Virus record (IMG/VR): IMGVR_UViG_3300009285_000019
Location: 1-45,659 of that record
Reading direction: 5' to 3' (one strand)
DNA: 45,659 nt
Origin: a virus
The position numbers and the translations under genes are program-made. The notes below the pieces were generated by a model. The model did not search any database. It was not told where the DNA came from and worked only from the letters and a program-made list of their open reading frames with translations. How positions within the stretch are numbered: position 1 is the first letter of the stretch; every line of letters starts with the position of its first letter. Shown in pieces: positions 1 through 45,659 of this stretch.

Positions 1-68
1 GACACACTATTAGGTGTGCCGACTGGCCAGAGCGTGGATTTCTACATTGCAGGCGCAAAGGTTTTGGA
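1..68. repeat. Terminal direct repeat, identical to 45592..45659. It is either a circular-assembly overlap or terminal redundancy.
   Basis: Read directly: gacacactattaggtgtgccgactggccagagcgtggatttctacattgcaggcgcaaaggttttgga occurs at both ends of the window. Confidence 0.92.
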
Positions 69-597
69 TTACGCCGTTGCACTTGCCGCAATTACGCCTG
101 CAGTCAGCGTCCTGGACGCCACCGCTGCTACTAGTGCTCTAACAGGCGCACTTAGGGTAGCAGGGGGCGCTGGTATTGCGGGAGACTTCTGGGTAGGCGG
201 GAACGCTGTTATCGGCGTTGCTAACAAACAGATGAAGGTGCAAAACCCCACTAACGCTGGAGTACAGCATGTTGGTGGATTGGGAGTACTGACTGGTATC
301 CTGGACAATCAGTCGTTCACAATAACCATAGGTATCTGTAATGCGGCTATTGTTATTGTTGGTGATGACCAGGGTCGGGGTGCGGCTTTCTTTGTTTCGT
401 ATCTTTCTGCGACTATAGTAGAGCTTGCAGACCCGTCAGGCATTTGGGCTACTACAGATGTAGATGGTAATCCTGGATGGGCTATCTACAAAGGCGCTTC
501 TACTAACGTGGTCACCATTAAAAACTATAACAACGCTACTCGCCAACTCTACATAAATATTCTGGGTGTGGTCGCATCAGCAACTGCGCCTGCATAG
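1..597 (+). CDS. C-terminal part of the same junction-spanning fibre-like structural protein.
   Basis: The frame is open from base 1 (DTLLGVPTGQSVDFYIAGAK...). The track start at 16 is only a GTG inside the longer circular ORF. Stop at 595..597. Confidence 0.75.
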   Translation, partial: DTLLGVPTGQSVDFYIAGAKVLDYAVALAAITPAVSVLDATAATSALTGALRVAGGAGIAGDFWVGGNAVIGVANKQMKVQNPTNAGVQHVGGLGVLTGILDNQSFTITIGICNAAIVIVGDDQGRGAAFFVSYLSATIVELADPSGIWATTDVDGNPGWAIYKGASTNVVTIKNYNNATRQLYINILGVVASATAPA

Positions 598-665
598 AGG
601 CTCTGGATGCAACTTGTGCAACGCATAAAGCGGAGATATCTCCTAGTTCGCTATAGGAGCAATCA

Positions 666-878
666 ATGACACTTAATGAACTCAAGGCGTTTCTGGCTAC
701 TCTTGAGACTGTTCATGCGCTTACCGCTGAGGGTATTATCGCTCTACGGGAACGAATCGCTAATGTGGATAAGTTCACCTCTACTGCTATAGAGGTCATG
801 AATGCCCAACTAGCGCAGCGAATAGGTGCTGCCCAACTACTCGCTGACAAGCTGCCCGATTTTAGAGCGTTTGCTTAG
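666..878 (+). CDS. Hypothetical small helical protein (70 aa).
   Basis: ORF track. AGGAG lies 6 nt upstream of the ATG. It sits within the + strand structural block. Confidence 0.6.
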   Translation: MTLNELKAFLATLETVHALTAEGIIALRERIANVDKFTSTAIEVMNAQLAQRIGAAQLLADKLPDFRAFA

Positions 879-900
879 GTGGGTTGAAAGGAGTGCAGGC

Positions 901-1140
901 GTGAATCCAGTGATTGATGCCACGGTAGAGTTTGGCGTAGAGCAGGCTAAGAGCCGTGTTAGGAACTCTCCGGAAAACTATATGGTAGCTGATCTTCATA
1001 CTGTACTGCTGGCGCAGATACGGGACTCGCTGCTGGAGCGCAAGACATGGCGACGGCGGGTGGTGATGGCCATACCATGGGCGGGCTTTAGCACGTTCAC
1101 AGGGAGCCTGGTCGTGGCAGTGCTGAAAGCACTGGAATAG
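901..1140 (+). CDS. Hypothetical protein with a C-terminal hydrophobic segment (79 aa from the GTG).
   Basis: Same frame as track ORF 826..1140. GTG at 901 is preceded by AAAGGAG with a 7-nt spacer, which avoids the 53-nt overlap with 666..878. The C-terminus IPWAGFSTFTGSLVVAVL is hydrophobic. Confidence 0.4.
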   Translation: MNPVIDATVEFGVEQAKSRVRNSPENYMVADLHTVLLAQIRDSLLERKTWRRRVVMAIPWAGFSTFTGSLVVAVLKALE

Positions 1141-1223
1141 TAACAAGTAAGGTAACAAGTAAGGTAACAAGTAAGGTAACAAGTAAGGTAACAAGTAAGG
1201 TAACAAGTAAGGTAACAAGTAAG
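1141..1223. repeat. Tandem repeat, 12-mer taacaagtaagg, about 6.9 copies.
   Basis: Read directly. It begins immediately after the TAG stop at 1138..1140, and each unit carries two TAA triplets on the + strand. Confidence 0.95.
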
Positions 1224-1257
1224 ATGGGCTAATATATTAACGTAAAAATCGTGGTGA

Positions 1258-1287
1258 TTGACGGCGAGCAAAACGTTGTAGTATAAT
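1258..1287 (+). promoter_or_regulatory. Sigma70-like promoter: TTGACG, 18-nt spacer, TATAAT.
   Basis: Hexamers at 1258..1263 and 1282..1287, about 30 nt upstream of the ATG at 1318. Confidence 0.5.
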
Positions 1288-1317
1288 GGTGGTGTTGATT
1301 GGTAATGGTGGTGTACG

Positions 1318-1806
1318 ATGGCATACGCAACTGAGGGAGAAGTAGAAGTTCTAGTGGGTGATGTCGTGAACAGTCGCAACTTCACTGATTCTACTGTGCC
1401 TACCACTTCTCAAGTGGCGCTGTTCATTACCCAACGGGATGCTCTATTAGACAACGCTCTTAGTATGGTGGGATATTCCACGCCTGTCACTTTGGCTGCA
1501 GACCCGAACGCTTATAACTTACTTGTCCACGCATCCTCATGTGGTGTGGCATCGGACGTCATGGCGGCCTTTTTCCCCATGATGTCATTCGCTGAGGGTG
1601 GTGAGCCTATAGGCAGGTATGCCCACTTCCGTAGCACGTTTGACGCTGCCGTTAAACTAATTAGATCCGGTGGGTTATCTGCTTCCATTTCAGCGACATC
1701 TAGGATTTTCACAGGATCTCAGGAAAACTCCGACGGCGAGACTAAACAGCCGCTGTTTAAGCGTGGCATCTTTGACTACCCAGGGTCACGCATTCTATCA
1801 GAATGA
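1318..1806 (+). CDS. Hypothetical structural protein. Its position suggests a head-tail adaptor or connector.
   Basis: ORF track. It lies between the fibre-like genes and the tail tube gene. The N-terminus AYATEGEVEVLVG...FTDSTVPT resembles gp6-like adaptors, judged by eye only. Confidence 0.4.
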   Translation: MAYATEGEVEVLVGDVVNSRNFTDSTVPTTSQVALFITQRDALLDNALSMVGYSTPVTLAADPNAYNLLVHASSCGVASDVMAAFFPMMSFAEGGEPIGRYAHFRSTFDAAVKLIRSGGLSASISATSRIFTGSQENSDGETKQPLFKRGIFDYPGSRILSE

Positions 1807-2262
1807 ATGTATCATATGTCATACTCGTCGGTGGAAGCGGCGCTACTCACGGTGATCAGGCTGATGTCTGGCTATACTACTACCAACACATCAGCCGGTG
1901 ACTACAGAATCCTTAACGCATCGTCAGGGAAGTCGGTGATATTGACTCCTGGGGCAGTGGTGGCCCGTGAGGTGGTGGCTGCCCCAAGGAGGATGCGCAC
2001 CGTATGGGGAATAAACATAGAGTTGGCGATCCCATTCCGAGGGGACGTTTCCACCGTAGCCACAGCCGTCCGTACAGATAGGCAAGCTTTAATAGATCAC
2101 GTAGATAAGTATCCTACCCTAAACAGCGCTGCTGGGGTATTAACTGCGCTTATTATAGGGGCAGATGAACCTGGGGAGTGGGAAGGGGTTGGTGGTGGGT
2201 TCTGGATACAACGGATGATAATGCATGCGGAGGAGCGGTCAACCATTACCATAGCCGAGTGA
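1807..2262 (+). CDS. Hypothetical structural protein (151 aa), a connector or tail-completion candidate.
   Basis: ORF track. Its ATG directly abuts the upstream TGA. The call rests on position only. Confidence 0.45.
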   Translation: MYHMSYSSVEAALLTVIRLMSGYTTTNTSAGDYRILNASSGKSVILTPGAVVAREVVAAPRRMRTVWGINIELAIPFRGDVSTVATAVRTDRQALIDHVDKYPTLNSAAGVLTALIIGADEPGEWEGVGGGFWIQRMIMHAEERSTITIAE

Positions 2263-2278
2263 GCAACGAAGCATTACT

Positions 2279-2863
2279 ATGCCAACTGAGTATTTTAACA
2301 TTTTCATGTCAAATAATTTGGATAGCGTCACCGATGTGTTCTCTCGGCCCATTACCCCACGCACCGATGCCGGTATTCGCCGTATACTATCAAGGCTTGG
2401 TAGGAACGTTATTGTCCCTAATATGGTGTCTAATACCCCACGTGCCAGTAACCGCCTGGTAAAGTCTACTAATATGTCTACAATGATGGTGGCAGTCCCG
2501 ATGGGTAGATCTGCTTGGGGATTGGTGATCACACAAAACGCCAGGAATAAGATATCAGGCACCGTTTACCAACCATTCGTATCCAAGGGGCGCAGGCCAG
2601 GACGCAGGCCACCATATCAGGCTCTGGAGTTCTGGGTAGCGCTCCGGTTCGGCCTGCCGTGGCCATCGTGGAGGGCCAAATCTGCTGCCTTCGTGCTGGC
2701 TAGATCCATCGGCATTAGGGGCGTTAGGCCCAACCTCTACTTACAGCGGGTCATTATGGAATCAGCCCACGCCCTAGACGATACGGCGGTAGAAATTGGC
2801 AAGGTAGTAGTAGCCGAGATAAACGCACGGGTGAGACCTGTCACCATACCCAAGGGTGGATAG
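2279..2863 (+). CDS. Hypothetical structural protein (194 aa).
   Basis: ORF track, position in the late operon. Its stop codon lies inside the first unit of the following 10-mer repeat. Confidence 0.5.
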   Translation: MPTEYFNIFMSNNLDSVTDVFSRPITPRTDAGIRRILSRLGRNVIVPNMVSNTPRASNRLVKSTNMSTMMVAVPMGRSAWGLVITQNARNKISGTVYQPFVSKGRRPGRRPPYQALEFWVALRFGLPWPSWRAKSAAFVLARSIGIRGVRPNLYLQRVIMESAHALDDTAVEIGKVVVAEINARVRPVTIPKGG

Positions 2864-2904
2864 TGGTGGATAACGGTGGATAACGGTGGATAACGGTGGG
2901 TAAT
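2855..2904. repeat. Tandem repeat, 10-mer ggtggataac, about 5 copies.
   Basis: Read directly. It overlaps the TAG stop at 2861..2863. Confidence 0.9.
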
Positions 2905-2933
2905 AATTAGTTAGATAACTAGGAGGATCTCCA

Positions 2934-4331
2934 ATGGCACTCACGGCATTCCGCCGGATCCAAATCGGCAAAGAAGCCACTCGTGGCACGGGCGTTGCCG
3001 CTACTAAGAAGCTGGTTGGCACGTTGACCATGACCCCCTCTATAACGATGCATTCCCCTGTGGATGAGCGCAACAGCCTTGCGGAGTTCCGTAGGGATGT
3101 CCCCGTGGCGCAAGGGGCCACGTTACGGTTCACCGGATCGGCTATCTACCAACAACTCGTGGATTTTCTTGGCATGGCACTCAAGGGTAGCGTAGCGCCT
3201 GCCTCGGCTACCCCAACAGGCGCAAAATACGATGATAACGGTATATTCGCCAACATGACCAATGCGTTAGACGATAACGTAGTAACCGAGCATTCATTTG
3301 CGGGTTTTGTTGCTGCTCAAGACAAAGTCTACGTCAGGGCCGCAGCGACATTCAGGGCCGTAAAGTGTACCGTAGGTACAACACCTAACGCTGCTGCGTC
3401 CACTATTTCTGCTGTAGAAGTCTCCGATGGCGCTGGCGGTTGGATAGCAGCAACTCTAGTCAGAGATGGAACCTTAGCCAGCGGCGCTTCTCTCGCCCAA
3501 ACTGGCATTATAGAGTTCACAGTGCCGTCTACTTGGCTCTCTGACACTGTTGACGGTGACGCTGGGTTTTGGGTTCGCTTTACTTGGAGTGGTAACTGGA
3601 CTGCTGGCGCTGACATATCCGAGTTAGATACCGTACCAATCGTCACTGTATGGACATTCACTCCGAACCTCACATCTCGCAATAATCAGGATGCTTATAC
3701 CGTAGAGTATGGTGATGATTCCCAAGAGTTTGAGACCACGTTTGGCTTGGTATCGGCTTTGGAGTTGGCTATTACCTTGGGTGACGTGGTAACATTGAAC
3801 GTTGATATGTTTGCCAGGTTCCCATCCAAATCCACATTCACCGCTGCGCTTTCTGATCCCACCGTCAACGAGATTGTAAGCAATCACCTCAGGGTCTACA
3901 TTGATGGTTCCTGGGCCACCCTCGGTAATACCCAGAAGTCTTCTCTTGTAATGGGCGGTACCGTGCGCATGTCTACCGGAGCGGCTTCGGTGAAGTATGC
4001 CGATGGCAGCTTGGATTTCTCCAACTTTATTGAGCAACGTCGCCACCTTGAGATAGAGTTGGAGATGGCGGTGGGGGCTGATGCCATCACTGAGTATGAT
4101 GCATGGGTAGCCCAAACGTTGCGGGCCATAAGATTGGAATGGACTGGCCCGACGCTGGGCGGTGGTAATTACAAGCTTACCGTAGACGCCATAGGGCGGT
4201 ATACCTCTGGGCCTGAGTTCCTTGCCGATAAGGACGGGCAGAACGTCATGCGGTTCATCTTCCAGACTAGGGAGGACTCATTAGGCAACGAGATGTCGTT
4301 CGTTGTGCAGAACAACGTCGCTGTGTTGTAA
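2934..4331 (+). CDS. Putative major tail (tube) protein with an inserted or extra domain (465 aa).
   Basis: AGGAGG RBS. It lies immediately upstream of the chaperone G/GT pair and the tape measure, the canonical siphovirus gene order. The call is positional. Confidence 0.55.
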   Translation: MALTAFRRIQIGKEATRGTGVAATKKLVGTLTMTPSITMHSPVDERNSLAEFRRDVPVAQGATLRFTGSAIYQQLVDFLGMALKGSVAPASATPTGAKYDDNGIFANMTNALDDNVVTEHSFAGFVAAQDKVYVRAAATFRAVKCTVGTTPNAAASTISAVEVSDGAGGWIAATLVRDGTLASGASLAQTGIIEFTVPSTWLSDTVDGDAGFWVRFTWSGNWTAGADISELDTVPIVTVWTFTPNLTSRNNQDAYTVEYGDDSQEFETTFGLVSALELAITLGDVVTLNVDMFARFPSKSTFTAALSDPTVNEIVSNHLRVYIDGSWATLGNTQKSSLVMGGTVRMSTGAASVKYADGSLDFSNFIEQRRHLEIELEMAVGADAITEYDAWVAQTLRAIRLEWTGPTLGGGNYKLTVDAIGRYTSGPEFLADKDGQNVMRFIFQTREDSLGNEMSFVVQNNVAVL

Positions 4332-4362
4332 ACTAGTATGTATACCTAAGGAGGGTATAGGT

Positions 4363-4776
4363 ATGACACCACCAAATGGGGGGGCGTTCGTAGACGACAG
4401 CGCCGATAAGATAGATATTCCAGCGGGTCTTGGGGGAGGTTGGGTAGAAATCAAACCAGAGATGACTATAGAGGATTGGGAGCGTTTTGAGGCGGAGCAG
4501 TTTAGTATAGACGTTACCGGCGCAAACGTCCCAAGAAACCGCCGTGAGCGCCGTCTTCAACTACGGGCGACTGCCTCAGCTACTGACGCACCACCACCAA
4601 CACAAACTGGCCACTTCAACCCCAGTCTTATCACATTATTGGAGCGTAATATAATCCGATGGTCGTGGGATCGCCCCCTAACCCGTGAGAACATATCCAA
4701 GCTCCGGCGGCCAGTTGCTGACTTATTGGTGGCTGCCGTTGAGGAGCGCAATATCCCTTTACTACCGACGGAGTAG
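4363..4776 (+). CDS. Tail assembly chaperone (gpG-like).
   Basis: AAGGAGG lies 7 nt before the ATG at 4363, so the track start at 4303 is probably too early. The gene sits between the tail tube gene and the tape measure and contains an in-frame CCCUUUA slippery heptamer near its 3' end. Confidence 0.7.
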   Translation: MTPPNGGAFVDDSADKIDIPAGLGGGWVEIKPEMTIEDWERFEAEQFSIDVTGANVPRNRRERRLQLRATASATDAPPPTQTGHFNPSLITLLERNIIRWSWDRPLTRENISKLRRPVADLLVAAVEERNIPLLPTE

Positions 4777-5000
4777 CCGTCCACGAGACCTACTACCAAG
4801 CTTTGCGTGGGTGGAGATCTGCTGGTGCGCAACTTGATGAGGACACCGTTAGGTATATCGTCTGCAAGGCTATGGGGTGGGACTATCATACTTTTCAAAG
4901 ACAGCCCAGGAGTTTTATTCATAGCATCCTTAGCCACTTAATGGCTGAATGGAAGAAGGCAAATGATGATCAGCAAGAAAACCGCAGGACCACAAGATGA
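4363..5000 (+). CDS. Tail assembly chaperone frameshift product (gpGT-like), join(4363..4761,4761..5000).
   Basis: The -1 frame is open from 4743 to the TGA at 4998..5000 and has no ATG of its own (the track used TTG at 4803). The heptamer C_CCT_TTA at 4755..4761 is phased X_XXY_YYZ in the G frame. Confidence 0.6.
4755..4761 (+). other. Slippery heptamer CCCUUUA for -1 programmed ribosomal frameshifting.
   Basis: Codon phasing was checked by hand: the G frame reads atc cct tta, and the -1 frame reads ccc ttt act. Confidence 0.6.
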
Positions 5001-5022
5001 TGGGGATGATGGAGATGACGGC
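4996..5022. repeat. Tandem repeat, 9-mer gatgatggg, 3 imperfect copies.
   Basis: Read directly. It spans the GT stop codon and the gap before the tape measure gene. Confidence 0.7.
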
Positions 5023-5060
5023 ATTGGTGGTGCTATATAACTACTGGCGCTAGCGGTGCG

Positions 5061-6917
5061 ATGGGCAGATCCACAATGCCGCCCATTGGGGCTGCTATAC
5101 TTATTACTGCTCAAGAACGAGCCAGTGAGGTGTTTCGTAAAATTGGGGGTGAGGCCGGTAAACTGTCTGGGCACTTGGTTAAAACCGGCGCTACAGCAGC
5201 CATCGTAGGCACCAACTTTAGTAAGCTCAACTTGGCCCTCACTGGGATAATACCAGCAATAGTTGCCTTGGCTGCAGGTGCTACCGCTGTGAAATGGGCG
5301 CAATTTGAGGCGGCTACTCGCCGTGCTTCATTCGCTATGGCGCTGTCTGGGTTATCGGCCCGTGAGGCTCAAATCCGTATAAACATGGTGAACTCCGCAC
5401 TAACACGGGCATCAGCGGAAGGGTTCTTTAACTTTGGTGGTGCAGTCAGTGGGGCTATTGAGCTTGACCGTGACCTTTTCCAATCTTTGCTAGATATCTC
5501 TGGGGCGTTGGAGGATAAGATTAGAATACCGGCCTCTGAATCGTTTGCTGCTATGGCTGAAGCCATTAAGGGTAACAATGAGCCACTAGACGAACTCCTG
5601 GGGCGCATTGGTGCTGTAGTGGGGCCAGTGACTACTGTGGAAGAGAAATTCGCCGCTATAAAAGGGACGCTTGGCACGTTGAGCGTTACCAGGGTAGACG
5701 CCCTATTAACGGCCTTGGGTAGTCTCAAGGAATCAACCGAAACTACTGTGGGTGAGTTGGGTAACGTCTTCTCTGGGTTTTTTGTGGTCTTCGTTGGTAC
5801 GCTGGCAAGTTTCATTATTAACGTTAAGGACAACCCACAGCTTATACTAGCGTTTGCCACTCTTGGGGCGTTTCTGATAGACAAGGGTGCTATCTTTGGG
5901 AAAGGGTTTGTTGGTGCGCTAGTTGGGGCTGCCATTGCTGGGTTGTCGTTGGACCTTGGCTCTTCAATAAAAGGGGTATTAGAGGACCCAGAAGTACTTC
6001 TAGTTATTGGCATTGCCGCAGGGACACTTGGGCGATATATGGGCAGCAAGTGGCTGGTGCCTGGTATAGTCGCCGCCATCGGGTTTGAGCTTGTTCCTGG
6101 GATATCTACTGCGTTAGGTGACGCTGGGATGTCTGACGTTTTGACTGCTGCAGCTTGGGGGTTAGGAATAATTGTCGGTAAAAAGATCGGTGGCACCAAG
6201 GGGGTTCTCGCTGGGTTAGCCTTAGCTTCTACCCTCACCGATAGTATAAATGTGTTATATAATGGCAATTCTATTAGCGATCCAGCCCTTGAACTCGCTA
6301 TTATAGGCTTAGGGGCCGCCATAGGATTCGTGCTGGGCGGTTGGGTGGGACTGACTATTGGTGCTGCAATGGCAAATGCTCTTATACAAGCCGAAAAGGA
6401 GGGTAATCTACCGTCATGGGTACGATTCTTTATTGATCCTAAATACGATAAAGAGATACGTGATACGTTAAAGGATTGGGCTATGAAGTGGGGTGGTGTC
6501 ATATTAGACGGCATTAAGGACCCACTCAAGACCTTCGGCAAAATATTTAGCGACATATTTTCCAGTGAAGGCGTAGCTGATATTCTACGGCGGGCCAAGG
6601 AGTTTGGCGTTAGTGTTGGCAATATGATATTAGACGGCATTAAGTCAGCACTGGGGTGGTTCCTCAATTTCATCTTCCCCTACTCAAGAACAGCGTCTAC
6701 ATCAGCGGTGCCGGTGCCAGAAATGACCCATGCATCGCTTACTAATGACATAGGTGGTGGCATTGGTAGTAGAATATCAGGAATGCCGCTGGGTGGTACC
6801 ATAGTTGTTCAATTGGTGTTGGATAGATATGTTCTTGGTGAGGCTGTAGTAGACATTATTGATCGCACCGCTCGGTTCAAAGCTGGTCTTACTGAGGCAT
6901 CGGTTGCCACCGCCTGA
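5061..6917 (+). CDS. Tail tape measure protein (618 aa).
   Basis: Largest ORF downstream of the G/GT pair. It has a long Gly/Ala/Ile-rich hydrophobic central region. The call is based on position. Confidence 0.65.
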   Translation: MGRSTMPPIGAAILITAQERASEVFRKIGGEAGKLSGHLVKTGATAAIVGTNFSKLNLALTGIIPAIVALAAGATAVKWAQFEAATRRASFAMALSGLSAREAQIRINMVNSALTRASAEGFFNFGGAVSGAIELDRDLFQSLLDISGALEDKIRIPASESFAAMAEAIKGNNEPLDELLGRIGAVVGPVTTVEEKFAAIKGTLGTLSVTRVDALLTALGSLKESTETTVGELGNVFSGFFVVFVGTLASFIINVKDNPQLILAFATLGAFLIDKGAIFGKGFVGALVGAAIAGLSLDLGSSIKGVLEDPEVLLVIGIAAGTLGRYMGSKWLVPGIVAAIGFELVPGISTALGDAGMSDVLTAAAWGLGIIVGKKIGGTKGVLAGLALASTLTDSINVLYNGNSISDPALELAIIGLGAAIGFVLGGWVGLTIGAAMANALIQAEKEGNLPSWVRFFIDPKYDKEIRDTLKDWAMKWGGVILDGIKDPLKTFGKIFSDIFSSEGVADILRRAKEFGVSVGNMILDGIKSALGWFLNFIFPYSRTASTSAVPVPEMTHASLTNDIGGGIGSRISGMPLGGTIVVQLVLDRYVLGEAVVDIIDRTARFKAGLTEASVATA

Positions 6918-6925
6918 TGGTATAG

Positions 6926-6957
6926 GATGGCGGTGATGGAAGATGGCGGTGATGGTA
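6926..6957. repeat. Tandem repeat, 16-mer gatggcggtgatggwa, 2 copies, with gatgg motifs on both sides.
   Basis: Read directly. It fills the gap between the tape measure stop and the ATG at 6959. Confidence 0.8.
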
Positions 6958-6958
6958 A

Positions 6959-8278
6959 ATGGCGAGCGTTAGACTTAGGATAAACAACATAGATCTCACT
7001 TCTAGCATGCTTCACCCACCATCAAGCTCTTGGCGTGTAGATCGCACCACAGGGCCTGAGATTGGGGTGATGGAGTTTGACATTGATGACCCCAATAGAT
7101 CTATTACCGTAACTGTGGGACATGAGGTCTTGTTTGATGATCCAGATAACGCTGCTACAGTTAGGTATTTTGGTGGGGTAGTGGTGGAAATAGAGACTAT
7201 ACCTATAGGGGTAGGCCGTAGGCACCACGTTACATGTCAGGATTGGATTGTGATCTTAGATAAGTCAACTTTCGCTAAAACGTATATTAGTATGACCGAT
7301 CAGGCTATCATCCAAGATATGTTTACCGCTGGCGTTAGTGGCATTACCGAGGTAGATATTACTAATGTTGGCCTTGGTCGTACCATAGATAGGTTAGACT
7401 TCAAAGGCATCAGCGTCAGATCTGCATTAGATATTATTAGCAGCATCACCGGTTTGATATGGTACATTACCACCTTCAAGAAGTTACACTACGAGACCGA
7501 GGGTACTACTGAATCCGCATATTCGCTATCAGACGATCCAGACGACGCCGCTGCTCTTAGTATATATAATATCACTTGGGTTGTGTCCCTTGGGCAGTAT
7601 AACTCGGTGGAGGTTCGTGGTGCACGTGCTCTTAGCAGCGATACTCAGGAAATCTATTCAGGTGATGGGTCTACTACCATCTTCACCACGGGCGCTGCTC
7701 AACAGGCCAACCGCCACGCCATCCAGCAGGCACCATCTACTAGCAGTAGGGTAGAAGTAGACGTCAATACCAACACCGACGGATCACCATTTTGGGACCA
7801 TCAGGACGTGGGGTTAGAGGGAAAAGATACACTAGGCGTCTTGGGTATTGATGTGTTGTGGAACCCGTTAACTCGTCAATTGGAGTTTGGCACAGCCCCG
7901 CCCAACTTTACCAATAGTTGGCGTCTCAAGGGCCGGTATTGGTATAACATCGTAGGCATTGCTCCCGACTCTGCGGCCATAGCATCACAGGGTAGGGTGT
8001 ATAGTAAGGTTTTGTTCATACCAGAGGCGATTAGTGAGGATGCTGCCTACGACCTAGCTTTGGCGTTCCTTAGGGAGAACACCAATAAGAAGCGTTTATT
8101 GGCATCGTTTGACCATGATGGTATAAATGTTGGTGAGTCGGTGATGGTAACATGTACAGCGTTTGGCCTCAGCAACCAACTAATGAAGCTTGTGCAGTTG
8201 GTAATGATGCCGCTGGGCGGCGATCATTATACTTACCGTGGGACGCTGGAACAACATGCCCAATACATCAGTGCCTAA
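6959..8278 (+). CDS. Tail tip or distal tail structural protein (439 aa).
   Basis: Sits immediately after the tape measure gene. No enzymatic motif was recognised. Confidence 0.45.
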   Translation: MASVRLRINNIDLTSSMLHPPSSSWRVDRTTGPEIGVMEFDIDDPNRSITVTVGHEVLFDDPDNAATVRYFGGVVVEIETIPIGVGRRHHVTCQDWIVILDKSTFAKTYISMTDQAIIQDMFTAGVSGITEVDITNVGLGRTIDRLDFKGISVRSALDIISSITGLIWYITTFKKLHYETEGTTESAYSLSDDPDDAAALSIYNITWVVSLGQYNSVEVRGARALSSDTQEIYSGDGSTTIFTTGAAQQANRHAIQQAPSTSSRVEVDVNTNTDGSPFWDHQDVGLEGKDTLGVLGIDVLWNPLTRQLEFGTAPPNFTNSWRLKGRYWYNIVGIAPDSAAIASQGRVYSKVLFIPEAISEDAAYDLALAFLRENTNKKRLLASFDHDGINVGESVMVTCTAFGLSNQLMKLVQLVMMPLGGDHYTYRGTLEQHAQYISA

Positions 8279-8326
8279 TGCCCAGTGCCTAATGCCCAGT
8301 GCCTAACGCCCAATGCCTAATGCCTA
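8271..8326. repeat. Tandem repeat, 14-mer gtgcctaatgccca, about 4 copies.
   Basis: Read directly. It contains the TAA stop of 6959..8278 and the ATG at 8320 of the next gene. Confidence 0.9.
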
Positions 8327-9201
8327 ACACATTCGCTCATACACTGGTCCGGCTTAGACAAGCACTCGCATCTCGCCAAGCGGAGTCCGAGGAAGACCCA
8401 GCTATCACCCAGATTAGAGTAGTCAGCCAGTCCACCAAAATTGGTAGTATAGTTATCACCGCTACCGCAATAGGCCCTACGTATTACGCACACCCCAAAT
8501 GGACCATGACCAGCTTGTTATCATGGTGGACGTTGGCTCAATTAGACGGTGCTAGGGATGTACATGGCGGGTATAACGGCACCATCAACGGTAACCCTGC
8601 GTATGCCACCGTGGATGACGTCACTATTGGTCGCACCAGGAGATACATCACTCTTGATGGCGCTGGTGACTACGTAGACGTTGGTAATATGGTGGAGATT
8701 ACCGGCGCTACTGCTGCACTATCGGTAGCTGCTAGGGTGCGGCTCTCATCCCTTACGTCTAGCCCTGCAGTTGTAGGTAGGCTGGATGGTGGTGGTAACT
8801 TCCAGTTCGCCTTAGAGATTACGTCTACAGGTCGTGTGATATTCGGCTTGGCGGGCGCTGCAAGAGCACAAACCGCTGAAGGTATTATAGTCACCGGCAC
8901 TTGGTATACGGTCACAATTGTATTTGACGGTGCTGGCGTTGGTGATGCTGGTAAAGTACAGATTTACATAAATGGCGTAAGCCAGACCTTAGAGTTTCCA
9001 GCTAGTCCTACCACCACTCTTGTCAACAATTCTGCCTTATCGGTGCTAATTGGACGACGCAACACAGGTTCTAACGAGCTAACTGGCGACGTATATGACG
9101 TAGCAATCTGGACCACCAACTTATCCGCTGCACAGGCATTGGCGCACCACCAAGATCTTGTCGGTGATCGTATAATAGCTAGTTTCTTTAAAGCTTCATG
9201 A
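8320..9201 (+). CDS. Tail protein with a LamG / concanavalin-A-like lectin domain, a receptor-binding candidate.
   Basis: The sequence LDGAGDYVDVGN...SVAARVRLSSL...FALEITSTGRVIFGLAG...GTWYTVTIVFDG...VQIYINGV...LVIGRR...LTGDVYDVAIW matches the Laminin_G_3 pattern by eye. ATG at 8320 is chosen over the GTG at 8299, which lies inside the repeat. Confidence 0.55.
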   Translation: MPNTFAHTLVRLRQALASRQAESEEDPAITQIRVVSQSTKIGSIVITATAIGPTYYAHPKWTMTSLLSWWTLAQLDGARDVHGGYNGTINGNPAYATVDDVTIGRTRRYITLDGAGDYVDVGNMVEITGATAALSVAARVRLSSLTSSPAVVGRLDGGGNFQFALEITSTGRVIFGLAGAARAQTAEGIIVTGTWYTVTIVFDGAGVGDAGKVQIYINGVSQTLEFPASPTTTLVNNSALSVLIGRRNTGSNELTGDVYDVAIWTTNLSAAQALAHHQDLVGDRIIASFFKAS

Positions 9202-9227
9202 TAAGCGTTGGTTAATGGGAGTGTATA

Positions 9228-9584
9228 ATGGCAGCACGGGTAATTAACGAGGGGTTAGCGAGAGCCGCCCAGGTTGTTTTAGACGATATTACTCATGCGG
9301 CGGTAGGCACCGTTTCCACTACCCCGACACAAGCTGATGTACAACTCGGTACAGAGACTAACCGTGCATCTGTTACTAAGGTGCTGCGTAGTGGCAGCAT
9401 TATACAAATCCGCACAATGTTCACAAACGCCAACCTACCTGCGACACTTGAGGAGGCTGGTTGGTTCATGAACGCCACAGGCGCAGCGAACTCAGGGGAT
9501 ATGTTGGTAAGGTCTACTCAGCAATTTGTGAAAGGCACCGCCGATCTGTTGCTCATCCTTGAGGTCCGGGTATTGGAGGGCTAA
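9228..9584 (+). CDS. Hypothetical tail-associated protein (118 aa).
   Basis: ORF track, GGGAG RBS, position in the tail module. Confidence 0.55.
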   Translation: MAARVINEGLARAAQVVLDDITHAAVGTVSTTPTQADVQLGTETNRASVTKVLRSGSIIQIRTMFTNANLPATLEEAGWFMNATGAANSGDMLVRSTQQFVKGTADLLLILEVRVLEG

Positions 9585-9585
9585 T

Positions 9586-9747
9586 ATGCAACATAACAAC
9601 GAGATCACTTGGGGTGTGGTGTGGTGGATCGCTGCTTTTACTGTTGGAGCACTAGCGATTTGGAAGTGGGGCGTACCGTCTAGCGCCATAGTGTTAGTCT
9701 TAGTGGTCTGGGTCATAATAGAGCACCTAAGGAAGGTTAATAAGTAA
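9586..9747 (+). CDS. Small protein with two predicted transmembrane segments (53 aa), a holin candidate.
   Basis: GGAGGG lies 5 nt before the ATG at 9586. Two hydrophobic stretches are present (WGVVWWIAAFTVGALAIW and AIVLVLVVWVII), followed by a charged C-terminus. No adjacent endolysin was recognised. Confidence 0.4.
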   Translation: MQHNNEITWGVVWWIAAFTVGALAIWKWGVPSSAIVLVLVVWVIIEHLRKVNK

Positions 9748-10455
9748 ATGGCAAACCAGGGCTTTTGGGCCGACGCTGATGGTCTTGAAGGCACTGCTGA
9801 CCGCTTAAACGCAGGCATGTTACAATACGATATTGCTGCTAACCGGCCCGCAGCTGGTCAAACAGGTCGCCTCTTTTGGGATACCACCAACAACCGCTTA
9901 GAGCGAGACAACGGCGCTACATGGGATATTATATTCAGTTCTGATCCCGCTGCTGCGACCGCTGGTCTTCGTACTATTGGTACTAGCGCCGTTCAAGCGT
10001 CGGCGGGTAATCATGTACATACCCAAACAGATGTCACTAATGATTCTACACTTCCTACACCAACCACAATAGGCTTCAACACTAGTATGCTTTTTGATAT
10101 GGGGACTTCGTATGGTAACGCAATATCCGTTGCTCATACTCCTGGTTCTGCTACCCGTTCGGTAGTAATCTTTGGGTCTTTAACCATTGGAGACCGTTCG
10201 GATACTGGCGTAGATGCAGAGTTCTCTGTAGAACTGCGTGTAGATGGTGCTCAGGTAGCTGTCTACACTGGTACAGTACCAGACTGGGATGCTATCACTA
10301 TCTCACTAAAAACTTATTTAATTAGTGTAGTACAGTTTAACCTTAGTGCGGCGGCTCATACTTATGAACTTAGGTCAAAGTGTAATACTGGCGGTAGTGA
10401 GGTTATTGGGATATTCGGTCAATCCATTGGTTTTAGGGAGTTGAGCCTTCAATAA
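9748..10455 (+). CDS. Tail fibre protein (235 aa).
   Basis: N-terminal motif RPAAGQTGRLFWDTTNNRLERDNGATWD...LRTIGTSAVQASAGNHVH is typical of phage fibre N-termini. It lies at the end of the tail module. Confidence 0.6.
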   Translation: MANQGFWADADGLEGTADRLNAGMLQYDIAANRPAAGQTGRLFWDTTNNRLERDNGATWDIIFSSDPAAATAGLRTIGTSAVQASAGNHVHTQTDVTNDSTLPTPTTIGFNTSMLFDMGTSYGNAISVAHTPGSATRSVVIFGSLTIGDRSDTGVDAEFSVELRVDGAQVAVYTGTVPDWDAITISLKTYLISVVQFNLSAAAHTYELRSKCNTGGSEVIGIFGQSIGFRELSLQ

Positions 10456-10484
10456 CTTAGTAAAAGTAGTAGTGAGGTCTAACT

Positions 10485-10760
10485 ATGCCTAACCAAGGCC
10501 CATGGGCTGCTGCTACTCTTGGTAGCGCCGACTTGCTCAACGCCAGCTTGCTACAGTCAGGTACAACCGCTGCTCGCCCCGACGCAAGCGCATCTAATGT
10601 GGGCATGAAGTACTGGGATACCACTGTTGCGGAGCTACAGCGTAGTAATGGAGCAGCATGGGATACAGTAGTGGATTCTAACGGAGGCGCTGCTGTGCCA
10701 TCCCTGAGGACCCTTGGTATCGGAGCATCACAAGCAGCTGTGGGCAACCACACACATTAA
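10485..10760 (+). CDS. Fibre N-terminal-module paralogue, truncated (91 aa, ends ...AAVGNHTH).
   Basis: It shares the motif order of 9748..10455 (RP..A...G..WDT...L.R.NGA.WD...LRT.G...QAA.GNH.H) and stops exactly where the longer paralogue continues. Confidence 0.5.
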   Translation: MPNQGPWAAATLGSADLLNASLLQSGTTAARPDASASNVGMKYWDTTVAELQRSNGAAWDTVVDSNGGAAVPSLRTLGIGASQAAVGNHTH

Positions 10761-10778
10761 AACATAATAGTTAAATAA

Positions 10779-10843
10779 GTGGCGCTGGAAGCTAAGGATG
10801 AGGTTCCCCTCCTAGCCGAGTCCTTAAGCGACCCCAGCGCCAC
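10779..10843 (+). terminator. Long imperfect stem-loop at the end of the + strand late operon (outer stem GTGGCGCTGG / CCAGCGCCAC).
   Basis: The 10-bp outer arms at 10779..10788 and 10834..10843 were read directly, with further inner pairing. There is no clear U-tract. Confidence 0.35.
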
Positions 10844-10851
10844 CTTAATAT

Positions 10852-11031
10852 TCGTCATCTCCATCATCTCCATCATCTCCATCATCCCCATCATCCCCAT
10901 CATCCCCATCATCCCCATCATCTCCATCATCTCCATCATCCCCATCATCCCCATCATCCCCGTCATCTCCGTCATCTCCATCATCCCCATCATCCCCATC
11001 ATCTCCATCATCTCCATCATCTCCATCATCC
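10852..11031. repeat. Tandem repeat, 9-mer ccatcatcy, 20 copies with T/C and A/G variant positions.
   Basis: Read directly. It fills the convergent gap between the + strand late operon and the - strand gene ending at 11036. Confidence 0.95.
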
Positions 11032-11035
11032 CCGT

Positions 11036-11938
11036 CTACCTGCCGGTACTGCCGAATCCCCCAGCGCCTCTAGCGGTCTCATCTAGTTTATCCACTATCA
11101 CTACTTGTGGGGTTGATATTGGGATGATTAGTAATTGGGCAAGCCTATCGCCTTTGTCCACCCGATGCTCCACTGGTAGCAGATTTTTGGCCCCAATAAA
11201 TAATTCTCCTCTGTACTCGGCGTCTATCGTACCCTCAAATATCAGTAGTCTCCTATTAAACCACGCAGATGATCTCCCCCTAAGTATGCCCACATACCCA
11301 ACAGGGATAGCCACTGATACCCCAGTAGGAACTAAGGTGAAATCATCAGGCCCGATGATGATAGTTTTAGAGACAACCAGATCCAGGCCAGCGCTAGTTG
11401 GATAGGCCCTTTGTGGTGGGGTGGCCTCCGAAGTCAAGGAGATTAATAGCGGTGGCACACTTAGAGCCGGTCTTGGCAACGTCGTCGTGGAGTTGTCCAG
11501 ATTCGCTGGATTTTTATTAGGTGCCTTAAGCAGTTTTTTCACCACTGCTATTGCTTCGTCCACGGTTTCCACCCACTCAATGCGGGTATCCCTTGTGTAT
11601 GGGCTATTAGTAGGCCCACCAGGACGCCTCGCCACTACAGGAACGCCAAGGGATACCGCCAGCTGGACCTCCCGCACCGTGCCAACAGACCTAAAATCCA
11701 GGTCTGCTATCACTACATCGGATATGGCTAGAATCTGCTCATTAGCCACAATAATGCGCTGTCCAACATCGCCCGGATCTAAGGCCGGGCGACACATGAA
11801 TCCAAGGTCTGGGCGGTAGCAAGTGACGCCAAGCGCTTGGATATCAATAGACACCAAGTGCCGCCAGTTAGACATTGCAACGCCTTCGGCATTTATTGGA
11901 CCTGCCACATATGCTAGCACTTGCGACCTCCTAGGCAT
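11036..11938 (-). CDS. dut: Fusion protein: an N-terminal nucleoside 2-deoxyribosyltransferase / Rcl (DNPH1)-like domain and a C-terminal trimeric dUTPase.
   Basis: All five dUTPase motifs are present in the C-terminal half (SAGLDL; GRSS; GTIDAEYRGEL; GDRLAQLLI; RGAGGFGSTGR). The N-terminal half reads YVAGPI...DVVIADLDFRSVGTVREVQLAVSLGVPVV, which matches the NDT/Rcl Rossmann pattern. Confidence 0.85.
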   Translation of the reverse strand: MPRRSQVLAYVAGPINAEGVAMSNWRHLVSIDIQALGVTCYRPDLGFMCRPALDPGDVGQRIIVANEQILAISDVVIADLDFRSVGTVREVQLAVSLGVPVVARRPGGPTNSPYTRDTRIEWVETVDEAIAVVKKLLKAPNKNPANLDNSTTTLPRPALSVPPLLISLTSEATPPQRAYPTSAGLDLVVSKTIIIGPDDFTLVPTGVSVAIPVGYVGILRGRSSAWFNRRLLIFEGTIDAEYRGELFIGAKNLLPVEHRVDKGDRLAQLLIIPISTPQVVIVDKLDETARGAGGFGSTGR

Positions 11939-11962
11939 TAATTAGTAGGTGTTGATTAGCGC

Positions 11963-13093
11963 TTAGTGAAGCTCGTCAAGCAATAACTCAGCAACAGGCA
12001 CGATCACTCCAGGGCCAACACCCACCCACCTCACAGGCGCTCCCACATCTTGCTCCACTTTATCCAGCAACGTGGCAATCTTGCGGCGCATATTTGGAGT
12101 GAACATTTCTGGAGCAACGCCAGCCAATTCTGGAACCTTGTAGTCTACCATAGTGAGACATATTGCATCCGGCTTGCATACATCTCTGAACTTGCGGGCC
12201 AGGACTGGATCCCACTCACCTACCCTGCGTATCCGGTTGGTGACGGTGGTGCGTTCTGGCTGAACCAACCCATTGGTGCGGGCCGCTAACTCTGCCCACG
12301 TTATTTCTTTATACATCCCACCAGAATTGCCCGCTACCCTGATGGGGTATGTCCTCATTACCCCAATGACATGATAGTTCCTTTGCCCACCCAACCCAGC
12401 GTCGTTTAGGGCTTGGGCGGGAGTGATGTCGGCTGATGTGACCTGTGGGTAGTTATTGGAGTAGGTGAGGGATAACCCAAATCCTTGGGTTGACTCCACC
12501 ACGATTGATTGCATACCCACCAGGCGATCCGACACAATGACTCCGTCGGTGTGTAGTGAGTATTGTGTGCGATTCCCCCACAGTGTCGCTGACCTCATAA
12601 TCCTTGCGGCTCTAGCCGCACCCACACCTTCTAGGGTGCTGCCGATCTTGGTCCACATGTCGGCGGACGCCTCAACCATGGCGTGCTCTTCTGTGATTAT
12701 CACAGCCGAGAGATCAATGTGCAGGATTGGTCCGTTATTGGCCGGTACGATCTTGCGATGACCGCTGCGGATGATATTACCCATCTCACTATTAAGAACA
12801 CTAATATTCACCAATGCCCCAGGCCCAAGGAATAACTCAGCGGGGGTGTGCCAAGCGCAAGGGATATGGCGCATCTTAAACGCCGTGCGCTCCGCCATAC
12901 CATTATTGATGGTCATGGTATGGCCGGCGTTTGGCCCCCCAACTCTTACCACAGCTGATGGGTTATAAGCCGATGCGTACCAAGCGGTGAGTTCACCTTT
13001 CCCCTCCGACCCGAACTGTCCTCCCATAATAATGGTGACATCGGGACCAGTTTCTGGCTGGGAAAGTTGTCTTATTGGCATTATTGGCATCAT
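11963..13093 (-). CDS. purZ: Adenylosuccinate synthetase (PurA) family homologue, short and phage-type, PurZ-like.
   Basis: It aligns by eye to E. coli PurA: GGQFGSEGKG vs GTQWGDEGKG, VVRVGGPNAGHT vs VVRYQGGHNAGHT, IGSTLEGVG vs IGTTGRGIG, STQGFGLSL...YPQVTS vs GAQGTLLDID..YPYVTS, and TTVTNRIRRVGEW vs ATTGRRRRTGWL. It is 376 aa versus about 430 aa for bacterial PurA. The start overlaps the upstream gene as ATGA. Confidence 0.8.
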   Translation of the reverse strand: MMPIMPIRQLSQPETGPDVTIIMGGQFGSEGKGELTAWYASAYNPSAVVRVGGPNAGHTMTINNGMAERTAFKMRHIPCAWHTPAELFLGPGALVNISVLNSEMGNIIRSGHRKIVPANNGPILHIDLSAVIITEEHAMVEASADMWTKIGSTLEGVGAARAARIMRSATLWGNRTQYSLHTDGVIVSDRLVGMQSIVVESTQGFGLSLTYSNNYPQVTSADITPAQALNDAGLGGQRNYHVIGVMRTYPIRVAGNSGGMYKEITWAELAARTNGLVQPERTTVTNRIRRVGEWDPVLARKFRDVCKPDAICLTMVDYKVPELAGVAPEMFTPNMRRKIATLLDKVEQDVGAPVRWVGVGPGVIVPVAELLLDELH

Positions 13094-13416
13094 CTTATGC
13101 TCCTTGCTACTAGTAATTCGTGGTATACCGCACCCCGTTCACGCCACGCTTGGAAGCAGTAAAATAGGGCGTCTATAAGCTCCTCTGCCAAGTTGCTTAA
13201 CGGGTCACCCTGAAACGTATCGCCGTAGGTTTTCCGCCCCGCAGTCTGACGGGACACCATAAGGTCACCAACCCATCTTAGGTATTCCATCCTGTCGTCT
13301 GAACTGAGGATACGCCAATCAGACGACAGGACCACACCAACAACGGCGGCATCACGATCACGATATGGAATACCACGATATGGAATACCGCTACTGGTAT
13401 CGCTGTTGCTATGCAT
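13090..13416 (-). CDS. Possible MazG-like / all-alpha NTP pyrophosphohydrolase, a MazZ candidate.
   Basis: The segment RKTYGDTFQG.DPLSNLAEELIDALFYCF resembles the K..YG....E..D...Y helix pair of MazG-like phage proteins, judged by eye only. It overlaps purZ-like by 4 nt. ATG at 13416 is preferred over the track GTG at 13431. Confidence 0.4.
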   Translation of the reverse strand: MHSNSDTSSGIPYRGIPYRDRDAAVVGVVLSSDWRILSSDDRMEYLRWVGDLMVSRQTAGRKTYGDTFQGDPLSNLAEELIDALFYCFQAWRERGAVYHELLVARSIR

Positions 13417-13552
13417 GGTATAGCGCCTCACTTTCCGTTTGTGTCTTTGCCTTCGCCGCTACCCACGTCTCCCGTGCCGCCCCCGCCTCCTTAGCCACCC
13501 ACGCTTCCCACGCCTCCTTCGCCATCGCTCTCAGCCGGTCGTTCATTGTCAT
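13409..13552 (-). CDS. Small ORF not in the track (47 aa, MTMNDRLRAMAKEAWEAWVAKEAGAARETWVAAKAKTQTESEALYHA).
   Basis: Translated by hand. TAGGAGAACCAGCC precedes the ATG at 13552, and the stop overlaps the ATG at 13416 of the next gene. Confidence 0.4.
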   Translation of the reverse strand: MTMNDRLRAMAKEAWEAWVAKEAGAARETWVAAKAKTQTESEALYHA

Positions 13553-13581
13553 GGCTGGTTCTCCTAGCCTGCATTGGCTTG

Positions 13582-14046
13582 TCAGTTATTCGCCCGCAAT
13601 GCTTTGTCAGCTATGACCCAACTATCATAGCTGCTCTTGCAAGCTGCGTGCTTGCACGTTTCAAACTCCGGACAGACCCTACCCTGCTCCGACTTGATTT
13701 TAGCGAGGGCTTCTCTGAGCACCTTTATCATCGGGGGAGGACTCACTTGTTCTTTGGGGGGCTGCCGCACACTGTCTACTGCCTGGGTCGTAGACACGGC
13801 CTCGTAAGTCAAATCAAATACATCCGGTTTGCACAGATAAAGCTCCCCCCTCACGCCCCGTATAATCCAATCGCCTATCTGTGCCTTCATGTTACCTTCT
13901 AATGTTTGTATATAGAGGCCGTCAAGCACCCCCGTCCTATCACGACTCAAAGCAAACACAACCCTCGCCCATACGCATATCGCACCAACATTCCATCCCT
14001 GGAAACGCATGGCCTCCACGACTACTGGCCTTTTGCGGTACTTCAT
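13582..14046 (-). CDS. Hypothetical protein (154 aa).
   Basis: ORF track, AGGGAAGG RBS, within the - strand early block. Confidence 0.65.
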   Translation of the reverse strand: MKYRKRPVVVEAMRFQGWNVGAICVWARVVFALSRDRTGVLDGLYIQTLEGNMKAQIGDWIIRGVRGELYLCKPDVFDLTYEAVSTTQAVDSVRQPPKEQVSPPPMIKVLREALAKIKSEQGRVCPEFETCKHAACKSSYDSWVIADKALRANN

Positions 14047-14064
14047 CTACGGTACCTTCCCTTA

Positions 14065-14460
14065 CTAGTCTCTCAGTAACTCTGAAAGTTGTCGCCCAAT
14101 TTCGGTCAACAGCGGCTCATCATCTGCAAAAGGTCCCCTTTCACGCTTCAGGAGAGCTTTCTTCTGCTCAGGCGTCATATCTAATACGGTGTAAGCAGGG
14201 TTGGGTTCGCTCATGAGACCCCCTTGGGCCATCACATGGAGGAAATGCTCCACTTGCGGACTGTAGGGTGGTTGTCCCTCCCGTGTATCAAAGGAGATTC
14301 GCCGAAAGGCTAGAGGCAAATCCGCCAAGTACTGTTTCCTGAGTTGGTAAATGGCCTCGTGCCATTTTGCAGGATCGGCGGTGAAGGTGTTATGCTTGTC
14401 TGGCTCCTGGAGAGCCAGCGCAAGACCGAGGGCATCCACGTAGCTCCAATACTTACTCAT
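14065..14460 (-). CDS. Hypothetical protein (131 aa).
   Basis: ORF track, GGGAGGAG RBS. Confidence 0.65.
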   Translation of the reverse strand: MSKYWSYVDALGLALALQEPDKHNTFTADPAKWHEAIYQLRKQYLADLPLAFRRISFDTREGQPPYSPQVEHFLHVMAQGGLMSEPNPAYTVLDMTPEQKKALLKRERGPFADDEPLLTEIGRQLSELLRD

Positions 14461-14668
14461 AGACTCCTCCCTTACTTGACGATAAGGTCAACTTACGCCT
14501 ACCATGATGTTTACTATAGAAATGATTGCCTAACTTACGTTCCCACAGCTGCATCGCCAACCTAGGAGCATACGGCTCCGGGAGGGGCTGTATGCCAAAA
14601 ACTTCTCCACACCAACCGCACCCAACAGGCACCGATAATCTAGCTATAACATCCTGCTCTGGAGTCAT
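14453..14668 (-). CDS. Hypothetical protein (71 aa).
   Basis: ORF track, AGAGGA RBS, 8-nt overlap with the downstream gene. Confidence 0.5.
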   Translation of the reverse strand: MTPEQDVIARLSVPVGCGWCGEVFGIQPLPEPYAPRLAMQLWERKLGNHFYSKHHGRRKLTLSSSKGGVYE

Positions 14669-14708
14669 ATTATTATCCTCTGTCTAGTTTATCTGGTTTG
14701 TCTGGTTC

Positions 14709-15065
14709 TTAACCCCCACAAACACAGTCGCAGCCCTGCGTGGCGCAATTTGGGTTGCTCTCAAGGCTTATGTTGTGGCTACCTACCAGACACCAAGCGC
14801 AGACCAACTGACACTCTGGGCTGCAATTTGATGGTGCTGCTACGAGCCGGTTTGGGTTTGTATTGACGCTCCCGTGGCGACTGCACTGGGCATCAACGCA
14901 TCTTCCGTTAGCGTCTGCCACTATCATTCCACAACCTTCACAGAGGCAGTACTGTAGTGCAAGGTTTGAGAATCGGAGTGCCGCACTAGACTGCGGAAGT
15001 GATAAATCAGTCCAGTGCAAAGGCGCATCAAGCTCCACCGAGCATTGCATGCAGAAATCAGCCAT
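14709..15065 (-). CDS. Cysteine-rich (zinc-finger-like) hypothetical protein (118 aa).
   Basis: ORF track, GGAGG RBS, and several CxxC pairs (CMQC, CEGC, CAWC). Confidence 0.55.
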   Translation of the reverse strand: MADFCMQCSVELDAPLHWTDLSLPQSSAALRFSNLALQYCLCEGCGMIVADANGRCVDAQCSRHGSVNTNPNRLVAAPSNCSPECQLVCAWCLVGSHNISLESNPNCATQGCDCVCGG

Positions 15066-15198
15066 GCGATACCTCCTTCCTTAAAAGAGCCGATACAACA
15101 CTCATATCAATTTCACAGCCCAATATTTGAAGTAACTCTGCTTGCACACCTATTAGTGCCTTAGCCCTATAGATAGCCAATTGACCTTGAATATCCAT
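15058..15198 (-). CDS. Small ORF not in the track (46 aa, MDIQGQLAIYRAKALIGVQAELLQILGCEIDMSVVSALLRKEVSHG).
   Basis: Translated by hand. AAGGAGGAAGGAG lies upstream of the ATG at 15198, and the stop overlaps the start of 14709..15065. Confidence 0.4.
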   Translation of the reverse strand: MDIQGQLAIYRAKALIGVQAELLQILGCEIDMSVVSALLRKEVSHG

Positions 15199-15230
15199 GT
15201 TACACTCCTTCCTCCTTGCGCCAATTCCGG

Positions 15231-15602
15231 CTACAATTTAGACCGCACCACTGTTACTGTCTCACCAACGGCGGTTCTTTCCGTGGCGGCGCTGATGGTG
15301 TCGGGTGATACTCCTAACTCTAGTAATTTGGTCTTAGATATACGCTCTTGCCCACCAGTGCGCTGGATGGTGAGCCGGTACTGCACCAGCCCATCACTAC
15401 TCACCACATTCACAGACTTGGCGTCGGGCGGCAAGTACTCCCTCAACGCCGGTATATATCTAATAAGAACATCACGCCAGCCCGACACCTCACCATCTGC
15501 AGCGTCCCTTAGATCCCTATATCTGGCCATCTCAGACGCTGCAACAAGTAAATCCTTGCCCATCTCGTCGTCTTGTTTTATGGTGATCATGGTTGTTGTC
15601 AT
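15231..15602 (-). CDS. Hypothetical early protein (123 aa from the internal ATG).
   Basis: The track ORF starts at 15632, only about 9 nt from the predicted transcription start. ATG at 15602 is preceded by CAGGAGCAACAGGAGCAACAAC. Confidence 0.6.
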   Translation of the reverse strand: MTTTMITIKQDDEMGKDLLVAASEMARYRDLRDAADGEVSGWRDVLIRYIPALREYLPPDAKSVNVVSSDGLVQYRLTIQRTGGQERISKTKLLELGVSPDTISAATERTAVGETVTVVRSKL

Positions 15603-15647
15603 GTTGTTGCTCCTGTTGCTCCTGTGCGGCATCTATCCAATACCACC

Positions 15648-15676
15648 ATTATATCACACCTTTAACGGGCTGTCAA
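15648..15676 (-). promoter_or_regulatory. Early promoter copy a: TTGACA-N17-TGaTATAAT.
   Basis: The reverse complement of 15648..15676 reads ttgacagcccgttaaaggtgtgatataat. Confidence 0.7.
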
Positions 15677-18401
15677 TTGGTGGTACTTTATATTGCTTCA
15701 TCTCGCCCCACTTTCTGCCAATCCTCACTTCCACAATAATAGGCACGGGGAATAGCGAACCATTCGGTGTGGCCGCTTCCAACATGGGTGCGAATGTGGC
15801 CGCCACTATACCCGCTATATCTTCATTTACCTCATGTATTACTTCATCGTGAACTTGTAAGATAGGGTTGATGGGGCCGTTTAACTGCGGCGGTGGCAGC
15901 GCCCCCTCCACAGCAGCCATACCAGCTTTCACGATCCCCATGGACGCCGATTGTATTCCACTATTAACAGCCTCCCGTTCACCTTCGGATCTGATCCTTG
16001 GGTTGGTACTACGAATTTGTGGTAGTAGCCTGATACGGCCCCACATATCTCTTATATATCCATACCTGCGGGCTTCGGCCTGCCGTTCCATCCCATACCC
16101 CTTAATCATTGGGTATAATTTGAAATAGTCATCCAGAAATTGCTGGCAACGCTTCTCATCCCAATCAGCAAACGCCCCAGCGCCGAGGGATGATGCCTCT
16201 TCCTCCAGGTAACCCTTAAACCCACGGGCTGATATCCAATATACAGTGCCGAACCCACCACGCTTAGCTATATATCTGCGCCCGTATGGGTTAATGCGAT
16301 GCTCATCTTGTATCACATGTAATGGTACACCCCATATTGCGGCTGCGGTCTCGGCGTGAATGTCACGCCCCTCTGCGAATAGTCGCATCATGCCGCTATC
16401 CTTGCTATCTACGGCAAGCACTCGCATCTCTATTTGTGAATAATCAAACGATACTAATGTCATATTAGGTGAGGCTTCTATACAAGACCTCACCATCCTA
16501 CCTTCCTCATACCTTACTGGAGTGGCAGCGGTATTAGGATCACTATGTTTGTACCGGCCAGTCTCTGTCCCTGCAGGATTAATCCTACCGTGGATGCGCC
16601 ATGTCTCACCACCACCACCACCGCCCCCCATCTTCATTTTATCAAGCATCGGGCCGATGAACGACGCTTGCATGGTATCATAACGCTTATACCGCAATAT
16701 TGTCGGGATGATGGGGTGGTGGGCTTTTATAGGCTCTAGAGCCTCCACGTTTACCTTAGGCCGGCGTTTCACTGGGGTAAGGTATAACGCCTGTATCTGG
16801 TTGCCTGTTATTACTGATCTTACCCCGTCGCTTCCAAATATGACGCTGGCTACTTGGTCGTCCGATCCAACACTGAACATCTTACCAGCTAGTTCGTGGC
16901 ATCTTTTAGCTATATCTTGCATCCTAGCGGCGAACACCGCCTGTAACCCCAATACGGCATATCTATTGACCGGCATGCCGTAGTGCGTCATACGGGCGAC
17001 AAGTGGTAAGGCTTGGATATCGGTCTTATAAATCTCTTCCATACCCCTTTCTATTATGCGTGGCCACAACTCGTTATACACTCTCAACGTAGCGTCTGGG
17101 TCACGAGCCGAGTAATTAATGCTATCACTGCGGTTAATAGATGGGTGAGAAAGGTCAACTGACGGCGCTGGGCCTAACAACCCGCCCATATCATTGTTTA
17201 TTATATTCCACCTAGCTACCCCATCGGCTCCGATGTTGACATCAGCGATGAGCCGCCCAAGCCGCCTACTAAGTTTTGACGAAGCATCCAATCCTTGTTG
17301 CTTAGCCACAGCAGCTGATACCGTGGCGTCACGCACGGCTGGCGTTATCATCTCCGAATAATCCTTCATCTCCATGCCGCACAACTGCCTGGCCAGCAGT
17401 TTGAGTCCAAGGGGCAAATCCTGCAACATCCAAGCCATTATCATGGTGTCGTCAAAATTGCGTTGGTGCGGCGTCACCCCCAACTTCCATAACATAGGCA
17501 GGTCGTACGCTGCGTTATGCATAACGATATGAGATGATGATAACAATTTAGCCAGTGGGTGGCCAATAACGTTGTTGGCTAATACCACTAGGCCCTCACC
17601 CCGACGACAGGACATCTGCACGTATAGCGGTTTATCGCCTGACGCCTGCGCCTCGGTGTCTACAGCTACCACGCAAAATGGGTCATCTTGTTGGAGCATG
17701 TACTCCATAGCGTCGCCAGCACCCACCATCTCATAGTGTTCTTTACCGGCGTGCTCATCTACCACCTCAGTATACGTGCCATCTAGCGCTTTCCTTATTT
17801 GGCCAAAATCCCTATCAACCACCTTCATAAGTAGTTTTCCCCTATCTCTGAACACTGAGGCGGGGTGATAAATGGGTAACACAATGACGTCGCCCAAGTC
17901 ATTATACTTATGGGTGCGTTGTATTCTGCCATGGATCTCCTCCATGGTGATGCGATGGCTATGATCACCAATTATATACTTAGCTGCTGGCACCCCCATC
18001 GCTACAATAATTTTGGGATGCAACATCCGGATCTCACTATCCAGCCACCTATCGGCGCAGAACACACCCTGTTGTGGAGAAGGAGCGAAATCACGCACTT
18101 GCCCACTACCCGCTGGGCGGCACTTACACAGGTTTGTTACCCACACATCATCACGGGATAGCCCGATCCTGCTAAGTTGCCTATCAAACTCTCTGCCTGC
18201 AGGACCTTGGAAAGGCATCCCTGTTTCATCTTCTCGCTGGCCCGGCCCCTCACCCACGAACATTATATTAGCGCTAATTGGCCCAATGCCAGGTACTGGT
18301 CCAGCACACTTGGTCCTAAGGTCACATGCCACACATGCTCTGTTAGGTACCCATAAGGGTAGCTGTTGGATATCTATCGTCATGCCATCACCCGCCACCA
18401 T
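15654..18401 (-). CDS. DNA polymerase, family A (PolA-like) with a 3'-5' exonuclease domain and an N-terminal family-4 uracil-DNA glycosylase-like domain.
   Basis: UDG4 motifs are present (FVGEGPGQREDETGMPFQGPAG; IYHPASV; cysteines CVAC...C..C). Exo motifs are VAVDTE, HNAAYDL and YSARDPDAT. Pol motif A is LVSFDYSQIEMRVLA, motif B is RRYIAKRGGFGTVYW, and motif C is QVHDEV. Confidence 0.93.
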   Translation of the reverse strand: MVAGDGMTIDIQQLPLWVPNRACVACDLRTKCAGPVPGIGPISANIMFVGEGPGQREDETGMPFQGPAGREFDRQLSRIGLSRDDVWVTNLCKCRPAGSGQVRDFAPSPQQGVFCADRWLDSEIRMLHPKIIVAMGVPAAKYIIGDHSHRITMEEIHGRIQRTHKYNDLGDVIVLPIYHPASVFRDRGKLLMKVVDRDFGQIRKALDGTYTEVVDEHAGKEHYEMVGAGDAMEYMLQQDDPFCVVAVDTEAQASGDKPLYVQMSCRRGEGLVVLANNVIGHPLAKLLSSSHIVMHNAAYDLPMLWKLGVTPHQRNFDDTMIMAWMLQDLPLGLKLLARQLCGMEMKDYSEMITPAVRDATVSAAVAKQQGLDASSKLSRRLGRLIADVNIGADGVARWNIINNDMGGLLGPAPSVDLSHPSINRSDSINYSARDPDATLRVYNELWPRIIERGMEEIYKTDIQALPLVARMTHYGMPVNRYAVLGLQAVFAARMQDIAKRCHELAGKMFSVGSDDQVASVIFGSDGVRSVITGNQIQALYLTPVKRRPKVNVEALEPIKAHHPIIPTILRYKRYDTMQASFIGPMLDKMKMGGGGGGGETWRIHGRINPAGTETGRYKHSDPNTAATPVRYEEGRMVRSCIEASPNMTLVSFDYSQIEMRVLAVDSKDSGMMRLFAEGRDIHAETAAAIWGVPLHVIQDEHRINPYGRRYIAKRGGFGTVYWISARGFKGYLEEEASSLGAGAFADWDEKRCQQFLDDYFKLYPMIKGYGMERQAEARRYGYIRDMWGRIRLLPQIRSTNPRIRSEGEREAVNSGIQSASMGIVKAGMAAVEGALPPPQLNGPINPILQVHDEVIHEVNEDIAGIVAATFAPMLEAATPNGSLFPVPIIVEVRIGRKWGEMKQYKVPPIDSPLKV

Positions 18402-18861
18402 ATACAGTAATATCGTGTAATATCACTCTTCCCACAGCATCGGCCACGGATTTTATTGTGGTGCCACCCAACATCTTGCCCGCCGCTGGGATGTATGGAT
18501 GCCCACAGTCTACCCCAACTAGCAGCGCTACCAGTTCTATAGCTGGCACCCCAGCGCTCAGGGCGGCGGATGCCAGCTTACCGACAACCTCAGCCTCTGC
18601 CCTATTACATGCGGTGGTGATGATAATGGCGTGTAGCTTTTCCTCATCGCCCCCATTGGCAACGCTTGATGGTATGGAAGATGATACTTTCACAAGCACC
18701 ATACAGATCTTGCAGATCTTGCCATTTTTGTCCGGTTCACGGCATACAGTAACGTACATTTTGCCGTGGCCAGAATCTACCCTGTAGGTGGTAGATGGCA
18801 GCGTTTCAGGAAGTAGGTCCTCTGATATATGTGGCATAGGTGAGGGTGATCTTTCAACCAT
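18388..18861 (-). CDS. TSCPD-domain-like protein (related to the C-terminal domain of class II ribonucleotide reductases).
   Basis: The segments GHGKMYVTVCREPD..GKICKI...GKLASAALSAGVPAIELVALLVGVDCG...IKSVADAVGRVI follow the TSCPD pattern by eye. It overlaps the polymerase start by 14 nt. Confidence 0.5.
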   Translation of the reverse strand: MVERSPSPMPHISEDLLPETLPSTTYRVDSGHGKMYVTVCREPDKNGKICKICMVLVKVSSSIPSSVANGGDEEKLHAIIITTACNRAEAEVVGKLASAALSAGVPAIELVALLVGVDCGHPYIPAAGKMLGGTTIKSVADAVGRVILHDITVYGGG

Positions 18862-19076
18862 TACTTATCACTCGGCCCCTTCCTTACTTCCGCTTGCACC
18901 ACTTCGGCAGCCTTCACAATAGGACCATGAAACTCTAACGTGAGGTTACCTATGCGGATGCGGATGGACTTGTGGTAGTACCCATCCACCGTTGTATGGG
19001 TGCTCTCCCGCAACGCCCTCATTTGCTCCTCCACTGCTTTGTACTCATCATAAGACAACCGAACATACATATCCAT
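18861..19076 (-). CDS. Hypothetical protein (71 aa).
   Basis: ORF track. AGGAGG lies 5 nt upstream of the ATG. Confidence 0.6.
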   Translation of the reverse strand: MDMYVRLSYDEYKAVEEQMRALRESTHTTVDGYYHKSIRIRIGNLTLEFHGPIVKAAEVVQAEVRKGPSDK

Positions 19077-19090
19077 CGTTGCCTCCTATC

Positions 19091-19273
19091 CTAATATAGC
19101 GAATTCCGCACAGTACGACTTAACAACGAACCCGTATCCTCGGCACTTACTACAGTTGGAATATACGCAGGCGGGCCTACCACCCACCATATGTTCCAAA
19201 TCTTCATCTTGGAATAGTATACCTTCACCACCGCATTTAGGGCAAATCTTCCACTATCTATATGCTGCGTCAT
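19091..19273 (-). pseudogene. Small DnaJ-type zinc-finger gene with a frame problem. The ATG frame and the motif-bearing frame differ by one nucleotide.
   Basis: The frame opening after the TAG at 19256..19254 reads WKICPKCGGEGILFQDEDLEHMVGGRPACVYSNCSKCRGYGFVVKSYCAEFAILG*. It has two CxxCxGxG motifs but no start codon. The track frame (ATG at 19273) gives a featureless peptide. Confidence 0.4.
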
Positions 19274-19353
19274 TACGGGCCTTGGTGATTGCGCCGCTGT
19301 ATAGCGGGTCTATCCACTTCACACTTTCTACTCATCCCTCACATCTCACATCT

Positions 19354-20094
19354 TCATTCATGGTTGTTTATTCCCACTACCCACCCAGGTTTGTTCATTA
19401 TCTCCTTGGCAATGCCTTTGCCTATCCCAGGTATGGTGGCCCAATCAGCCTCAGTCGCTTCTACCATCTGTCTCACTGAACCGAATCTCTCACCCACTTC
19501 CACTGCTCGCTTTGGCCCTATTAATGGCAACTCCTTGGCTACACGGATTGGTAGTGGTATATCCCCAGACAAGTAGACAGGCGCATACGGGGTCTCGTCT
19601 GATTTGTGCATCTCAGGTGGGGCCTGCCACCACCACCACCACTCCGCTATCTGGTCGCACATGTCCCTGAGATTCGCACCTTTAATCCACCCAACCGATT
19701 GCTTAGTGAGCACGGTGTAAAGCCGTCTCATTAAGGTGGAGTATTGGATATTAGGGTTTAGTGGTTCGTACCACGCCCTACCACGGTCGCCGTACACCTT
19801 ACGTCGTGCCAATCCAGATGTTGGGTCACGGCTAAGTTCTCCATATGTAGCAATATAATGCGTATTGAATCCAGCATCACGAGCTTTAGCTATTTGAGTG
19901 GCTAGATGCCCATGGAGCAATGATCTCACCAAATCATCACCTACAGCCTTCATCTCAATATGGACACTGTATGGTGGGAAGCCATAGAAAATGATGTCCT
20001 GGTTCTGCTCGTTTATCCATGCGGTGGGTATGGACCCGAACATACAGTCCAGCGTAGGTGTGTAGCGGCGTTGATTAGCTGATAGGAAGATCAT
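19354..20094 (-). CDS. ERCC4/XPF-Mus81-like structure-specific nuclease with a C-terminal (HhH)2 domain.
   Basis: IEMKAVGDDL fits ERKx3D. Two helix-hairpin-helix motifs are present (LPLIGPKRAVEV and IPGIGKGIAKEI). Confidence 0.55.
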   Translation of the reverse strand: MIFLSANQRRYTPTLDCMFGSIPTAWINEQNQDIIFYGFPPYSVHIEMKAVGDDLVRSLLHGHLATQIAKARDAGFNTHYIATYGELSRDPTSGLARRKVYGDRGRAWYEPLNPNIQYSTLMRRLYTVLTKQSVGWIKGANLRDMCDQIAEWWWWWQAPPEMHKSDETPYAPVYLSGDIPLPIRVAKELPLIGPKRAVEVGERFGSVRQMVEATEADWATIPGIGKGIAKEIMNKPGWVVGINNHE

Positions 20095-20126
20095 ATGTTA
20101 TGTTATCGTGCGCCGTATGCTACATG

Positions 20127-20190
20127 TCGTCACATCGTCACATCGTCACATCGTCACATCGTCACATCGTCACATCGTCACATCGTCACA
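20127..20190. repeat. Tandem repeat, 8-mer tcgtcaca, 8 copies.
   Basis: Read directly. On the - strand each unit reads tgtgacga and contains TGA. The array starts 3 nt after the stop of 20194..20979. Confidence 0.95.
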
Positions 20191-20193
20191 CAT

Positions 20194-20979
20194 CTATAGG
20201 GTTGCGTCTATGATGGTTTGCAGCAAATGCTCTATGATAGGGGCTAAACCAGGGGGGTCAGCCGACCAATCAGTGCCGATCAATTCTGGTTTCCACCTAC
20301 AATCTCTAATCCTAGCGTGGAATCCATCACCCTTTGGGTGTAGTATCTGTCCAGTTGATGTGCTGAGAGTTTGACACATCCCAGCGGCGCACCTATAGGA
20401 CCATACCCTAATTTCCACAGCGAACGACATCTGGCTCCACCCCGCATCCTCGTACTGTCCCGTGGCTTGCCTACCGACGTAAACCGGCCTGGTGCGGCGG
20501 GTAAATACTACTGACATGTTGCTCCCAAACGCAGCATCTACCATGGCATTAATTTCCGTGTTTAGTGGGCCATACTGTTCCGGTGTCACTTGGGTGAGCT
20601 TACCGAAATGAGACAGCCTTGCCAACTCATACATCGCCGTCTCTGTGTCCACTACCAGTGTACCACTACCTACCTGCAGTATCCCATAATAATCAGCCTT
20701 GAACTGCGCCCAGGTGGACTGGTATTGTTTGGGATCCAGTTCCTTGGGAGCAATGTACTGCCTGAGGTACATTTGGCGACCAGCCGATCTTGTCGCCACC
20801 ACCTCCGACCCACGGTCTACCCCAAGTATATACGTGGGGTCGTAACCCGATGTGGCTAGGGTAGTTTTGCCCGTCTTCTCCATCCCACCGATGATAGCTA
20901 TGGTACGGCGTTTACGGGCAATGGCGGTGGGAGTGACCGTCACCCAATCAGTAGATATGGGTTGACCTCTTAGCGTCAT
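20194..20979 (-). CDS. P-loop ATPase, AAA_24 / Sak4-like RecA-fold recombination protein.
   Basis: Walker A IIGGMEKTGKTTLA is followed by PTYILGVDRG. The hydrophobic strand plus Asp (LVVDTET) fits a Walker B motif. Confidence 0.6.
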   Translation of the reverse strand: MTLRGQPISTDWVTVTPTAIARKRRTIAIIGGMEKTGKTTLATSGYDPTYILGVDRGSEVVATRSAGRQMYLRQYIAPKELDPKQYQSTWAQFKADYYGILQVGSGTLVVDTETAMYELARLSHFGKLTQVTPEQYGPLNTEINAMVDAAFGSNMSVVFTRRTRPVYVGRQATGQYEDAGWSQMSFAVEIRVWSYRCAAGMCQTLSTSTGQILHPKGDGFHARIRDCRWKPELIGTDWSADPPGLAPIIEHLLQTIIDATL

Positions 20980-21219
20980 CTATCTATGCTCCTGTCTAAT
21001 ATGTAGCATGGCCTGAAGGCTCAAGGATCGGGTTAGGTTTGAGTGGTGACTGTCGCTATGAGTTGGATAACATATTGGGCATGTTGGGAGGCTACACAAC
21101 CCACATTTACGCCCCGTTGGTCTCCTACACACCTGACATGGACGCACTTCTCCATCACCATTTACCACCGTCTCCGATGGAACTAATGCCGGTGCTAGTG
21201 CCTTTCGCTTAACCACCAA
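20980..21219 (-). CDS. Small cysteine-rich zinc-finger protein (79 aa).
   Basis: The sequence reads CQVCRRPTGRKCGLCSLPTCPIC. It directly abuts the downstream gene. Confidence 0.5.
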   Translation of the reverse strand: MVVKRKALAPALVPSETVVNGDGEVRPCQVCRRPTGRKCGLCSLPTCPICYPTHSDSHHSNLTRSLSLQAMLHIRQEHR

Positions 21220-21893
21220 TCACCCATCCTCGCAATCATGGCGGCGTTGTGGTTTTTAATTAATTCCCAATTCCTGCGCATCTCATCATCGTCAAACATT
21301 ACCGAATACACCCTAATCTCCGGTCTCGGTGGCTTGTAGTCGCCATTAATGTAGAACACCCACAGGTTAGCCCATCTGGTGTTCAACATGTAACAATACG
21401 CCTTCACCTGCGCCCACCACCGCCAGCATCGCTCCCCTATAATATCATTGCTGGTGCTCAGCCAAGTGGCTTTGAACTCGTCAACTTCACCAGTCCCAGG
21501 ACGGAACCTGTCTGGTGTGCCTATTATACCGTCCACAACACACTCAAATTGGCCAGGTTGGATGCCCTGCTGTGACGCAAGCTGCTTACTAATTATGTCT
21601 TCCCAAATTAGCCCCGTGCCAGCCATCTGTATGAAGCTACCGTCGTCGCCACCACCTTGGCTGTCATGGGCTACAACACGACGCAATAATCCGGTCTGAG
21701 TGGCTATATCTGCGATGATGCCAGATACGTGGGGTCCGACAGACCTAATGTGAGGTGATAAATACGGTGATGATGTGCTGCTGGATGTCACATCCACACT
21801 ATTTGCTCCGCCGTGTACCCGTGCGGACATGCCATCCAGCAGCTGCTGCTCCAATCCCTCGTTGCGGCGCACTTGCATCATTGCACCCAGCAC
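21195..21893 (-). CDS. PD-(D/E)XK nuclease (YqaJ / lambda-exonuclease-like), a candidate recombination exonuclease.
   Basis: GIIGTPDRF...EVDEFKATW supplies D...(D/E)xK. It lies next to the Sak4-like ATPase. An alternative ATG start exists at 21881. Confidence 0.45.
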   Translation of the reverse strand: MLGAMMQVRRNEGLEQQLLDGMSARVHGGANSVDVTSSSTSSPYLSPHIRSVGPHVSGIIADIATQTGLLRRVVAHDSQGGGDDGSFIQMAGTGLIWEDIISKQLASQQGIQPGQFECVVDGIIGTPDRFRPGTGEVDEFKATWLSTSNDIIGERCWRWWAQVKAYCYMLNTRWANLWVFYINGDYKPPRPEIRVYSVMFDDDEMRRNWELIKNHNAAMIARMGDWWLSERH

Positions 21894-21906
21894 CCAGCAC
21901 CGATCA

Positions 21907-21934
21907 TTGGCTTATTGGCTTATTGGCTTATTAG
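21907..21934. repeat. Tandem repeat, 8-mer ttggctta, 3.5 copies, with cacccag x2 at 21884..21897.
   Basis: Read directly. On the - strand the unit reads taagccaa, and the TAA stop of 21931..22950 lies in the array. Confidence 0.85.
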
Positions 21935-22950
21935 GGCCGGCTCACCCGTTGGCCATCGTAGGCCAGGAACTTCTCGCCGGCCAATCTCCCTAGGTACCCA
22001 TCGTTGAACACCCAGCTAGAAATCTCGTTCCTGCGTGGGTGCTGGTTCACCCCACCCGTTGGTTGGAACACCTGTTGGGCCAACTCCACCTTGGTCTTGG
22101 AGCCTGTGGACAAAGCCACAATAAGATAACTCTTAATGGCGTTGTCAAGGTCACCATCTGGCCCAATGGCTGGGGCTGCTGGGGCTGCTGGGGCTGCTGC
22201 GGCAGGCGTTGGGGGTTGGCCCGTCGTGGCACTCTGCGGCACCTGCGCTGGCACCACGCCCTGCGGGACGGCGTTAAGGACGGCGCTAAACGGCGGCATT
22301 CCCTGTGGTATGGTCACTTGGCCTTGCACCTGGACCTGTGGTTGTCCTGTTGTCTGCCTAGTCTCGGCCATCTTCACGACTTGCCCACCATTCGGGTGTT
22401 TGCTCGGTTCCCATGGCAGGTTCAGGATCTGCACGGGTACGAGCACTTGTGGCTCACGAGCACCGGCAGCCCTTGGTTGCTGATTGAGGCCGGGGCGTTC
22501 TGGTGCCTTACGCCTTACCCAAGTAGCGTATAGCCCGTCAAGGCAAGTGACAGCAGATGTTAGCCGGTTCTTGGGGAAGCCGCAGTTGATGATCTCCGTC
22601 AGCAACAGCGCTGCGTTGGTGTGGCGGTTGAGTCCAGTCTTACCCGATTGGGGAATGGCCATAGCGCCATCGGGTGATGGGGCAAAGTCCTCCAATCCAC
22701 CCGCCGACCAGAATTGCTCATGGCCCACTCCATCCGCATCCACCAGCACGGCACGGATGGCCAATGATGTTATGGGCTGATTCTGCTGGTCTCGCCTCCC
22801 ACCATAGTCCCATCGCACGAACCTTGGGTCTCGGACCACACCGTTGCCTTCAAAAAGGCCGCCTTCTGTGAAGGTTTCGGGGTCCAAGCTGGCAGCCTGC
22901 ATTGTGCCTACCCCCACTCCCACTGGGTGCGTCGCTTGAGTCATATCCAA
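21931..22950 (-). CDS. Hypothetical early protein (339 aa) with a P/Q/A-rich central linker.
   Basis: ORF track, AGGAGG RBS, own promoter copy b. It includes an in-frame 9-mer repeat encoding APAAPAAPA. An SSB-like role is only a guess from position. Confidence 0.6.
   Translation of the reverse strand: MDMTQATHPVGVGVGTMQAASLDPETFTEGGLFEGNGVVRDPRFVRWDYGGRRDQQNQPITSLAIRAVLVDADGVGHEQFWSAGGLEDFAPSPDGAMAIPQSGKTGLNRHTNAALLLTEIINCGFPKNRLTSAVTCLDGLYATWVRRKAPERPGLNQQPRAAGAREPQVLVPVQILNLPWEPSKHPNGGQVVKMAETRQTTGQPQVQVQGQVTIPQGMPPFSAVLNAVPQGVVPAQVPQSATTGQPPTPAAAAPAAPAAPAIGPDGDLDNAIKSYLIVALSTGSKTKVELAQQVFQPTGGVNQHPRRNEISSWVFNDGYLGRLAGEKFLAYDGQRVSRP
22170..22196. repeat. In-frame coding tandem repeat, 9-mer ctggggctg, 3 copies.
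   Basis: Read directly. It encodes the AAPAAPAAP segment of 21931..22950. Confidence 0.85.
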
Positions 22951-22974
22951 CCTCCTATGATTGTGGTTTGTCTA

Positions 22975-23056
22975 CCAATTGACCAATTGATTGGATTTGT
23001 TTGGGCTTGCTTGGGCTTGTTTAGGTGCCCAATACCCAACAAATCTCATATCTCAT
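22975..23056. repeat. Three different mini tandem repeats inside one 5' leader: ccaattga x2, ttgggcttg x2 and atctcat x2-3.
   Basis: Read directly, between promoter copy b and the ATG at 22950. Confidence 0.7.
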
Positions 23057-23084
23057 ATCTTATATCCAGCGTCTCTCACCTCCT

Positions 23085-23113
23085 ATTATACCACACATTT
23101 GGCAAGCTGTCAA
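23085..23113 (-). promoter_or_regulatory. Early promoter copy b: TTGACA-N17-TGgTATAAT.
   Basis: The reverse complement reads ttgacagcttgccaaatgtgtggtataat. Confidence 0.7.
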
Positions 23114-23391
23114 TGGGCGGCTCTCTGTCTCGCCCACCACTCGCACAAGGCATTCATCTCTTGCGTGGTAATCGTCATGACGTTAACGTCATATACCGGC
23201 CTACCAAACATAAGGTCTATGACCTTTTCTTGACTGGTAGCTATGACCAAGCCGTTATTTGTAAGGATTGCTTCTTTGCGCCAATAACCAACTTGGTACT
23301 CCTCATCGTTAGATAGCAGGATCAACCTGCCTGGGGCCTCCTTTGGGGCGAAAGTACTAATTGGTCGTGGGATGAGGAACGATTGGTTCAC
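23110..23391 (-). CDS. Hypothetical protein (93 aa).
   Basis: ORF track, - strand early block. Confidence 0.5.
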   Translation of the reverse strand: MNQSFLIPRPISTFAPKEAPGRLILLSNDEEYQVGYWRKEAILTNNGLVIATSQEKVIDLMFGRPVYDVNVMTITTQEMNALCEWWARQRAAH

Positions 23392-23581
23392 TGATGCCCC
23401 CTTTAGCTATAATATCTTCCACCTCGTTTAGTAATGTGTGGTTTGGCGACGAGTGCGGGTCACCACCACAAATCAAGTAATGAACATGACCAGGTGCACC
23501 AGGAGTGACGCTAGAAACCTCTCCGTGCACCTCTTGGCCCGTGGATTGGCAGACAATCATTACCCTATCACCCACCATCAT
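23357..23581 (-). CDS. Hypothetical protein (74 aa).
   Basis: ORF track, overlaps the downstream gene. Confidence 0.5.
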   Translation of the reverse strand: MMVGDRVMIVCQSTGQEVHGEVSSVTPGAPGHVHYLICGGDPHSSPNHTLLNEVEDIIAKGGISEPIVPHPTTN

Positions 23582-23603
23582 ACAAACCCCCTTATACGCC
23601 TAC

Positions 23604-23825
23604 TCACTTAACTACCATGTGAGCAAAGGCGTTTAGTGTGTGTTGTTCCCCACCAAGAAGCAAACCTGGTGCGAACTCTTTTAACTCTATGTCCGTGACC
23701 ACCAGCCCACACCCGTAGCAGTTTTCGCTGGTGGCCATGTAAATAGTAGCCACCACAGGCTTCTCACACTGCCACAACCGCAAATGGTCATCCTTACACC
23801 AACGGTGGATCGTGTATTCCTGCAT
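23604..23825 (-). CDS. Hypothetical protein (73 aa from the ATG).
   Basis: ORF track (GTG at 23828 or ATG at 23825). The start codon lies in the last unit of the 8-mer repeat. Confidence 0.5.
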   Translation of the reverse strand: MQEYTIHRWCKDDHLRLWQCEKPVVATIYMATSENCYGCGLVVTDIELKEFAPGLLLGGEQHTLNAFAHMVVK

Positions 23826-23854
23826 CACTGCATCACTGCATCACTGCATCACTG
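23823..23854. repeat. Tandem repeat, 8-mer catcactg, 4 copies.
   Basis: Read directly. The - strand unit cagTGATG carries both a TGA and an ATG. Confidence 0.9.
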
Positions 23855-23869
23855 CTCTACCCCATCACA

Positions 23870-25480
23870 CTACACCGAGTGTGGCGTAGGTATTGTGTTG
23901 GTCTTAGCCACAGCGCTGGTAAACCAGCTGGGCGCTAGATACTTAAACTTATTCCAAAACCACCAGAAATCGTCGTCTATGACGAATACCTCCGACCAAT
24001 CGGCATCGGACCTGGTAGCTCTACCAGCCGATTGCACCAGCGTCTGCATCACTTGATGTGGGATCCACTCGTTATCCCTGTCGTTGCGGGCCTTTACCAA
24101 TGGGTCACGGGAATCTGGGAATGGCAGCTTCCCTATTATTACACACCTACACTCGTCATCCTTGAAATCATAACCAGATGATATTACTGGTGATACCAAG
24201 GCGGCCCCAGACTGTGGTGGTTGAGACCTGAACACTTGGATTGCTTGGGATGTTTGCCCACTACCGTGTTGAATCATGCGGTGACGCTCAGATGATGCAG
24301 CGAACAGGTTCCTCATGCGGCTATATGATGTAGTGTGGATAATAGACTTGCGGTCTGGCCTGGACCGCAGTATCTGGTCTATTCTGTTTACCCACATATC
24401 CCACCCCACATCACTCACCCGTCTGTTCATTGCTGTAGTTGGGATATACCACACCATGCGGTTGGATAACGGGTAAGCGGATGGGTACTCGTGGAAAGTG
24501 TATGAATCAGATGTTGGCTTTACACCGGCCAGGAACATTGACTTGCGGGTGAGGGTGGCGGACATGAACATCACTTTGCTTGTGCCGTCAAATAACACGC
24601 CGTCGGCGTACTTGGCGGGCCACACTGGGCTAAACTCCACCGCATCATTGGAATTTCTAGAACCATTATCCCCATCTGCACGTATTATCCAGTTGTCCGG
24701 GTCTGGTAAGCCGGCTAGCTTGGTGAGGTGCTCCATAGCCCGCTTCGCATCTAATGATACCTGCACAGCATAGCGGAGGTTAGCTACCTCCATGTCATTG
24801 GAGTAGGTACGTCCTTGCACCACAACATTAGGCAGGACGCTCACCGCCCAGGTCTTCCACCCCAATATTGTCTGAGGATTGGGTGAAGGCCACGGGATGC
24901 CTAGTGACCTGCAATCTTTGGTTGATACGGCGAAAATTAAGAATGATGTGATTACATCCGCCACCAAGTGTCCCTCATCACAAATCATAAGGTCAAAATG
25001 ACCCAACGGAGGTTCGGGTTGCGACAGTTGGGTCATATAATAGGCATAATTAGTTACTACTATCTCACCACCAGCGGCCCATTTCAACTGATCGTAATAC
25101 CTACACCCCCCCTGCTTCACAGGGCAAGCATACCCGATGTGGCACGGACCTTCGTTCACCATTAACCCACCCACCTCAAGGCATGGGTAATTCATCTGAC
25201 CACGCATATCGGTGACGTCAACCGTGTAGAAATCTCTAAGCACTTGGTCTTGTAGGGCTTTGGTGGCGGTGAGATAAACGGTCCTCATGCCTGAGAGTTT
25301 GGCCAATAAAATGGCGATGAGAGATTTGCCACCGCCGGTTGGTACGCATTCGCCAATAAATCTAGTGCGAACATCTAAAGCGTCTTGCACCGCTTGCCAT
25401 TGACTGGGATACCAAGTATCATACTTAGGCGGCATGCCGTAGGCATACGGTGGCAGCAGGGGAAGTACCGTAGTACTCAT
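23870..25480 (-). CDS. Superfamily-2 DNA helicase, XPD/Rad3/DinG-like, with a putative Fe-S cluster domain.
   Basis: Walker A PTGGGKS and DEAH-type box ICDEGH are present. Four cysteines lie between them (YPCLEV...GPCHIGYACPVKQGGCRYY). C-terminal motifs are HTTSYS, SSGYDFKDD and QSAGRATRS. Confidence 0.85.
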   Translation of the reverse strand: MSTTVLPLLPPYAYGMPPKYDTWYPSQWQAVQDALDVRTRFIGECVPTGGGKSLIAILLAKLSGMRTVYLTATKALQDQVLRDFYTVDVTDMRGQMNYPCLEVGGLMVNEGPCHIGYACPVKQGGCRYYDQLKWAAGGEIVVTNYAYYMTQLSQPEPPLGHFDLMICDEGHLVADVITSFLIFAVSTKDCRSLGIPWPSPNPQTILGWKTWAVSVLPNVVVQGRTYSNDMEVANLRYAVQVSLDAKRAMEHLTKLAGLPDPDNWIIRADGDNGSRNSNDAVEFSPVWPAKYADGVLFDGTSKVMFMSATLTRKSMFLAGVKPTSDSYTFHEYPSAYPLSNRMVWYIPTTAMNRRVSDVGWDMWVNRIDQILRSRPDRKSIIHTTSYSRMRNLFAASSERHRMIQHGSGQTSQAIQVFRSQPPQSGAALVSPVISSGYDFKDDECRCVIIGKLPFPDSRDPLVKARNDRDNEWIPHQVMQTLVQSAGRATRSDADWSEVFVIDDDFWWFWNKFKYLAPSWFTSAVAKTNTIPTPHSV

Positions 25481-25498
25481 TCCGCCTCCTTTGTTTAG

Positions 25499-26011
25499 TT
25501 ATAGTAAGTGGCTAAACCTGCGGTTGAACTCTAACAGGTACTTAGCCTTCCACTCGCCGTCAGGCATATCATCTATATGCTGCCCGATGCGCCTTAAGAA
25601 TGAACGTGCTCCGTTGGCGTCGCCTTCATTCATCCTAACCAACACCCGCTCTTGGGCCTTATTGAACATAACGACGAATTCGGCGGCGAACTCCTCATCT
25701 TGGATAATCTCCATCATGGCAGATAGTTGGTGACTCACTGATGGGGATGGAGATACGCCTTCTACCCACTTGAAGTGCCTTAATAATGCGTGGCGGACGA
25801 CCTCTGCCGGAAAGCGATAGGGTAGCCCACTATGTCTGACTATGACATCCAACTGCCTGAGCATTGCTGATGGGGCTTTAAACTGGAAGCGCTCGTTATG
25901 GCCCCTGTGGTCGGAAGCCGGGACCCTAAACTCTCGGTCTAGATCTCGCTCCTCCATGAAAGTTGATAGCGATACCCCAGAATCTGGATCTGGCAGCGGT
26001 GGCATCGTCAT
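25499..26011 (-). CDS. Hypothetical early protein (170 aa).
   Basis: ORF track, GGGGAG RBS, own promoter copy c. Confidence 0.6.
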   Translation of the reverse strand: MTMPPLPDPDSGVSLSTFMEERDLDREFRVPASDHRGHNERFQFKAPSAMLRQLDVIVRHSGLPYRFPAEVVRHALLRHFKWVEGVSPSPSVSHQLSAMMEIIQDEEFAAEFVVMFNKAQERVLVRMNEGDANGARSFLRRIGQHIDDMPDGEWKAKYLLEFNRRFSHLL

Positions 26012-26094
26012 CTTTTTATACTCCCCAACACGAGATCACCTTTTTATATTCCACCTGTTGAGACGCCGAGACCCGCAACGGCCCCCATACCACC

Positions 26095-26123
26095 ATTATA
26101 CCACACCTTTAACGGGCTGTCAA
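26095..26123 (-). promoter_or_regulatory. Early promoter copy c: TTGACA-N17-TGgTATAAT.
   Basis: The reverse complement reads ttgacagcccgttaaaggtgtggtataat. Confidence 0.7.
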
Positions 26124-26188
26124 TTGGTGGTTCTAGTTGAACGACAAAGTAAGATAAGTAATGTTTAACGCTGGTGGTTCGGCGGCTA

Positions 26189-26512
26189 TTATTGCCCTTG
26201 TTGCCCTTGTTGCCCTTGTTGCCCTTGGGCTAGGAATGCGGTGCGGTGCTGAATGATCCAGTACAGTTCCTCAATGGTGACGCCGAGGTACCGAGAGATG
26301 CGCATAGCAGCGGCCAACGACGGTGTGCGCTTCCCATTGAAGATCTTGGATGAGTGCGCTACAGTAATGCCCGCTTCCCTCCACATCCGGTAGCGGTTGA
26401 TGTGTACTTCTCTACCATCTGGCATAACTACTACCGTAGCGCCTGATGGGGCGGTGTATTCCTTATACAACACCCCAATTATCTGAGCTTGGACCGCAGT
26501 TAAAATAGTCAC
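26189..26512 (-). CDS. XRE-family helix-turn-helix transcriptional regulator (Cro/CI-like).
   Basis: HSSKIFNGKRTPSLAAAMRISRYLGVTIEELYWI is a typical HTH_3 segment. GAGGAG lies 7 nt before the GTG at 26512. The C-terminal (QGQ)n tail is encoded by a 9-mer repeat. Confidence 0.7.
   Translation of the reverse strand: MTILTAVQAQIIGVLYKEYTAPSGATVVVMPDGREVHINRYRMWREAGITVAHSSKIFNGKRTPSLAAAMRISRYLGVTIEELYWIIQHRTAFLAQGQQGQQGQQGQ
26192..26227. repeat. In-frame coding tandem repeat, 9-mer ttgcccttg, 4 copies.
   Basis: Read directly. It encodes QGQQGQQGQQGQ at the C-terminus of the XRE protein. Confidence 0.9.
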
Positions 26513-26534
26513 AAGATCGCTCCTCACTACAACC

Positions 26535-26564
26535 ATTTTACCACTAGTTTACTGGGCTTGTCAA
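26535..26564 (-). promoter_or_regulatory. Promoter copy d: TTGACA-N18-TAAAAT.
   Basis: The reverse complement reads ttgacaagcccagtaaactagtggtaaaat. It lies upstream of the XRE gene. Confidence 0.55.
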
Positions 26565-26606
26565 TAACTGTCGTTTAATGTTTGCCAGTACCAGGTTTAA
26601 TACACG

Positions 26607-26652
26607 GTTAGGCCGGATGGCGTTCCCTCCTTCAAGTGCCATCCGGCCTAAC
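26607..26652 (-). terminator. Perfect 15-bp stem (GTTAGGCCGGATGGC / GCCATCCGGCCTAAC) with a 16-nt loop, a terminator or operator-like hairpin.
   Basis: Arms read directly. It lies between the stop at 26670 and promoter copy d. There is no strong U-tract. Confidence 0.45.
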
Positions 26653-26669
26653 ACATAAGCCTAATGTAG

Positions 26670-27452
26670 TTAGGCCGCCACGGGACTGGGCTGTTGGGCT
26701 TCCTGGTGAGCAGCCCCGGTCATAGCCTGTGCCTGCTTCTTCTTGGCGCACATCGGCCCAACAGCATCCGGGCTTCCAGGGCCACCTGGAACTGCAGAAA
26801 CGCCGAGCTTTTCATTCTTCTCCACGCCTCCCCATATGGGGCAACCGCAGATCGTGCACTTGGGCAGGGTGGCGGCGTTCTGGCGGAAGGTTGCGTTCAG
26901 GTTTTCCAGCTTGGTATCGCCACGCTCAACCTGTTTGAGCAGGGATTTGAACTTGCTGTCGTGGCCAGGAACGAACCGTGTACCAGCGGGCGTAGGAACT
27001 CCGCATCCGTCATAGCACTTGCCCATTTCCTTTGGCGCATGGTGTGCTTCCACTGATGAACGGGCCGCCGCCTTGCTGGTGCCAGCCTTAGGTGTAGCCT
27101 TGGGTGTAGCCTTGGGCGTAGCCTTGGGCGCATGGGTCGTAACCATATCCATACCTCCTTTCTCTCCAATTTCCCGTGGCACTGGGACTAAAGCCTCCAA
27201 TGCCACAATAACCCCAACGTAATCGTTCGCTCGCTCCTGTAGCCGCCCAATCTCCTCAAGCGGTACGCCCGCCTCCACAGCGCCAGCGATTTGGTCTAGC
27301 AACGTGGCACGGGCGGCGAACGCCTCCTTAAGCTGGTCACCTATCCCATCGGCGCTCAGTTGAGTAGCTGCGTCGTTTGTAACCACCACGCTTGCTGTAG
27401 CCACTGTGTCCACCACGCCTGTCATGCCTGTCATGCCTATCATGCTTGTCAT
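26670..27452 (-). CDS. Possible internal-start isoform (260 aa) of the same frame.
   Basis: Promoter copy e plus AGGAGG lie inside the long ORF. ATG at 27452 is in frame (codon 200). Confidence 0.45.
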   Translation of the reverse strand: MTSMIGMTGMTGVVDTVATASVVVTNDAATQLSADGIGDQLKEAFAARATLLDQIAGAVEAGVPLEEIGRLQERANDYVGVIVALEALVPVPREIGEKGGMDMVTTHAPKATPKATPKATPKAGTSKAAARSSVEAHHAPKEMGKCYDGCGVPTPAGTRFVPGHDSKFKSLLKQVERGDTKLENLNATFRQNAATLPKCTICGCPIWGGVEKNEKLGVSAVPGGPGSPDAVGPMCAKKKQAQAMTGAAHQEAQQPSPVAA

Positions 27453-28049
27453 ATCCTTCTGCCTCCTGTTGCTCCTGTCTCCTCTACTTATTAGTATATC
27501 ACACCTTTCGCATGGTGTCAATATATGCGCTCGGCCCGCCGTCGCCTCCACTACATCTCCGCCCTTTCCATCTATCAGGTCTATCAACATCATTGGCGTC
27601 CACCTCACCGCATCCTCTGGACTGACTAGTTGGTGCTGCACCGTCTGGAATCCAAACTCGTAACTGGCCACCGCACCAGGGACTTCGCGCCTTGGACCGA
27701 ACGCTTTGAATGCCTCCGACGCCGATAATGCTGACAAATAGCTTCGGCGTACGGCCTTATCATAAATGCCGTCGGAGACGGCTAGCTTTGTGGCCCTATT
27801 AATATAAGGCCACAGGTCCGGCCAGCGCTTGTAGCTTTTGATGGCGCAGCCGACACACAAGCACACAAACTCACGCTCACCAGTAAGGAAGCCGCCAGCC
27901 GTATCCCACAACCCCGACCCCCAATGTATCCATACGGCTGGCACGAATCCACCCATATGGCCTACCCTATGAACGCTGTGGTCACACCCAACATGGTCGG
28001 TTAGACATTCAGGGCCTGCACCTATAGTGACATAGACTCGTAGTGACAT
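26670..28049 (-). CDS. Early protein (459 aa) with the C-terminal CxCGCG/GHD zinc-ribbon module (paralogue 1).
   Basis: ORF track. The start is coupled to the upstream gene by a TAATG overlap. The C-terminal module reads CYDGCGVPTPAGTRFVPGHDSKFKSLLKQVERG...CTICGCPIWGG. Confidence 0.65.
   Translation of the reverse strand: MSLRVYVTIGAGPECLTDHVGCDHSVHRVGHMGGFVPAVWIHWGSGLWDTAGGFLTGEREFVCLCVGCAIKSYKRWPDLWPYINRATKLAVSDGIYDKAVRRSYLSALSASEAFKAFGPRREVPGAVASYEFGFQTVQHQLVSPEDAVRWTPMMLIDLIDGKGGDVVEATAGRAHILTPCERCDILISRGDRSNRRQKDMTSMIGMTGMTGVVDTVATASVVVTNDAATQLSADGIGDQLKEAFAARATLLDQIAGAVEAGVPLEEIGRLQERANDYVGVIVALEALVPVPREIGEKGGMDMVTTHAPKATPKATPKATPKAGTSKAAARSSVEAHHAPKEMGKCYDGCGVPTPAGTRFVPGHDSKFKSLLKQVERGDTKLENLNATFRQNAATLPKCTICGCPIWGGVEKNEKLGVSAVPGGPGSPDAVGPMCAKKKQAQAMTGAAHQEAQQPSPVAA
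27092..27127. repeat. In-frame coding tandem repeat, 12-mer gtgtagccttgg, 3 copies.
   Basis: Read directly. It encodes KATPKATPKATPKA. Confidence 0.85.
27421..27452. repeat. In-frame coding tandem repeat, 9-mer gtcatgcct, about 3.5 copies.
   Basis: Read directly. It encodes MTSMIGMTGMTG, and every unit carries an ATG on the - strand. Confidence 0.8.
27493..27521 (-). promoter_or_regulatory. Early promoter copy e: TTGACA-N17-TGaTATACT, located inside ORF 26670..28049.
   Basis: The reverse complement reads ttgacaccatgcgaaaggtgtgatatact. It is followed by the leader GGAGACAGGAGCAACAGGAGG, which is shared with copies a and f. Confidence 0.6.
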
Positions 28050-28249
28050 TAGAATGTGGCCTCCTCGCCACGCCGACTCCTTGCTCCTTGGAATTGATCA
28101 AACGTAGTGTGGCTCGGTTCCAACATTACAAACGTGGGTTTATTTTCCATAAGGGGGTGGGAGATGGTAATGCATAGCTTCCCGTCTTCGCCCACAGCCA
28201 GCATCTCCACCAATACCACGAACTTATCACCTACCATCGGGTTTTTCAT
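28049..28249 (-). CDS. Hypothetical protein (66 aa).
   Basis: ORF track, AGGTGG RBS, 1-nt stop/start overlap with the next gene. Confidence 0.55.
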   Translation of the reverse strand: MKNPMVGDKFVVLVEMLAVGEDGKLCITISHPLMENKPTFVMLEPSHTTFDQFQGARSRRGEEATF

Positions 28250-28267
28250 CCATAACCACCTATTTTA

Positions 28268-28939
28268 CTAATTGTTGGCCTTGGCTATTCTTGCCTGATC
28301 CCTTGCCCTACACGTACACGTACCACTAGCGCACCACGCTCCCATCCAACCACCACTTACCCGGACCCCCCTAATGATCGGGTGACCGCAACACGTGCAT
28401 CTCGGCAATTGCGCTGCAGCCAACCGTAGGTGTTCAGGGATGCGCACATCAGTGATGAAGATCTCGCCACGCTCAACCTGTTTGAGCAGTGATAGCAATT
28501 TCGTGTCATGGCCGGAGATGAACATTCTGCGCTGCTTAATTATTTGGCCGCACCCACATAAACATCTTCCACCAGTCAACCCTAGCAGCTTATCCATGCC
28601 TAGTGCATATTTTGGTTGGGCAGTAGACAATATTGTTGGTTTAGCAATCCCACCAGCTAGAACCGGCAATGCAAGGTCGTAGTACATCTGCCTGATATAG
28701 TGTCTGTGGGACAACGCCATATCATGTTCCATCATACGGCGGAAGTAATCCCGCCTACTAATGGTCATGTTGCGTATATGGTGAGAGATGTGCATTAGGT
28801 TGAAAGCTATTTGGGCGGTGGCTGTTATTTCACCACTAGCCGTCAGTAGCATAATAGCTCGCCTGAACATTAAGCAGCCCTCACACGTACCAGCGTATTG
28901 TATCTGCACAAGTGTGTCGGTGTCGTGTATTAATGACAT
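28268..28939 (-). CDS. Early protein (223 aa) with the CxCGCG/GHD zinc-ribbon module (paralogue 2).
   Basis: The module reads CLCGCGQIIKQRRMFISGHDTKLLSLLKQVERG...CTCCGHPIIRG. GAAGGTGAG RBS. Confidence 0.65.
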   Translation of the reverse strand: MSLIHDTDTLVQIQYAGTCEGCLMFRRAIMLLTASGEITATAQIAFNLMHISHHIRNMTISRRDYFRRMMEHDMALSHRHYIRQMYYDLALPVLAGGIAKPTILSTAQPKYALGMDKLLGLTGGRCLCGCGQIIKQRRMFISGHDTKLLSLLKQVERGEIFITDVRIPEHLRLAAAQLPRCTCCGHPIIRGVRVSGGWMGAWCASGTCTCRARDQARIAKANN

Positions 28940-28955
28940 TAGAACTCACCTTCAC

Positions 28956-29444
28956 CTATGCCGGTTCAAACGATGATGCCGCCACGTACTCTTCCATCTC
29001 TACGTTGGTCTCTGCCCCACATTCCTCGCAACTGACTAGGGCGGTTATTATCACCCCATATTCATGGGTTGGGTAGCGGCCCTTACCAATGGTCCTGTCC
29101 GCTGCTTCCGCCGTAATAACATCCACCCCCAGCGGGTCGTTGTGGGGGTTGCCTTCTTGGTTCAAGGCACCGCAACTATCTAAGTGAGTGAGCACACCTT
29201 CATACTCTACAATCACTTCGGTAGTAGCAAGTTCGCAGCCGCATACCCCGCAGTTTAGCGCTATGGTCAATTCGCCACTAATGGAGAAGTTATACTCCAA
29301 CTCCCCGCCCTGCGTTATGTCACCCTGGTCAATGACCAAATCCGGCTCATCCACGTCCGCCATCTCCAGCGACACGAACTTGTTGCAGTCCGGGCACCTG
29401 TTGATCTGTGCCCCTCGTGGGGTTTTGTTGCGTTTGGCTATCAT
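28956..29444 (-). CDS. Zinc-ribbon-rich early protein (162 aa from the internal ATG).
   Basis: CPDCNKF, CGVCGCE and CEECGAE are present. ATG at 29444 is preceded by CACAGGAGCAACAGT. The track start at 29483 lies about 9 nt from the predicted transcription start. Confidence 0.6.
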   Translation of the reverse strand: MIAKRNKTPRGAQINRCPDCNKFVSLEMADVDEPDLVIDQGDITQGGELEYNFSISGELTIALNCGVCGCELATTEVIVEYEGVLTHLDSCGALNQEGNPHNDPLGVDVITAEAADRTIGKGRYPTHEYGVIITALVSCEECGAETNVEMEEYVAASSFEPA

Positions 29445-29498
29445 ACTGTTGCTCCTGTGATTCGTTGTGTATCGGTGGGGCATCTATCCAATACCACT

Positions 29499-29527
29499 AT
29501 TATATCACACCTTTAACGCTCTGTCAA
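29499..29527 (-). promoter_or_regulatory. Early promoter copy f: TTGACA-N17-TGaTATAAT.
   Basis: The reverse complement reads ttgacagagcgttaaaggtgtgatataat. The downstream block GGTATTGGATAGATGCC is shared with copy a (one mismatch immediately upstream of it). Confidence 0.7.
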
Positions 29528-29534
29528 TTACCTA

Positions 29535-29564
29535 TTGACGCCGAGGCACGGCTAGTGGTATAAT
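29535..29564 (+). promoter_or_regulatory. Divergent + strand promoter: TTGACG-N18-TGgTATAAT.
   Basis: Hexamers at 29535..29540 and 29559..29564. Its -35 lies 7 bp from the -35 of copy f, and together they form the inverted repeat TGTCAAT/ATTGACG. Confidence 0.6.
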
Positions 29565-29581
29565 GGAGATGTAGCAAAGTT

Positions 29582-30190
29582 GTGGTGAAGGGTACTAGCT
29601 TGGTTAGTTGGAATGATAATATACCTGGTGACCAGGAGTTCGCCGGAATCCCCATCTCTACGCCTGCCCCCAACGCCTTAGCCGATTCTACTGCCGTACT
29701 TCTGGGGATGCCTACATTCGTTGGCACCCCGTTATACTTATTCTCCGACGATGGTGACGTTGTGGTTGAACAGCGCCGTACCCAGGTGTATTCGCTCTGG
29801 ATAAGGGGCTTCCCTTTATACCAAATTTGCCGTGAACTTGGCCACGCCGCCCCAACGGTAAAACGTGATATAGAGGCCATCCAGCTATCACTTCAAACGA
29901 TCCGCAATATAGACGTTAGGCAAGCGTCCGATCGCAGCATAGCCCACTTACGAGAAATACAAATGATGTGCCATCAGATGGTGGCTAACCCAGCAAACGT
30001 CAAGCAGATATCTGCTTTACTTAACACCATCGTGCGATGTGAGGAGCAAGTCGCCCGAATTGAAGGTCTCATCATAGAGCGCTCTTTCCAGAAAACTGAT
30101 GCTACACACCATGTGAAACTTTATGATTTTAAAGATGCGTTGCCACCACCAGTTAAGCCCTTAGACGCCGCCGCCGGAGCCGATAGCTGA
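29582..30190 (+). CDS. HTH protein resembling sigma70 region 4 or a small terminase. It is the only + strand gene inside the early block.
   Basis: RRTQVYSLWIRGFPLYQICRELGHAAPTVKRDIEAI is HTH-like and is followed by predicted helical segments. The start codon is uncertain (GTG at 29582, or later). Confidence 0.4.
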   Translation: MVKGTSLVSWNDNIPGDQEFAGIPISTPAPNALADSTAVLLGMPTFVGTPLYLFSDDGDVVVEQRRTQVYSLWIRGFPLYQICRELGHAAPTVKRDIEAIQLSLQTIRNIDVRQASDRSIAHLREIQMMCHQMVANPANVKQISALLNTIVRCEEQVARIEGLIIERSFQKTDATHHVKLYDFKDALPPPVKPLDAAAGADS

Positions 30191-30223
30191 TAGCTGATAG
30201 CTGATAGCTGATAGCTGATAGCG
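30182..30223. repeat. Tandem repeat, 7-mer gatagct, 6 copies.
   Basis: Read directly. It contains the TGA stop of 29582..30190. Units give TGA and TAG in all three frames. Confidence 0.9.
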
Positions 30224-30226
30224 GCG

Positions 30227-30472
30227 TCATTTCTTAAAATACTCTAGGTGCATCCCCAACGTTGGCCTGATGGTGACTGTACTGCCACTTACAGTCACGC
30301 TGGTTTGAGGTTGGATAGACAAGGTAGCTATCGCCTCATCACTTCCCCTCTCAAAAATTAACGTTATGGTATTAACTTGGTTACCACTTCCAGGCGTTAT
30401 TTCTACCCGCACAAACTTAGATCCCTGCAGGGCAGTGGTTAGTTGTTTGGCTGCATCAAAGTCGGTCGTCAT
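30227..30472 (-). CDS. Hypothetical protein (81 aa).
   Basis: ORF track, AAAGGAG RBS. Confidence 0.6.
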   Translation of the reverse strand: MTTDFDAAKQLTTALQGSKFVRVEITPGSGNQVNTITLIFERGSDEAIATLSIQPQTSVTVSGSTVTIRPTLGMHLEYFKK

Positions 30473-30539
30473 GTGGCTCCTTTATCCTCTCATCCCTCTA
30501 CCTACATTAGTGGATGGGTTCGGTGTAAATGTAAAAACG

Positions 30540-30590
30540 CAAGTAAACGGGTGGGGCTGGTGTTGTGCCACCCATGCGAACACCAGCCCC
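30540..30590 (-). terminator. Rho-independent-type terminator: 12-bp stem GGGGCTGGTGTT/AACACCAGCCCC followed by a T-rich tract on the - strand.
   Basis: Arms at 30553..30564 and 30579..30590. The - strand then continues ACCCGTTTACTTGCGTTTTTAC. It lies downstream of the gene ending at 30615. Confidence 0.55.
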
Positions 30591-30614
30591 GCCCGTGTGG
30601 TCACCAGTATGCCA

Positions 30615-30845
30615 TTACGCCTCTTTCCCTACTTTGCCGTAGTCGCCCATGATGGTGATCCACACAACCGAGGGCGTTACTACCACTTCGCCCACCTGCT
30701 TGTCCACAGCGGTCTTCTTGATGTAAAGAGTGCCGATGACCTCCTTACCCTCCGGCGCAACCTCCTTATACCTGTGGGTGTTCTTGGTGGACCGCTCCCA
30801 CACGAACTTCACTTCGCCAATAGGCGTATTCTTGACGGTGGTCAT
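30615..30845 (-). CDS. Hypothetical small protein (76 aa).
   Basis: ATG at 30845 is preceded by AAGGGAGGAAGGAG. The track start at 30935 lies inside promoter copy g. Confidence 0.6.
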   Translation of the reverse strand: MTTVKNTPIGEVKFVWERSTKNTHRYKEVAPEGKEVIGTLYIKKTAVDKQVGEVVVTPSVVWITIMGDYGKVGKEA

Positions 30846-30906
30846 TATAGTTACTCCTTCCTCCCTTATACTCGTTGAATTGTTGGCCCATATCCCCCAC
30901 ATCACA

Positions 30907-30935
30907 ATTGTACCACAAGTTTGGCGGCCTGTCAA
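30907..30935 (-). promoter_or_regulatory. Early promoter copy g: TTGACA-N17-TGgTACAAT.
   Basis: The reverse complement reads ttgacaggccgccaaacttgtggtacaat. Confidence 0.65.
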
Positions 30936-30964
30936 TACGCCATCTAATCTGAACGTTGGTCTCT

Positions 30965-31041
30965 GGTCTAAGGTCTAAGGTCTAAGGTCTAAGGTCTAAG
31001 GTCTAAGGTCTAAGGTCTAAGGTCTAAGGTCTAAGGTCTAA
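30965..31041. repeat. Tandem repeat, 7-mer ggtctaa, 11 copies.
   Basis: Read directly. It begins 30 bp upstream of the -35 of promoter copy g. Confidence 0.95.
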
Positions 31042-31162
31042 GGTCCTGCGTCTCTGGTCTCTGGTTGCTGGTTTCCTGTCCGTGTCTCAACGTCTGCTCC
31101 GAATCTGCGGACGGAAAAAAGAGAAAGACGGGCTTGGTAAGCAATAGACCACCAGACAAGTT

Positions 31163-31212
31163 GGTGGAATGGGGTGGAATGGGATGGACAACCCATTCCA
31201 CCCCATTCCACC
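31163..31212. repeat. Perfect 21-bp inverted repeat (GGTGGAATGGGGTGGAATGGG ... CCCATTCCACCCCATTCCACC) with an 8-nt loop.
   Basis: Arms read directly. Each arm is itself an imperfect direct repeat of ggtggaatgg (second copy ggtggaatggg). It lies in a non-coding stretch of about 335 bp (30936..31271). Confidence 0.9.
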
Positions 31213-31271
31213 CTCCCGCCTATCCACCCCATCCACTTCATATCATTCCCTTTTATCCTCCCCATCTCCTA

Positions 31272-31451
31272 CTACCCTGAGTTGCCTGATGACTTGGTGC
31301 GACAAGTCTGGCACCTGTATGGCTCCCCGCCAGCTTCGCTGCTATGTCTCGCCAACCGCTTACATTTGTGACAGTACCAGCGAAACGGCCCTAATGACCA
31401 CACTGCGCCCGCTACCTTGGTGGACCCGCTTGCGCCCATTTTCGTCGTCAT
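31272..31451 (-). CDS. Small zinc-ribbon protein (59 aa).
   Basis: It has an ATGA stop/start overlap with the upstream gene. It contains CHKC...CQTC. Confidence 0.5.
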   Translation of the reverse strand: MTTKMGASGSTKVAGAVWSLGPFRWYCHKCKRLARHSSEAGGEPYRCQTCRTKSSGNSG

Positions 31452-31951
31452 TGCGGCACCCATTCAGGATCAAGCTCGTGCACCATGTCCCACATCTGAG
31501 CGCAAGTGGTACAGCACGGGTTGTCCCTGTTGAACCCCACCAGCCCCTTCTTAATAACGTCCACCAGCTTGCCCACAATACCCCCAACCAGTGGCCCAAC
31601 GGTAATATGGCGGGGGTCGTGGATGTAAACGTCCTCGTCCTCTAATATGTCGGCGAAGCAATCACCGCACAGCCCCGCAGTACCGCTGTTTAGTAACTGC
31701 ACCGCCTCCTTTCTATCTTTAGCTAAGACGTACATCACGCTGGTAGCCCAGTTGCATCCACCACATTTGCCACGAGCAAGGTTTGACTCTTCCCCATCAA
31801 GGTCTAGCCCCTCGTCATCATCGCCTTCTGTAAACTTGTAAACGTGCGTTGCCGCCCCTCTTATTCCTCTCCTTTCCTCCCTCTCGGCTTCAACCGCCGA
31901 TTGGTCCTTAGGGTCCAGTGGTGATTGGTGCGTTGATCGGTTGGCTTCCAT
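31448..31951 (-). CDS. Cysteine-rich hypothetical early protein (167 aa).
   Basis: AAGGAGAACCAA precedes the ATG at 31951. It contains CGGC, CGDC and CCTTC. Confidence 0.6.
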   Translation of the reverse strand: MEANRSTHQSPLDPKDQSAVEAEREERRGIRGAATHVYKFTEGDDDEGLDLDGEESNLARGKCGGCNWATSVMYVLAKDRKEAVQLLNSGTAGLCGDCFADILEDEDVYIHDPRHITVGPLVGGIVGKLVDVIKKGLVGFNRDNPCCTTCAQMWDMVHELDPEWVPQ

Positions 31952-32017
31952 TTGGTTCTCCTTAATGGTTGGTTTGTGGTTGATGGGCAAGTCGCCCATC
32001 ACTTTCCCCGCCGCCGC

Positions 32018-32266
32018 CTATACTTCCTCCTCCGTCTCATTCGCCGCCTCCGCCTCCGCTGGCACTTCTTCCAACTTCGCCTCCGCCCATGCTGCTTGCA
32101 TCCTCACCCCCACCCATGCTGCTGCCTCCGCCAATTCCGCCGTCTTCGCCTTCGCCTCCGCCACCAGTGTGTAGTATTTGCTGCCCTTTGGTGTCCATTC
32201 CAGACTCCTTCTGGGGCCGTGGCCCCCCGACTTGTCATTAACTTCATCAGCCGCCGCCCCACCCAT
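32018..32266 (-). CDS. Hypothetical Ala/Glu-rich small protein. The start is uncertain.
   Basis: Track ORF 32018..32308 begins inside promoter copy h. The first ATG downstream of the predicted transcription start is at 32266. A 53-aa Gly-rich alternative frame with a better RBS also exists. Confidence 0.3.
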   Translation of the reverse strand: MGGAAADEVNDKSGGHGPRRSLEWTPKGSKYYTLVAEAKAKTAELAEAAAWVGVRMQAAWAEAKLEEVPAEAEAANETEEEV

Positions 32267-32279
32267 GCCCCACACCCCC

Positions 32280-32308
32280 ATTATACCACACCTTTGACTA
32301 GTTGTCAA
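32280..32308 (-). promoter_or_regulatory. Early promoter copy h: TTGACA-N17-TGgTATAAT.
   Basis: The reverse complement reads ttgacaactagtcaaaggtgtggtataat. Confidence 0.7.
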
Positions 32309-32405
32309 CTATGCGCTCACCCAGATGAGCAAGTGCCAGCGCCCTATTTGATGGCGTGGGGGGGTGTGGAGTCTCCCCCCGCCTTAAACCAACCGCTCTG
32401 TCTGC

Positions 32406-32909
32406 CTATTCGTCGGTGTCGTCCTCCTCATCCCCCTCATCCTCCTCATCCTCCTCGGAGGCCACCACCTTCACCTTCTTGGTCTTGACAACGGCCCGAC
32501 GTGCTGCACAGTTGCACCGACTGTGATCGCACTCACTCTTCCCCAACCAGATCGGGGAACCACAACATCCGCAGGTCTTCAAGGTCGGCAGAAGCTGCTG
32601 GACTGACTTCGGCAGGGAGTCCAGCTTAACTTCTCCCCTCCCCAAGCGCAGCAATTGACCTTTCAGCCGAGCATCATGACCCTGAACGAATAACCTCCCA
32701 CGGTTGGCTGCAGCACCACACCCGCAAAGGCAGTAACCCCCCGTTGCAACCCGAACCTCCTGCCTCCGTGTCAACCGCAAATCAGCCTTGACCTCCTTAG
32801 TAGCCTTGACCTCCTCAGTAACCTTAGCCACCTTAGTAGCCACCTTGCCACCCACCGCCTCACGTGTCACTATCTTGGTCGCCTTTGCCCTTGTTGCCTT
32901 GGTGGTCAT
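32406..32909 (-). CDS. Early protein (167 aa) with a Lys/Ala/Thr-rich N-terminus, the CxCGCG/GHD zinc-ribbon module (paralogue 3) and an acidic tail.
   Basis: AAGGAGAACCAA precedes the ATG at 32909. The module reads CLCGCGAAANRGRLFVQGHDARLKGQLLRLGRG...CGCCGSPIWLG. The C-terminus is EEDEEDEGDEEDDTDE. Confidence 0.65.
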   Translation of the reverse strand: MTTKATRAKATKIVTREAVGGKVATKVAKVTEEVKATKEVKADLRLTRRQEVRVATGGYCLCGCGAAANRGRLFVQGHDARLKGQLLRLGRGEVKLDSLPKSVQQLLPTLKTCGCCGSPIWLGKSECDHSRCNCAARRAVVKTKKVKVVASEEDEEDEGDEEDDTDE

Positions 32910-32961
32910 TTGGTTCTCCTTGTGGGGGCGCTCGGCGTTGCGGCCTTCCCCCACCAATTCC

Positions 32962-32990
32962 ATTATACCACACCTTTTACTCCCAGACAA
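32962..32990 (-). promoter_or_regulatory. Early promoter copy i: TTGTCT-N17-TGgTATAAT.
   Basis: The reverse complement reads ttgtctgggagtaaaaggtgtggtataat. It is the leftward promoter of the early/late divergent region. Confidence 0.6.
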
Positions 32991-33065
32991 TTGGGTCGGG
33001 TCTATGGTAGGAAGTTTGGCTATTGAAGGTTTCTATGGCCGAACGCAGACGGGGACCCGTTTAAG

Positions 33066-33232
33066 TTGAATCAGTTAATTAATCTTAATTAAGTTAATGT
33101 GGCTTATCTAATTAATCTTAATTAAGTTAATGTGGGTTATCTAATTAATCTTAATTAATTAATCTTAATTAAGTTAATGTGGCTTAGTTAATTAAGGTTA
33201 GTTAAGTTAATGTGGCTTAGTTAATTAAGGTA
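33066..33232. repeat. AT-rich iteron cluster. AAGTTAATGTGG(C/G)TTA occurs 4 times, embedded in 33-34 bp repeats rich in TTAATTAA palindromes.
   Basis: GTTAATGTGG occurs at 33093, 33126, 33173 and 33206, with spacings of 33, 47 and 33 bp. It lies between the divergent early and late promoters. Confidence 0.85.
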
Positions 33233-33333
33233 CTTATATACGGCTTGCTGCGAGGGGGTGGGTGGGCATTTCTATGTTTCTTTCTCTCACAAAATTATTT
33301 TAAATAATGATTATTGCCTCATAGCCAAATCTC

Positions 33334-33363
33334 TTGCCAGCCGCCATAAAGTAGTGGTATAAT
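33334..33363 (+). promoter_or_regulatory. Rightward promoter: TTGCCA-N18-TGgTATAAT.
   Basis: Hexamers at 33334..33339 and 33358..33363, 60 nt upstream of the ATG at 33423. Confidence 0.55.
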
Positions 33364-33422
33364 GAGTGTAGAGAACAGCCGCCGAGTCATTAGGACTACG
33401 TTGAGTTATAAGGTCACTATAT

Positions 33423-33836
33423 ATGACCAACCAAGAACGTCAGCTAACGTATCAACCAACAGGTTGGGGTGGTGGAGAGCCTGTGTATCAGTTTAACCCA
33501 TCGGGTATAGTAACATATGGGCCTTACAACCCGTATGGAAACCCTTACGGTCAACAGCCACCACAACAGTTATGGGAAGCGCAGGTTCAACGGAAAGATG
33601 GCGACGGGGAATGGGCGATGGATTTGGTGAAGGTGGCGGCGAATACGGCGACAGATGTGTTGGAAATTTTAGTGAAGGGGTTGGGGCCTATCGGCACAGC
33701 ATTTATTTTGTGGAAGGTTAGGCCACTAAGAAAACTGATAAAGTTGGCAGAAATCACGAAGCAGCCGATGGGTGGAATGGATGGGACGCCGTTAGAAGTG
33801 CCAGCATGGGGTTTGTTTCCAAATGACTGCTGCTAG
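33423..33836 (+). CDS. Hypothetical protein preceding TerL. Its position suggests a small terminase, but no motif supports that.
   Basis: ORF track. It overlaps the TerL start by 14 nt. It has a P/Y/G/Q-rich N-terminus and a hydrophobic segment GPIGTAFILW. Confidence 0.4.
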   Translation: MTNQERQLTYQPTGWGGGEPVYQFNPSGIVTYGPYNPYGNPYGQQPPQQLWEAQVQRKDGDGEWAMDLVKVAANTATDVLEILVKGLGPIGTAFILWKVRPLRKLIKLAEITKQPMGGMDGTPLEVPAWGLFPNDCC

Positions 33837-35418
33837 TGGTGTAAGGTCTATTATTTACTCCCTAGATACCTCATCTATACCTGCTCAACGAGCGTTTATG
33901 GAGTCCACCGCCGCCGAGCTTATGTATGATGGGGCGTTTGGGGCGGGCAAATCACTGATACTATGTGAGAAGGGGTTGTTCCTCAGCCTGAAATACCCAG
34001 GTAATGCTGGGTTCATATTTCGCAAGGTGTTTCAGTCGTTGGTCTATACCACCATGCGAACATTCTTTGAGAAGGTGTGCCCATCGGGGTACATTCAGTC
34101 ATATAACAAAAACGACCACGTGGTCACCCTCACCAATGGCTCTACCATCACATTCCTTGGGTTGGATAGGGTGGGTGGCACCGGAATGTCGCTTGATTTA
34201 CCCACAAAGATAGGCTCTATTGAGGCGGGTTGGATAGGAGTAGATGAGGGGCGGGAGCTTACAGAGGATGATTGGGTGATGCTGCTGGGACGGTTGCGGC
34301 TTGACCGTGTGCCGTTCCACCAAATCTTTACTGCTACCAACCCGGACTCGCCATCACACTGGCTCTACCAACGGTTTTATATAGAGCCGTATGGTAGGCC
34401 CGACACCATCAAGATCCCACTACCAGGATCAGTGACTGGCAAGTCAACGTCTATGCTCTCGCCGTCGCTGTCCCGTCAGGCAGTAAAATCGTCCACCATG
34501 GATAACGTGTTCCTGCCTGAGTCTTATCGCCAGAGTATGGCCAGGTTTCGTGGCCGCTATAAGCAGCGGTATGTGGACGGGGAATGGGTGGGGTTTGAGG
34601 GGCTGGTATACGACAATTTTAGCCCCGACGTGCACATCGTGGATAGGTTCCCCATCAACCCAAAGTGGCGGGTGTACCGGTCCATAGACTTCGGTTACAC
34701 CAACCCATTTGTGTGCCAGTGGTGGGCTGCGGTGCCGCCTAACCTCTCTAACGATGATATCCCAACTATGAATGGCGCACCACATCCAGGGTATAAGGGT
34801 CCTGGCATGTACATGTTCAGAGAGGTTTACTATTCGGGCAGGACCGTAGAACAACACGCTCCAACTATCCGCCGGTTGTCCGAGCCATACGTTATTCATA
34901 CTACATTCGCTGATCATGACGCCGAGGATGCCCAAACCCTGGCCCGCCACAGCATTCACACAGTCCCAGCGTATAAATCCGTATCCCCAGGCATCCAGGA
35001 GGTTTACGAGGGGCTGGGGGGCCACCCAGGGGAATCTGGTGAGTTACTAATTTCACCACAAATCTACTTTTTCAGGGATGCCGTGTACGAGATAGACCCG
35101 AAGTTGGCTGATAAGAGGCTGCCCACGTGCACCGTAGACGAGTTCTACAGCTACGAATGGGCCGGGCAGAATGCACCATCATCTAGTATCCACGGTTCTA
35201 AGGAAGTGCCAGTAGATAGGAACGACCACGGGATGGACGCTATGAGGTATATGATTTACTCTATGTCAGTAATAAATATTGCTTACAACGCCATGACCAT
35301 AGCCACCAAGGGCGGTGGGGGCATCAGAGGCGGCGCTCCGGCACCCAGATGGGGTAAGCAGGGTGTACAAGTGGCGTCGGTTGGCAGACCATTAGGCGGG
35401 ATAAGATGGCCCAGATGA
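33823..35418 (+). CDS. terL: Terminase large subunit.
   Basis: Walker A GAFGAGKS and a Walker B-like motif WIGVDEGRE are present. Nuclease-domain motifs are SIDFGYTNPF and DRNDHGMDAMRY. Confidence 0.85.
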   Translation: MTAASGVRSIIYSLDTSSIPAQRAFMESTAAELMYDGAFGAGKSLILCEKGLFLSLKYPGNAGFIFRKVFQSLVYTTMRTFFEKVCPSGYIQSYNKNDHVVTLTNGSTITFLGLDRVGGTGMSLDLPTKIGSIEAGWIGVDEGRELTEDDWVMLLGRLRLDRVPFHQIFTATNPDSPSHWLYQRFYIEPYGRPDTIKIPLPGSVTGKSTSMLSPSLSRQAVKSSTMDNVFLPESYRQSMARFRGRYKQRYVDGEWVGFEGLVYDNFSPDVHIVDRFPINPKWRVYRSIDFGYTNPFVCQWWAAVPPNLSNDDIPTMNGAPHPGYKGPGMYMFREVYYSGRTVEQHAPTIRRLSEPYVIHTTFADHDAEDAQTLARHSIHTVPAYKSVSPGIQEVYEGLGGHPGESGELLISPQIYFFRDAVYEIDPKLADKRLPTCTVDEFYSYEWAGQNAPSSSIHGSKEVPVDRNDHGMDAMRYMIYSMSVINIAYNAMTIATKGGGGIRGGAPAPRWGKQGVQVASVGRPLGGIRWPR

Positions 35419-35434
35419 TATAATCAGGTGATGT

Positions 35435-37222
35435 ATGACGACCCGTAGTGAGCAACAGGCAGCGGTGAATGGTAAGGGCGCAGGCGACCTTGGCCACGCC
35501 CCCACCACAACCGTCATGTCTACCGGTTTATCTATATGGCGTGGTACTATAAGCGCCGAATACTTAGTAGAGCTTACCCCCTGGTCCAAGGCGCATAAAG
35601 TATACACCCAGATGGCGGATGACGCAGTGATTGGAGCCATGCTGAACGCCATAAAATCGCCGTTGCTAGCTGCTGGGTTTGACGTGGAGTTGGGTGGCAC
35701 CACTGACGCTGACAAGCGGGCCGCCGAGTTTCTTGGTAGTGATATATACTCAATGAACGGCCAGACGTGGCGTGAGCACATCCAGGATGTTCTATTATTT
35801 CTTGAATATGGGTGGGCGTTATCAGAGAAGGTGCTGGAAAAGCGTGAAGACGGCCTCCTTCATATTGCTGCCCTCATTCCCATTGGCCAGGATACACTCT
35901 ACCAATGGGGAGAGTTGGATAAATTAGGTAAGGTAACATCGTTTAAGCAGCAAACTACCCAAGATGGGAAGCTATATCAGGCTGAGCTACCCATGGCCAA
36001 GCTGCTCCATTTTTCTCTACAACCTAGAAAGCGGGACCCACAGGGCCGATCATTACTTAGGTTGTTGTACCGTCCGTGGTACTTCAAGTCTAACCTAGAG
36101 GTTATTGAGGCTATTGGTGCAGAGCGAGACGTGGGGAATGTCCCTGTGTTCAAGATTGGGGAGCAGGGCATCTCGCCCGCCCAACTCGCCGATCTCAAGG
36201 TTGCCGCCGAAAACTTCCGTATGGATGAGGCGGCGTATCTTATCCTACCATTTGGTGTAGACGTGACTGGCTACGGCGGTGGTAGTAAGGTGTACGATAT
36301 TCGCCGGATGATAGAGTCATGGGCGCATGTTATCCGCCAGACGTTCTTCGCCGATTTCATAGCGCTTGGTGGTGAGTCGGTGGGAACCCAAGCCCTGTCC
36401 CGTGAGTCGCAGACGTTCTTCTTCAAGGCTTTAGTGGCGATACAGAAGGGGTTGCTGGAGGTGTGGAACACCCAACTGGTGCCATACCTGTTCCAATGGA
36501 ATGAGGGCAAGTTCAGCGGCATTACCAAAAACCCGCTTACTGGTGCGCCGAGCTACCCTAAGTTGGCGTGGAATAACCCAGGACGGATGGACCTCATAAA
36601 CCTTGCTACTTATATCAGCAATTTGGTTAACGCCCGTGTAATGACGCCCAACCGTGAACTTGAGCAGCACATGAGGACTGTGGCCGATCTACCGCCCCTG
36701 GCACCAAATGAGGAGGCTATTAGCGAACAGAAGCCAGAGCCAGTAGATGGTGGTGGAGATGGTGGCAATAGGGGTGGAGTAAGTGGTGACCAGCAGGTAG
36801 AGGGCGGCGCTAAGGGTCAAGACGCCAGAAATAAGCGGGACGGTGAGGGCGAACACAGCGAGCATAACTTTGCCGTTCGTGGCCCGTATTACCATGTAAC
36901 TCTGGCATCCAACGTACCATCTATTATGCGTAACGGTCTGATACCAAGTAGTGGTGTTGGAGATGTCGTGGGCATTGGGCCGACCCCGTGGGGTAAGATG
37001 GGCGTATTTTTAACCAATAACTTGACGGCAGCACGGCATCTGGCAACAGATGCCTATTGGGGCGACAGTATAACAGAAGTTGCGATCCTTGAGGTGACAG
37101 CGCCTGGCGAAAACAGGAGGTTGCGCACCGACAAGATGATGGATAGCTCAGTATACACTATAGGAGTAATACCTCCTCAAAACATACGGGTAATTGAGAC
37201 ATTCATCGTCCGACCAGATTAG
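35435..37222 (+). CDS. Portal protein (DUF935 / Mu gp29-like pattern) with a Gly-rich linker and an extra C-terminal domain of about 119 aa.
   Basis: It sits immediately after TerL. The segment VYTQMADDAVIGAMLNAIKSPLLAAGFDVE...AEFLG...LLFLEYGWALSEKV follows the DUF935 N-terminal pattern by eye. Confidence 0.7.
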   Translation: MTTRSEQQAAVNGKGAGDLGHAPTTTVMSTGLSIWRGTISAEYLVELTPWSKAHKVYTQMADDAVIGAMLNAIKSPLLAAGFDVELGGTTDADKRAAEFLGSDIYSMNGQTWREHIQDVLLFLEYGWALSEKVLEKREDGLLHIAALIPIGQDTLYQWGELDKLGKVTSFKQQTTQDGKLYQAELPMAKLLHFSLQPRKRDPQGRSLLRLLYRPWYFKSNLEVIEAIGAERDVGNVPVFKIGEQGISPAQLADLKVAAENFRMDEAAYLILPFGVDVTGYGGGSKVYDIRRMIESWAHVIRQTFFADFIALGGESVGTQALSRESQTFFFKALVAIQKGLLEVWNTQLVPYLFQWNEGKFSGITKNPLTGAPSYPKLAWNNPGRMDLINLATYISNLVNARVMTPNRELEQHMRTVADLPPLAPNEEAISEQKPEPVDGGGDGGNRGGVSGDQQVEGGAKGQDARNKRDGEGEHSEHNFAVRGPYYHVTLASNVPSIMRNGLIPSSGVGDVVGIGPTPWGKMGVFLTNNLTAARHLATDAYWGDSITEVAILEVTAPGENRRLRTDKMMDSSVYTIGVIPPQNIRVIETFIVRPD

Positions 37223-37250
37223 GTACTACTTTGGCCTTTTGATAAATGGG

Positions 37251-37280
37251 TTGACTGCTATCCACCCGCCGTGTTATGAT
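37251..37280 (+). promoter_or_regulatory. Sigma70-like promoter: TTGACT-N18-TGtTATGAT.
   Basis: Hexamers at 37251..37256 and 37275..37280, upstream of the ATG at 37312. Confidence 0.45.
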
Positions 37281-37311
37281 AGTAGATGAATAAAAAAAGG
37301 TTTGGCGCATC

Positions 37312-39678
37312 ATGCCATTTGGTCCATACGAAGATTTTGATGATTGCGTCAGTAAGAACTCCGACAAGGATGACCCTAAAGCTTACTGTGCAATCATCAA
37401 ACGCAACATTGAGGGTGACGGTAATGGTGGCAACGGCAGCGACCACAGTGAATTACCAAGCTGGGTATCAATTAATATGTTTGCGGAGGGCGATTCTTTA
37501 ATGCGCACCATAGACGTTTTCCGTGCGGGCACCCATACTGATTCATCGGGAGTCACTCGTCATTGGGGCATGGGCGATCTCCGTAATATGGTAGCGGCGT
37601 TTAATGCTGGGGTGCCGGGCCGAGTGCCTATTAAGGTGGGTCATACCACCGACAAGTTCAACAGATCCCTGGCTGAGAAGATGGGCCTCCCCACCGACAT
37701 TCTAGTCGGCGAGGGCGGCGAAGGTGCCGCATCCCTTGGTCGCATTACTAAGCTATATGTTTCTGGCGAGGGTGACGCAGCGGTGCTCAGGGCCAATGTG
37801 GAGTTGTCTCCGCCACTATCTCGCCTACTAGACGATAAGTTGTTCGGTGACGTGTCCGCCGAGATCTTTGACCATAGGTCTAATAATGGGGTGGAATATG
37901 GGCCAGTCCTGTCGGCGGTAGCGGTGCTTGGTGCCGAACGCCCAGCGGTCAAAGACTTAGTGGCGTTCGGCACCAAGCTTGATGATAAGCTGCCAGATCG
38001 GGTGCTGGCCTTCAAGGCATCGTTTGATGAGACGCCAGCCGCCACAGAAGTTGCAATTACCTCTATAGACCAGATTGGCGAAGTCTATGGCTGGTGGCGC
38101 AGACATCCACGGCTCCGGCGGCTCGCTTTAAGTATGGCAGGAGGTCCTTTTTTGGAGGCGTTTTGGGGTGGGCCAAAAGGGGAGGCAGAGGTCCGCTCCG
38201 CCAAGAAGCTTTACGACGCTGCCTTAGATACGGGTGATACGGATACGATCCGGGATGCATCGGAACTGTACCTGGAGACGGTGAATCGGTATGGGTTCCA
38301 GGAACACGGCGGTAATGGCGGAGATGATGAGGACTGCGTTAAGAAACACATGGGCGACGGTGGCATGTCTCGTGAAGACGCCGTGGCCAAATGTAAGAAG
38401 ATGAAGCAGCAAATGAGAGAGGCGGCGGCGGCGTGGCGGCTTAGCACCCGCCAACATAAGGAAGGGGAAGGTATTGCGAGATACCTGGTAGTGTTTGCTA
38501 TCGGCACAGACGTGGAAGATATCTATGTGTACGCCGACTCGCTTGAGGACGCAGTAGACAAGGCATCCAAGCAATTCCAGGACAGCTTCGGGGTGGATCC
38601 TGATGATGTACTCCGAGTAGAGGTGTTGACGGGCCGATACGGGGAGATGAAGCAACTGAGAATGAGTGGCCGCCATCGTGAGGCCGCTAATGCCTTATCA
38701 AATGGCATGATCCCTGATGGTGCGTTTGACGCTGCCGAGGATGTTATGCGTGGGGCGTTTAAAGATGCCCTATTGTCGGGCAAGGTGCAGCGTTCTGGTT
38801 GGGGCAATACCATCAGGGCAGCTTGGGGGCTGTTACAAGAGTCGGTGCTTAAGGGGTTCAGCGAACCAACATCCTCAGCGTTTGGATGGGGCGGTCAAGT
38901 GGCATCAGTCATTATCTCACCGCCAATTGCCAAGTCCCACGATGACGTGGTGAAGTGGCTTATTGACCACAGATACGAGGCTAATGATTGGGAGATCAAG
39001 CAACTTGGCACTGATTGGGTAATGAGACCAGTATCTGCTGATATGAACCCAAACTACACGTATGGCCAAATAAGCGTGGGTGCTGGGATAACAGCCATCG
39101 TAGGCACACCATCCATTACTGGTGAACTCAGCAAAGGAAAATACCAAACATATGATAGAGGTGATGCTATGGTAACCGAACGGGAACTCCGCAAAGCCCT
39201 TGGCATCGGTCTCAATGAGGACTTGGTGGTTGCGGTCAAGAAGCTCAAGGAGGCGTCCACCTTCTCTGAGGCGATGGCCGACACCGTCAAGTCTCTAGAT
39301 CACGACCGGCTAGTGATGCGGTATAGTGAACACACTACATTACTCACTACTGTGGCTGGTACTCCCCGTGAATTGGCGGAGCAATTGGCCAAGCTGGAAG
39401 AATCGGTGGGCGAGAGGGTGGCCAGAGACCTACTAATCGCCTGGCAAGGCGTGCAGGCCGCCGCTAACCGAGCGGGGGTACTATCCGCCTTCTCAAAGCC
39501 CAGCGTTAATGGTAGTAGTAACGCCTCTCACCCATTTGAGATCAAGGTCAAGTCGGTGGCGGAGAAGGACAACCTCACCATCCCAGTGGCCATGGTTAGA
39601 ATGGCTCGCTTGGATCCAAGCGGATTTCATGAGTACAACAACGCCGTGGCTAGGGGGGAGCATAGGGCCACCATCTAA
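37312..39678 (+). CDS. Large head-morphogenesis protein (788 aa), a Mu gpI-like prohead protease/scaffold candidate with additional domains.
   Basis: The segment VFRAGTHTDSSGVTRHWGMGDL...VPIKVGHT...GRITKLYV...LRANVELSPPLSRLLDDKLFGDVSAEI...AVLGAERPAVKDL resembles Mu-like prophage protein I by eye. The C-terminal part is helical. It lies between the portal and capsid genes. Confidence 0.45.
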   Translation: MPFGPYEDFDDCVSKNSDKDDPKAYCAIIKRNIEGDGNGGNGSDHSELPSWVSINMFAEGDSLMRTIDVFRAGTHTDSSGVTRHWGMGDLRNMVAAFNAGVPGRVPIKVGHTTDKFNRSLAEKMGLPTDILVGEGGEGAASLGRITKLYVSGEGDAAVLRANVELSPPLSRLLDDKLFGDVSAEIFDHRSNNGVEYGPVLSAVAVLGAERPAVKDLVAFGTKLDDKLPDRVLAFKASFDETPAATEVAITSIDQIGEVYGWWRRHPRLRRLALSMAGGPFLEAFWGGPKGEAEVRSAKKLYDAALDTGDTDTIRDASELYLETVNRYGFQEHGGNGGDDEDCVKKHMGDGGMSREDAVAKCKKMKQQMREAAAAWRLSTRQHKEGEGIARYLVVFAIGTDVEDIYVYADSLEDAVDKASKQFQDSFGVDPDDVLRVEVLTGRYGEMKQLRMSGRHREAANALSNGMIPDGAFDAAEDVMRGAFKDALLSGKVQRSGWGNTIRAAWGLLQESVLKGFSEPTSSAFGWGGQVASVIISPPIAKSHDDVVKWLIDHRYEANDWEIKQLGTDWVMRPVSADMNPNYTYGQISVGAGITAIVGTPSITGELSKGKYQTYDRGDAMVTERELRKALGIGLNEDLVVAVKKLKEASTFSEAMADTVKSLDHDRLVMRYSEHTTLLTTVAGTPRELAEQLAKLEESVGERVARDLLIAWQGVQAAANRAGVLSAFSKPSVNGSSNASHPFEIKVKSVAEKDNLTIPVAMVRMARLDPSGFHEYNNAVARGEHRATI

Positions 39679-39728
39679 CCCCGCTAGCATCTCATCAGCT
39701 GTTACCATCTCTTCTTAAGGAGAATCAA

Positions 39729-40133
39729 ATGCCAGAAGCAGCATTCAGGTCCATTCCAGGGATGAAGGCCGACGCCGACCTCAGTGCCGACCAATACCGT
39801 GCTGTCAGGATGACCGGCGCTTTCCAAGTGGGCCTTATTACCAACGCCAATGCCCAGCGACCATTCGGTATCCTACAGGACGACCCAGACGCCGAGGGGA
39901 AAGGGGCATTGGTGGCTTACGATGGTGTGTGCAAAGCCAGAGTGGGAACCGGCGGCGTAACGGCTGGTGATACGTTGGCAGTGGAAAACGATGGTGACCT
40001 CATCACCGACGTTGAGGTTGCCGATGGCGGCGCTGTTGACCTTCACCATGTTGCTACCGCATTAGAGACCGGTGCAGCTGGTGATGTCATCTTCGTCCTG
40101 CTGCACACCCCAATTCGGATTGGGTTGGAATAG
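39729..40133 (+). CDS. DUF2190-like head decoration protein candidate.
   Basis: AAGGAG RBS. It is 134 aa and sits immediately upstream of the major capsid gene. The pattern GILQDDPDAEGKGALVAYDGVCKARVG..VTAGDTL is typical of that family, judged by eye. Confidence 0.55.
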   Translation: MPEAAFRSIPGMKADADLSADQYRAVRMTGAFQVGLITNANAQRPFGILQDDPDAEGKGALVAYDGVCKARVGTGGVTAGDTLAVENDGDLITDVEVADGGAVDLHHVATALETGAAGDVIFVLLHTPIRIGLE

Positions 40134-40189
40134 ACCAACCAAGCCAACAAGTAGACAAGCTTTATTAGTTATCTAGGGGGTAACGCAAG

Positions 40190-41152
40190 ATGCCACTGCC
40201 GACTGTGAAGGATCTGAGACCCATCAACCCAGTGTTGACCAATCTCTCGTTGGGGTTCCGCAACCCAGCGTTTTACTACGATAGGCTGTTTCCTCCAGTG
40301 GAGGTACCTGAGCGGTCGGGTACCTATTTCATTTGGACTAGGGACTTCTGGTTTAGACGCCCAGTCGGTGGAGTCAGGGCTGCAGGCGCTCCATATACCA
40401 GGATTGGGTTTGGTGTGGAAACTGATACCTACGCCACCAAAGAGTATGGTTGGGAGGAAGCGGTAGATGACGTCACTAAGGCAAGTTCTCAGGTCCCCGG
40501 CCCTGGACTTGAGGAGGTAGCAGTCCAGCATCTCACCAACGCCATCCAAATAGAGTTGGAAAAGCAAGCAGCAGCCGACGGCTTTGTCACTGGGGTGTGG
40601 GGTACTTCTAATCCCCTGGTTGGTACAAGCCAATGGTCGGATTATGACGCTTCTAATCCCGTGACCGCTTTGGATGTGGCCAAGCGCACCATCCGGCGCA
40701 ACACTGGTGAGGAACCCGACAGCATGCTCATGGGTGCGTTGACGTGGGAGGTCCTCAAGGAGCACCCCATCCTGGTTGATAAGTACAAATACACTCAATC
40801 TGGCATCTTGACCGAAGCTTTGGTCGCTGCCGCATTGGGCGTCAACATCATCATGGTGGGCAAGTCAGTGGAGAACACCGCCGCAGAGAAGGCACCAGGC
40901 ACTGCTTCACATACCGGCGCTGATATCTGGACAGATAATGCTCTGCTTGTCAAGGTCACCCAAGCACCAGGACTGCTGGTGCCGAATGGCGCTTATCGCT
41001 TCGTCTGGAACGAGCGTGGCAATGTCCCATGGGCCGTGGAGAACTACTATGAGGAACAGACCCGCAGCAATATTCATCGGGTGTTCAGCCACTGGCAGAA
41101 CAAGATCGTAGGTGCTCAGTATGGGTACTTGTTCCTGGACACCAACGCTTGA
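40190..41152 (+). CDS. Major capsid protein (lambda gpE-like, Phage_cap_E pattern).
   Basis: NLSLGFRNPAFYYDRLFPPVEVPERSGTYFIW...RAAGAPYTRIGFGVETDTYATKEYGWEEAVDD follows the family pattern. It is 320 aa and sits in the expected position. Confidence 0.8.
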   Translation: MPLPTVKDLRPINPVLTNLSLGFRNPAFYYDRLFPPVEVPERSGTYFIWTRDFWFRRPVGGVRAAGAPYTRIGFGVETDTYATKEYGWEEAVDDVTKASSQVPGPGLEEVAVQHLTNAIQIELEKQAAADGFVTGVWGTSNPLVGTSQWSDYDASNPVTALDVAKRTIRRNTGEEPDSMLMGALTWEVLKEHPILVDKYKYTQSGILTEALVAAALGVNIIMVGKSVENTAAEKAPGTASHTGADIWTDNALLVKVTQAPGLLVPNGAYRFVWNERGNVPWAVENYYEEQTRSNIHRVFSHWQNKIVGAQYGYLFLDTNA

Positions 41153-41163
41153 GCCAATGAACA

Positions 41164-41188
41164 GGTAAATGGATAAGTGGGTAAGTGG
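41164..41188. repeat. Mini tandem repeat gtaartgg, about 3 copies.
   Basis: Read directly, in the gap after the capsid gene. Confidence 0.6.
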
Positions 41189-41204
41189 CCTACTATTGGG
41201 GTGA

Positions 41205-41627
41205 GTGATGTACGAGGCATACAGGGTACTGCGCACGTTCCAATGGAGGGGGAGAGTCTATTCCCCACCAGGTAAGTGTGGTTGTGAGTGCGCCCAGACC
41301 AGTAGCCAGCTAGACGTGAATCACTGCACCGGCGTGGTAGCTACTGCTTGCACGTGTCCCGACGCCGGTTATTGTGGCTGCCGTATTAAACCACAAAACT
41401 ACGGCGGAGATGTTTGGGTGGTGGAGGCTGGCAACCCACGGAAGTCTCATATCCTTAACCAGCGGTTTGTCATTTACGACTCATCGTTGCCATCAGGTGA
41501 TGAATTAGCCTCCAACCCAGTCTTCATCCACCTTATCCAAGACCCACGGCTACAGCGGGAAGGTACGTCACCAGATGCCCAATACCCGCAGTATGTGGAC
41601 AATAGGGAGTACCTACCCACCGGCTAA
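41205..41627 (+). CDS. Cysteine-rich hypothetical protein (140 aa).
   Basis: ORF track. It contains a CGCEC...C...CTC...YCGC cluster. Confidence 0.55.
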   Translation: MMYEAYRVLRTFQWRGRVYSPPGKCGCECAQTSSQLDVNHCTGVVATACTCPDAGYCGCRIKPQNYGGDVWVVEAGNPRKSHILNQRFVIYDSSLPSGDELASNPVFIHLIQDPRLQREGTSPDAQYPQYVDNREYLPTG

Positions 41628-41723
41628 TCAACTAGTAACTTGGTTCCTTTGCTAGTTTAAGGAGACACTACCGACCAGGTAGGGAAGCCAGCGACTAGCT
41701 GAGACGCAGCAAAGGAGACGCAC

Positions 41724-43919
41724 ATGGCGAAGTCCAGCCTCATCACCGTGGTGGGATACCGCAGCCGCCCTAATCAGCTGCTCAACCAGCTGATCTCCAT
41801 CTTTGATACCGCTACAGGCCATAATCATGACGGCACCGATTCTGCGACTGTTACGGCATCAGTCACTCTTGACCAGGCATATGATACAGGTGGCGCAGGC
41901 GCAGGCCGAGCTATTACCGTTGATAGCGGCGCTGTAGCACTCACCAATAATGCTGCTAACAACAACGGTATTCTTACTGCTACTAAAGACCCAGTTGGCG
42001 CACAATCGGGTGATGCCATAGTAATAACTGTTGGCGCACAAGCTACGGGCGCTGCCATTAACATAGCCAATACGGGCAGTGGCAACGACATTACTGGCAT
42101 TAACTGGTCTGTCTCTCAAGCGGGTGCTGCTGTGTTCGTATCCGTAGATATTAACGGCACCGCAGACGGTCTCATTCTGGACGCTGACGGCGACACTACC
42201 ATCTCATCCCCAACCGATGACCAGGTTGACTTTGAGGTCAACAGCGTAGATGTTCTTAGGTTGACCACTACTCAAATCCAACTGCTCGCAGGTGCTACCG
42301 CAGGACTTAGTATAGCAGCAGGCGGCATTACGATTACTGCAGGCGGCCTGACAGTCTCTGCATCAGGCGCTGCCATCACCGGCGATTCTACGGTCACAGG
42401 CAACCTGACTGTCACTGGCAACCTCACCTTTGGCGGCAACTGGACAGTAGGCGCAACTCTCACCGTTGACGAGCTTATTCTGGATACTGACGGTGCTGCA
42501 CCCGCCGCCTCTAACGTTTACGCTGTACGTGACAATGTTGGTGACCTCACTCTTAACGCTGTTACAGGCAAGACCATCAACCTTGCTGTAAATGGCACCG
42601 ACGAGTATACTCTGTCTGCAACTATTCTGGATATGAATGCCAATGCTCTTGATAACACTGGGTTTATTATCCTGAATGCCGCTACTGCGCCAGATGTCAC
42701 CGAAGTCTACTTCGTCAACGACAATGCTGGCGACCTCACTCTTAACGCTCTTGACACCAAGGCTGTCCACGTTGCAGTTAACGGCACCGACGAGTTCAAC
42801 TTTACTGGAACCGCTCTCCAGGTCACGGCATCCAACAACATCCAGTTTCTTGGTAACAATGGGCTTCTTGACAGTAACGGCAACGAGGTTATTCTCGTAG
42901 AAGCGGTTGCAGGCGCTACCACCTATCTTAACGTCAAGAATGCTAACGGCGCTGCTATTGTTCTGGAATGCTTGGGCGCTGCTGACCTCGGCTTTGTTCT
43001 TCAAAACGACCAGGACGAGCCGCTTTTGACCCTCACCCCAGTAGCGTCGGCGGTAAATGCTGTTACTGTCCTGAACGCTGCTACCGCTGGACGGCCTATT
43101 GTCCGAGTTACGGGTGAAGCCGATATTGGGTTGCAGATTCAGAACCTTGCTGGCGAAGTCATGTTCGCTACTCTTAGCACCAACGCTCCTCTTAACTGGA
43201 TTGAGGTTAGTAACGCTAACACTGGTGCTCGGCCTTTCTTTGTTAACCCCGGCGAAGACGATATTGGTATGGAGTTCCGAGCCAAGAACAATGAGGAAAT
43301 GTTGATATTGGCCGCAACCGCCGCCGCTGTCAACGAAGTTACTATTACCTCCCAAGCGACTGGCGCTGCGCCCTCCATCGCTGCTACAGGCGGTGACGCT
43401 GCTATTGACCTCTCTCTTGCTGGCAAGGGCGTAGGCTATGTTCGCTCCGATTCCAACCTGGACATGAGTGACAACACCTTGTTCGGTAGTCAGGCCAGCG
43501 GTGGCGACCTGCTTCTATCCTCTACAGGCCATGCTACCAAAGGCGCTGTATCGGTACTCACAGGTAATGAGGGCTTTAAGGTTGGCGGCGTCGCAATCCG
43601 TGCTGGCACCGCAGCGACCAACATTCTTGCTGTCTTTGATGGCACTAACCCCCAGGCAGGTCAAGCGCTTGTTAATGGCATTGAAATCTACTCAAACGCT
43701 GGCGAGTGCTTCATCATGGACGCTGCTGGTACCGCTACTCAGCAAACGCCTCACGATAACGCAGGCTACTGGTATCTCAACTCCTATAGCTCCAAGCGCA
43801 ACAAGACTATCCGAATCCACGTAGAGCGGATGCTGCGGGCGCTAGCTGAGAAGTTCCCAGGTGAGCTTGACCGCTTCATAGAGGAGTTACCAGCTGAGGC
43901 GCTCTATCATCACAGCTAG
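41724..43919 (+). CDS. Large fibre-like structural protein (731 aa) with internal sequence repeats.
   Basis: AAGGAG RBS. The N-terminus carries TATGHNHDGTDS. Repeated segments are present: DNVGDLTLNAVTGKTINLAVNGTDEYTLSAT and DNAGDLTLNALDTKAVHVAVNGTDEFNFTGT. Confidence 0.6.
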   Translation: MAKSSLITVVGYRSRPNQLLNQLISIFDTATGHNHDGTDSATVTASVTLDQAYDTGGAGAGRAITVDSGAVALTNNAANNNGILTATKDPVGAQSGDAIVITVGAQATGAAINIANTGSGNDITGINWSVSQAGAAVFVSVDINGTADGLILDADGDTTISSPTDDQVDFEVNSVDVLRLTTTQIQLLAGATAGLSIAAGGITITAGGLTVSASGAAITGDSTVTGNLTVTGNLTFGGNWTVGATLTVDELILDTDGAAPAASNVYAVRDNVGDLTLNAVTGKTINLAVNGTDEYTLSATILDMNANALDNTGFIILNAATAPDVTEVYFVNDNAGDLTLNALDTKAVHVAVNGTDEFNFTGTALQVTASNNIQFLGNNGLLDSNGNEVILVEAVAGATTYLNVKNANGAAIVLECLGAADLGFVLQNDQDEPLLTLTPVASAVNAVTVLNAATAGRPIVRVTGEADIGLQIQNLAGEVMFATLSTNAPLNWIEVSNANTGARPFFVNPGEDDIGMEFRAKNNEEMLILAATAAAVNEVTITSQATGAAPSIAATGGDAAIDLSLAGKGVGYVRSDSNLDMSDNTLFGSQASGGDLLLSSTGHATKGAVSVLTGNEGFKVGGVAIRAGTAATNILAVFDGTNPQAGQALVNGIEIYSNAGECFIMDAAGTATQQTPHDNAGYWYLNSYSSKRNKTIRIHVERMLRALAEKFPGELDRFIEELPAEALYHHS

Positions 43920-43951
43920 GCGCTCTATTATCATGTGGCGCACTCTAATTG

Positions 43952-44018
43952 AATAATTAACTCTGCCTGGTTGAGCAATTAACCTTACCTAATGGAATAG
44001 TTAACCCTGCCCAGTTGA
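43952..44018. repeat. Three imperfect direct repeats of about 22 bp (a[at]a[ag]ttaac[ct]ctgcc[ct][ag]gttga type).
   Basis: Read directly, in the gap before 44033. In addition, ggcgctctayatca x2 spans the upstream stop codon. Confidence 0.65.
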
Positions 44019-44032
44019 AAGGAACGATTGAA

Positions 44033-44638
44033 ATGGCAGTAAGAACTACGAAGTCCTCTGCGGTTACCCGTACTCAAAAACAACTCAAACGCACCTATGC
44101 AGCTGTAGCTGAGGAGCATGACGTTGTAGTCCGCTTGGTTAACAAGCCGCTCTATAACGCTTTTGGAGACCCGTTCTACCTCCAGAACTTTCGCTTTGAC
44201 CCCGAAATAGTCGGGATGATTCAAGCAGAGTTGGATGGCACCAAAGCAGAACCCAACGATGAGGTCTACCTTGAGGAGCTTAACGAGACCATTTCGCTCA
44301 GGGATGATGTGCGGTTACGCCGAAATGTCCATTCCGATATGGCCTACGCTGTAGAGTTCTTTCTACGCTCACGTGACGCTCAGAGCGGTAAAAGTATCGT
44401 GGTCAAAACCCAGACTGACTCAGATCATGTTTGGGACATCGGTCAGGCCCTTCAGCACTTCAGAATCAAAGACTACCTAGAGTTATCCAAGGGCGACCAC
44501 CGCTGGCTTGTTGATAAAGTCAAAGAATGCGCCTTTCAGGTTTATCCAACCGATGCTCGCATGTTCCTGGATGCTTTGGCAATAGCGTACCCGCCACAAG
44601 CTCTTATTGAGGTTGAATTAGGCCCCGATGCCGAGTAG
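44033..44638 (+). CDS. Hypothetical protein (201 aa from the ATG).
   Basis: Same frame as the track ORF at 44015 (TTG start). ATG at 44033 is preferred. Confidence 0.6.
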   Translation: MAVRTTKSSAVTRTQKQLKRTYAAVAEEHDVVVRLVNKPLYNAFGDPFYLQNFRFDPEIVGMIQAELDGTKAEPNDEVYLEELNETISLRDDVRLRRNVHSDMAYAVEFFLRSRDAQSGKSIVVKTQTDSDHVWDIGQALQHFRIKDYLELSKGDHRWLVDKVKECAFQVYPTDARMFLDALAIAYPPQALIEVELGPDAE

Positions 44639-44675
44639 CCATAGCCGAAGTCACGGCTTCTAGGGAGCAACCCAT

Positions 44676-45083
44676 ATGGCAGTAGTAGTTGAGACCGTTA
44701 CAAGTCTAGCTCACGAGGTTCCATATCGTCAAGTAGATATGCCATCGTATCTGATTGGCACCTACTCAGCTAATGACGTGGACAACCACGACTTCAAGGC
44801 AGATGCTCGTGGCAAGGGGCGTCTCACTGTAGCAGTAGACAACCCTGCCAATAAGTCTGTGGTTGTTGACATCTACGGTATGCACTCAGCCACAGGCACC
44901 GTTGGCGACGTTGGCACCTTTGTTATAGCAACCGCCGCTATGACCATCGCTAACGCCGCCAAGGACTACGAGACCGTGGCTGACCCATTTCCATTCTATC
45001 TAGTGCGCTGTACGCACTCTGAGGTACCTACTGACGACCCGCTCAAGACAGTTACTATCTACATAGACTTTTCCGCTTTCTAG
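44676..45083 (+). CDS. Hypothetical structural protein (135 aa).
   Basis: ORF track, GGGAG RBS. Confidence 0.6.
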   Translation: MAVVVETVTSLAHEVPYRQVDMPSYLIGTYSANDVDNHDFKADARGKGRLTVAVDNPANKSVVVDIYGMHSATGTVGDVGTFVIATAAMTIANAAKDYETVADPFPFYLVRCTHSEVPTDDPLKTVTIYIDFSAF

Positions 45084-45090
45084 TTCTGCT

Positions 45091-45171
45091 CGGATTGTAT
45101 CAGATGATAAAAGTCGCTACTACAGATTGTATCGGATTGCGGAAGTCATTTCGGATTGTGTTGGGTTGTGG
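45091..45171. repeat. Cluster of dispersed ggattgt-type short repeats (4-5 copies).
   Basis: Read directly, in the gap upstream of the ATG at 45181. Confidence 0.6.
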
Positions 45172-45180
45172 GAGTCATCA

Positions 45181-45659
45181 ATGATTGGTAAAGGCTCTGG
45201 CGCATCGGTAGGTAAATGGGGTCGCCGTATAAACGCTAACGACGCCAATTCGGCCTTGACGGTCAACCAGCGTGGCAGCGGCAACATTATCTCCCTACAA
45301 GATGGCGGTGTTGCAACTTTCACTGTTGCTGATGGTGGTATTATCACTACCGGCGATAATATACTTGTGCGTATAGGCGCTGATGGCGATAGCGCTCTTG
45401 TGCTCTCTTCTGCTGGTGTAGCTGCCAACACAGTCCTTGCAGGTGTTCTTGTAGGTACCCCTGTTACGCCTATCGCCATTGCTGCAAACTCGCTTATTGA
45501 AGCCAACATTACTGCCTCTGGCGATATTGTATTAGCTGTCAACAAGGGCGGCAATTCGTACATGGCGTTCATGGCAGACGCTTCCACGGGCGACACACTA
45601 TTAGGTGTGCCGACTGGCCAGAGCGTGGATTTCTACATTGCAGGCGCAAAGGTTTTGGA
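45181..45659 (+). CDS. N-terminal part of a junction-spanning fibre-like structural protein. It continues at position 69 of the window and is 335 aa on the circular map.
   Basis: ATG at 45181 opens a frame that runs off the window end (MIGKGSGASVGKWGRRINANDANSALTVNQRGSGNIISLQDGG...). Position 45607 is in frame and equals position 16 of the ORF-track entry 16..597. The composition is Gly/Ala/Thr/Val-rich, as in fibre proteins. Confidence 0.75.
   Translation, partial: MIGKGSGASVGKWGRRINANDANSALTVNQRGSGNIISLQDGGVATFTVADGGIITTGDNILVRIGADGDSALVLSSAGVAANTVLAGVLVGTPVTPIAIAANSLIEANITASGDIVLAVNKGGNSYMAFMADASTGDTLLGVPTGQSVDFYIAGAKVL
45592..45659. repeat. Second copy of the 68-bp terminal direct repeat.
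   Basis: Identical to 1..68. Confidence 0.92.

Follow-up and report, generated by a model that had tools for sequence, protein, structure and literature searches.

The stretch of viral DNA analyzed here in full (45,659 nucleotides; the window) comes from a groundwater metagenome and encodes a family A polymerase fused to UDG (UDG-PolA), a helicase, and a Sak4-like annealase. Its PurZ has the PurZ0 structure 7VF6 as best PDB match (E = 1.8e-41), followed by the PurZ structures of phiVC8 and S-2L; the alignment shows no variation in its GSEGKG motif, and the catalytic Asp is replaced by Ser, the substitution that marks PurZ0 (PMC12884076). PurZ0-type phages also carry dutZ, usually fused to dmtZ (PMC12884076), and a 294-amino-acid protein in the window, with a C-terminal dUTPase domain (residues 159 to 294) behind an unassigned N-terminal region of about 150 amino acids, appears to fit that fusion. 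Judged from these sequences, the phage encodes a PurZ0-type 2-aminoadenine (Z) pathway and probably has 2-aminoadenine in place of adenine in its DNA.

Many gene junctions in this genome are occupied by short tandem repeats (Table 1), which were called with Tandem Repeats Finder (TRF) over the whole window and counted at a score of at least 50 or at least 30. TRF recovered 13 of the 15 arrays listed in an initial annotation at the same coordinates, with the same units and copy numbers; the other two are weaker than described there. At 43952, the copies of the "about 22-mer x3" have decayed and are visible by eye only; TRF and a repeat search give a 21-mer x2 at 43891-43933. The "ggattgt cluster" at 45091 is likewise decayed. 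Absent from that list were the intergenic arrays at 14681, 19338, and 21883, about 25 in-frame repeats within genes, and an AT-rich repeat. Its statement that every locus has a unit of its own is nearly correct, the exception being an identical 26-nt (GATGATGGR)n stretch at 4996-5021 (+) and 10969-10994 (-), so the origin of the arrays is not purely in situ in every case. With its own unit at nearly every locus, the set is not one dispersed family, and the contiguous copies in the TRF calls, with no unique spacers of similar length, agree with the earlier view that it is not a CRISPR array.

Table 1. Tandem repeats in the window, with strand, unit, basis of the call, and gene context
Position	Strand	Repeat	Basis	Context
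1140..1223	+	12-mer (TAACAAGTAAGG)x7, perfect	TRF	Begins at TAG stop of gene 901-1140; promoter of gene 1318-1806 downstream
2855..2903	+	10-mer (GGTGGATAAC)x4.9	TRF	TAG stop of gene 2279-2863 inside copy 1; subsequent copies carry TAA, shifted one frame per copy
4995..5021	+	9-mer (GATGATGGR), about x3 (TRF x2.7 at 4995-5018)	TRF	
6926..6964	+	16-mer (GATGGCGGTGATGGAA)x2.4	TRF	Occupies 41-nt spacer; unit echoes ATGGCG start of gene 6959-8278
8269..8327	+	14-mer (CAGTGCCTAATGCC)x4 (TRF 8269-8324)	TRF	TAATG stop/start junction of genes 6959-8278 and 8320-9201 duplicated, giving a chain of MPSA-stop mini-ORFs
10855..11033	-	9-mer (TGGAGATGA)x19.6 (TRF 10855-11030), internal A/G variants	TRF	Directly past stop of DmtZ-DutZ-like gene
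13072..13090	-	In-frame 9-nt duplication of ATG junction		PurZ N terminus reads MMPIMPIR
14681..14707	-	(AACCAGACA)x3	TRF	Within 40-nt spacer ahead of gene 14709-15065
19338..19353	-	(ATGTGAG)x2.3	TRF	Immediately past stop of gene 19354-20094
20127..20190	-	8-mer (ATGTGACG)x8, perfect	TRF	Between Sak4-like gene and gene 19354-20094; eight ATG-TGA start-stop units
21883..21932	-	8-mer (TAAGCCAA)x3.4 (TRF 21906-21932), then (GGTGCTG)x2.7	TRF	Overlaps stop of gene 21931-22944; both arrays jointly occupy 52-nt spacer
22974..23066	-	Three mini-arrays: ATGAGAT x3.4, GCCCAAGCAA x2.3, CAATTGGT x2.1	TRF	Leader; consensus promoter upstream
23820..23868	-	8-mer (TGATGCAG)x4.5 (TRF 23820-23855) plus decayed copies	TRF	Start codon of gene 23604-23825 within unit; (ATG CAG TGA)x3 mini-ORFs linked by TGATG overlaps
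26192..26227	-	(CAAGGGCAA)x4, in frame	TRF	Directly ahead of stop of gene 26189-26536; example of intragenic triplet-period class
30178..30222	+	(TAGCTGA)x6.4	TRF	Convergent junction; copy 1 is stop of gene 29582-30190; unit holds two stop codons, closing all three frames
30965..31045	-	(TTAGACC)x11.6, perfect	TRF	Ends 29 nt upstream of -35 box, promoter of gene 30615-30845
33075..33231	none	AT-rich TTAATTAA-type repeat, periods 33/47/80		Between divergent promoters; GC-skew minimum
41164..41188	+	8-mer (GGTAAGTG)x3.1	TRF	Past major capsid gene
43891..44020	+	21-mer x2, then decayed ~22-mer x3 (~70% identity)		21-mer x2 across stop of gene 41724-43919
45093..45178	+	Decayed ~30 nt x3 (68-80% identity)		Gene 45181-597 downstream
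13462, 22169, 27084, 27417, 32422, 32784		Other intragenic triplet-period repeats	TRF	

The arrays far exceed chance. At a TRF score of at least 50 the window holds 19 loci, where 50 dinucleotide shuffles average 0.08, and at a score of at least 30 it holds 47, where they average 5.4. To our knowledge, multi-nucleotide tandem repeats are usually almost absent from phage genomes, and the density is, as first suspected, abnormal for a phage: 1.97 non-triplet arrays per 10 kb compared to 0.12 across 2.8 Mb of other phage loci (16-fold; Poisson p = 1e-8). Intergenic DNA, 8.5% of the genome, contains 19 of 46 loci (p = 2e-9), and a triplet period is found in 24 of 27 coding loci but in only 4 of 19 intergenic ones (Fisher p = 5.8e-6). 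This excess, combined with arrays of any period between genes and of triplet period within them, argues for slippage-type tandem duplication under purifying selection. Periods among 18 intergenic arrays are 7 (n = 5), 8 (n = 5), 9 (n = 3), 10 (n = 2), and 12, 14, and 16 (one each). Their units carry a stop codon on the sense strand in 15 of 18 cases (9.5 expected; p = 0.006) and ATG in 8 (2.7 expected; p = 0.003), with antisense stops in merely 3. Arrays adjoin or overlap the upstream stop or take in the downstream start, with perfect interiors and decayed edges. On their sequence, they read as local tandem duplications of gene-boundary sequence.

Comparison with contigs of independent assemblies (about 15 ENA or Logan assembly or run accessions), a check of the kind proposed in the initial annotation, revealed that the long arrays are polymorphic. 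Copy number differs between samples at the four longest perfect arrays, whereas arrays of up to 49 bp do not vary across 2 to 7 assemblies, a length-dependent instability. The 12-mer at 1140 has 3 copies in the fully spanned ERZ27254846 contig, 7 in the window, and at least 9 to 11 (up to at least 11) at contig ends elsewhere. Twenty copies of the 9-mer at 10855 are present in the window and ERZ909573, 8 in ERZ28563660, and 4 in ERZ27254759, with a longer variant in ERZ4903185, while contigs from four assemblies that span the 8-mer at 20127 in full show alleles of 8, 6, and 4 copies. The TTAGACC array (30965) has 11 copies in 2 assemblies, and contigs from 6 further assemblies break off within it after 2 to 11 copies; assemblies of the phage fragment because of the arrays. 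The 10-mer at 2855 has the same length in 7 assemblies, and the TAGCTGA array (30178) is invariant in 6.

The trait is lineage-restricted, being common to the nearest relatives (57 to 69% protein identity) and missing from more distant ones. Sister phages L031 and L032 (capsid 69% identical) and L037 (PolA and PurZ about 57%) are similarly dense in arrays, but these occupy other junctions and are built from other units. Where two genes overlap by 4 nt in the window, L037 has an array, and L031 carries different arrays at the junction after the major capsid gene, equivalent to 41164 in the window. Array-rich junctions in two sister lineages, like the stop and ATG enrichment and the start-stop mini-ORF chains, would also fit a selected function. 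Relatives at 51 to 63% capsid identity have no arrays and pack their genes more tightly. The initial annotation had suggested the phage polymerase or a modified base as a cause. A PurZ0-type Z cluster and a family A polymerase are indeed present, but neither the Z pathway nor UDG-fused PolA is a sufficient cause: Z-genome and UDG-PolA phages are in general array-free, a counterpoint to reading the arrays as VNTRs, and no such arrays were found in S-2L, phiVC8, Goodman, HunterDalle, 80 PurZ loci, or 79 UDG/PolA loci.

The closest known kind is the long simple sequence repeats (LSSRs), or VNTR loci, of bacteria; LSSRs have units of 5 to 11 nt (Mrazek et al. 2007, cited through PMC4679880). Shared with these are short head-to-tail units in statistical excess at many loci, a unit that differs per locus, a strong intergenic bias with in-frame periods within genes, copy numbers that vary from strain to strain, polymerase slippage as the proposed origin, and a sporadic, lineage-specific distribution. 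In contrast, the window belongs to a lytic-type phage of 45.6 kb that has a replisome and a Z-base pathway of its own, its periods span 7 to 16 nt and are not dominated by heptamers, and its units visibly derive from the stop/start junction at which they lie. Direct repeats of the heptamer TAACTGA, known from Beggiatoaceae, cyanobacteria, and Bacteroidetes (MacGregor 2015, PMC4679880), are also intergenic, often overlapping the upstream gene's stop or lying just ahead of a start, and in forward orientation place stops in all three frames (PMC4679880), as do arrays in the window, where TAGCTGA, at one locus, is one base away. They differ in that a single unit is dispersed over about 170 loci; in the window, the + strand has no copy of TAACTGA and the - strand has two isolated ones, neither a TRF array unit.

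An initial hint that the host might be a cyanobacterium, drawn from short tandem intergenic heptamers (STRR1-3) in repeat-rich cyanobacterial genomes, is not supported. The source is groundwater, the window has zero HIP1 (GCGATCGC) sites, and the heptamers CCCCAGT, TTGGTCA, and CAACAGT occur as 0 to 6 scattered single copies each, none as a TRF array unit; the TAGCTGA unit, for its part, is spread over bacteria of many phyla. Our literature search turned up no phage described as having variable-number repeats at multiple loci. On phage contingency loci it returned a single recent report, which concerns homopolymers of 6 nt or more, mostly within ORFs and acting by frameshift (bioRxiv 10.1101/2025.10.21.683753). 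Like the arrays, these are slippage-prone repeats giving heritable length heterogeneity in a phage population; the arrays differ in their units of 7 to 16 nt at gene junctions, where any on/off effect is hypothetical. Five IMG/VR contigs (L274, L277, L265, L267, and L005) also hold many different short arrays per 10 to 14 kb of phage DNA but consist of nearly pure heptamers with a recurrent GCTGA core, and no protein similarity to the window was detected in them except a 28% capsid match in L005.

We favor, as the likelier account, that the arrays are LSSR-like phage VNTRs, recent and repeated local tandem duplications at gene boundaries. The initial suggestion of slippage-prone junctions remains the best reading, given the filter on period and the copy-number differences of the long arrays between samples. 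Short tandem duplications and expansions would arise genome-wide at a high rate specific to this lineage, probably by slipped-strand mispairing or template switching during replication; candidates for the source of this elevated rate are the UDG-PolA replisome copying Z-DNA, the Sak4-like annealase, or a host factor. Purifying selection would then purge protein-changing events, so that only in-frame copies of triplet period persist within genes. Arrays of any period could build up in the few free nucleotides just past a stop or across a stop/start junction, where both proteins stay intact because the stop and/or ATG is itself duplicated. A long perfect array would continue to expand and contract, giving sample-specific copy numbers. 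From the contigs we infer slippage as the molecular step and heteroplasmy within populations; the arrays themselves are presumably near neutral.

Alternatively, the arrays may be selected contingency or regulatory elements whose hypervariable copy number tunes translational coupling or transcription, giving heterogeneous expression across the phage population through three-frame stops, start-stop mini-ORF relays, unstructured standby RNA, or changes in spacing. We regard this as unlikely, although several observations speak for it. The long arrays behave as hypermutable tracts, in the sense of polymorphism between samples, stop and ATG enrichment is confined to the sense strand, and chains of ATG-TGA, TGATG, and TAATG mini-ORFs lie just ahead of real starts. 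Two arrays are immediately upstream of promoters, array richness is retained in the sister phages, and the comparable bacterial TAACTGA repeats have been suggested to act in regulation (PMC4679880). Yet the stop and ATG content is an automatic outcome of duplicating a junction, contexts are mixed (upstream of promoters, in leaders, between co-transcribed genes, at a convergent 3'-3' junction), positions and units are not conserved among the sisters, and most arrays are invariant between samples. More doubtful still is a fuller version based on unit content, in which the number of stop/start units would determine how much ribosome or polymerase traffic continues into the next gene and the arrays would be generated by the UDG-PolA replisome on 2-aminoadenine DNA. 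Were contingency the explanation, a clonal burst would comprise many expression variants.

The arrays could also be imposed by an LSSR-rich host, a replication or repair property or repeat-binding factor of which would produce the same syndrome in phage DNA. LSSR-rich bacteria have been reported (Mrazek 2007, as relayed in PMC4679880). The 28-mer (TAGCTGA)4, the sole unit tested this way, occurs at over 120 loci in bacteria of many phyla and in 13 viral contigs; around it, non-triplet arrays have a density of 4.6 per 10 kb, and 108 further units occur. Contigs L274, L277, L265, and L267, unrelated to this phage, are array-rich as well, with 7 to 15 different heptamer arrays each. This explanation nevertheless seems improbable: polymerase, helicase, and annealase are all phage-encoded, the periods of the arrays are mixed whereas heptamers make up 87% of arrays in bacterial LSSR-rich loci, and 185,579 species genomes yielded no capsid relative. 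We consider it very unlikely that the arrays are binding sites, insulators, or recombination linkers between gene modules, as the initial annotation had offered as an alternative, since despite lying at gene junctions they are absent from visible module boundaries, do not coincide with terminator-like hairpins (which lie elsewhere), and are conserved in neither position nor unit among the sisters, and no single binding protein fits units that differ at almost every locus. That they are assembly artefacts is scarcely credible, even though Logan contigs break within them and the copy numbers of the 12-mer and the 80-bp AT-rich repeat differ between the window and two assemblies of run SRR2177362, because independent assemblies reproduce them: the same arrays with unique flanks recur in ENA contigs (named in MEGAHIT style, k127/k141), in the ANAN16 scaffolds, in Logan, and in the window contig, which comes from JGI, four assembly sources in all, and alleles below k = 141 are fully spanned.

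As phage VNTRs, the arrays would make this genome a rare counterpart of repeat-rich bacterial genomes and a natural experiment on mutation pressure versus selection in compact genomes, in which repeats of any period gather where a duplicated stop or start spares the proteins. They also offer ready strain markers for following this groundwater phage population and raise the question of whether slippage is promoted by a replisome copying 2-aminoadenine DNA or by a host factor. Array-rich phage contigs and the recurrence of the (TAGCTGA)n/GCTGA heptamer across many bacterial phyla point to an under-described repeat syndrome of some bacteria and their viruses. The AT-rich repeat at 33075-33231, which has one additional 80-bp copy in the ERZ909573 assembly, is a distinct kind of repeat and probably represents iterons of an origin or a regulatory region.

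The array observation is confirmed, and its extent is far beyond chance. At a Tandem Repeats Finder (TRF) score of ≥50, 19 loci were found in the window, whereas 50 shuffles that preserved dinucleotide composition averaged 0.08; at a score of ≥30, the numbers were 47 and 5.4. The initial annotation had listed 15 arrays, 13 of which TRF recovered as described; the last two are decayed repeats and not clean arrays. With gene boundaries taken from the calls attached to public contigs, intergenic sequence makes up 8.5% of the genome and contains 19 of the 46 repeat loci (p = 2e-9). Background density was taken from two independent panels, one of 80 viral loci that encode PurZ together with relatives, the other of 79 viral loci that encode UDG/PolA, with the array-rich relatives L005, L031, and L037 set aside. 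Across 2.82 Mb, the panels yielded 35 short arrays of non-triplet period (0.12 per 10 kb) compared to 1.97 per 10 kb in the window, a 16-fold excess (Poisson p = 1e-8) that bears out the earlier view of such arrays as abnormal for a compact phage genome. The claim that no two loci share a unit did not survive, as an identical 26-nt stretch of (GATGATGGR)n occurs at 4996-5021 (+) and 10969-10994 (-), at both loci in the sense orientation of the neighboring genes.

Copy number was compared between samples, as had been proposed. Exact-protein look-ups supplied the contigs, which belong to about 15 assembly or run accessions in ENA and Logan; besides the Logan contigs, they comprise the ANAN16 scaffolds and ENA contigs named in the MEGAHIT k127/k141 style. 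JGI metagenome contigs were scanned twice with the sequences that uniquely flank the 12-mer and 8-mer arrays but gave no match, not even to the source contig, and the comparison therefore draws on the ENA and Logan material. An array of ≤49 bp is the same in all assemblies that span it (2 to 7 per array), among them that of a strain with about 0.2% SNP difference. Long arrays, in contrast, differed: four contigs that fully span the 8-mer array have 8, 6, 4, and 4 copies of its unit; the 9-mer array had alleles of 20, 8, and 4 copies and one longer variant; and the 12-mer array had 7 copies in the window, 3 in one spanned contig, and at least 9 to 11 in other assemblies, where the contig ends inside the array. 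The 81-bp heptamer array had 11 copies in two assemblies, and the contigs of six others stop within it. Five of these six broken contigs keep at most about 8 copies, far below the k of 141, from which we infer that arrays of different lengths in one sample made the assembly branch. Stretches of N in scaffolds account for most other apparent indels between assemblies. The arrays are genuine, and the long ones vary between samples. Since only the long arrays vary, instability increases with array length and purity, as expected of slipped-strand mispairing.

In coding-strand orientation, the arrays prove to consist of gene-boundary sequence. The 10-mer array starts within the final codons of gene 2279-2863, its first copy carrying the real TAG and later copies TAA, each one frame on; the 14-mer array holds four copies of CAGTGCCTAATGCC, a TAATG stop/start junction; the TGATGCAG array duplicates the start codon of gene 23604-23825; the ATGTGACG array is a run of start-stops; and the first unit of the TAGCTGA array starts with the stop of gene 29582-30190. 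Duplicated junctions create chains of mini-ORFs of 1 to 4 codons, linked by TGATG or TAATG overlaps, and each of the three chains in the table terminates at or near a real start codon. A sense-strand stop codon is present in 15 of 18 intergenic units (9.5 expected from non-array intergenic sequence; p = 0.006) and ATG in 8 (2.7 expected; p = 0.003), with an antisense-strand stop in only 3. In long spacers, the array adjoins the stop codon and a promoter or Shine-Dalgarno sequence fills the remainder. A 90-amino-acid ORF was called at 10757-11029 (-), with its start inside the 9-mer array and reading (MME/MMG)n; it has 54 amino acids in the public contig L141, and no such ORF was called in contig L144, where the array has 4 copies. 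The real product, if any, is more likely a tail of ~31 amino acids starting at ATGACGAAT.

Of the 27 repeat loci inside genes, 24 have a period divisible by three, compared to 4 of the 19 between genes (Fisher p = 5.8e-6), the latter share being close to the unconstrained expectation of one-third; the three non-triplet loci inside genes are weak two-copy matches. Several in-frame repeats lie at gene ends, such as (CAAGGGCAA)x4 directly before a stop, and the PurZ N terminus MMPIMPIR stems from an in-frame 9-nt duplication of the ATG junction. This pattern is the residue that genome-wide tandem duplication followed by purifying selection would leave. We consider it reasonably probable that the arrays reflect lineage-specific, slippage-type tandem duplication filtered by selection. 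Duplication would be raised genome-wide in the lineage of the window, purifying selection would then act by removal, and variable-number repeats would persist only where the compact genome tolerates them.

The nearest relatives are L031/L032 (capsid 69% identical, structural genes collinear) and L037 (PolA 57%, PurZ 57%, and DmtZ-DutZ-like protein 53%, collinear). Their junction arrays have the same density as in the window and again abut stop codons, but units and junctions differ. The junction after the capsid gene carries GGTAAGTG x3 in the window and GGGTGAA-type and CGATAGGTGACAAT arrays in L031, and L037 has AATAGGCA x3.6 at a junction where, in the window, the genes overlap by 4 nt. Relatives at 51 to 63% capsid identity (L001-L004, L033, L035) have essentially no arrays; in one of them, the intergenic fraction of a comparable module is about half that of the window by our own tally from gene tables. 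In searches of IMG/VR for relatives by PurZ and PolA, single-protein scans gave nothing or one distant match and alignment queries succeeded. None of the IMG/VR capsid relatives was among the polymerase matches, which suggests that they have a different replication module. Because the arrays occupy other junctions with other units in the sisters and are essentially absent at 51 to 63% capsid identity, the trait is young, labile, and lineage-restricted; as judged by these sequence comparisons, it does not consist of conserved elements.

An alternative hypothesis is that the arrays are selected regulatory or contingency elements, which would be the more exciting outcome but which we regard as unlikely. 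The single recent report on phage contingency loci in our literature searches is on homopolymers (bioRxiv 10.1101/2025.10.21.683753), whereas the window has multi-nucleotide units, and we found no description in the literature of multi-locus variable-number arrays in phages. A variant of the cause, that the arrays are imposed by the host, appears more doubtful still.

Bacterial genomes rich in long simple sequence repeats (LSSRs) are described in Mrazek 2007, as cited in a study of TAACTGA repeats (PMC4679880), and in that study. An earlier hint of a cyanobacterial host did not hold: in the window, the cyanobacterial STRR heptamers are only scattered single copies, TAACTGA is missing from the + strand and occurs twice, in isolation, on the - strand, none of these is an array unit, and HIP1 is absent. 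An exact search for (TAGCTGA)4 matched at least 120 bacterial loci (L145-L264) in many phyla and 13 IMG/VR contigs (L265-L277). Taxa among the matches listed include Moorena, Okeania, Trichodesmium, Gemmatimonadaceae, Chitinophagales, Acidobacteriota, Chloroflexota, Patescibacteria, Vibrio, and Pseudoalteromonas. The DNA around the matches listed has a density of 4.6 non-triplet arrays per 10 kb, 87% of them heptamers, with 108 other units; the core GCTGA occurs in 15.6% of the other heptamer arrays (~1.4% expected by our own estimate). These figures suggest that a heptamer-repeat syndrome preferring a GCTGA core is widespread; in the literature, we found it described for TAACTGA only. Given the many units around these matches, it is normal for LSSR-rich genomes that the unit changes from locus to locus. 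Some viral contigs unrelated to the window carry 7 to 15 different heptamer arrays within 10 to 14 kb, and L005 (IMGVR_UViG_3300027914_002000; 28% capsid identity, 68% GC) has a dispersed (GCTGACN)n family at 351-9323, just 5' of start codons; some phages evidently share the LSSR syndrome. For the viral contigs rich in heptamer arrays, ORF calls were crude and, at high GC, unreliable as a basis for rules on stop codons or junctions. LSSR-rich genomes are heptamer-dominated, whereas the window has mixed periods of 7 to 16 nt and units of transparent junction origin.

A role as binding sites, insulators, or linkers, the latter two raised in the initial annotation, is improbable, as the arrays lie apart from terminator-like hairpins and both junctions and units differ in L031 and L037. 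Assembly artefacts can practically be dismissed, the arrays being reproduced across the roughly 15 ENA and Logan accessions.

The suggestion that a modified base causes the arrays was half right: a PurZ0-type gene set for 2-aminoadenine (Z) DNA is present, but Z DNA is not sufficient, as other Z phages lack arrays. The best solved relative of the putative synthetase is 7VF6 (E = 1.8e-41), the PurZ0 of Gordonia phage Archimedes (PMC12884076), followed by the phiVC8 and S-2L PurZ structures, and the synthetase itself has the Asp-to-Ser change present in all 147 phage PurZ sequences analyzed (PMC12884076). The adjacent protein is compatible in architecture with the DmtZ-DutZ fusion typical of PurZ0 genomes (PMC12884076), its dUTPase domain being detected, and a Sak4-like annealing protein is encoded near these genes. 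Together with the MazG-like neighbor, they make it probable that the phage makes Z DNA. The nearest cultured-phage PurZ matches are from Arthrobacter and Microbacterium phages. As a sufficient cause, Z DNA was rejected because S-2L, phiVC8, Goodman, and HunterDalle have only ordinary triplet-period coding repeats and the 80 PurZ loci are at background; UDG-fused PolA was rejected likewise, with the 79 UDG/PolA loci at background. The candidates for the cause are a specific property of the window's replisome or a host factor.

Features of the window, with positions and strand
Feature	Positions	Strand	Description
Promoters, near-identical, 31 nt (n = 7)	15646-15676, 23083-23113, 26093-26123, 29497-29527, 30905-30935, 32278-32308, 32960-32990	-	TTGACAGCCCGTTAAAGGTGTGGTATAATGG, consensus -35, TG-extended -10
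AT-rich repeat	33075-33231		TTAATTAA-type, periods 33/47/80; between divergent promoters, at cumulative GC-skew minimum
Mini-ORF chain	20125-20193		Eight ATG-TGA start-stops
Mini-ORF chain	23825-23865		Three ATG-CAG-TGA units linked by TGATG overlaps
Mini-ORF chain	8278-8327		MPSA-stop units linked by TAATG
PurZ0-like synthetase	11963-13093	-	Short PurA-like enzyme, GSEGKG motif, best PDB match 7VF6
DmtZ-DutZ-like fusion	11036-11920	-	294 aa: unassigned N-terminal region of ~150 aa plus dUTPase domain
MazG-like pyrophosphohydrolase	13582-14046	-	
Z-genome gene set including UDG-PolA	within 11036-14046 and 15654-18401	-	

The window (51% GC) has an identical 68-bp terminal overlap (1-68 and 45592-45659) and is therefore a circularly assembled, probably complete phage genome; gene 45181-597 spans the end-to-start junction. 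Genes on its + strand include those for large terminase, Mu-type portal, protease/scaffold fusion, and major capsid protein; its - strand carries a replication and nucleotide-metabolism block, in which an SF2 helicase is encoded along with a family A polymerase that has a UDG-superfamily domain at its N terminus. In L031, a small gene at 10609-10803, among the tail genes, encodes an Acb2/Tad1 hairpin domain (anti-CBASS/Thoeris sponge family) and has no counterpart among the window proteins compared. Exact-protein look-ups place the source in groundwater metagenomes (bioproject PRJNA292723 and related assemblies). A nucleotide search against 50,697 deposited phage genomes gave no match, and tRNA and Rfam scans of the window were empty. 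A capsid-profile scan of 185,579 species genomes found no relative and hence gave no prophage-based host call. The only taxonomic hint on hosts of the capsid lineage, a very weak one, is the capsid homologue P0080 (52% identity), deposited within a Dehalococcoidales MAG; this single label was set aside as too weak for a host call. The motif TTGACAGCCCGTTAAAGGTGTGGTATAATGG has 9 matches in the window (0.47 expected), and the promoter architecture implies reliance on a sigma-70-type host RNA polymerase. The AT-rich repeat, with an extra 80-bp copy in one assembly, is probably either an iteron-containing origin or a regulatory region. In the ERZ28563660 strain, a 16-bp indel (CCAGATCCAGATTCTG) at 25978-25993 falls in the annotated 5' end of gene 25499-26011, so that the annotated start is probably wrong.

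Follow-up and report, generated by a model that had tools for sequence, protein, structure and literature searches.

The window analysed here, the whole stretch of 45,659 nucleotides from an uncultured groundwater phage, encodes a PurA-family synthetase with a dUTPase fusion beside it. This locus raises the question of whether such a gene set serves a genome carrying 2-aminoadenine (Z), and how dATP would be kept out of such a genome if DatZ is missing. A sequence-only reading had suggested a candidate Z-base module, and what it stated about the sequence itself was confirmed throughout. The suggestion is plausible in light of the PurZ0 motifs of the synthetase and the DmtZ-DutZ-like fusion described below, and we consider it probable that the region provides the nucleotide-pool functions of a Z-DNA system of the PurZ0 type. 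The features concerned are listed in Table 1.

Table 1. Predicted features of the synthetase region and of the polymerase upstream, with positions in the window.
Feature	Position	Strand	Length and basis
UDG-like + 3'-5' exonuclease + family A DNA polymerase	15654..18401	(-)	915 aa; Pfam
Putative sigma-70 promoter, TTGACA, 17 nt, TG-TATAAT	15648..15676	(-)	Overlaps polymerase stop codon (15654)
108-aa ORF	13090..13416 from ATG (108 aa), or 13090..13431 from GTG (113 aa)	(-)
PurZ0-like synthetase	11963..13093	(-)	376 aa; PF00709, E 2.9e-35
DmtZ-DutZ-like fusion	11036..11938	(-)	300 aa; PF00692 at residues 172-299, E 1.1e-25
DmtZ-like NDT-fold domain	11534..11938	(-)	Fusion residues ~1-135; weak PF05014, E 0.026
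DutZ-like dUTPase domain	11036..11443 (stop codon included)	(-)	Fusion residues ~166-300; PF00692, phrog_135

The fusion protein and the absence of DatZ and MazZ

No HD domain was found by Pfam among 38 ORFs of the window. Three DatZ queries, run with phmmer against all window ORFs from 30 aa upwards, gave no match, and neither did a DatZ HMM. These results agree with the earlier statement that the window has no HD-domain (DatZ-like) ORF. A DUF5664 gene was likewise not found in the window. We counted gene contexts in IMG/VR for the 80 PurZ-like loci nearest to that of the window, and DatZ or MazZ was present in 0 of the 80. A Dut domain was present in 63 of these loci and a DmtZ-like domain in 57; both occurred in 50, and in 32 of the 80 both lay in one ORF. 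The order of PurZ followed by the fusion is repeated in the closest relatives (L012, L022/L103, L104 and L008).

A gene set of this kind has been described recently. That is, PurZ0-type phages have neither DatZ nor MazZ and use DutZ and DmtZ, mostly as one DmtZ-DutZ fusion (Poubanne 2026, PMC12884076). According to that study, DutZ resembles dUTPases, acts on dATP and dGTP to yield the monophosphates and is the dGMP supplier in these phages, and DmtZ is a dAMP N-hydrolase of the NDT fold; measurements of the activities are given for Wayne and Ghobes. Among the PurZ0 genomes, dutZ was present in 98 of 98 and dmtZ in 85 of 98, and 77 of the latter were fused (PMC12884076). The dutZ gene, universal in known PurZ0 genomes, has a counterpart in the window, namely the Dut domain of the fusion. 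We therefore think that DutZ and DmtZ would take over the jobs of DatZ and MazZ, which would explain why the latter two are missing. Since the published DmtZ-DutZ route explains the missing DatZ, the window would be a divergent example of a known system, and no new mechanism is required. The earlier expectation that dATP is excluded in another way was thus correct as to the absence of DatZ, but the other way is the route already published (PMC12884076), and it lies in the same fusion that had been pointed out.

The fusion gene starts 24 nt downstream of the synthetase gene, where it had been placed before. Over its whole length the protein aligns with the characterised DmtZ-DutZ of Wayne (33% identity, E 7e-30), and an HMM of four DmtZ sequences from actinophages matched a single ORF of the window, the fusion (E 4e-4). 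A profile of 52 DmtZ-like sequences with the window domain at its head matched nucleoside 2-deoxyribosyltransferases (NDTs) in the PDB (8PQP, 2e-7; 7M5H, 2.5e-7) and DNPH1/Rcl structures (4FYH, 4.4e-7; 2KHZ, 4.9e-6). These matches argue that the N-terminal domain has the NDT fold and is a homologue of DmtZ. Its residues Y10, P43, N66 and E90 align with Y6, P57, N77 and E103 of Ghobes DmtZ; of this catalytic Tyr/Asn/Glu triad and Pro, the Tyr, Pro and Glu are invariant among the homologues and the Asn is found in 49 of the 52. The domain is predicted to act as a dAMP N-glycosidase / deoxyribose-5-phosphate transferase.

Asp12 of Ghobes DmtZ, which has been proposed to recognise the 6-amino group of adenine, is essential, as the enzyme loses its activity in D12A and D12R. 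Its equivalent in the window is Asn16; the residue is Asp in 50 of the 52 homologues and Asn only in the window and L012. The Trp124 lid of Ghobes DmtZ is not conserved in the window, where S112-P113-Y114 stands at the site. Because Trp occupies this column in just 19 of the 52 homologues, it is a weakly defining feature.

In the C-terminal domain all five dUTPase motifs are intact (AGLDL, GRSS, GTIDAEYRGEL, DRLAQL and RGAGGFGSTG), and phrog_135 matches it with E 2.3e-44. Its best phage matches are the Duts of PurZ0 phages (42-49% identity). The domain is 42% identical to a canonical Staphylococcus phage Dut and also 42% to Arthrobacter DutZ, and with about the same similarity to both, its purine dNTPase activity is not readable from the sequence. 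We predict it to be a dATP/dGTP/dUTP diphosphatase.

The polymerase, its gene array and the coupled 108-aa ORF

A PolA-type polymerase had been reported 2.5 kb upstream on the same strand, and the end of its gene indeed lies 2.56 kb upstream of the synthetase start. Its Pfam domains are PF03167 (E 6.5e-28), PF01612 (E 2e-12) and PF00476 (E 1.8e-75). The same UDG-PolA fusion adjoins PurZ-like genes in L104 (58% identity), L010 (34%) and L008 (32%). In comparison with DpoZ-1 of Wayne, Ghobes and Typher and DpoZ-2 of VP2 and SH-Ab 15497, the identity was only 22-24%, in partial alignments of 35-76 bits. The polymerase of the window lies outside both DpoZ-1 and DpoZ-2, in a separate UDG-fused lineage, and it is a candidate for the replicative polymerase of a Z genome. 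The putative promoter at its end matches the consensus at 12 of 12 hexamer positions and has the TG of an extended -10, and this match suggests promoter function. It heads the gene array 15632..11036, whose last genes are those of the synthetase and the fusion.

That the polymerase is unrelated to both known Z-selective DpoZ clades would suit another explanation, in which the module reshapes nucleotide pools without a full Z genome, through dATP depletion, a guard against dUTP, or partial or conditional incorporation of Z. The Asp-to-Asn change in the DmtZ-like domain could shift specificity, and the Wayne fusion still prefers dUTP kinetically (PMC12884076). However, Z-DNA is found in every characterised phage that has a Ser-type PurZ or PurZ0 together with dATP-clearing enzymes (PMC12884076, PMC8342488). 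Moreover, S-2L, according to PMC8065100, is fully substituted using a non-selective PrimPol after dATP removal, which means that a DpoZ-type polymerase is not required. We regard this explanation as unlikely, and prefer the PurZ0-type Z-DNA system.

The public gene calls and P0121 use the 108-aa version of the small ORF. The DNA at its junction with the synthetase gene reads ATAAGATGATGCC, in which the ATG of the synthetase and the TGA stop of the ORF share bases as ATGA, and the two genes seem to be translationally coupled. The sequence-only reading had seen this overlap and also the helix pair of the K..YG...EE..D..Y type, which is present as K67-x-Y69-G70 ... E83-E84-x-x-D87 ... Y91 on a helix-loop-helix, and it had called the ORF MazG-like. 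If this were so, the protein would be a MazZ-like (d)GTP pyrophosphatase feeding dGMP to PurZ, the dUTPase fusion would be incidental, and dATP exclusion would be novel. Besides the overlap and the conserved acidic EExxD helix beside the KxYG loop, this would fit the location of the family directly 5' of PurZ in L008, L022/L103, L104, L105, L013 and L028-L030, and the weak match of one of 74 family members to phrog_37613, 'MazG-like pyrophosphatase' (E 1.7e-4).

In contrast, neither the 108-aa protein nor its 74-sequence profile matched anything in Pfam, PHROG, NCBIfam or PDB sequences, and hhalign gave a probability of 0.2% against MazZ/DUF550, DUF5664 and a PRA-PH/MazG ORF. The AlphaFold model (74 sequences) has pLDDT >90 at residues 40-113, with helices at 44-69 and 77-112. 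That is, the protein is modelled as a disordered N-terminus followed by a conserved alpha-hairpin, and Foldseek with this model matched nothing in the PDB. MazZ/MazG-HisE identity was rejected because the hairpin has two helices against the four-helix protomer of MazG-HisE, and one ExxD motif against the four conserved acidic positions over two helices in MazZ (PMC8342488). Furthermore, in L102/L107 and L106 the family closes the replication operon with no PurZ after it, and dGMP in PurZ0 phages already comes from DutZ. A MazZ-like function is therefore very improbable, and the MazG-like label does not hold. In an exhaustive profile search, 179 relatives reached E<=1e-3; the family consensus is WRxL..R..RQ..G..YGDxFQGDPLxHLxEELxDxLFY. 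Judging from the model, the ORF would belong to a small uncharacterised two-helix-hairpin family, and it is probably a conserved backbone protein of the phage, without an established part in the pathway.

The PurA-family synthetase

The 376-aa ORF was found on the (-) strand as reported, and its match to PF00709 gives it the PurA fold; it also matched phrog_1211, '2-aminooxy adenylosuccinate synthetase' (E 4.9e-64). It is 56 aa shorter than E. coli PurA (432 aa, 1299 bp, in L021), and the earlier estimate was about 55 aa. The P-loop GGQFGSEGKG, also noticed before, occupies residues 24-33 and puts Ser29 at the position of the catalytic Asp13 of PurA; the aligned P-loops are GGQFGSEAKG in PurZ0 and GGQWGDEGKG in PurA. 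In the alignment this motif together with IRVAGNSG, TTVTNRIRRVG and LTMVD matches PurZ0, unlike PurA and ATP-type PurZ, and the PurZ0 motifs TTVTN[K/R]IRRVG and GNSG are both found. The PurA hallmarks Asp13 and GRRRR, the IMP/aspartate motif, are missing, with Ser29 and TNRIRR in their place. Equivalents of the dGMP contacts F12, S14 and T262 of PhiVC8 PurZ, whose roles in the pocket are taken from 10.1101/2025.10.22.683976, are present.

At the NTP pocket, the window reads LTMVD, compared with LSMAD/LTMLD in PurZ0, TKLD/TMLD in PurA and LNFCN-Y in PurZ. The Asp of the T[KM]xD motif is kept, which suggests a guanine-type pocket and the use of GTP. The features of ATP-type PurZ, namely the LNFxN-Y adenine pocket of the F295/Y298 type and the GSTGKG P-loop, are not present, and the synthetase reads LTMVDY and GSEGKG instead.

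The best solved relative of the synthetase is 7VF6, PurZ0 of Gordonia phage Archimedes (E 1.8e-41), with Pyrococcus horikoshii PurA not far behind (E 5.5e-37); the phage PurZ structures were weaker (6FKO, E 1.9e-27; 7ODX, E 1.2e-22). Its top GenBank phage matches are PurZ0 actinophages without exception. In bootstrapped trees, all made by neighbour joining (NJ), canonical PurA split from the synthetase at 99-99.5%. The synthetase falls in a clade of 45 sequences, all from metagenomes (83% NJ support), which lies outside the actinophage PurZ0 clade. The grouping of these two clades had 62% NJ support, and the trees do not fix how the PurZ, PurZ0 and window clades branch relative to one another. 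The trees and motifs support the earlier view that the synthetase is of the PurZ kind rather than a canonical PurA. There is little chance that it is an ordinary auxiliary PurA raising AMP synthesis from IMP, beside a housekeeping dUTPase and with no Z base. The E value of the Pyrococcus enzyme is nearly equal to that of PurZ0, and the GTP-type Asp is kept, but Asp13 is replaced by Ser, TGRRRR and GAGPF are swapped for the PurZ0 versions, the bootstrap separation from PurA is high, and the operon includes a DmtZ-DutZ protein known solely from the PurZ0 phage context.

The Asp-to-Ser change had been named as a reported PurZ trait. It is indeed present in PurZ and PurZ0, but it is not exclusive to phage PurZ, as it also occurs in a cellular clade of chromosomal PurA-like domains that share one protein with a nucleotide-kinase-like domain and have DUF7002 as a partner. 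The surroundings of these cellular genes resemble defence islands. Such contexts could suggest a Ser-type enzyme with another substrate, whose product would be some other modified purine, or else a nucleotide that acts as a signal or a toxin, but this is scarcely credible for the window synthetase, which is excluded from the cellular clade (itself supported in 200/200 NJ replicates), has neither its insertion, its TSTT motif nor its kinase domain, and shares the dGMP-contact positions of PhiVC8 PurZ.

Proposed pathway and comparison with known systems

Homology was computed here, and the mechanism of the PurZ0-type system proposed below is carried over from characterised homologues. The DutZ-like domain would hydrolyse dATP and dGTP (and dUTP) to monophosphates, by which the competitor dATP is removed and dGMP is made. 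The DmtZ-like domain would then split dAMP into adenine and deoxyribose 5-phosphate, so that the removal of dATP becomes irreversible; it may also move the sugar phosphate onto free Z base. The PurZ0-like synthetase is predicted to join dGMP and aspartate, with GTP as the phosphate donor, to N6-succino-2-amino-dAMP. Host PurB and kinases would complete the synthesis of dZTP, which would be incorporated by the upstream UDG-fused PolA. We infer from this scheme that the DNA of this uncultured phage may contain Z.

The DmtZ-like domain belongs to the fold family of DNPH1/Rcl and NDTs (4FYH, 2KHZ, 8PQP, 7M5H; profile E 2e-7 to 5e-6), with which it also shares the catalytic Glu and Tyr. Unlike these, its triad has Asn for the usual Asp, as does DmtZ, and it is fused to a dUTPase in a putative phage Z-module. 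Like PurA of E. coli (1ADE) and Pyrococcus horikoshii (2D7U/5K7X), the synthetase has the PurA fold, a catalytic His in the NAGH motif and an Asp for GTP binding, and its compact length resembles that of archaeal PurA; it differs from canonical and archaeal PurA in having Ser for Asp13, TNRIRR for TGRRRR and GNSG for GAGPF.

The PurZ/MazZ/DatZ cluster of S-2L, PhiVC8/VP2 and SH-Ab 15497 resembles the proposed pathway in that dGMP is made into a dZ precursor and dATP is eliminated, and its PurZ has the Ser P-loop and the TTVT motif in common with the window synthetase. In contrast, no HD-domain DatZ and no MazZ/DUF550 of the MazG fold is encoded in the window, and its synthetase has the GTP-type LTMVD against LNF[CA]N-Y and GSEGKG against GSTGKG in S-2L/PhiVC8-type PurZ.

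From the PurZ0 system of Wayne, Ghobes and Archimedes (Tong 2023, as cited in ref. 12 of PMC12884076; Poubanne 2026, PMC12884076; PDB 7VF6), the window differs in several features. The synthetase is only 33-37% identical and stands in a separate metagenome-only clade; the DmtZ-like domain has Asn for Asp12 and does not conserve the Trp lid; a DUF5664 gene is missing, the UDG-fused polymerase is unrelated to DpoZ-1, and the synthetase is coupled to an additional hairpin ORF. The hosts of these phages are actinobacteria, whereas the window comes from a groundwater metagenome. Tentatively, and we think against the balance of the evidence, the window and L008, L010, L022/L103, L104 and L028-L030 may have a third type of replication system for Z genomes, put together independently of the others. 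Such a system would comprise a deep-branching clade of GTP-type PurZ, a UDG-fused PolA unrelated to DpoZ-1/DpoZ-2 that was recruited to replicate Z-DNA, a DmtZ variant whose Asn at the base-reading position would alter its specificity, and possibly the synthetase-coupled hairpin protein as a new accessory factor.

The likenesses to the PurZ0 system are as follows. A Ser-type PurA homologue with the GTP motif lies beside a dUTPase-like and an NDT-fold domain, DatZ and MazZ are both absent, and PolA lies upstream on the same strand. As in Wayne gp53, DmtZ is followed by DutZ in one protein (300 aa in the window, against 306-307 aa), and the Tyr/Asn/Glu triad and the Pro of DmtZ are kept, as are all Dut motifs. 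The window thus appears to hold the recently described PurZ0-type gene set, and what is new is a divergent example of it from a groundwater phage.

A predicted PurZ0-type synthetase in a minus-strand array

The window makes up nearly all of a 45.8-kb groundwater metagenome contig (ENA ERZ909573, run SRR2177362, PRJNA292723), and the identical synthetase sequence was found in eight contigs from several assemblies. Megablast of window positions 11036..18401 against GenBank phages gave 0 matches at the DNA level, and the majority of the ORFs in the window had no family match in Pfam or PHROGs.

The genes under study form a closely packed array, as listed in the table. The features pointed out in the sequence-only reading were all present, namely the P-loop GGQFGSEGKG, the layout of the ORFs, and the ATGA in which the ATG of the synthetase overlaps the TGA of the small ORF. 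The candidate sigma-70 promoter, which overlaps the stop codon of the polymerase gene, lies ahead of the array ending in the Z-module; the other promoter-like sites in the region were at chance level (6 found, 5.8 expected).

Features of the window and of related loci
Feature	Sequence and position	Strand	Remarks
TSCPD-domain protein	window 18388..18861	-	stand-alone; PF12637, E 4.7e-11; overlaps polymerase gene start
Polymerase (UDG-PolA)	window 15654..18401	-	915 aa; UDG, 3'-5' exonuclease and DNA_pol_A domains
Candidate sigma-70 promoter	window 15676..15648	-	TTGACA, 17 nt, TG-TATAAT; 12/12 consensus, extended -10
Five small ORFs	window, downstream of polymerase, before 108/113-aa ORF	-	
108/113-aa (hairpin) ORF	window 13090..13416 (ATG start) or ..13431 (GTG start)	-	precedes synthetase
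15-bp direct repeat	window 13359..13389		exact; 2.1 copies; encodes GIPYR-GIPYR
PurA-family synthetase	window 11963..13093	-	376 aa; between 108/113-aa ORF and fusion
Fusion	window 11036..11938	-	300 aa; last gene of array
9-bp tandem repeat	window 10855..11033		TCATCTCCA / TCATCCCCA; 19.6 copies, 95% matches
ORF over 9-bp repeat	window 10757..11029	-	reads MEMMGMM...
Structural gene shared with L102	window 9228..9584		46% identity
UDG-PolA	L104 1527..4190		
UDG-PolA	L010 3904..6561		
UDG-PolA	L008 682..3411		
Dut protein with different C-terminal domain	L010 9317..10480		
DUF5664 gene	L010 15245..15763		PF18909
PRA-PH/MazG-like gene, PolA without UDG, dCMP deaminase	L102 (= L107) 2547..5213		
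Ghobes gp51	L015 16771..17334		
Archimedes gp51	L018 6065..6451		
Typher gp54	L001 7215..7751		
Cellular Ser-type example	L139 4251..6724		Sorangium cellulosum NZ_CP012673.1
Cellular Ser-type example	L167 4440..6700		Nitrosopumilus MAG OZ244650.1
Further cellular Ser-type loci	L118-L125, L146, L164, L165, L173, others		

The TSCPD-domain protein is conserved in the related locus L104 (46% identity). This domain is otherwise known from ribonucleotide reductases, and in another related locus, L011, a full ribonucleotide reductase with TSCPD adjoins the PurZ and Dut genes. At the other end of the array, the 9-bp tandem repeat begins 3 nt past the stop codon of the fusion, at the junction of the minus-strand replication array with the plus-strand structural genes. 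Near-identical contigs from other assemblies had fewer units (7 in L004 versus 17 counted in the window); the copy number of the repeat therefore varies, between populations or between assemblies. The ORF lying over the repeat is probably not a gene.

In Pfam the synthetase matched PF00709 (E 2.9e-35), and in PHROGs it matched phrog_1211, '2-aminooxy adenylosuccinate synthetase' (E 4.9e-64). It is 56 aa shorter than E. coli PurA, in line with the sequence-only reading, which had put it at about 55 aa below bacterial PurA. Among solved structures, the E value was 1.8e-41 with 7VF6, the PurZ0 of Gordonia phage Archimedes, 5.5e-37 with Pyrococcus horikoshii PurA, 1.9e-27 with PhiVC8 PurZ and 1.2e-22 with S-2L PurZ. 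The top matches among GenBank phages all came from PurZ0 actinophages (Microbacterium, Arthrobacter, Gordonia, Curtobacterium; 33-37% identity), and the ATP-type PurZ of Vibrio and Acinetobacter phages scored lower.

Motifs were compared in an alignment of the synthetase with five PurZ0, three PurZ and two PurA sequences. The P-loop reads GGQFGSEAKG in PurZ0, GGQWGDEGKG in PurA and D-x-Q-[FY]-GSTGKG in ATP-type PurZ. The loop after the RV motif is IRVAGNSG in both the window and PurZ0 and TRVGAGPF in PurA, and the IMP/dGMP-site motif is TTVTNRIRRVG in the window, TTVTNKIRRVG in PurZ0 and GTVTGRRRRVG in PurA. The pocket for the NTP base reads LTMVD in the window, LSMAD or LTMLD in PurZ0, TKLD or TMLD in PurA and LNF[CA]N-Y in ATP-type PurZ. 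As judged by the motif features tested, the synthetase is a predicted PurZ0-type enzyme, and from its pocket motif it would use GTP. GTP use by PurZ0 was reportedly described by Tong in 2023 and is also drawn from PMC12884076, in which the sentence on ATP/GTP preference is worded in the opposite way.

Neighbour-joining (NJ) trees were built with Kimura distances. For the first tree, 66 sequences were used with 100 replicates, and all Ser-type sequences split from the PurA of P. horikoshii and E. coli at 99%. Thus, the synthetase does not group with cellular PurA, a grouping that had been held to speak against a Z-module. It fell, at 83%, within a clade of 45 sequences consisting exclusively of metagenomic proteins, distinct from both the actinophage PurZ0 clade and the PurZ clade, without resolution of the branching order of the three. 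In the second tree (59 sequences including added cellular sequences, 200 replicates), the clade of the window joined the actinophage PurZ0 group at 62%.

The change of Asp to Ser in the P-loop had been put forward as a PurZ trait. The trait is present here, but as a sole criterion for PurZ it is too weak, because a cellular, kinase-fused clade has Ser as well. A scan of species-representative genomes, with a search pattern biased towards GSEGKG, found the P-loop Ser also outside phages. These cellular PurA-like sequences were monophyletic in 200/200 NJ replicates, lay on Mb-scale chromosomes or scaffolds (Sorangium, Sphingomonas, Acidobacteria, Dehalococcoidia, Nitrosopumilus and others), and carried the motif GGQ[YF]GSEGKG with a TSTT motif of their own and an insertion; the window synthetase fell outside this clade. 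At the two loci examined, the domain was fused to an N-terminal AAA_33/AAA_18 kinase-like part, with an overlapping DUF7002 gene behind it; the neighbours encoded a trypsin-EAD1 protein, DUF6119 and a Peptidase_M78 protein, which suggest a defence island. The pair of Ser-type PurA-like and DUF7002 genes was not among the PADLOC 2023 systems, and no mention of 'DUF7002' was found in the literature searched. We think that this clade possibly represents a PurZ-related cellular system not described before.

The fusion protein and the lack of DatZ

Residues 172-299 of the fusion are a dUTPase in which five of five motifs are present, and its N-terminal half gave a weak match to PF05014 (E 0.026). 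When used alone, the N-terminal 150 aa had no match in tblastn against phages, nor did the N-terminal domain in a word-indexed homologue search. Because these BLAST-type searches gave nothing, family HMMs and profiles were needed to detect the homology of this domain.

PurZ0 phages are described as lacking DatZ and MazZ; their DutZ is homologous to Dut and, besides dUTP, also hydrolyses dATP and dGTP, and a single-protein DmtZ-DutZ occurs in 77 of 85 genomes, for example that of Arthrobacter phage Wayne, with 307 aa (PMC12884076). The fusion aligned with the Wayne protein, gp53, over 273 residues (33% identity, E 7e-30). Ghobes DmtZ was recognised as gp53 of KX557278 by the published residues Y6, D12, P57, N77, E103 and W124, and an HMM of four actinophage DmtZ domains had a sole match in the window, residues 9-103 of the fusion (E 4e-4). 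In an alignment of 52 DmtZ-like domains gathered from PurZ loci (window numbering), Y10, P43, G86 and E90 were invariant and N66 was kept in 49. The profile of this alignment matched solved nucleoside 2-deoxyribosyltransferases (2e-7) and DNPH1/Rcl structures (4.4e-7 to 4.9e-6). Taken together, the HMM, alignment and profile results identify the N-terminal domain as a DmtZ homologue with an intact catalytic triad.

One defining residue is changed: at the position of Ghobes Asp12 the fusion has Asn16. Of the 52 sequences, L012, the closest relative of the window, is the only other one with Asn here. Asp12 of Ghobes DmtZ is essential and has been proposed to read the 6-amino group of adenine (PMC12884076). 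We speculate that Asn16 might still accept a hydrogen bond from this group.

The window encodes no HD-domain protein according to Pfam scans of 38 ORFs, no DatZ was found among all ORFs of at least 30 aa by phmmer with the DatZ of S-2L, VP2 and SH-Ab 15497, and a DatZ HMM had no match in the window. The earlier statement that DatZ is lacking was therefore upheld. Its standing as the central surprise was not, since published DutZ/DmtZ biology accounts for it (PMC12884076).

The order of PurZ and then fusion was repeated in the closest relatives, L012 (57% identity), L022/L103 and L104 (58%), and L008 (45%). Home-made HMMs were run on the 80 closest PurZ-like IMG/VR loci, plus or minus 6 kb. DatZ and MazZ/DUF550 were each found in 0/80, Dut in 63, the DmtZ-like domain in 57, both of the latter in 50 (in one ORF in 32), and DUF5664 in 4. 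Thus, the absence of DatZ is the rule in this branch of the family and not an anomaly of the contig. Among these loci, the DmtZ-DutZ solution predominates over DatZ/MazZ. We conclude that the locus is probably a genuine Z-type nucleotide module, a divergent new example of the published PurZ0/DutZ/DmtZ system, and that a 'dUTPase fusion' adjoining a Ser-type PurA is best annotated as DmtZ-DutZ.

A protein of L010 has its Dut domain at the N-terminus, followed by a long linker and a different C-terminal domain (...PPIICLCGSTRFW...GESTTAEIVYA...), which looks like another NDT-like domain in an order reversed relative to DmtZ-DutZ. The same locus has the DUF5664 gene and an Acb1-like gene.

The 108-aa ORF

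The motif of the K..YG...EE..D..Y type that had been noticed in the 108-aa ORF is real and conserved. The MazG reading of it, however, is not supported, failing all tests run. The ORF and its 74-member alignment had no match in Pfam, NCBIfam or PDB sequences; in PHROGs, 8 of the 74 members weakly matched an unannotated family and 1 matched 'MazG-like pyrophosphatase' (E 1.7e-4). An exhaustive library search gave 179 relatives with a common domain of about 65 aa. AlphaFold gave a pLDDT of 51 with 3 sequences, too poor to use, and above 90 over residues 40-113 with 74 sequences. The latter model consists of a helix (44-69), a seven-residue loop with YGDTFQGDP and a second helix (77-112), and the N-terminal 35 residues are disordered. 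It corresponds to half a MazG-HisE protomer with one ExxD, whereas MazZ has four conserved acidic positions on two helices. Foldseek of the model found no usable PDB match and nothing significant in BFVD, and hhalign comparisons to MazZ/DUF550, to DUF5664, to the family of Ghobes gp51 and to a PRA-PH ORF had a probability of 0.2%. A minimal DUF5664 or DUF550 relative, considered for its KYG-like loop, was thus rejected by hhalign, and a relationship to Ghobes gp51, Archimedes gp51 and Typher gp54 was dropped, as there was no match.

These three proteins form one uncharacterised conserved family, encoded directly downstream of PurZ0 in actinophages, with the C-terminal motif ...KAxEYG...YQYVxGKxGRWTAAxxRG..SDDTLxDxGxY...GEWP. 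The family is absent from the list of characterised enzymes, and no homologue was found in the window. The GIPYR-GIPYR repeat of the 108-aa ORF sits in its disordered N-terminus; a more distant homologue, P0122, is without this segment.

With a trimmed version of the 74-member alignment as query, few related loci were found. The hairpin family lies directly upstream of PurZ in L008, L013, L022/L103, L104, L105 and L028-L030, and in two contigs (L102/L107 and L106) its gene is the last of the replication operon, with no PurZ after it. It was not found at the examined loci of Wayne, Ghobes, Archimedes and Typher. L102/L107, which has the listed PRA-PH/MazG-like, PolA and dCMP deaminase genes at the equivalent position, contains no PurZ or fusion within its 6.4-kb stretch. 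That the hairpin ORF and the shared structural gene occur there without Z genes points to a modular Z cassette in the phage group. On the simplest reading, the hairpin ORF belongs to the backbone of the group, and the PurZ and DmtZ-DutZ cassette is placed behind it.

The polymerase and the proposed route to Z-DNA

The UDG-fused PolA lineage of the window occurs beside PurZ-like genes in L104 (58% identity), L010 (34%) and L008 (32%). Its N-terminal UDG domain is family-4-type-like; it has several Cys residues and the motifs GEGPG and HPAS. Against DpoZ-1 (Wayne, Ghobes, Typher) and DpoZ-2 (VP2, SH-Ab 15497), the window PolA showed 22-24% identity over partial lengths, and it is unrelated to both. 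Its best GenBank relative (26%) belongs to an uncultured phage that has genes for thymidylate synthase and 'pyrimidine hmase' and in which no PurZ was present within the 15.3-kb stretch examined. For S-2L, a passage of PMC8065100 indicates that a selective polymerase is not strictly required once dATP is removed. We regard UDG-PolA as a further polymerase lineage travelling with PurZ.

The pathway can be considered as follows. DutZ would convert dATP and dGTP to dAMP and dGMP, DmtZ would destroy the dAMP, and the PurZ0-like enzyme would condense dGMP with aspartate, using GTP, into the succinylated dZMP precursor; host PurB and kinases would finish dZTP, and UDG-PolA would replicate the genome. 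Genes and homology come from the present analysis, and the proposed activities are taken over from the characterised enzymes of Wayne, Ghobes and Archimedes. We are highly confident that the genes are homologous to the PurZ0/DmtZ-DutZ system and consider the pathway as a whole probable; full Z substitution of the virion DNA is less assured than the homology.

In conclusion, the PurZ0/DutZ/DmtZ route to Z-DNA, known from actinophages of soil, probably extends to a lineage of uncultured groundwater phages nearly without annotated genes. A phage PurB is absent here and present in Ghobes and Keanu. What remains new in this lineage is the synthetase clade made up solely of metagenomic proteins, the DmtZ variant with Asn, the UDG-PolA lineage and the uncharacterised hairpin protein.

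What the first reader, a model, noticed from the sequence alone, without database searches (positions are those of the whole stretch)
11036..11938. Unusual fusion of a deoxyribosyltransferase/Rcl-like domain to dUTPase
Seen in the sequence: residues 1 to about 135 follow the nucleoside 2-deoxyribosyltransferase / DNPH1(Rcl) Rossmann pattern (YVAGPI...; DVVIADLD....GTVREVQLAVSLGVPVV, with the conserved Glu). Residues from about 165 to 300 are a complete five-motif trimeric dUTPase.

Established knowledge: Rcl/DNPH1 enzymes hydrolyse dNMP N-glycosidic bonds, and NDTs swap bases on deoxynucleosides.

Inference: because the gene sits next to the PurZ-like gene, the N-terminal domain could clear dAMP or another unwanted dNMP, or salvage deoxyribose. 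That would make up for the missing DatZ. The function is untested.
Basis: partly seen in the sequence, partly recalled or inferred. Interest (0 to 1): 0.62.

Follow-up and report, generated by a model that had tools for sequence, protein, structure and literature searches.

The report
DmtZ–DutZ fusion of a Z-DNA phage

Summary
ORF 11036-11938 (- strand) has a C-terminal five-motif dUTPase (PF00692, E 1e-25). Its N-terminal ~140 residues belong to the nucleoside deoxyribosyltransferase/DNPH1 superfamily by profile search, by an AlphaFold model (pLDDT 82) and by Foldseek. The true start is probably GTG 11920, giving 294 aa.

It is not new. Poubanne et al. (NAR 2026, PMC12884076) characterised this architecture as DmtZ-DutZ in Arthrobacter phage Wayne. 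DutZ converts dATP, dGTP and dUTP to dNMPs. DmtZ cleaves dAMP to adenine and can transfer deoxyribose-5-phosphate onto the Z base. They report 77 fused genes among 98 PurZ0 phage genomes.

A profile built without actinophage sequences hits Wayne, DrRobert, Spocter and Ghobes DmtZ (E 1e-17 to 7e-12). The catalytic Tyr10, Asn66, Glu90 and Pro43 are conserved. The gene sits beside a Ser-type PurZ in a complete 45.7 kb genome with no Pfam match to DatZ-type HD, MazG, DUF550, DUF5664 or PurB families.

Differences from the characterised enzymes:
- about 31% identity;
- Asn16 where Ghobes DmtZ has the essential Asp12;
- no Trp lid;
- a deep branch in both the PurZ and Dut trees;
- an unrelated UDG-fused PolA.

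Verdict: a divergent new member of a known kind. Interest is modest.

The parts
11036..11938 (-). Longest ORF of the fusion gene (300 aa from ATG 11938, stop at 11036-11038). The probable real CDS is 11036-11920 (294 aa from GTG).
   Evidence: gene callers use the 294-aa form
11927..11932 (-). AGGAGG Shine-Dalgarno, 6 nt upstream of GTG 11920-11918.
   Evidence: sequence read
11519..11938 (-). DmtZ-like domain (residues 1 to about 140), NDT/DNPH1 fold. Catalytic Tyr10, Asn66 and Glu90; Pro43; Ser84-Val85-Gly86 phosphate-loop motif; Asn16 at the position of Ghobes Asp12.
11444..11518 (-). Pro/Asn/Thr-rich linker (residues about 141-165). It has no counterpart conserved among relatives and model confidence falls here.
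11039..11443 (-). DutZ-like trimeric dUTPase-fold domain (residues about 166-300) with all five motifs.
11963..13093 (-). PurZ (2-aminoadenylosuccinate synthetase type) with GSEGKG, i.e. Ser at the position of PurA Asp13. It forms a deep lineage with L003, weakly sister to actinophage PurZ0.
13090..13431 (-). Conserved small protein (113 aa; core residues 39-99) whose stop overlaps the PurZ start. Function unassigned; predicted helical hairpin.
15648..15676 (-). Consensus sigma-70-like promoter (TTGACA-17-TATAAT with TG, 12/12) at the 3' end of the PolA gene. It is the only strong candidate upstream of the gene block 15632 to 11036.
   Evidence: pattern match only
15654..18401 (-). Family A DNA polymerase with 3'-5' exonuclease and an N-terminal UDG-superfamily domain. 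It is the candidate replicative polymerase of the module and is only distantly related to Wayne DpoZ.
10855..11033 (.). 9-bp tandem repeat (about 19.6 copies) starting 3 nt after the stop codon. Copy number differs between assemblies of the same phage.

Best explanation
The gene encodes a bifunctional DmtZ-DutZ enzyme of a phage that makes 2-aminoadenine (Z) DNA.

Proposed mechanism (steps 1-3 shown only for homologues, step 4 inferred for this protein; none assayed here):
1. The C-terminal dUTPase-fold domain (DutZ) hydrolyses dATP to dAMP + PPi. It also converts dGTP to dGMP and dUTP to dUMP.
2. The N-terminal NDT/DNPH1-fold domain (DmtZ) attacks dAMP with Glu90, positioned by Tyr10 and Asn66. 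This releases adenine and deoxyribose-5-phosphate, or passes the deoxyribose-5-phosphate to free 2,6-diaminopurine to give dZMP.
3. The dGMP from DutZ feeds the adjacent PurZ. PurZ plus the host adenylosuccinate lyase makes dZMP, which becomes dZTP.
4. The fusion therefore removes dATP irreversibly, taking the place of DatZ, and supplies the PurZ substrate, taking the place of MazZ. The genome has no recognisable gene for either.

The window's protein is a deep-branching homologue whose exact base specificity is inferred, not shown.
For: Homology to the characterised enzymes:
- BLASTP covers nearly the whole length against DrRobert (query residues 10-300; E 3e-29, 31% identity) and Spocter (residues 4-300; E 8e-22).
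- An HMM built only from the window N-domain and metagenomic relatives hits DrRobert at 1.2e-17, Wayne DmtZ-DutZ at 4.7e-17, Spocter at 1.8e-15 and Ghobes DmtZ at 7e-12.

Fold and active site:
- The fold is DNPH1/Rcl/NDT. The BFVD structure search also returns the NDT-like proteins of Gordonia phages Archimedes and Ghobes.
- Tyr10, Asn66 and Glu90 align with Ghobes Tyr6, Asn77 and Glu103. Asn rather than Asp at the middle position is the DmtZ peculiarity noted in the paper.
- Pro43 is invariant.
- Six residues before the Glu there is Ser, as in the Rcl/DNPH1 4fyh alignment, and never Asp in any of 48 family members. Asp occupies that position in the 7m5h NDT alignment.

Dut half:
- It groups with 13 other PurZ-context or fused dUTPases against 8 canonical ones, with support 94/90.
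- It shares the clade's GRSS and GELF signatures.
- Its best database hit is the Dut of a PurZ-carrying Micrococcus phage.

Context:
- PurZ is adjacent. The same gene order occurs in the relative L003.
- NDT-dUTPase-PurZ clusters occur on the metagenomic contigs L006, L007 and L009.
- The complete genome has no Pfam match to HD, HD_3, YfbR-like, MazG, DUF550, DUF5664 or Lyase_1.

Biochemistry of the homologues: PMC12884076.
Against: - No activity data exist for this protein.
- Identity to the characterised enzymes is only about 31% overall. The N domain alone finds nothing in phage genomes by tblastn.
- Residue 16 is Asn, whereas Ghobes Asp12 is required for activity (D12A and D12R are inactive) and was proposed to select adenine.
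- The Trp lid (Ghobes Trp124; SW in Wayne) is replaced by Ser-Pro-Tyr.
- Two of the six DutZ signature columns I derived (Trp216, Thr225) are not shared.
- The branch joining the window clade to the other PurZ-context Duts has 94/90 support and rests on only 8 canonical sequences.
- Nothing here shows that this phage's DNA actually contains Z.
Confidence: 0.82

Rival explanations
1. Same architecture but changed chemistry. Because Asp12 is Asn16 and the Trp lid is absent, the N domain may act on another dNMP (for example dGMP, or both purines). Alternatively it may work mainly as a transferase or salvage enzyme rather than a dAMP-specific hydrolase.
For: - Asn occurs at this column only in the window clade and one other sequence; 38 of 48 relatives have Asp.
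- D12A and D12R abolish activity in Ghobes DmtZ.
- Other members in PurZ contexts carry Arg there, as Rcl does (L009). The position therefore varies between lineages.
- A preprint found a Z-phage NDT acting on nucleosides, with dA preferred over dZ and dG.
Against: - An Asn side chain can still accept a hydrogen bond from the adenine 6-amino group, so adenine selectivity may survive (my inference).
- All other catalytic and phosphate-loop residues are kept.
- The genome has no other recognisable dATP-clearing enzyme, so selection for dAMP/dATP removal should be strong.
Confidence: 0.13
2. An ordinary housekeeping dUTPase (dUTP only) that happens to be fused to an NDT-family domain of unrelated role, with no specific link to Z-DNA synthesis.
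For: - All five canonical dUTPase motifs are intact.
- Wayne's fused enzyme still prefers dUTP kinetically.
- NDT-fold proteins also occur in many phages and giant viruses not known to carry PurZ.
Against: - Every relative of the fusion or of its N domain with readable context lies beside PurZ.
- A typical family member finds only PurZ-phage fusions among 50,697 phage records.
- The Dut half groups with PurZ-context Duts.
Confidence: 0.04
3. The N domain is catalytically dead and serves only as an oligomerisation or regulatory module for the dUTPase trimer.
For: The single-sequence Pfam score is below the family cut-off, and one essential residue differs from the characterised enzyme.
Against: The nucleophile Glu, the Tyr, the Asn, the Pro and the Gly-Thr loop are all conserved across a family with a mean column identity of only 16%. 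That pattern indicates purifying selection on the active site.
Confidence: 0.02

Closest known systems
DmtZ-DutZ of Arthrobacter phage Wayne (ALY10777.1), characterised in Poubanne et al., Nucleic Acids Res 2026 (PMC12884076)
   Same: - Same two-domain order (NDT-like N-terminal, dUTPase-like C-terminal) with a flexible linker and similar length (306 versus 294-300 aa).
- Homologous in both halves.
- Same catalytic triad with Asn at the middle position, the same Pro, and a Ser six residues before the Glu.
- Same gene neighbourhood downstream of PolA and PurZ.
   Different: - About 31% identity.
- Asn16 in place of the Asp.
- Ser-Pro-Tyr in place of the Ser-Trp lid.
- The Dut half lacks the clade's Trp216.
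- Wayne also has a DUF5664 dATP/dGTP diphosphatase; the window genome has none.
- Wayne's PolA is only 24% identical over 190 residues to the window's UDG-fused PolA.
- The host is an actinobacterium for Wayne and unknown for this groundwater phage.
Separate DmtZ (AOE44404.1) and DutZ (AOE44406.1) of Gordonia phage Ghobes
   Same: Both are homologous to the two halves of the window protein. The mutagenised residues Tyr6, Asn77, Glu103 and Pro57 map to Tyr10, Asn66, Glu90 and Pro43.
   Different: Ghobes has two genes rather than one. Its Asp12 and Trp124 are not conserved in the window protein.
DNPH1/Rcl (2'-deoxynucleoside 5'-phosphate N-hydrolase; PDB 4fyh, 8rpt) and MilB
   Same: These are among the best structural matches. 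They share the Tyr/Glu catalytic pair, the Ser-x-Gly loop before the Glu, and a dNMP rather than nucleoside substrate class.
   Different: - 15-19% identity.
- Asp rather than Asn in the triad, and Arg at the position of Asn16.
- They are stand-alone cellular or antibiotic-pathway enzymes with different base preferences.
DatZ (HD dATP triphosphohydrolase) plus MazZ/DUF550 of PurZ phages such as S-2L and PhiVC8
   Same: Same physiological job: remove dATP and supply dGMP for PurZ.
   Different: Unrelated folds, and absent from this genome. This is functional convergence, as the 2026 paper argues.

Membership tests
Nucleoside 2-deoxyribosyltransferase / DNPH1 superfamily (Pfam PF05014 and relatives) | Flavodoxin-like alpha/beta fold of NDT/DNPH1 | tested here: met
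   AF2 model with pLDDT 81.8. DNPH1, Rcl, MilB and NDT structures make up the bulk of the top 50 Foldseek PDB hits, with target-normalised TM of 0.69-0.72 for the top three.
Nucleoside 2-deoxyribosyltransferase / DNPH1 superfamily (Pfam PF05014 and relatives) | Sequence match to the family model | tested here: inconclusive
   The single sequence scores 15-17 bits against a cut-off of 28.8. However, 30 of the 33 aligned sequences hit PF05014 (best 1.7e-12), and their profile hits PDB NDT and DNPH1 at 1e-8 to 1e-6.
Nucleoside 2-deoxyribosyltransferase / DNPH1 superfamily (Pfam PF05014 and relatives) | Catalytic triad: Tyr at the end of strand 1, Asp/Asn, and the nucleophile Glu | tested here: met
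   Tyr10, Asn66 and Glu90 are present. Glu is invariant and Tyr and Asn are at least 90% conserved in 49 aligned rows.
DmtZ (dAMP N-hydrolase / deoxyribose-5-phosphate transferase of PurZ0 phages) | Homology to the experimentally characterised DmtZ proteins | tested here: met
   An independent HMM hits Wayne at 4.7e-17 and Ghobes at 7e-12. BLASTP covers nearly the full length (residues 10-300) at E 3e-29 to DrRobert.
DmtZ (dAMP N-hydrolase / deoxyribose-5-phosphate transferase of PurZ0 phages) | Asn (not Asp) in the triad, plus the conserved Pro57 | tested here: met
   Asn66 and Pro43 are present.
DmtZ (dAMP N-hydrolase / deoxyribose-5-phosphate transferase of PurZ0 phages) | Asp12 (Ghobes numbering): essential, proposed adenine selector | tested here: not met
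   The residue is Asn16 in the window and in L003; 38 of 48 relatives have Asp. This lowers confidence in dAMP specificity, not in homology.
DmtZ (dAMP N-hydrolase / deoxyribose-5-phosphate transferase of PurZ0 phages) | Trp124 lid from the partner subunit | tested here: not met
   The window has Ser112-Pro113-Tyr114 where Wayne and DrRobert have Ser-Trp-Ala. Tyr114 might substitute; this was not tested.
DmtZ (dAMP N-hydrolase / deoxyribose-5-phosphate transferase of PurZ0 phages) | 5'-phosphate pocket without the Asp/Asn that binds the 5'-OH in nucleoside NDTs | tested here: met
   The window has Ser84-Val85-Gly86 before Glu90. Asp is absent at position -6 in all 48 relatives. The pattern matches Rcl's SLGVGYE and differs from DAGVASE in the NDT 7m5h.
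DmtZ (dAMP N-hydrolase / deoxyribose-5-phosphate transferase of PurZ0 phages) | dAMP-specific hydrolysis and transfer of deoxyribose-5-phosphate to the Z base | not testable with these tools
   Needs enzyme assays.
DutZ (PurZ0-phage dUTPase-fold dATP/dGTP/dUTP diphosphatase) | Trimeric dUTPase domain with five motifs | tested here: met
   PF00692 scores 90 bits against a cut-off of 22. The motifs align with E. coli Dut.
DutZ (PurZ0-phage dUTPase-fold dATP/dGTP/dUTP diphosphatase) | Falls in the clade of PurZ-phage dUTPases | tested here: inconclusive
   The window and L003 sit on the same side of a 94/90 branch as 12 other PurZ-context or fused Duts, basal to them, against only 8 canonical sequences. 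The PurZ context of two of the fused rows (P0014, P0024) was not checked.
DutZ (PurZ0-phage dUTPase-fold dATP/dGTP/dUTP diphosphatase) | Broadened specificity (dATP, dGTP) | not testable with these tools
   The window shares the clade-specific columns Gly221 (GRSS versus PRS) and Leu246-Phe247 (GELF), but not Trp216 or Thr225. I derived these columns here; they are not established determinants.
PurZ0-type Z-DNA module (genomic context) | Adjacent PurZ with Ser replacing PurA Asp13; no DatZ or MazZ | tested here: met
   PurZ carries GSEGKG and matches PHROG 1211 at E 5e-64. HD, MazG and DUF550 families are absent from the complete genome.
PurZ0-type Z-DNA module (genomic context) | PurZ belongs to the PurZ0 clade | tested here: inconclusive
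   The window and L003 pair is sister to six actinophage PurZ0 sequences at only 82/82 support, on a long branch. tblastn scores favour PurZ0 (1e-45 to 1e-34) over classical PurZ (1e-27 to 1e-23).

The most novel reading that the evidence does not exclude
The window phage and its relative L003 may represent a third, deep lineage of Z-DNA phages, outside the actinophage PurZ0 group and the classical PurZ group. In this reading the lineage assembled its own module: a UDG-fused PolA unrelated to either described DpoZ type, a small conserved helical protein in place of DUF5664 or MazZ, and a DmtZ variant with Asn for the essential Asp and no Trp lid. The base specificity or the hydrolase/transferase balance of that DmtZ variant would then differ from the published enzymes.
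Probability: 0.2. Interest if true: 0.55.

Novelty: new member of a known kind. Interest (0 to 1): 0.3.

Why it matters
The finding does not open a new question. The enzyme class, its chemistry and its link to PurZ0 were published in 2026.

Its value is comparative:
- It extends the DmtZ-DutZ fusion from cultured actinophages to an uncultured groundwater phage lineage that branches deep in both the PurZ and Dut trees.
- The same two-enzyme solution recurs in at least three gene arrangements: fused; separate genes; and DUF1599 either fused to the NDT (L006, L007) or encoded as a separate small gene beside it (L009).
- It supplies a natural Asp-to-Asn variant at the residue proposed to select adenine. 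That variant is a ready-made test of the published docking model.

For annotation, such genes are currently labelled only 'dUTPase' or 'dCTP deaminase', which hides a marker of Z-DNA genomes.

Tried and rejected
Searches that failed or were uninformative for the N domain:
- phmmer of the N domain alone against PDB gave only chance DHFR hits at E about 1.5.
- tblastn of the N domain alone against 50,697 phage records found nothing. The 97-99% coverage is therefore carried by the Dut half plus weak extension.
- The word-indexed homologue search found only the window's own protein. With the family profile it found 10 proteins.
- The search for related loci failed on the 33-sequence alignment because no stretch was conserved enough. 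With three close sequences it gave one locus, L003.

The 154-aa protein (13582-14046):
- I considered that it is the DUF5664 equivalent. This is rejected: there is no similarity to Wayne DUF5664 and no PF18909 match in the genome.

The 113-aa protein upstream of PurZ:
This is not supported.
- There is no Pfam or PHROG hit.
- hhalign against DUF1599 domains gave 1.5% probability.
- The PDB profile search gave only chance hits.
- Only three close homologues exist.
- The AF2 model is a low-confidence helical hairpin (pLDDT 57), so I did not run a fold search on it.
- Conserved acidic residues (Asp45, Glu49, Glu83, Glu84, Asp87) are compatible with a metal site but prove nothing.

Other:
- Host assignment from PHROG annotation of 20 further ORFs failed because most have no family.
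Full report
**1. The observation**

The window is a complete virus record of 45,659 bp with direct terminal repeats. The same phage was assembled from a groundwater metagenome. ORF 11036-11938 lies on the - strand and gives 300 aa from the first ATG.

An AGGAGG sits 6 nt upstream of GTG 11920, and nothing similar precedes ATG 11938. Gene callers chose the 294-aa product. Residue numbers below follow the 300-aa ORF.

The C-terminal half is a dUTPase:
- PF00692 at E 1.1e-25 and PHROG 135 at E 2e-44.
- All five motifs align with E. coli Dut.

The N-terminal 150 residues are weak as a single sequence: PF05014 scores 15-17 bits against a cut-off of 28.8, and there is no PDB hit. Deeper methods give a clear answer:
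- An exhaustive phmmer search of 1.8 billion representatives found 34 relatives.
- Of the 33 aligned sequences (window N-domain plus relatives), 30 hit PF05014.
- Their profile hits a PDB NDT (7m5h, 1.3e-8), Rcl/DNPH1 (4fyh, 1.5e-6), MilB and BcmB.
- An AlphaFold2 model (pLDDT 81.8, pTM 0.78) returns DNPH1, Rcl, MilB and NDT structures as the bulk of its top 50 Foldseek PDB hits.

**2. It is already described**

A literature search led to Poubanne et al., Nucleic Acids Res 2026 (PMC12884076). They found that the 'dUTPase' of Arthrobacter phage Wayne has a 177-residue N-terminal extension with an NDT/DNPH1 fold. Gordonia phage Ghobes has the two parts as separate genes.

Their biochemistry:
- The Dut-like part (DutZ) hydrolyses dATP, dGTP and dUTP to the monophosphates, with about ten-fold higher kcat for dATP than dGTP.
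- Tyr6, Asn77 and Glu103 form the triad. E103A, Y6A, D12A and D12R are inactive. Pro57 and Trp124 are also discussed.

All 98 PurZ0 genomes they surveyed have dutZ, 85 have dmtZ and 77 have the fusion. A 2025 preprint independently linked NDT and 'dUTPase/NDT dual proteins' to Z-phage contigs.

**3. Is the window protein one of these?**

- tblastn of the whole protein finds 82 phage records covering at least 80% of it. Of the 40 records listed, 39 are Arthrobacter phages and one is Streptomyces phage Spocter.
- In DrRobert, Wayne and Spocter the hit lies a few genes downstream of a PurA-like gene.
- BLASTP to DrRobert covers residues 10-300 at E 3e-29 and 31% identity.
- The N-domain similarity is too weak for tblastn on its own. 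I therefore built an HMM from the window N-domain and its metagenomic relatives only and searched the ORFs of all fetched loci. It hits DrRobert (1.2e-17), Wayne (4.7e-17), Spocter (1.8e-15) and Ghobes DmtZ (7e-12).

Residue mapping:

| Ghobes DmtZ | Window protein | Note |
|---|---|---|
| Tyr6 | Tyr10 | conserved |
| Pro57 | Pro43 | invariant in 49 rows |
| Asn77 | Asn66 | conserved |
| Glu103 | Glu90 | invariant |
| Val98-Gly99 (phosphate loop) | Val85-Gly86 | Ser84 at position -6, as in the Rcl alignment; Asp there in the 7m5h NDT alignment |
| Asp12 | Asn16 | differs; Asn only in the window clade and one other sequence, Asp in 38 of 48 |
| Ser-Trp lid | Ser112-Pro113-Tyr114 | differs |

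**4. The Dut half**

- Its best phage hit is the Dut of Micrococcus phage Olihed at 49% identity. That gene lies beside a PurA-like gene.
- Next come the Arthrobacter DutZ sequences at 41-44%, then canonical dUTPases at 38.5% or less.
- In a tree of 22 sequences, the 14 PurZ-context or fused Duts fall on one side of a branch with 94/90 support. The window and L003 are basal to the other twelve, which group at 97/97.
- The PurZ context of two fused rows (P0014, P0024) was not verified, and only eight canonical sequences were sampled.
- Columns that separate the two groups include Gly221 (GRSS versus PRS) and Leu246-Phe247 (GELF). The window shares these. It does not share Trp216 or Thr225. These columns are my observation, not established specificity determinants.

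**5. Context**

- The neighbouring gene 11963-13093 is a PurZ: PHROG 1211 at E 5e-64, with GSEGKG carrying Ser at the position of PurA Asp13.
- Its tblastn scores favour actinophage PurZ0 (1e-45 to 1e-34) over Vibrio and Acinetobacter PurZ (1e-27 to 1e-23).
- In a 17-sequence tree rooted on E. coli PurA, the window and L003 pair (100/100) sits on a long branch, weakly sister (82/82) to the PurZ0 clade (100/99).
- L003, a 7-kb IMG/VR contig, has the same gene order: UDG-PolA, two small genes, an 83-aa homologue of the window's 113-aa protein, PurZ, then the fusion.
- Three metagenomic contigs (L006, L007, L009) carrying other members of the N-domain family show PurZ, then a dUTPase, then an NDT. 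PolA precedes PurZ on L006 and L007. DUF1599 is fused to the NDT on L006 and L007 and is a separate small gene on L009.
- One 6-kb contig (L008) ends before the place where a PurZ would be expected.
- A typical family member (P0009) finds only the fusions of the Streptomyces phages Hiyaa and Spocter among 50,697 phage records. Spocter carries a PurA-like gene beside its fusion; Hiyaa's surroundings were not checked.
- The complete genome has no Pfam match to HD, HD_3, YfbR-like, MazG, DUF550, DUF5664 or Lyase_1. The fusion is therefore the only recognisable dATP-clearing and dGMP-supplying enzyme, and PurB must come from the host.
- A consensus promoter at 15676-15648 is the likely start of the gene block that ends with the fusion.

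**6. Mechanism**

Shown for homologues and inferred here:
- DmtZ uses Glu90 as nucleophile, oriented by Tyr10 and Asn66, to release adenine from dAMP. It can also pass deoxyribose-5-phosphate to diaminopurine.
- The dGMP goes to PurZ.

Fusing the two halves should couple dATP hydrolysis to irreversible destruction of the base-sugar bond. How a trimeric Dut and a dimeric NDT domain pack together is unknown.

**7. What differs from the published cases**

- Low identity to the characterised enzymes.
- Asn16 and the absence of the Trp lid.
- No DUF5664.
- A PolA that carries an N-terminal UDG-superfamily domain. It is only 24% identical over 190 residues to Wayne's DpoZ and at most 26% identical to the best-matching deposited phage polymerases listed.
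- About 51% G+C.
- Most ORFs scanned (20 of 25) lack a PHROG family at the thresholds used. The host is unknown.

**8. Verdict**

The 'unusual fusion' is the common state in PurZ0-type phages and is already published. This is a divergent new member of that kind. It is of modest interest, mainly as a natural variant for testing the proposed adenine-selecting residue and as evidence that the module extends beyond actinophages.

Noticed in passing
window 10855-11033: A 9-bp tandem repeat (TCATCTCCA, about 19.6 copies) starts 3 nt after the stop codon of the fusion gene. It creates a spurious 'MMEMMEMM' ORF that one gene caller accepted. Other assemblies of the same phage carry about 3, 7 and 15-17 units. 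It may be a variable-number repeat, or short-read assembly may have collapsed it.
   Followed up: partly
window 13090-13431 (-): A 113-aa protein whose stop overlaps the PurZ start. Its core (residues 39-99) is about 50-70% identical in three relatives and keeps the same position in L003. No family match was found and the AF2 model is a low-confidence helical hairpin. The conserved acidic residues Asp45, Glu49, Glu83, Glu84 and Asp87 might form a metal site. A MazG-like role is unsupported.
   Followed up: partly
window 15654-18401 (-): The family A DNA polymerase carries an N-terminal UDG-superfamily domain (PF03167, E 6.5e-28); L003's PolA has a closely similar N-terminal sequence (not scanned against Pfam). 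The only deposited phage with a full-length match (MW202455, Manatee Spring, 26% identity) has no PurZ in the region shown but encodes pyrimidine hydroxymethylase and thymidylate synthase genes. UDG-fused PolA may therefore mark phages with modified DNA in general. A 2025 preprint also found PF03167 enriched on Z-DNA contigs.
   Followed up: partly
L006 10001-10720; L007 6808-7488; L009 1745-2745: In other metagenomic PurZ clusters the DmtZ-like domain is fused to, or preceded by, a DUF1599 ('nucleotide modification associated domain 1') module instead of a dUTPase. One relative (P0034) carries a DUF5664-type N-terminus. These domain combinations did not appear in the parts of the 2026 paper I read.
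   Followed up: partly
window 13582-14046 (-): A 154-aa protein matches PHROGs 419 and 1810 (function unknown) and, weakly, PHROG 4159, which is annotated 'nucleotide pyrophosphohydrolase'. It is not similar to Wayne DUF5664.
   Followed up: partly
window 18388-18861 (-): A 157-aa protein with a TSCPD domain (PF12637, E 5e-11) lies immediately upstream of PolA. This domain is usually found in or near ribonucleotide reductases.
   Followed up: no
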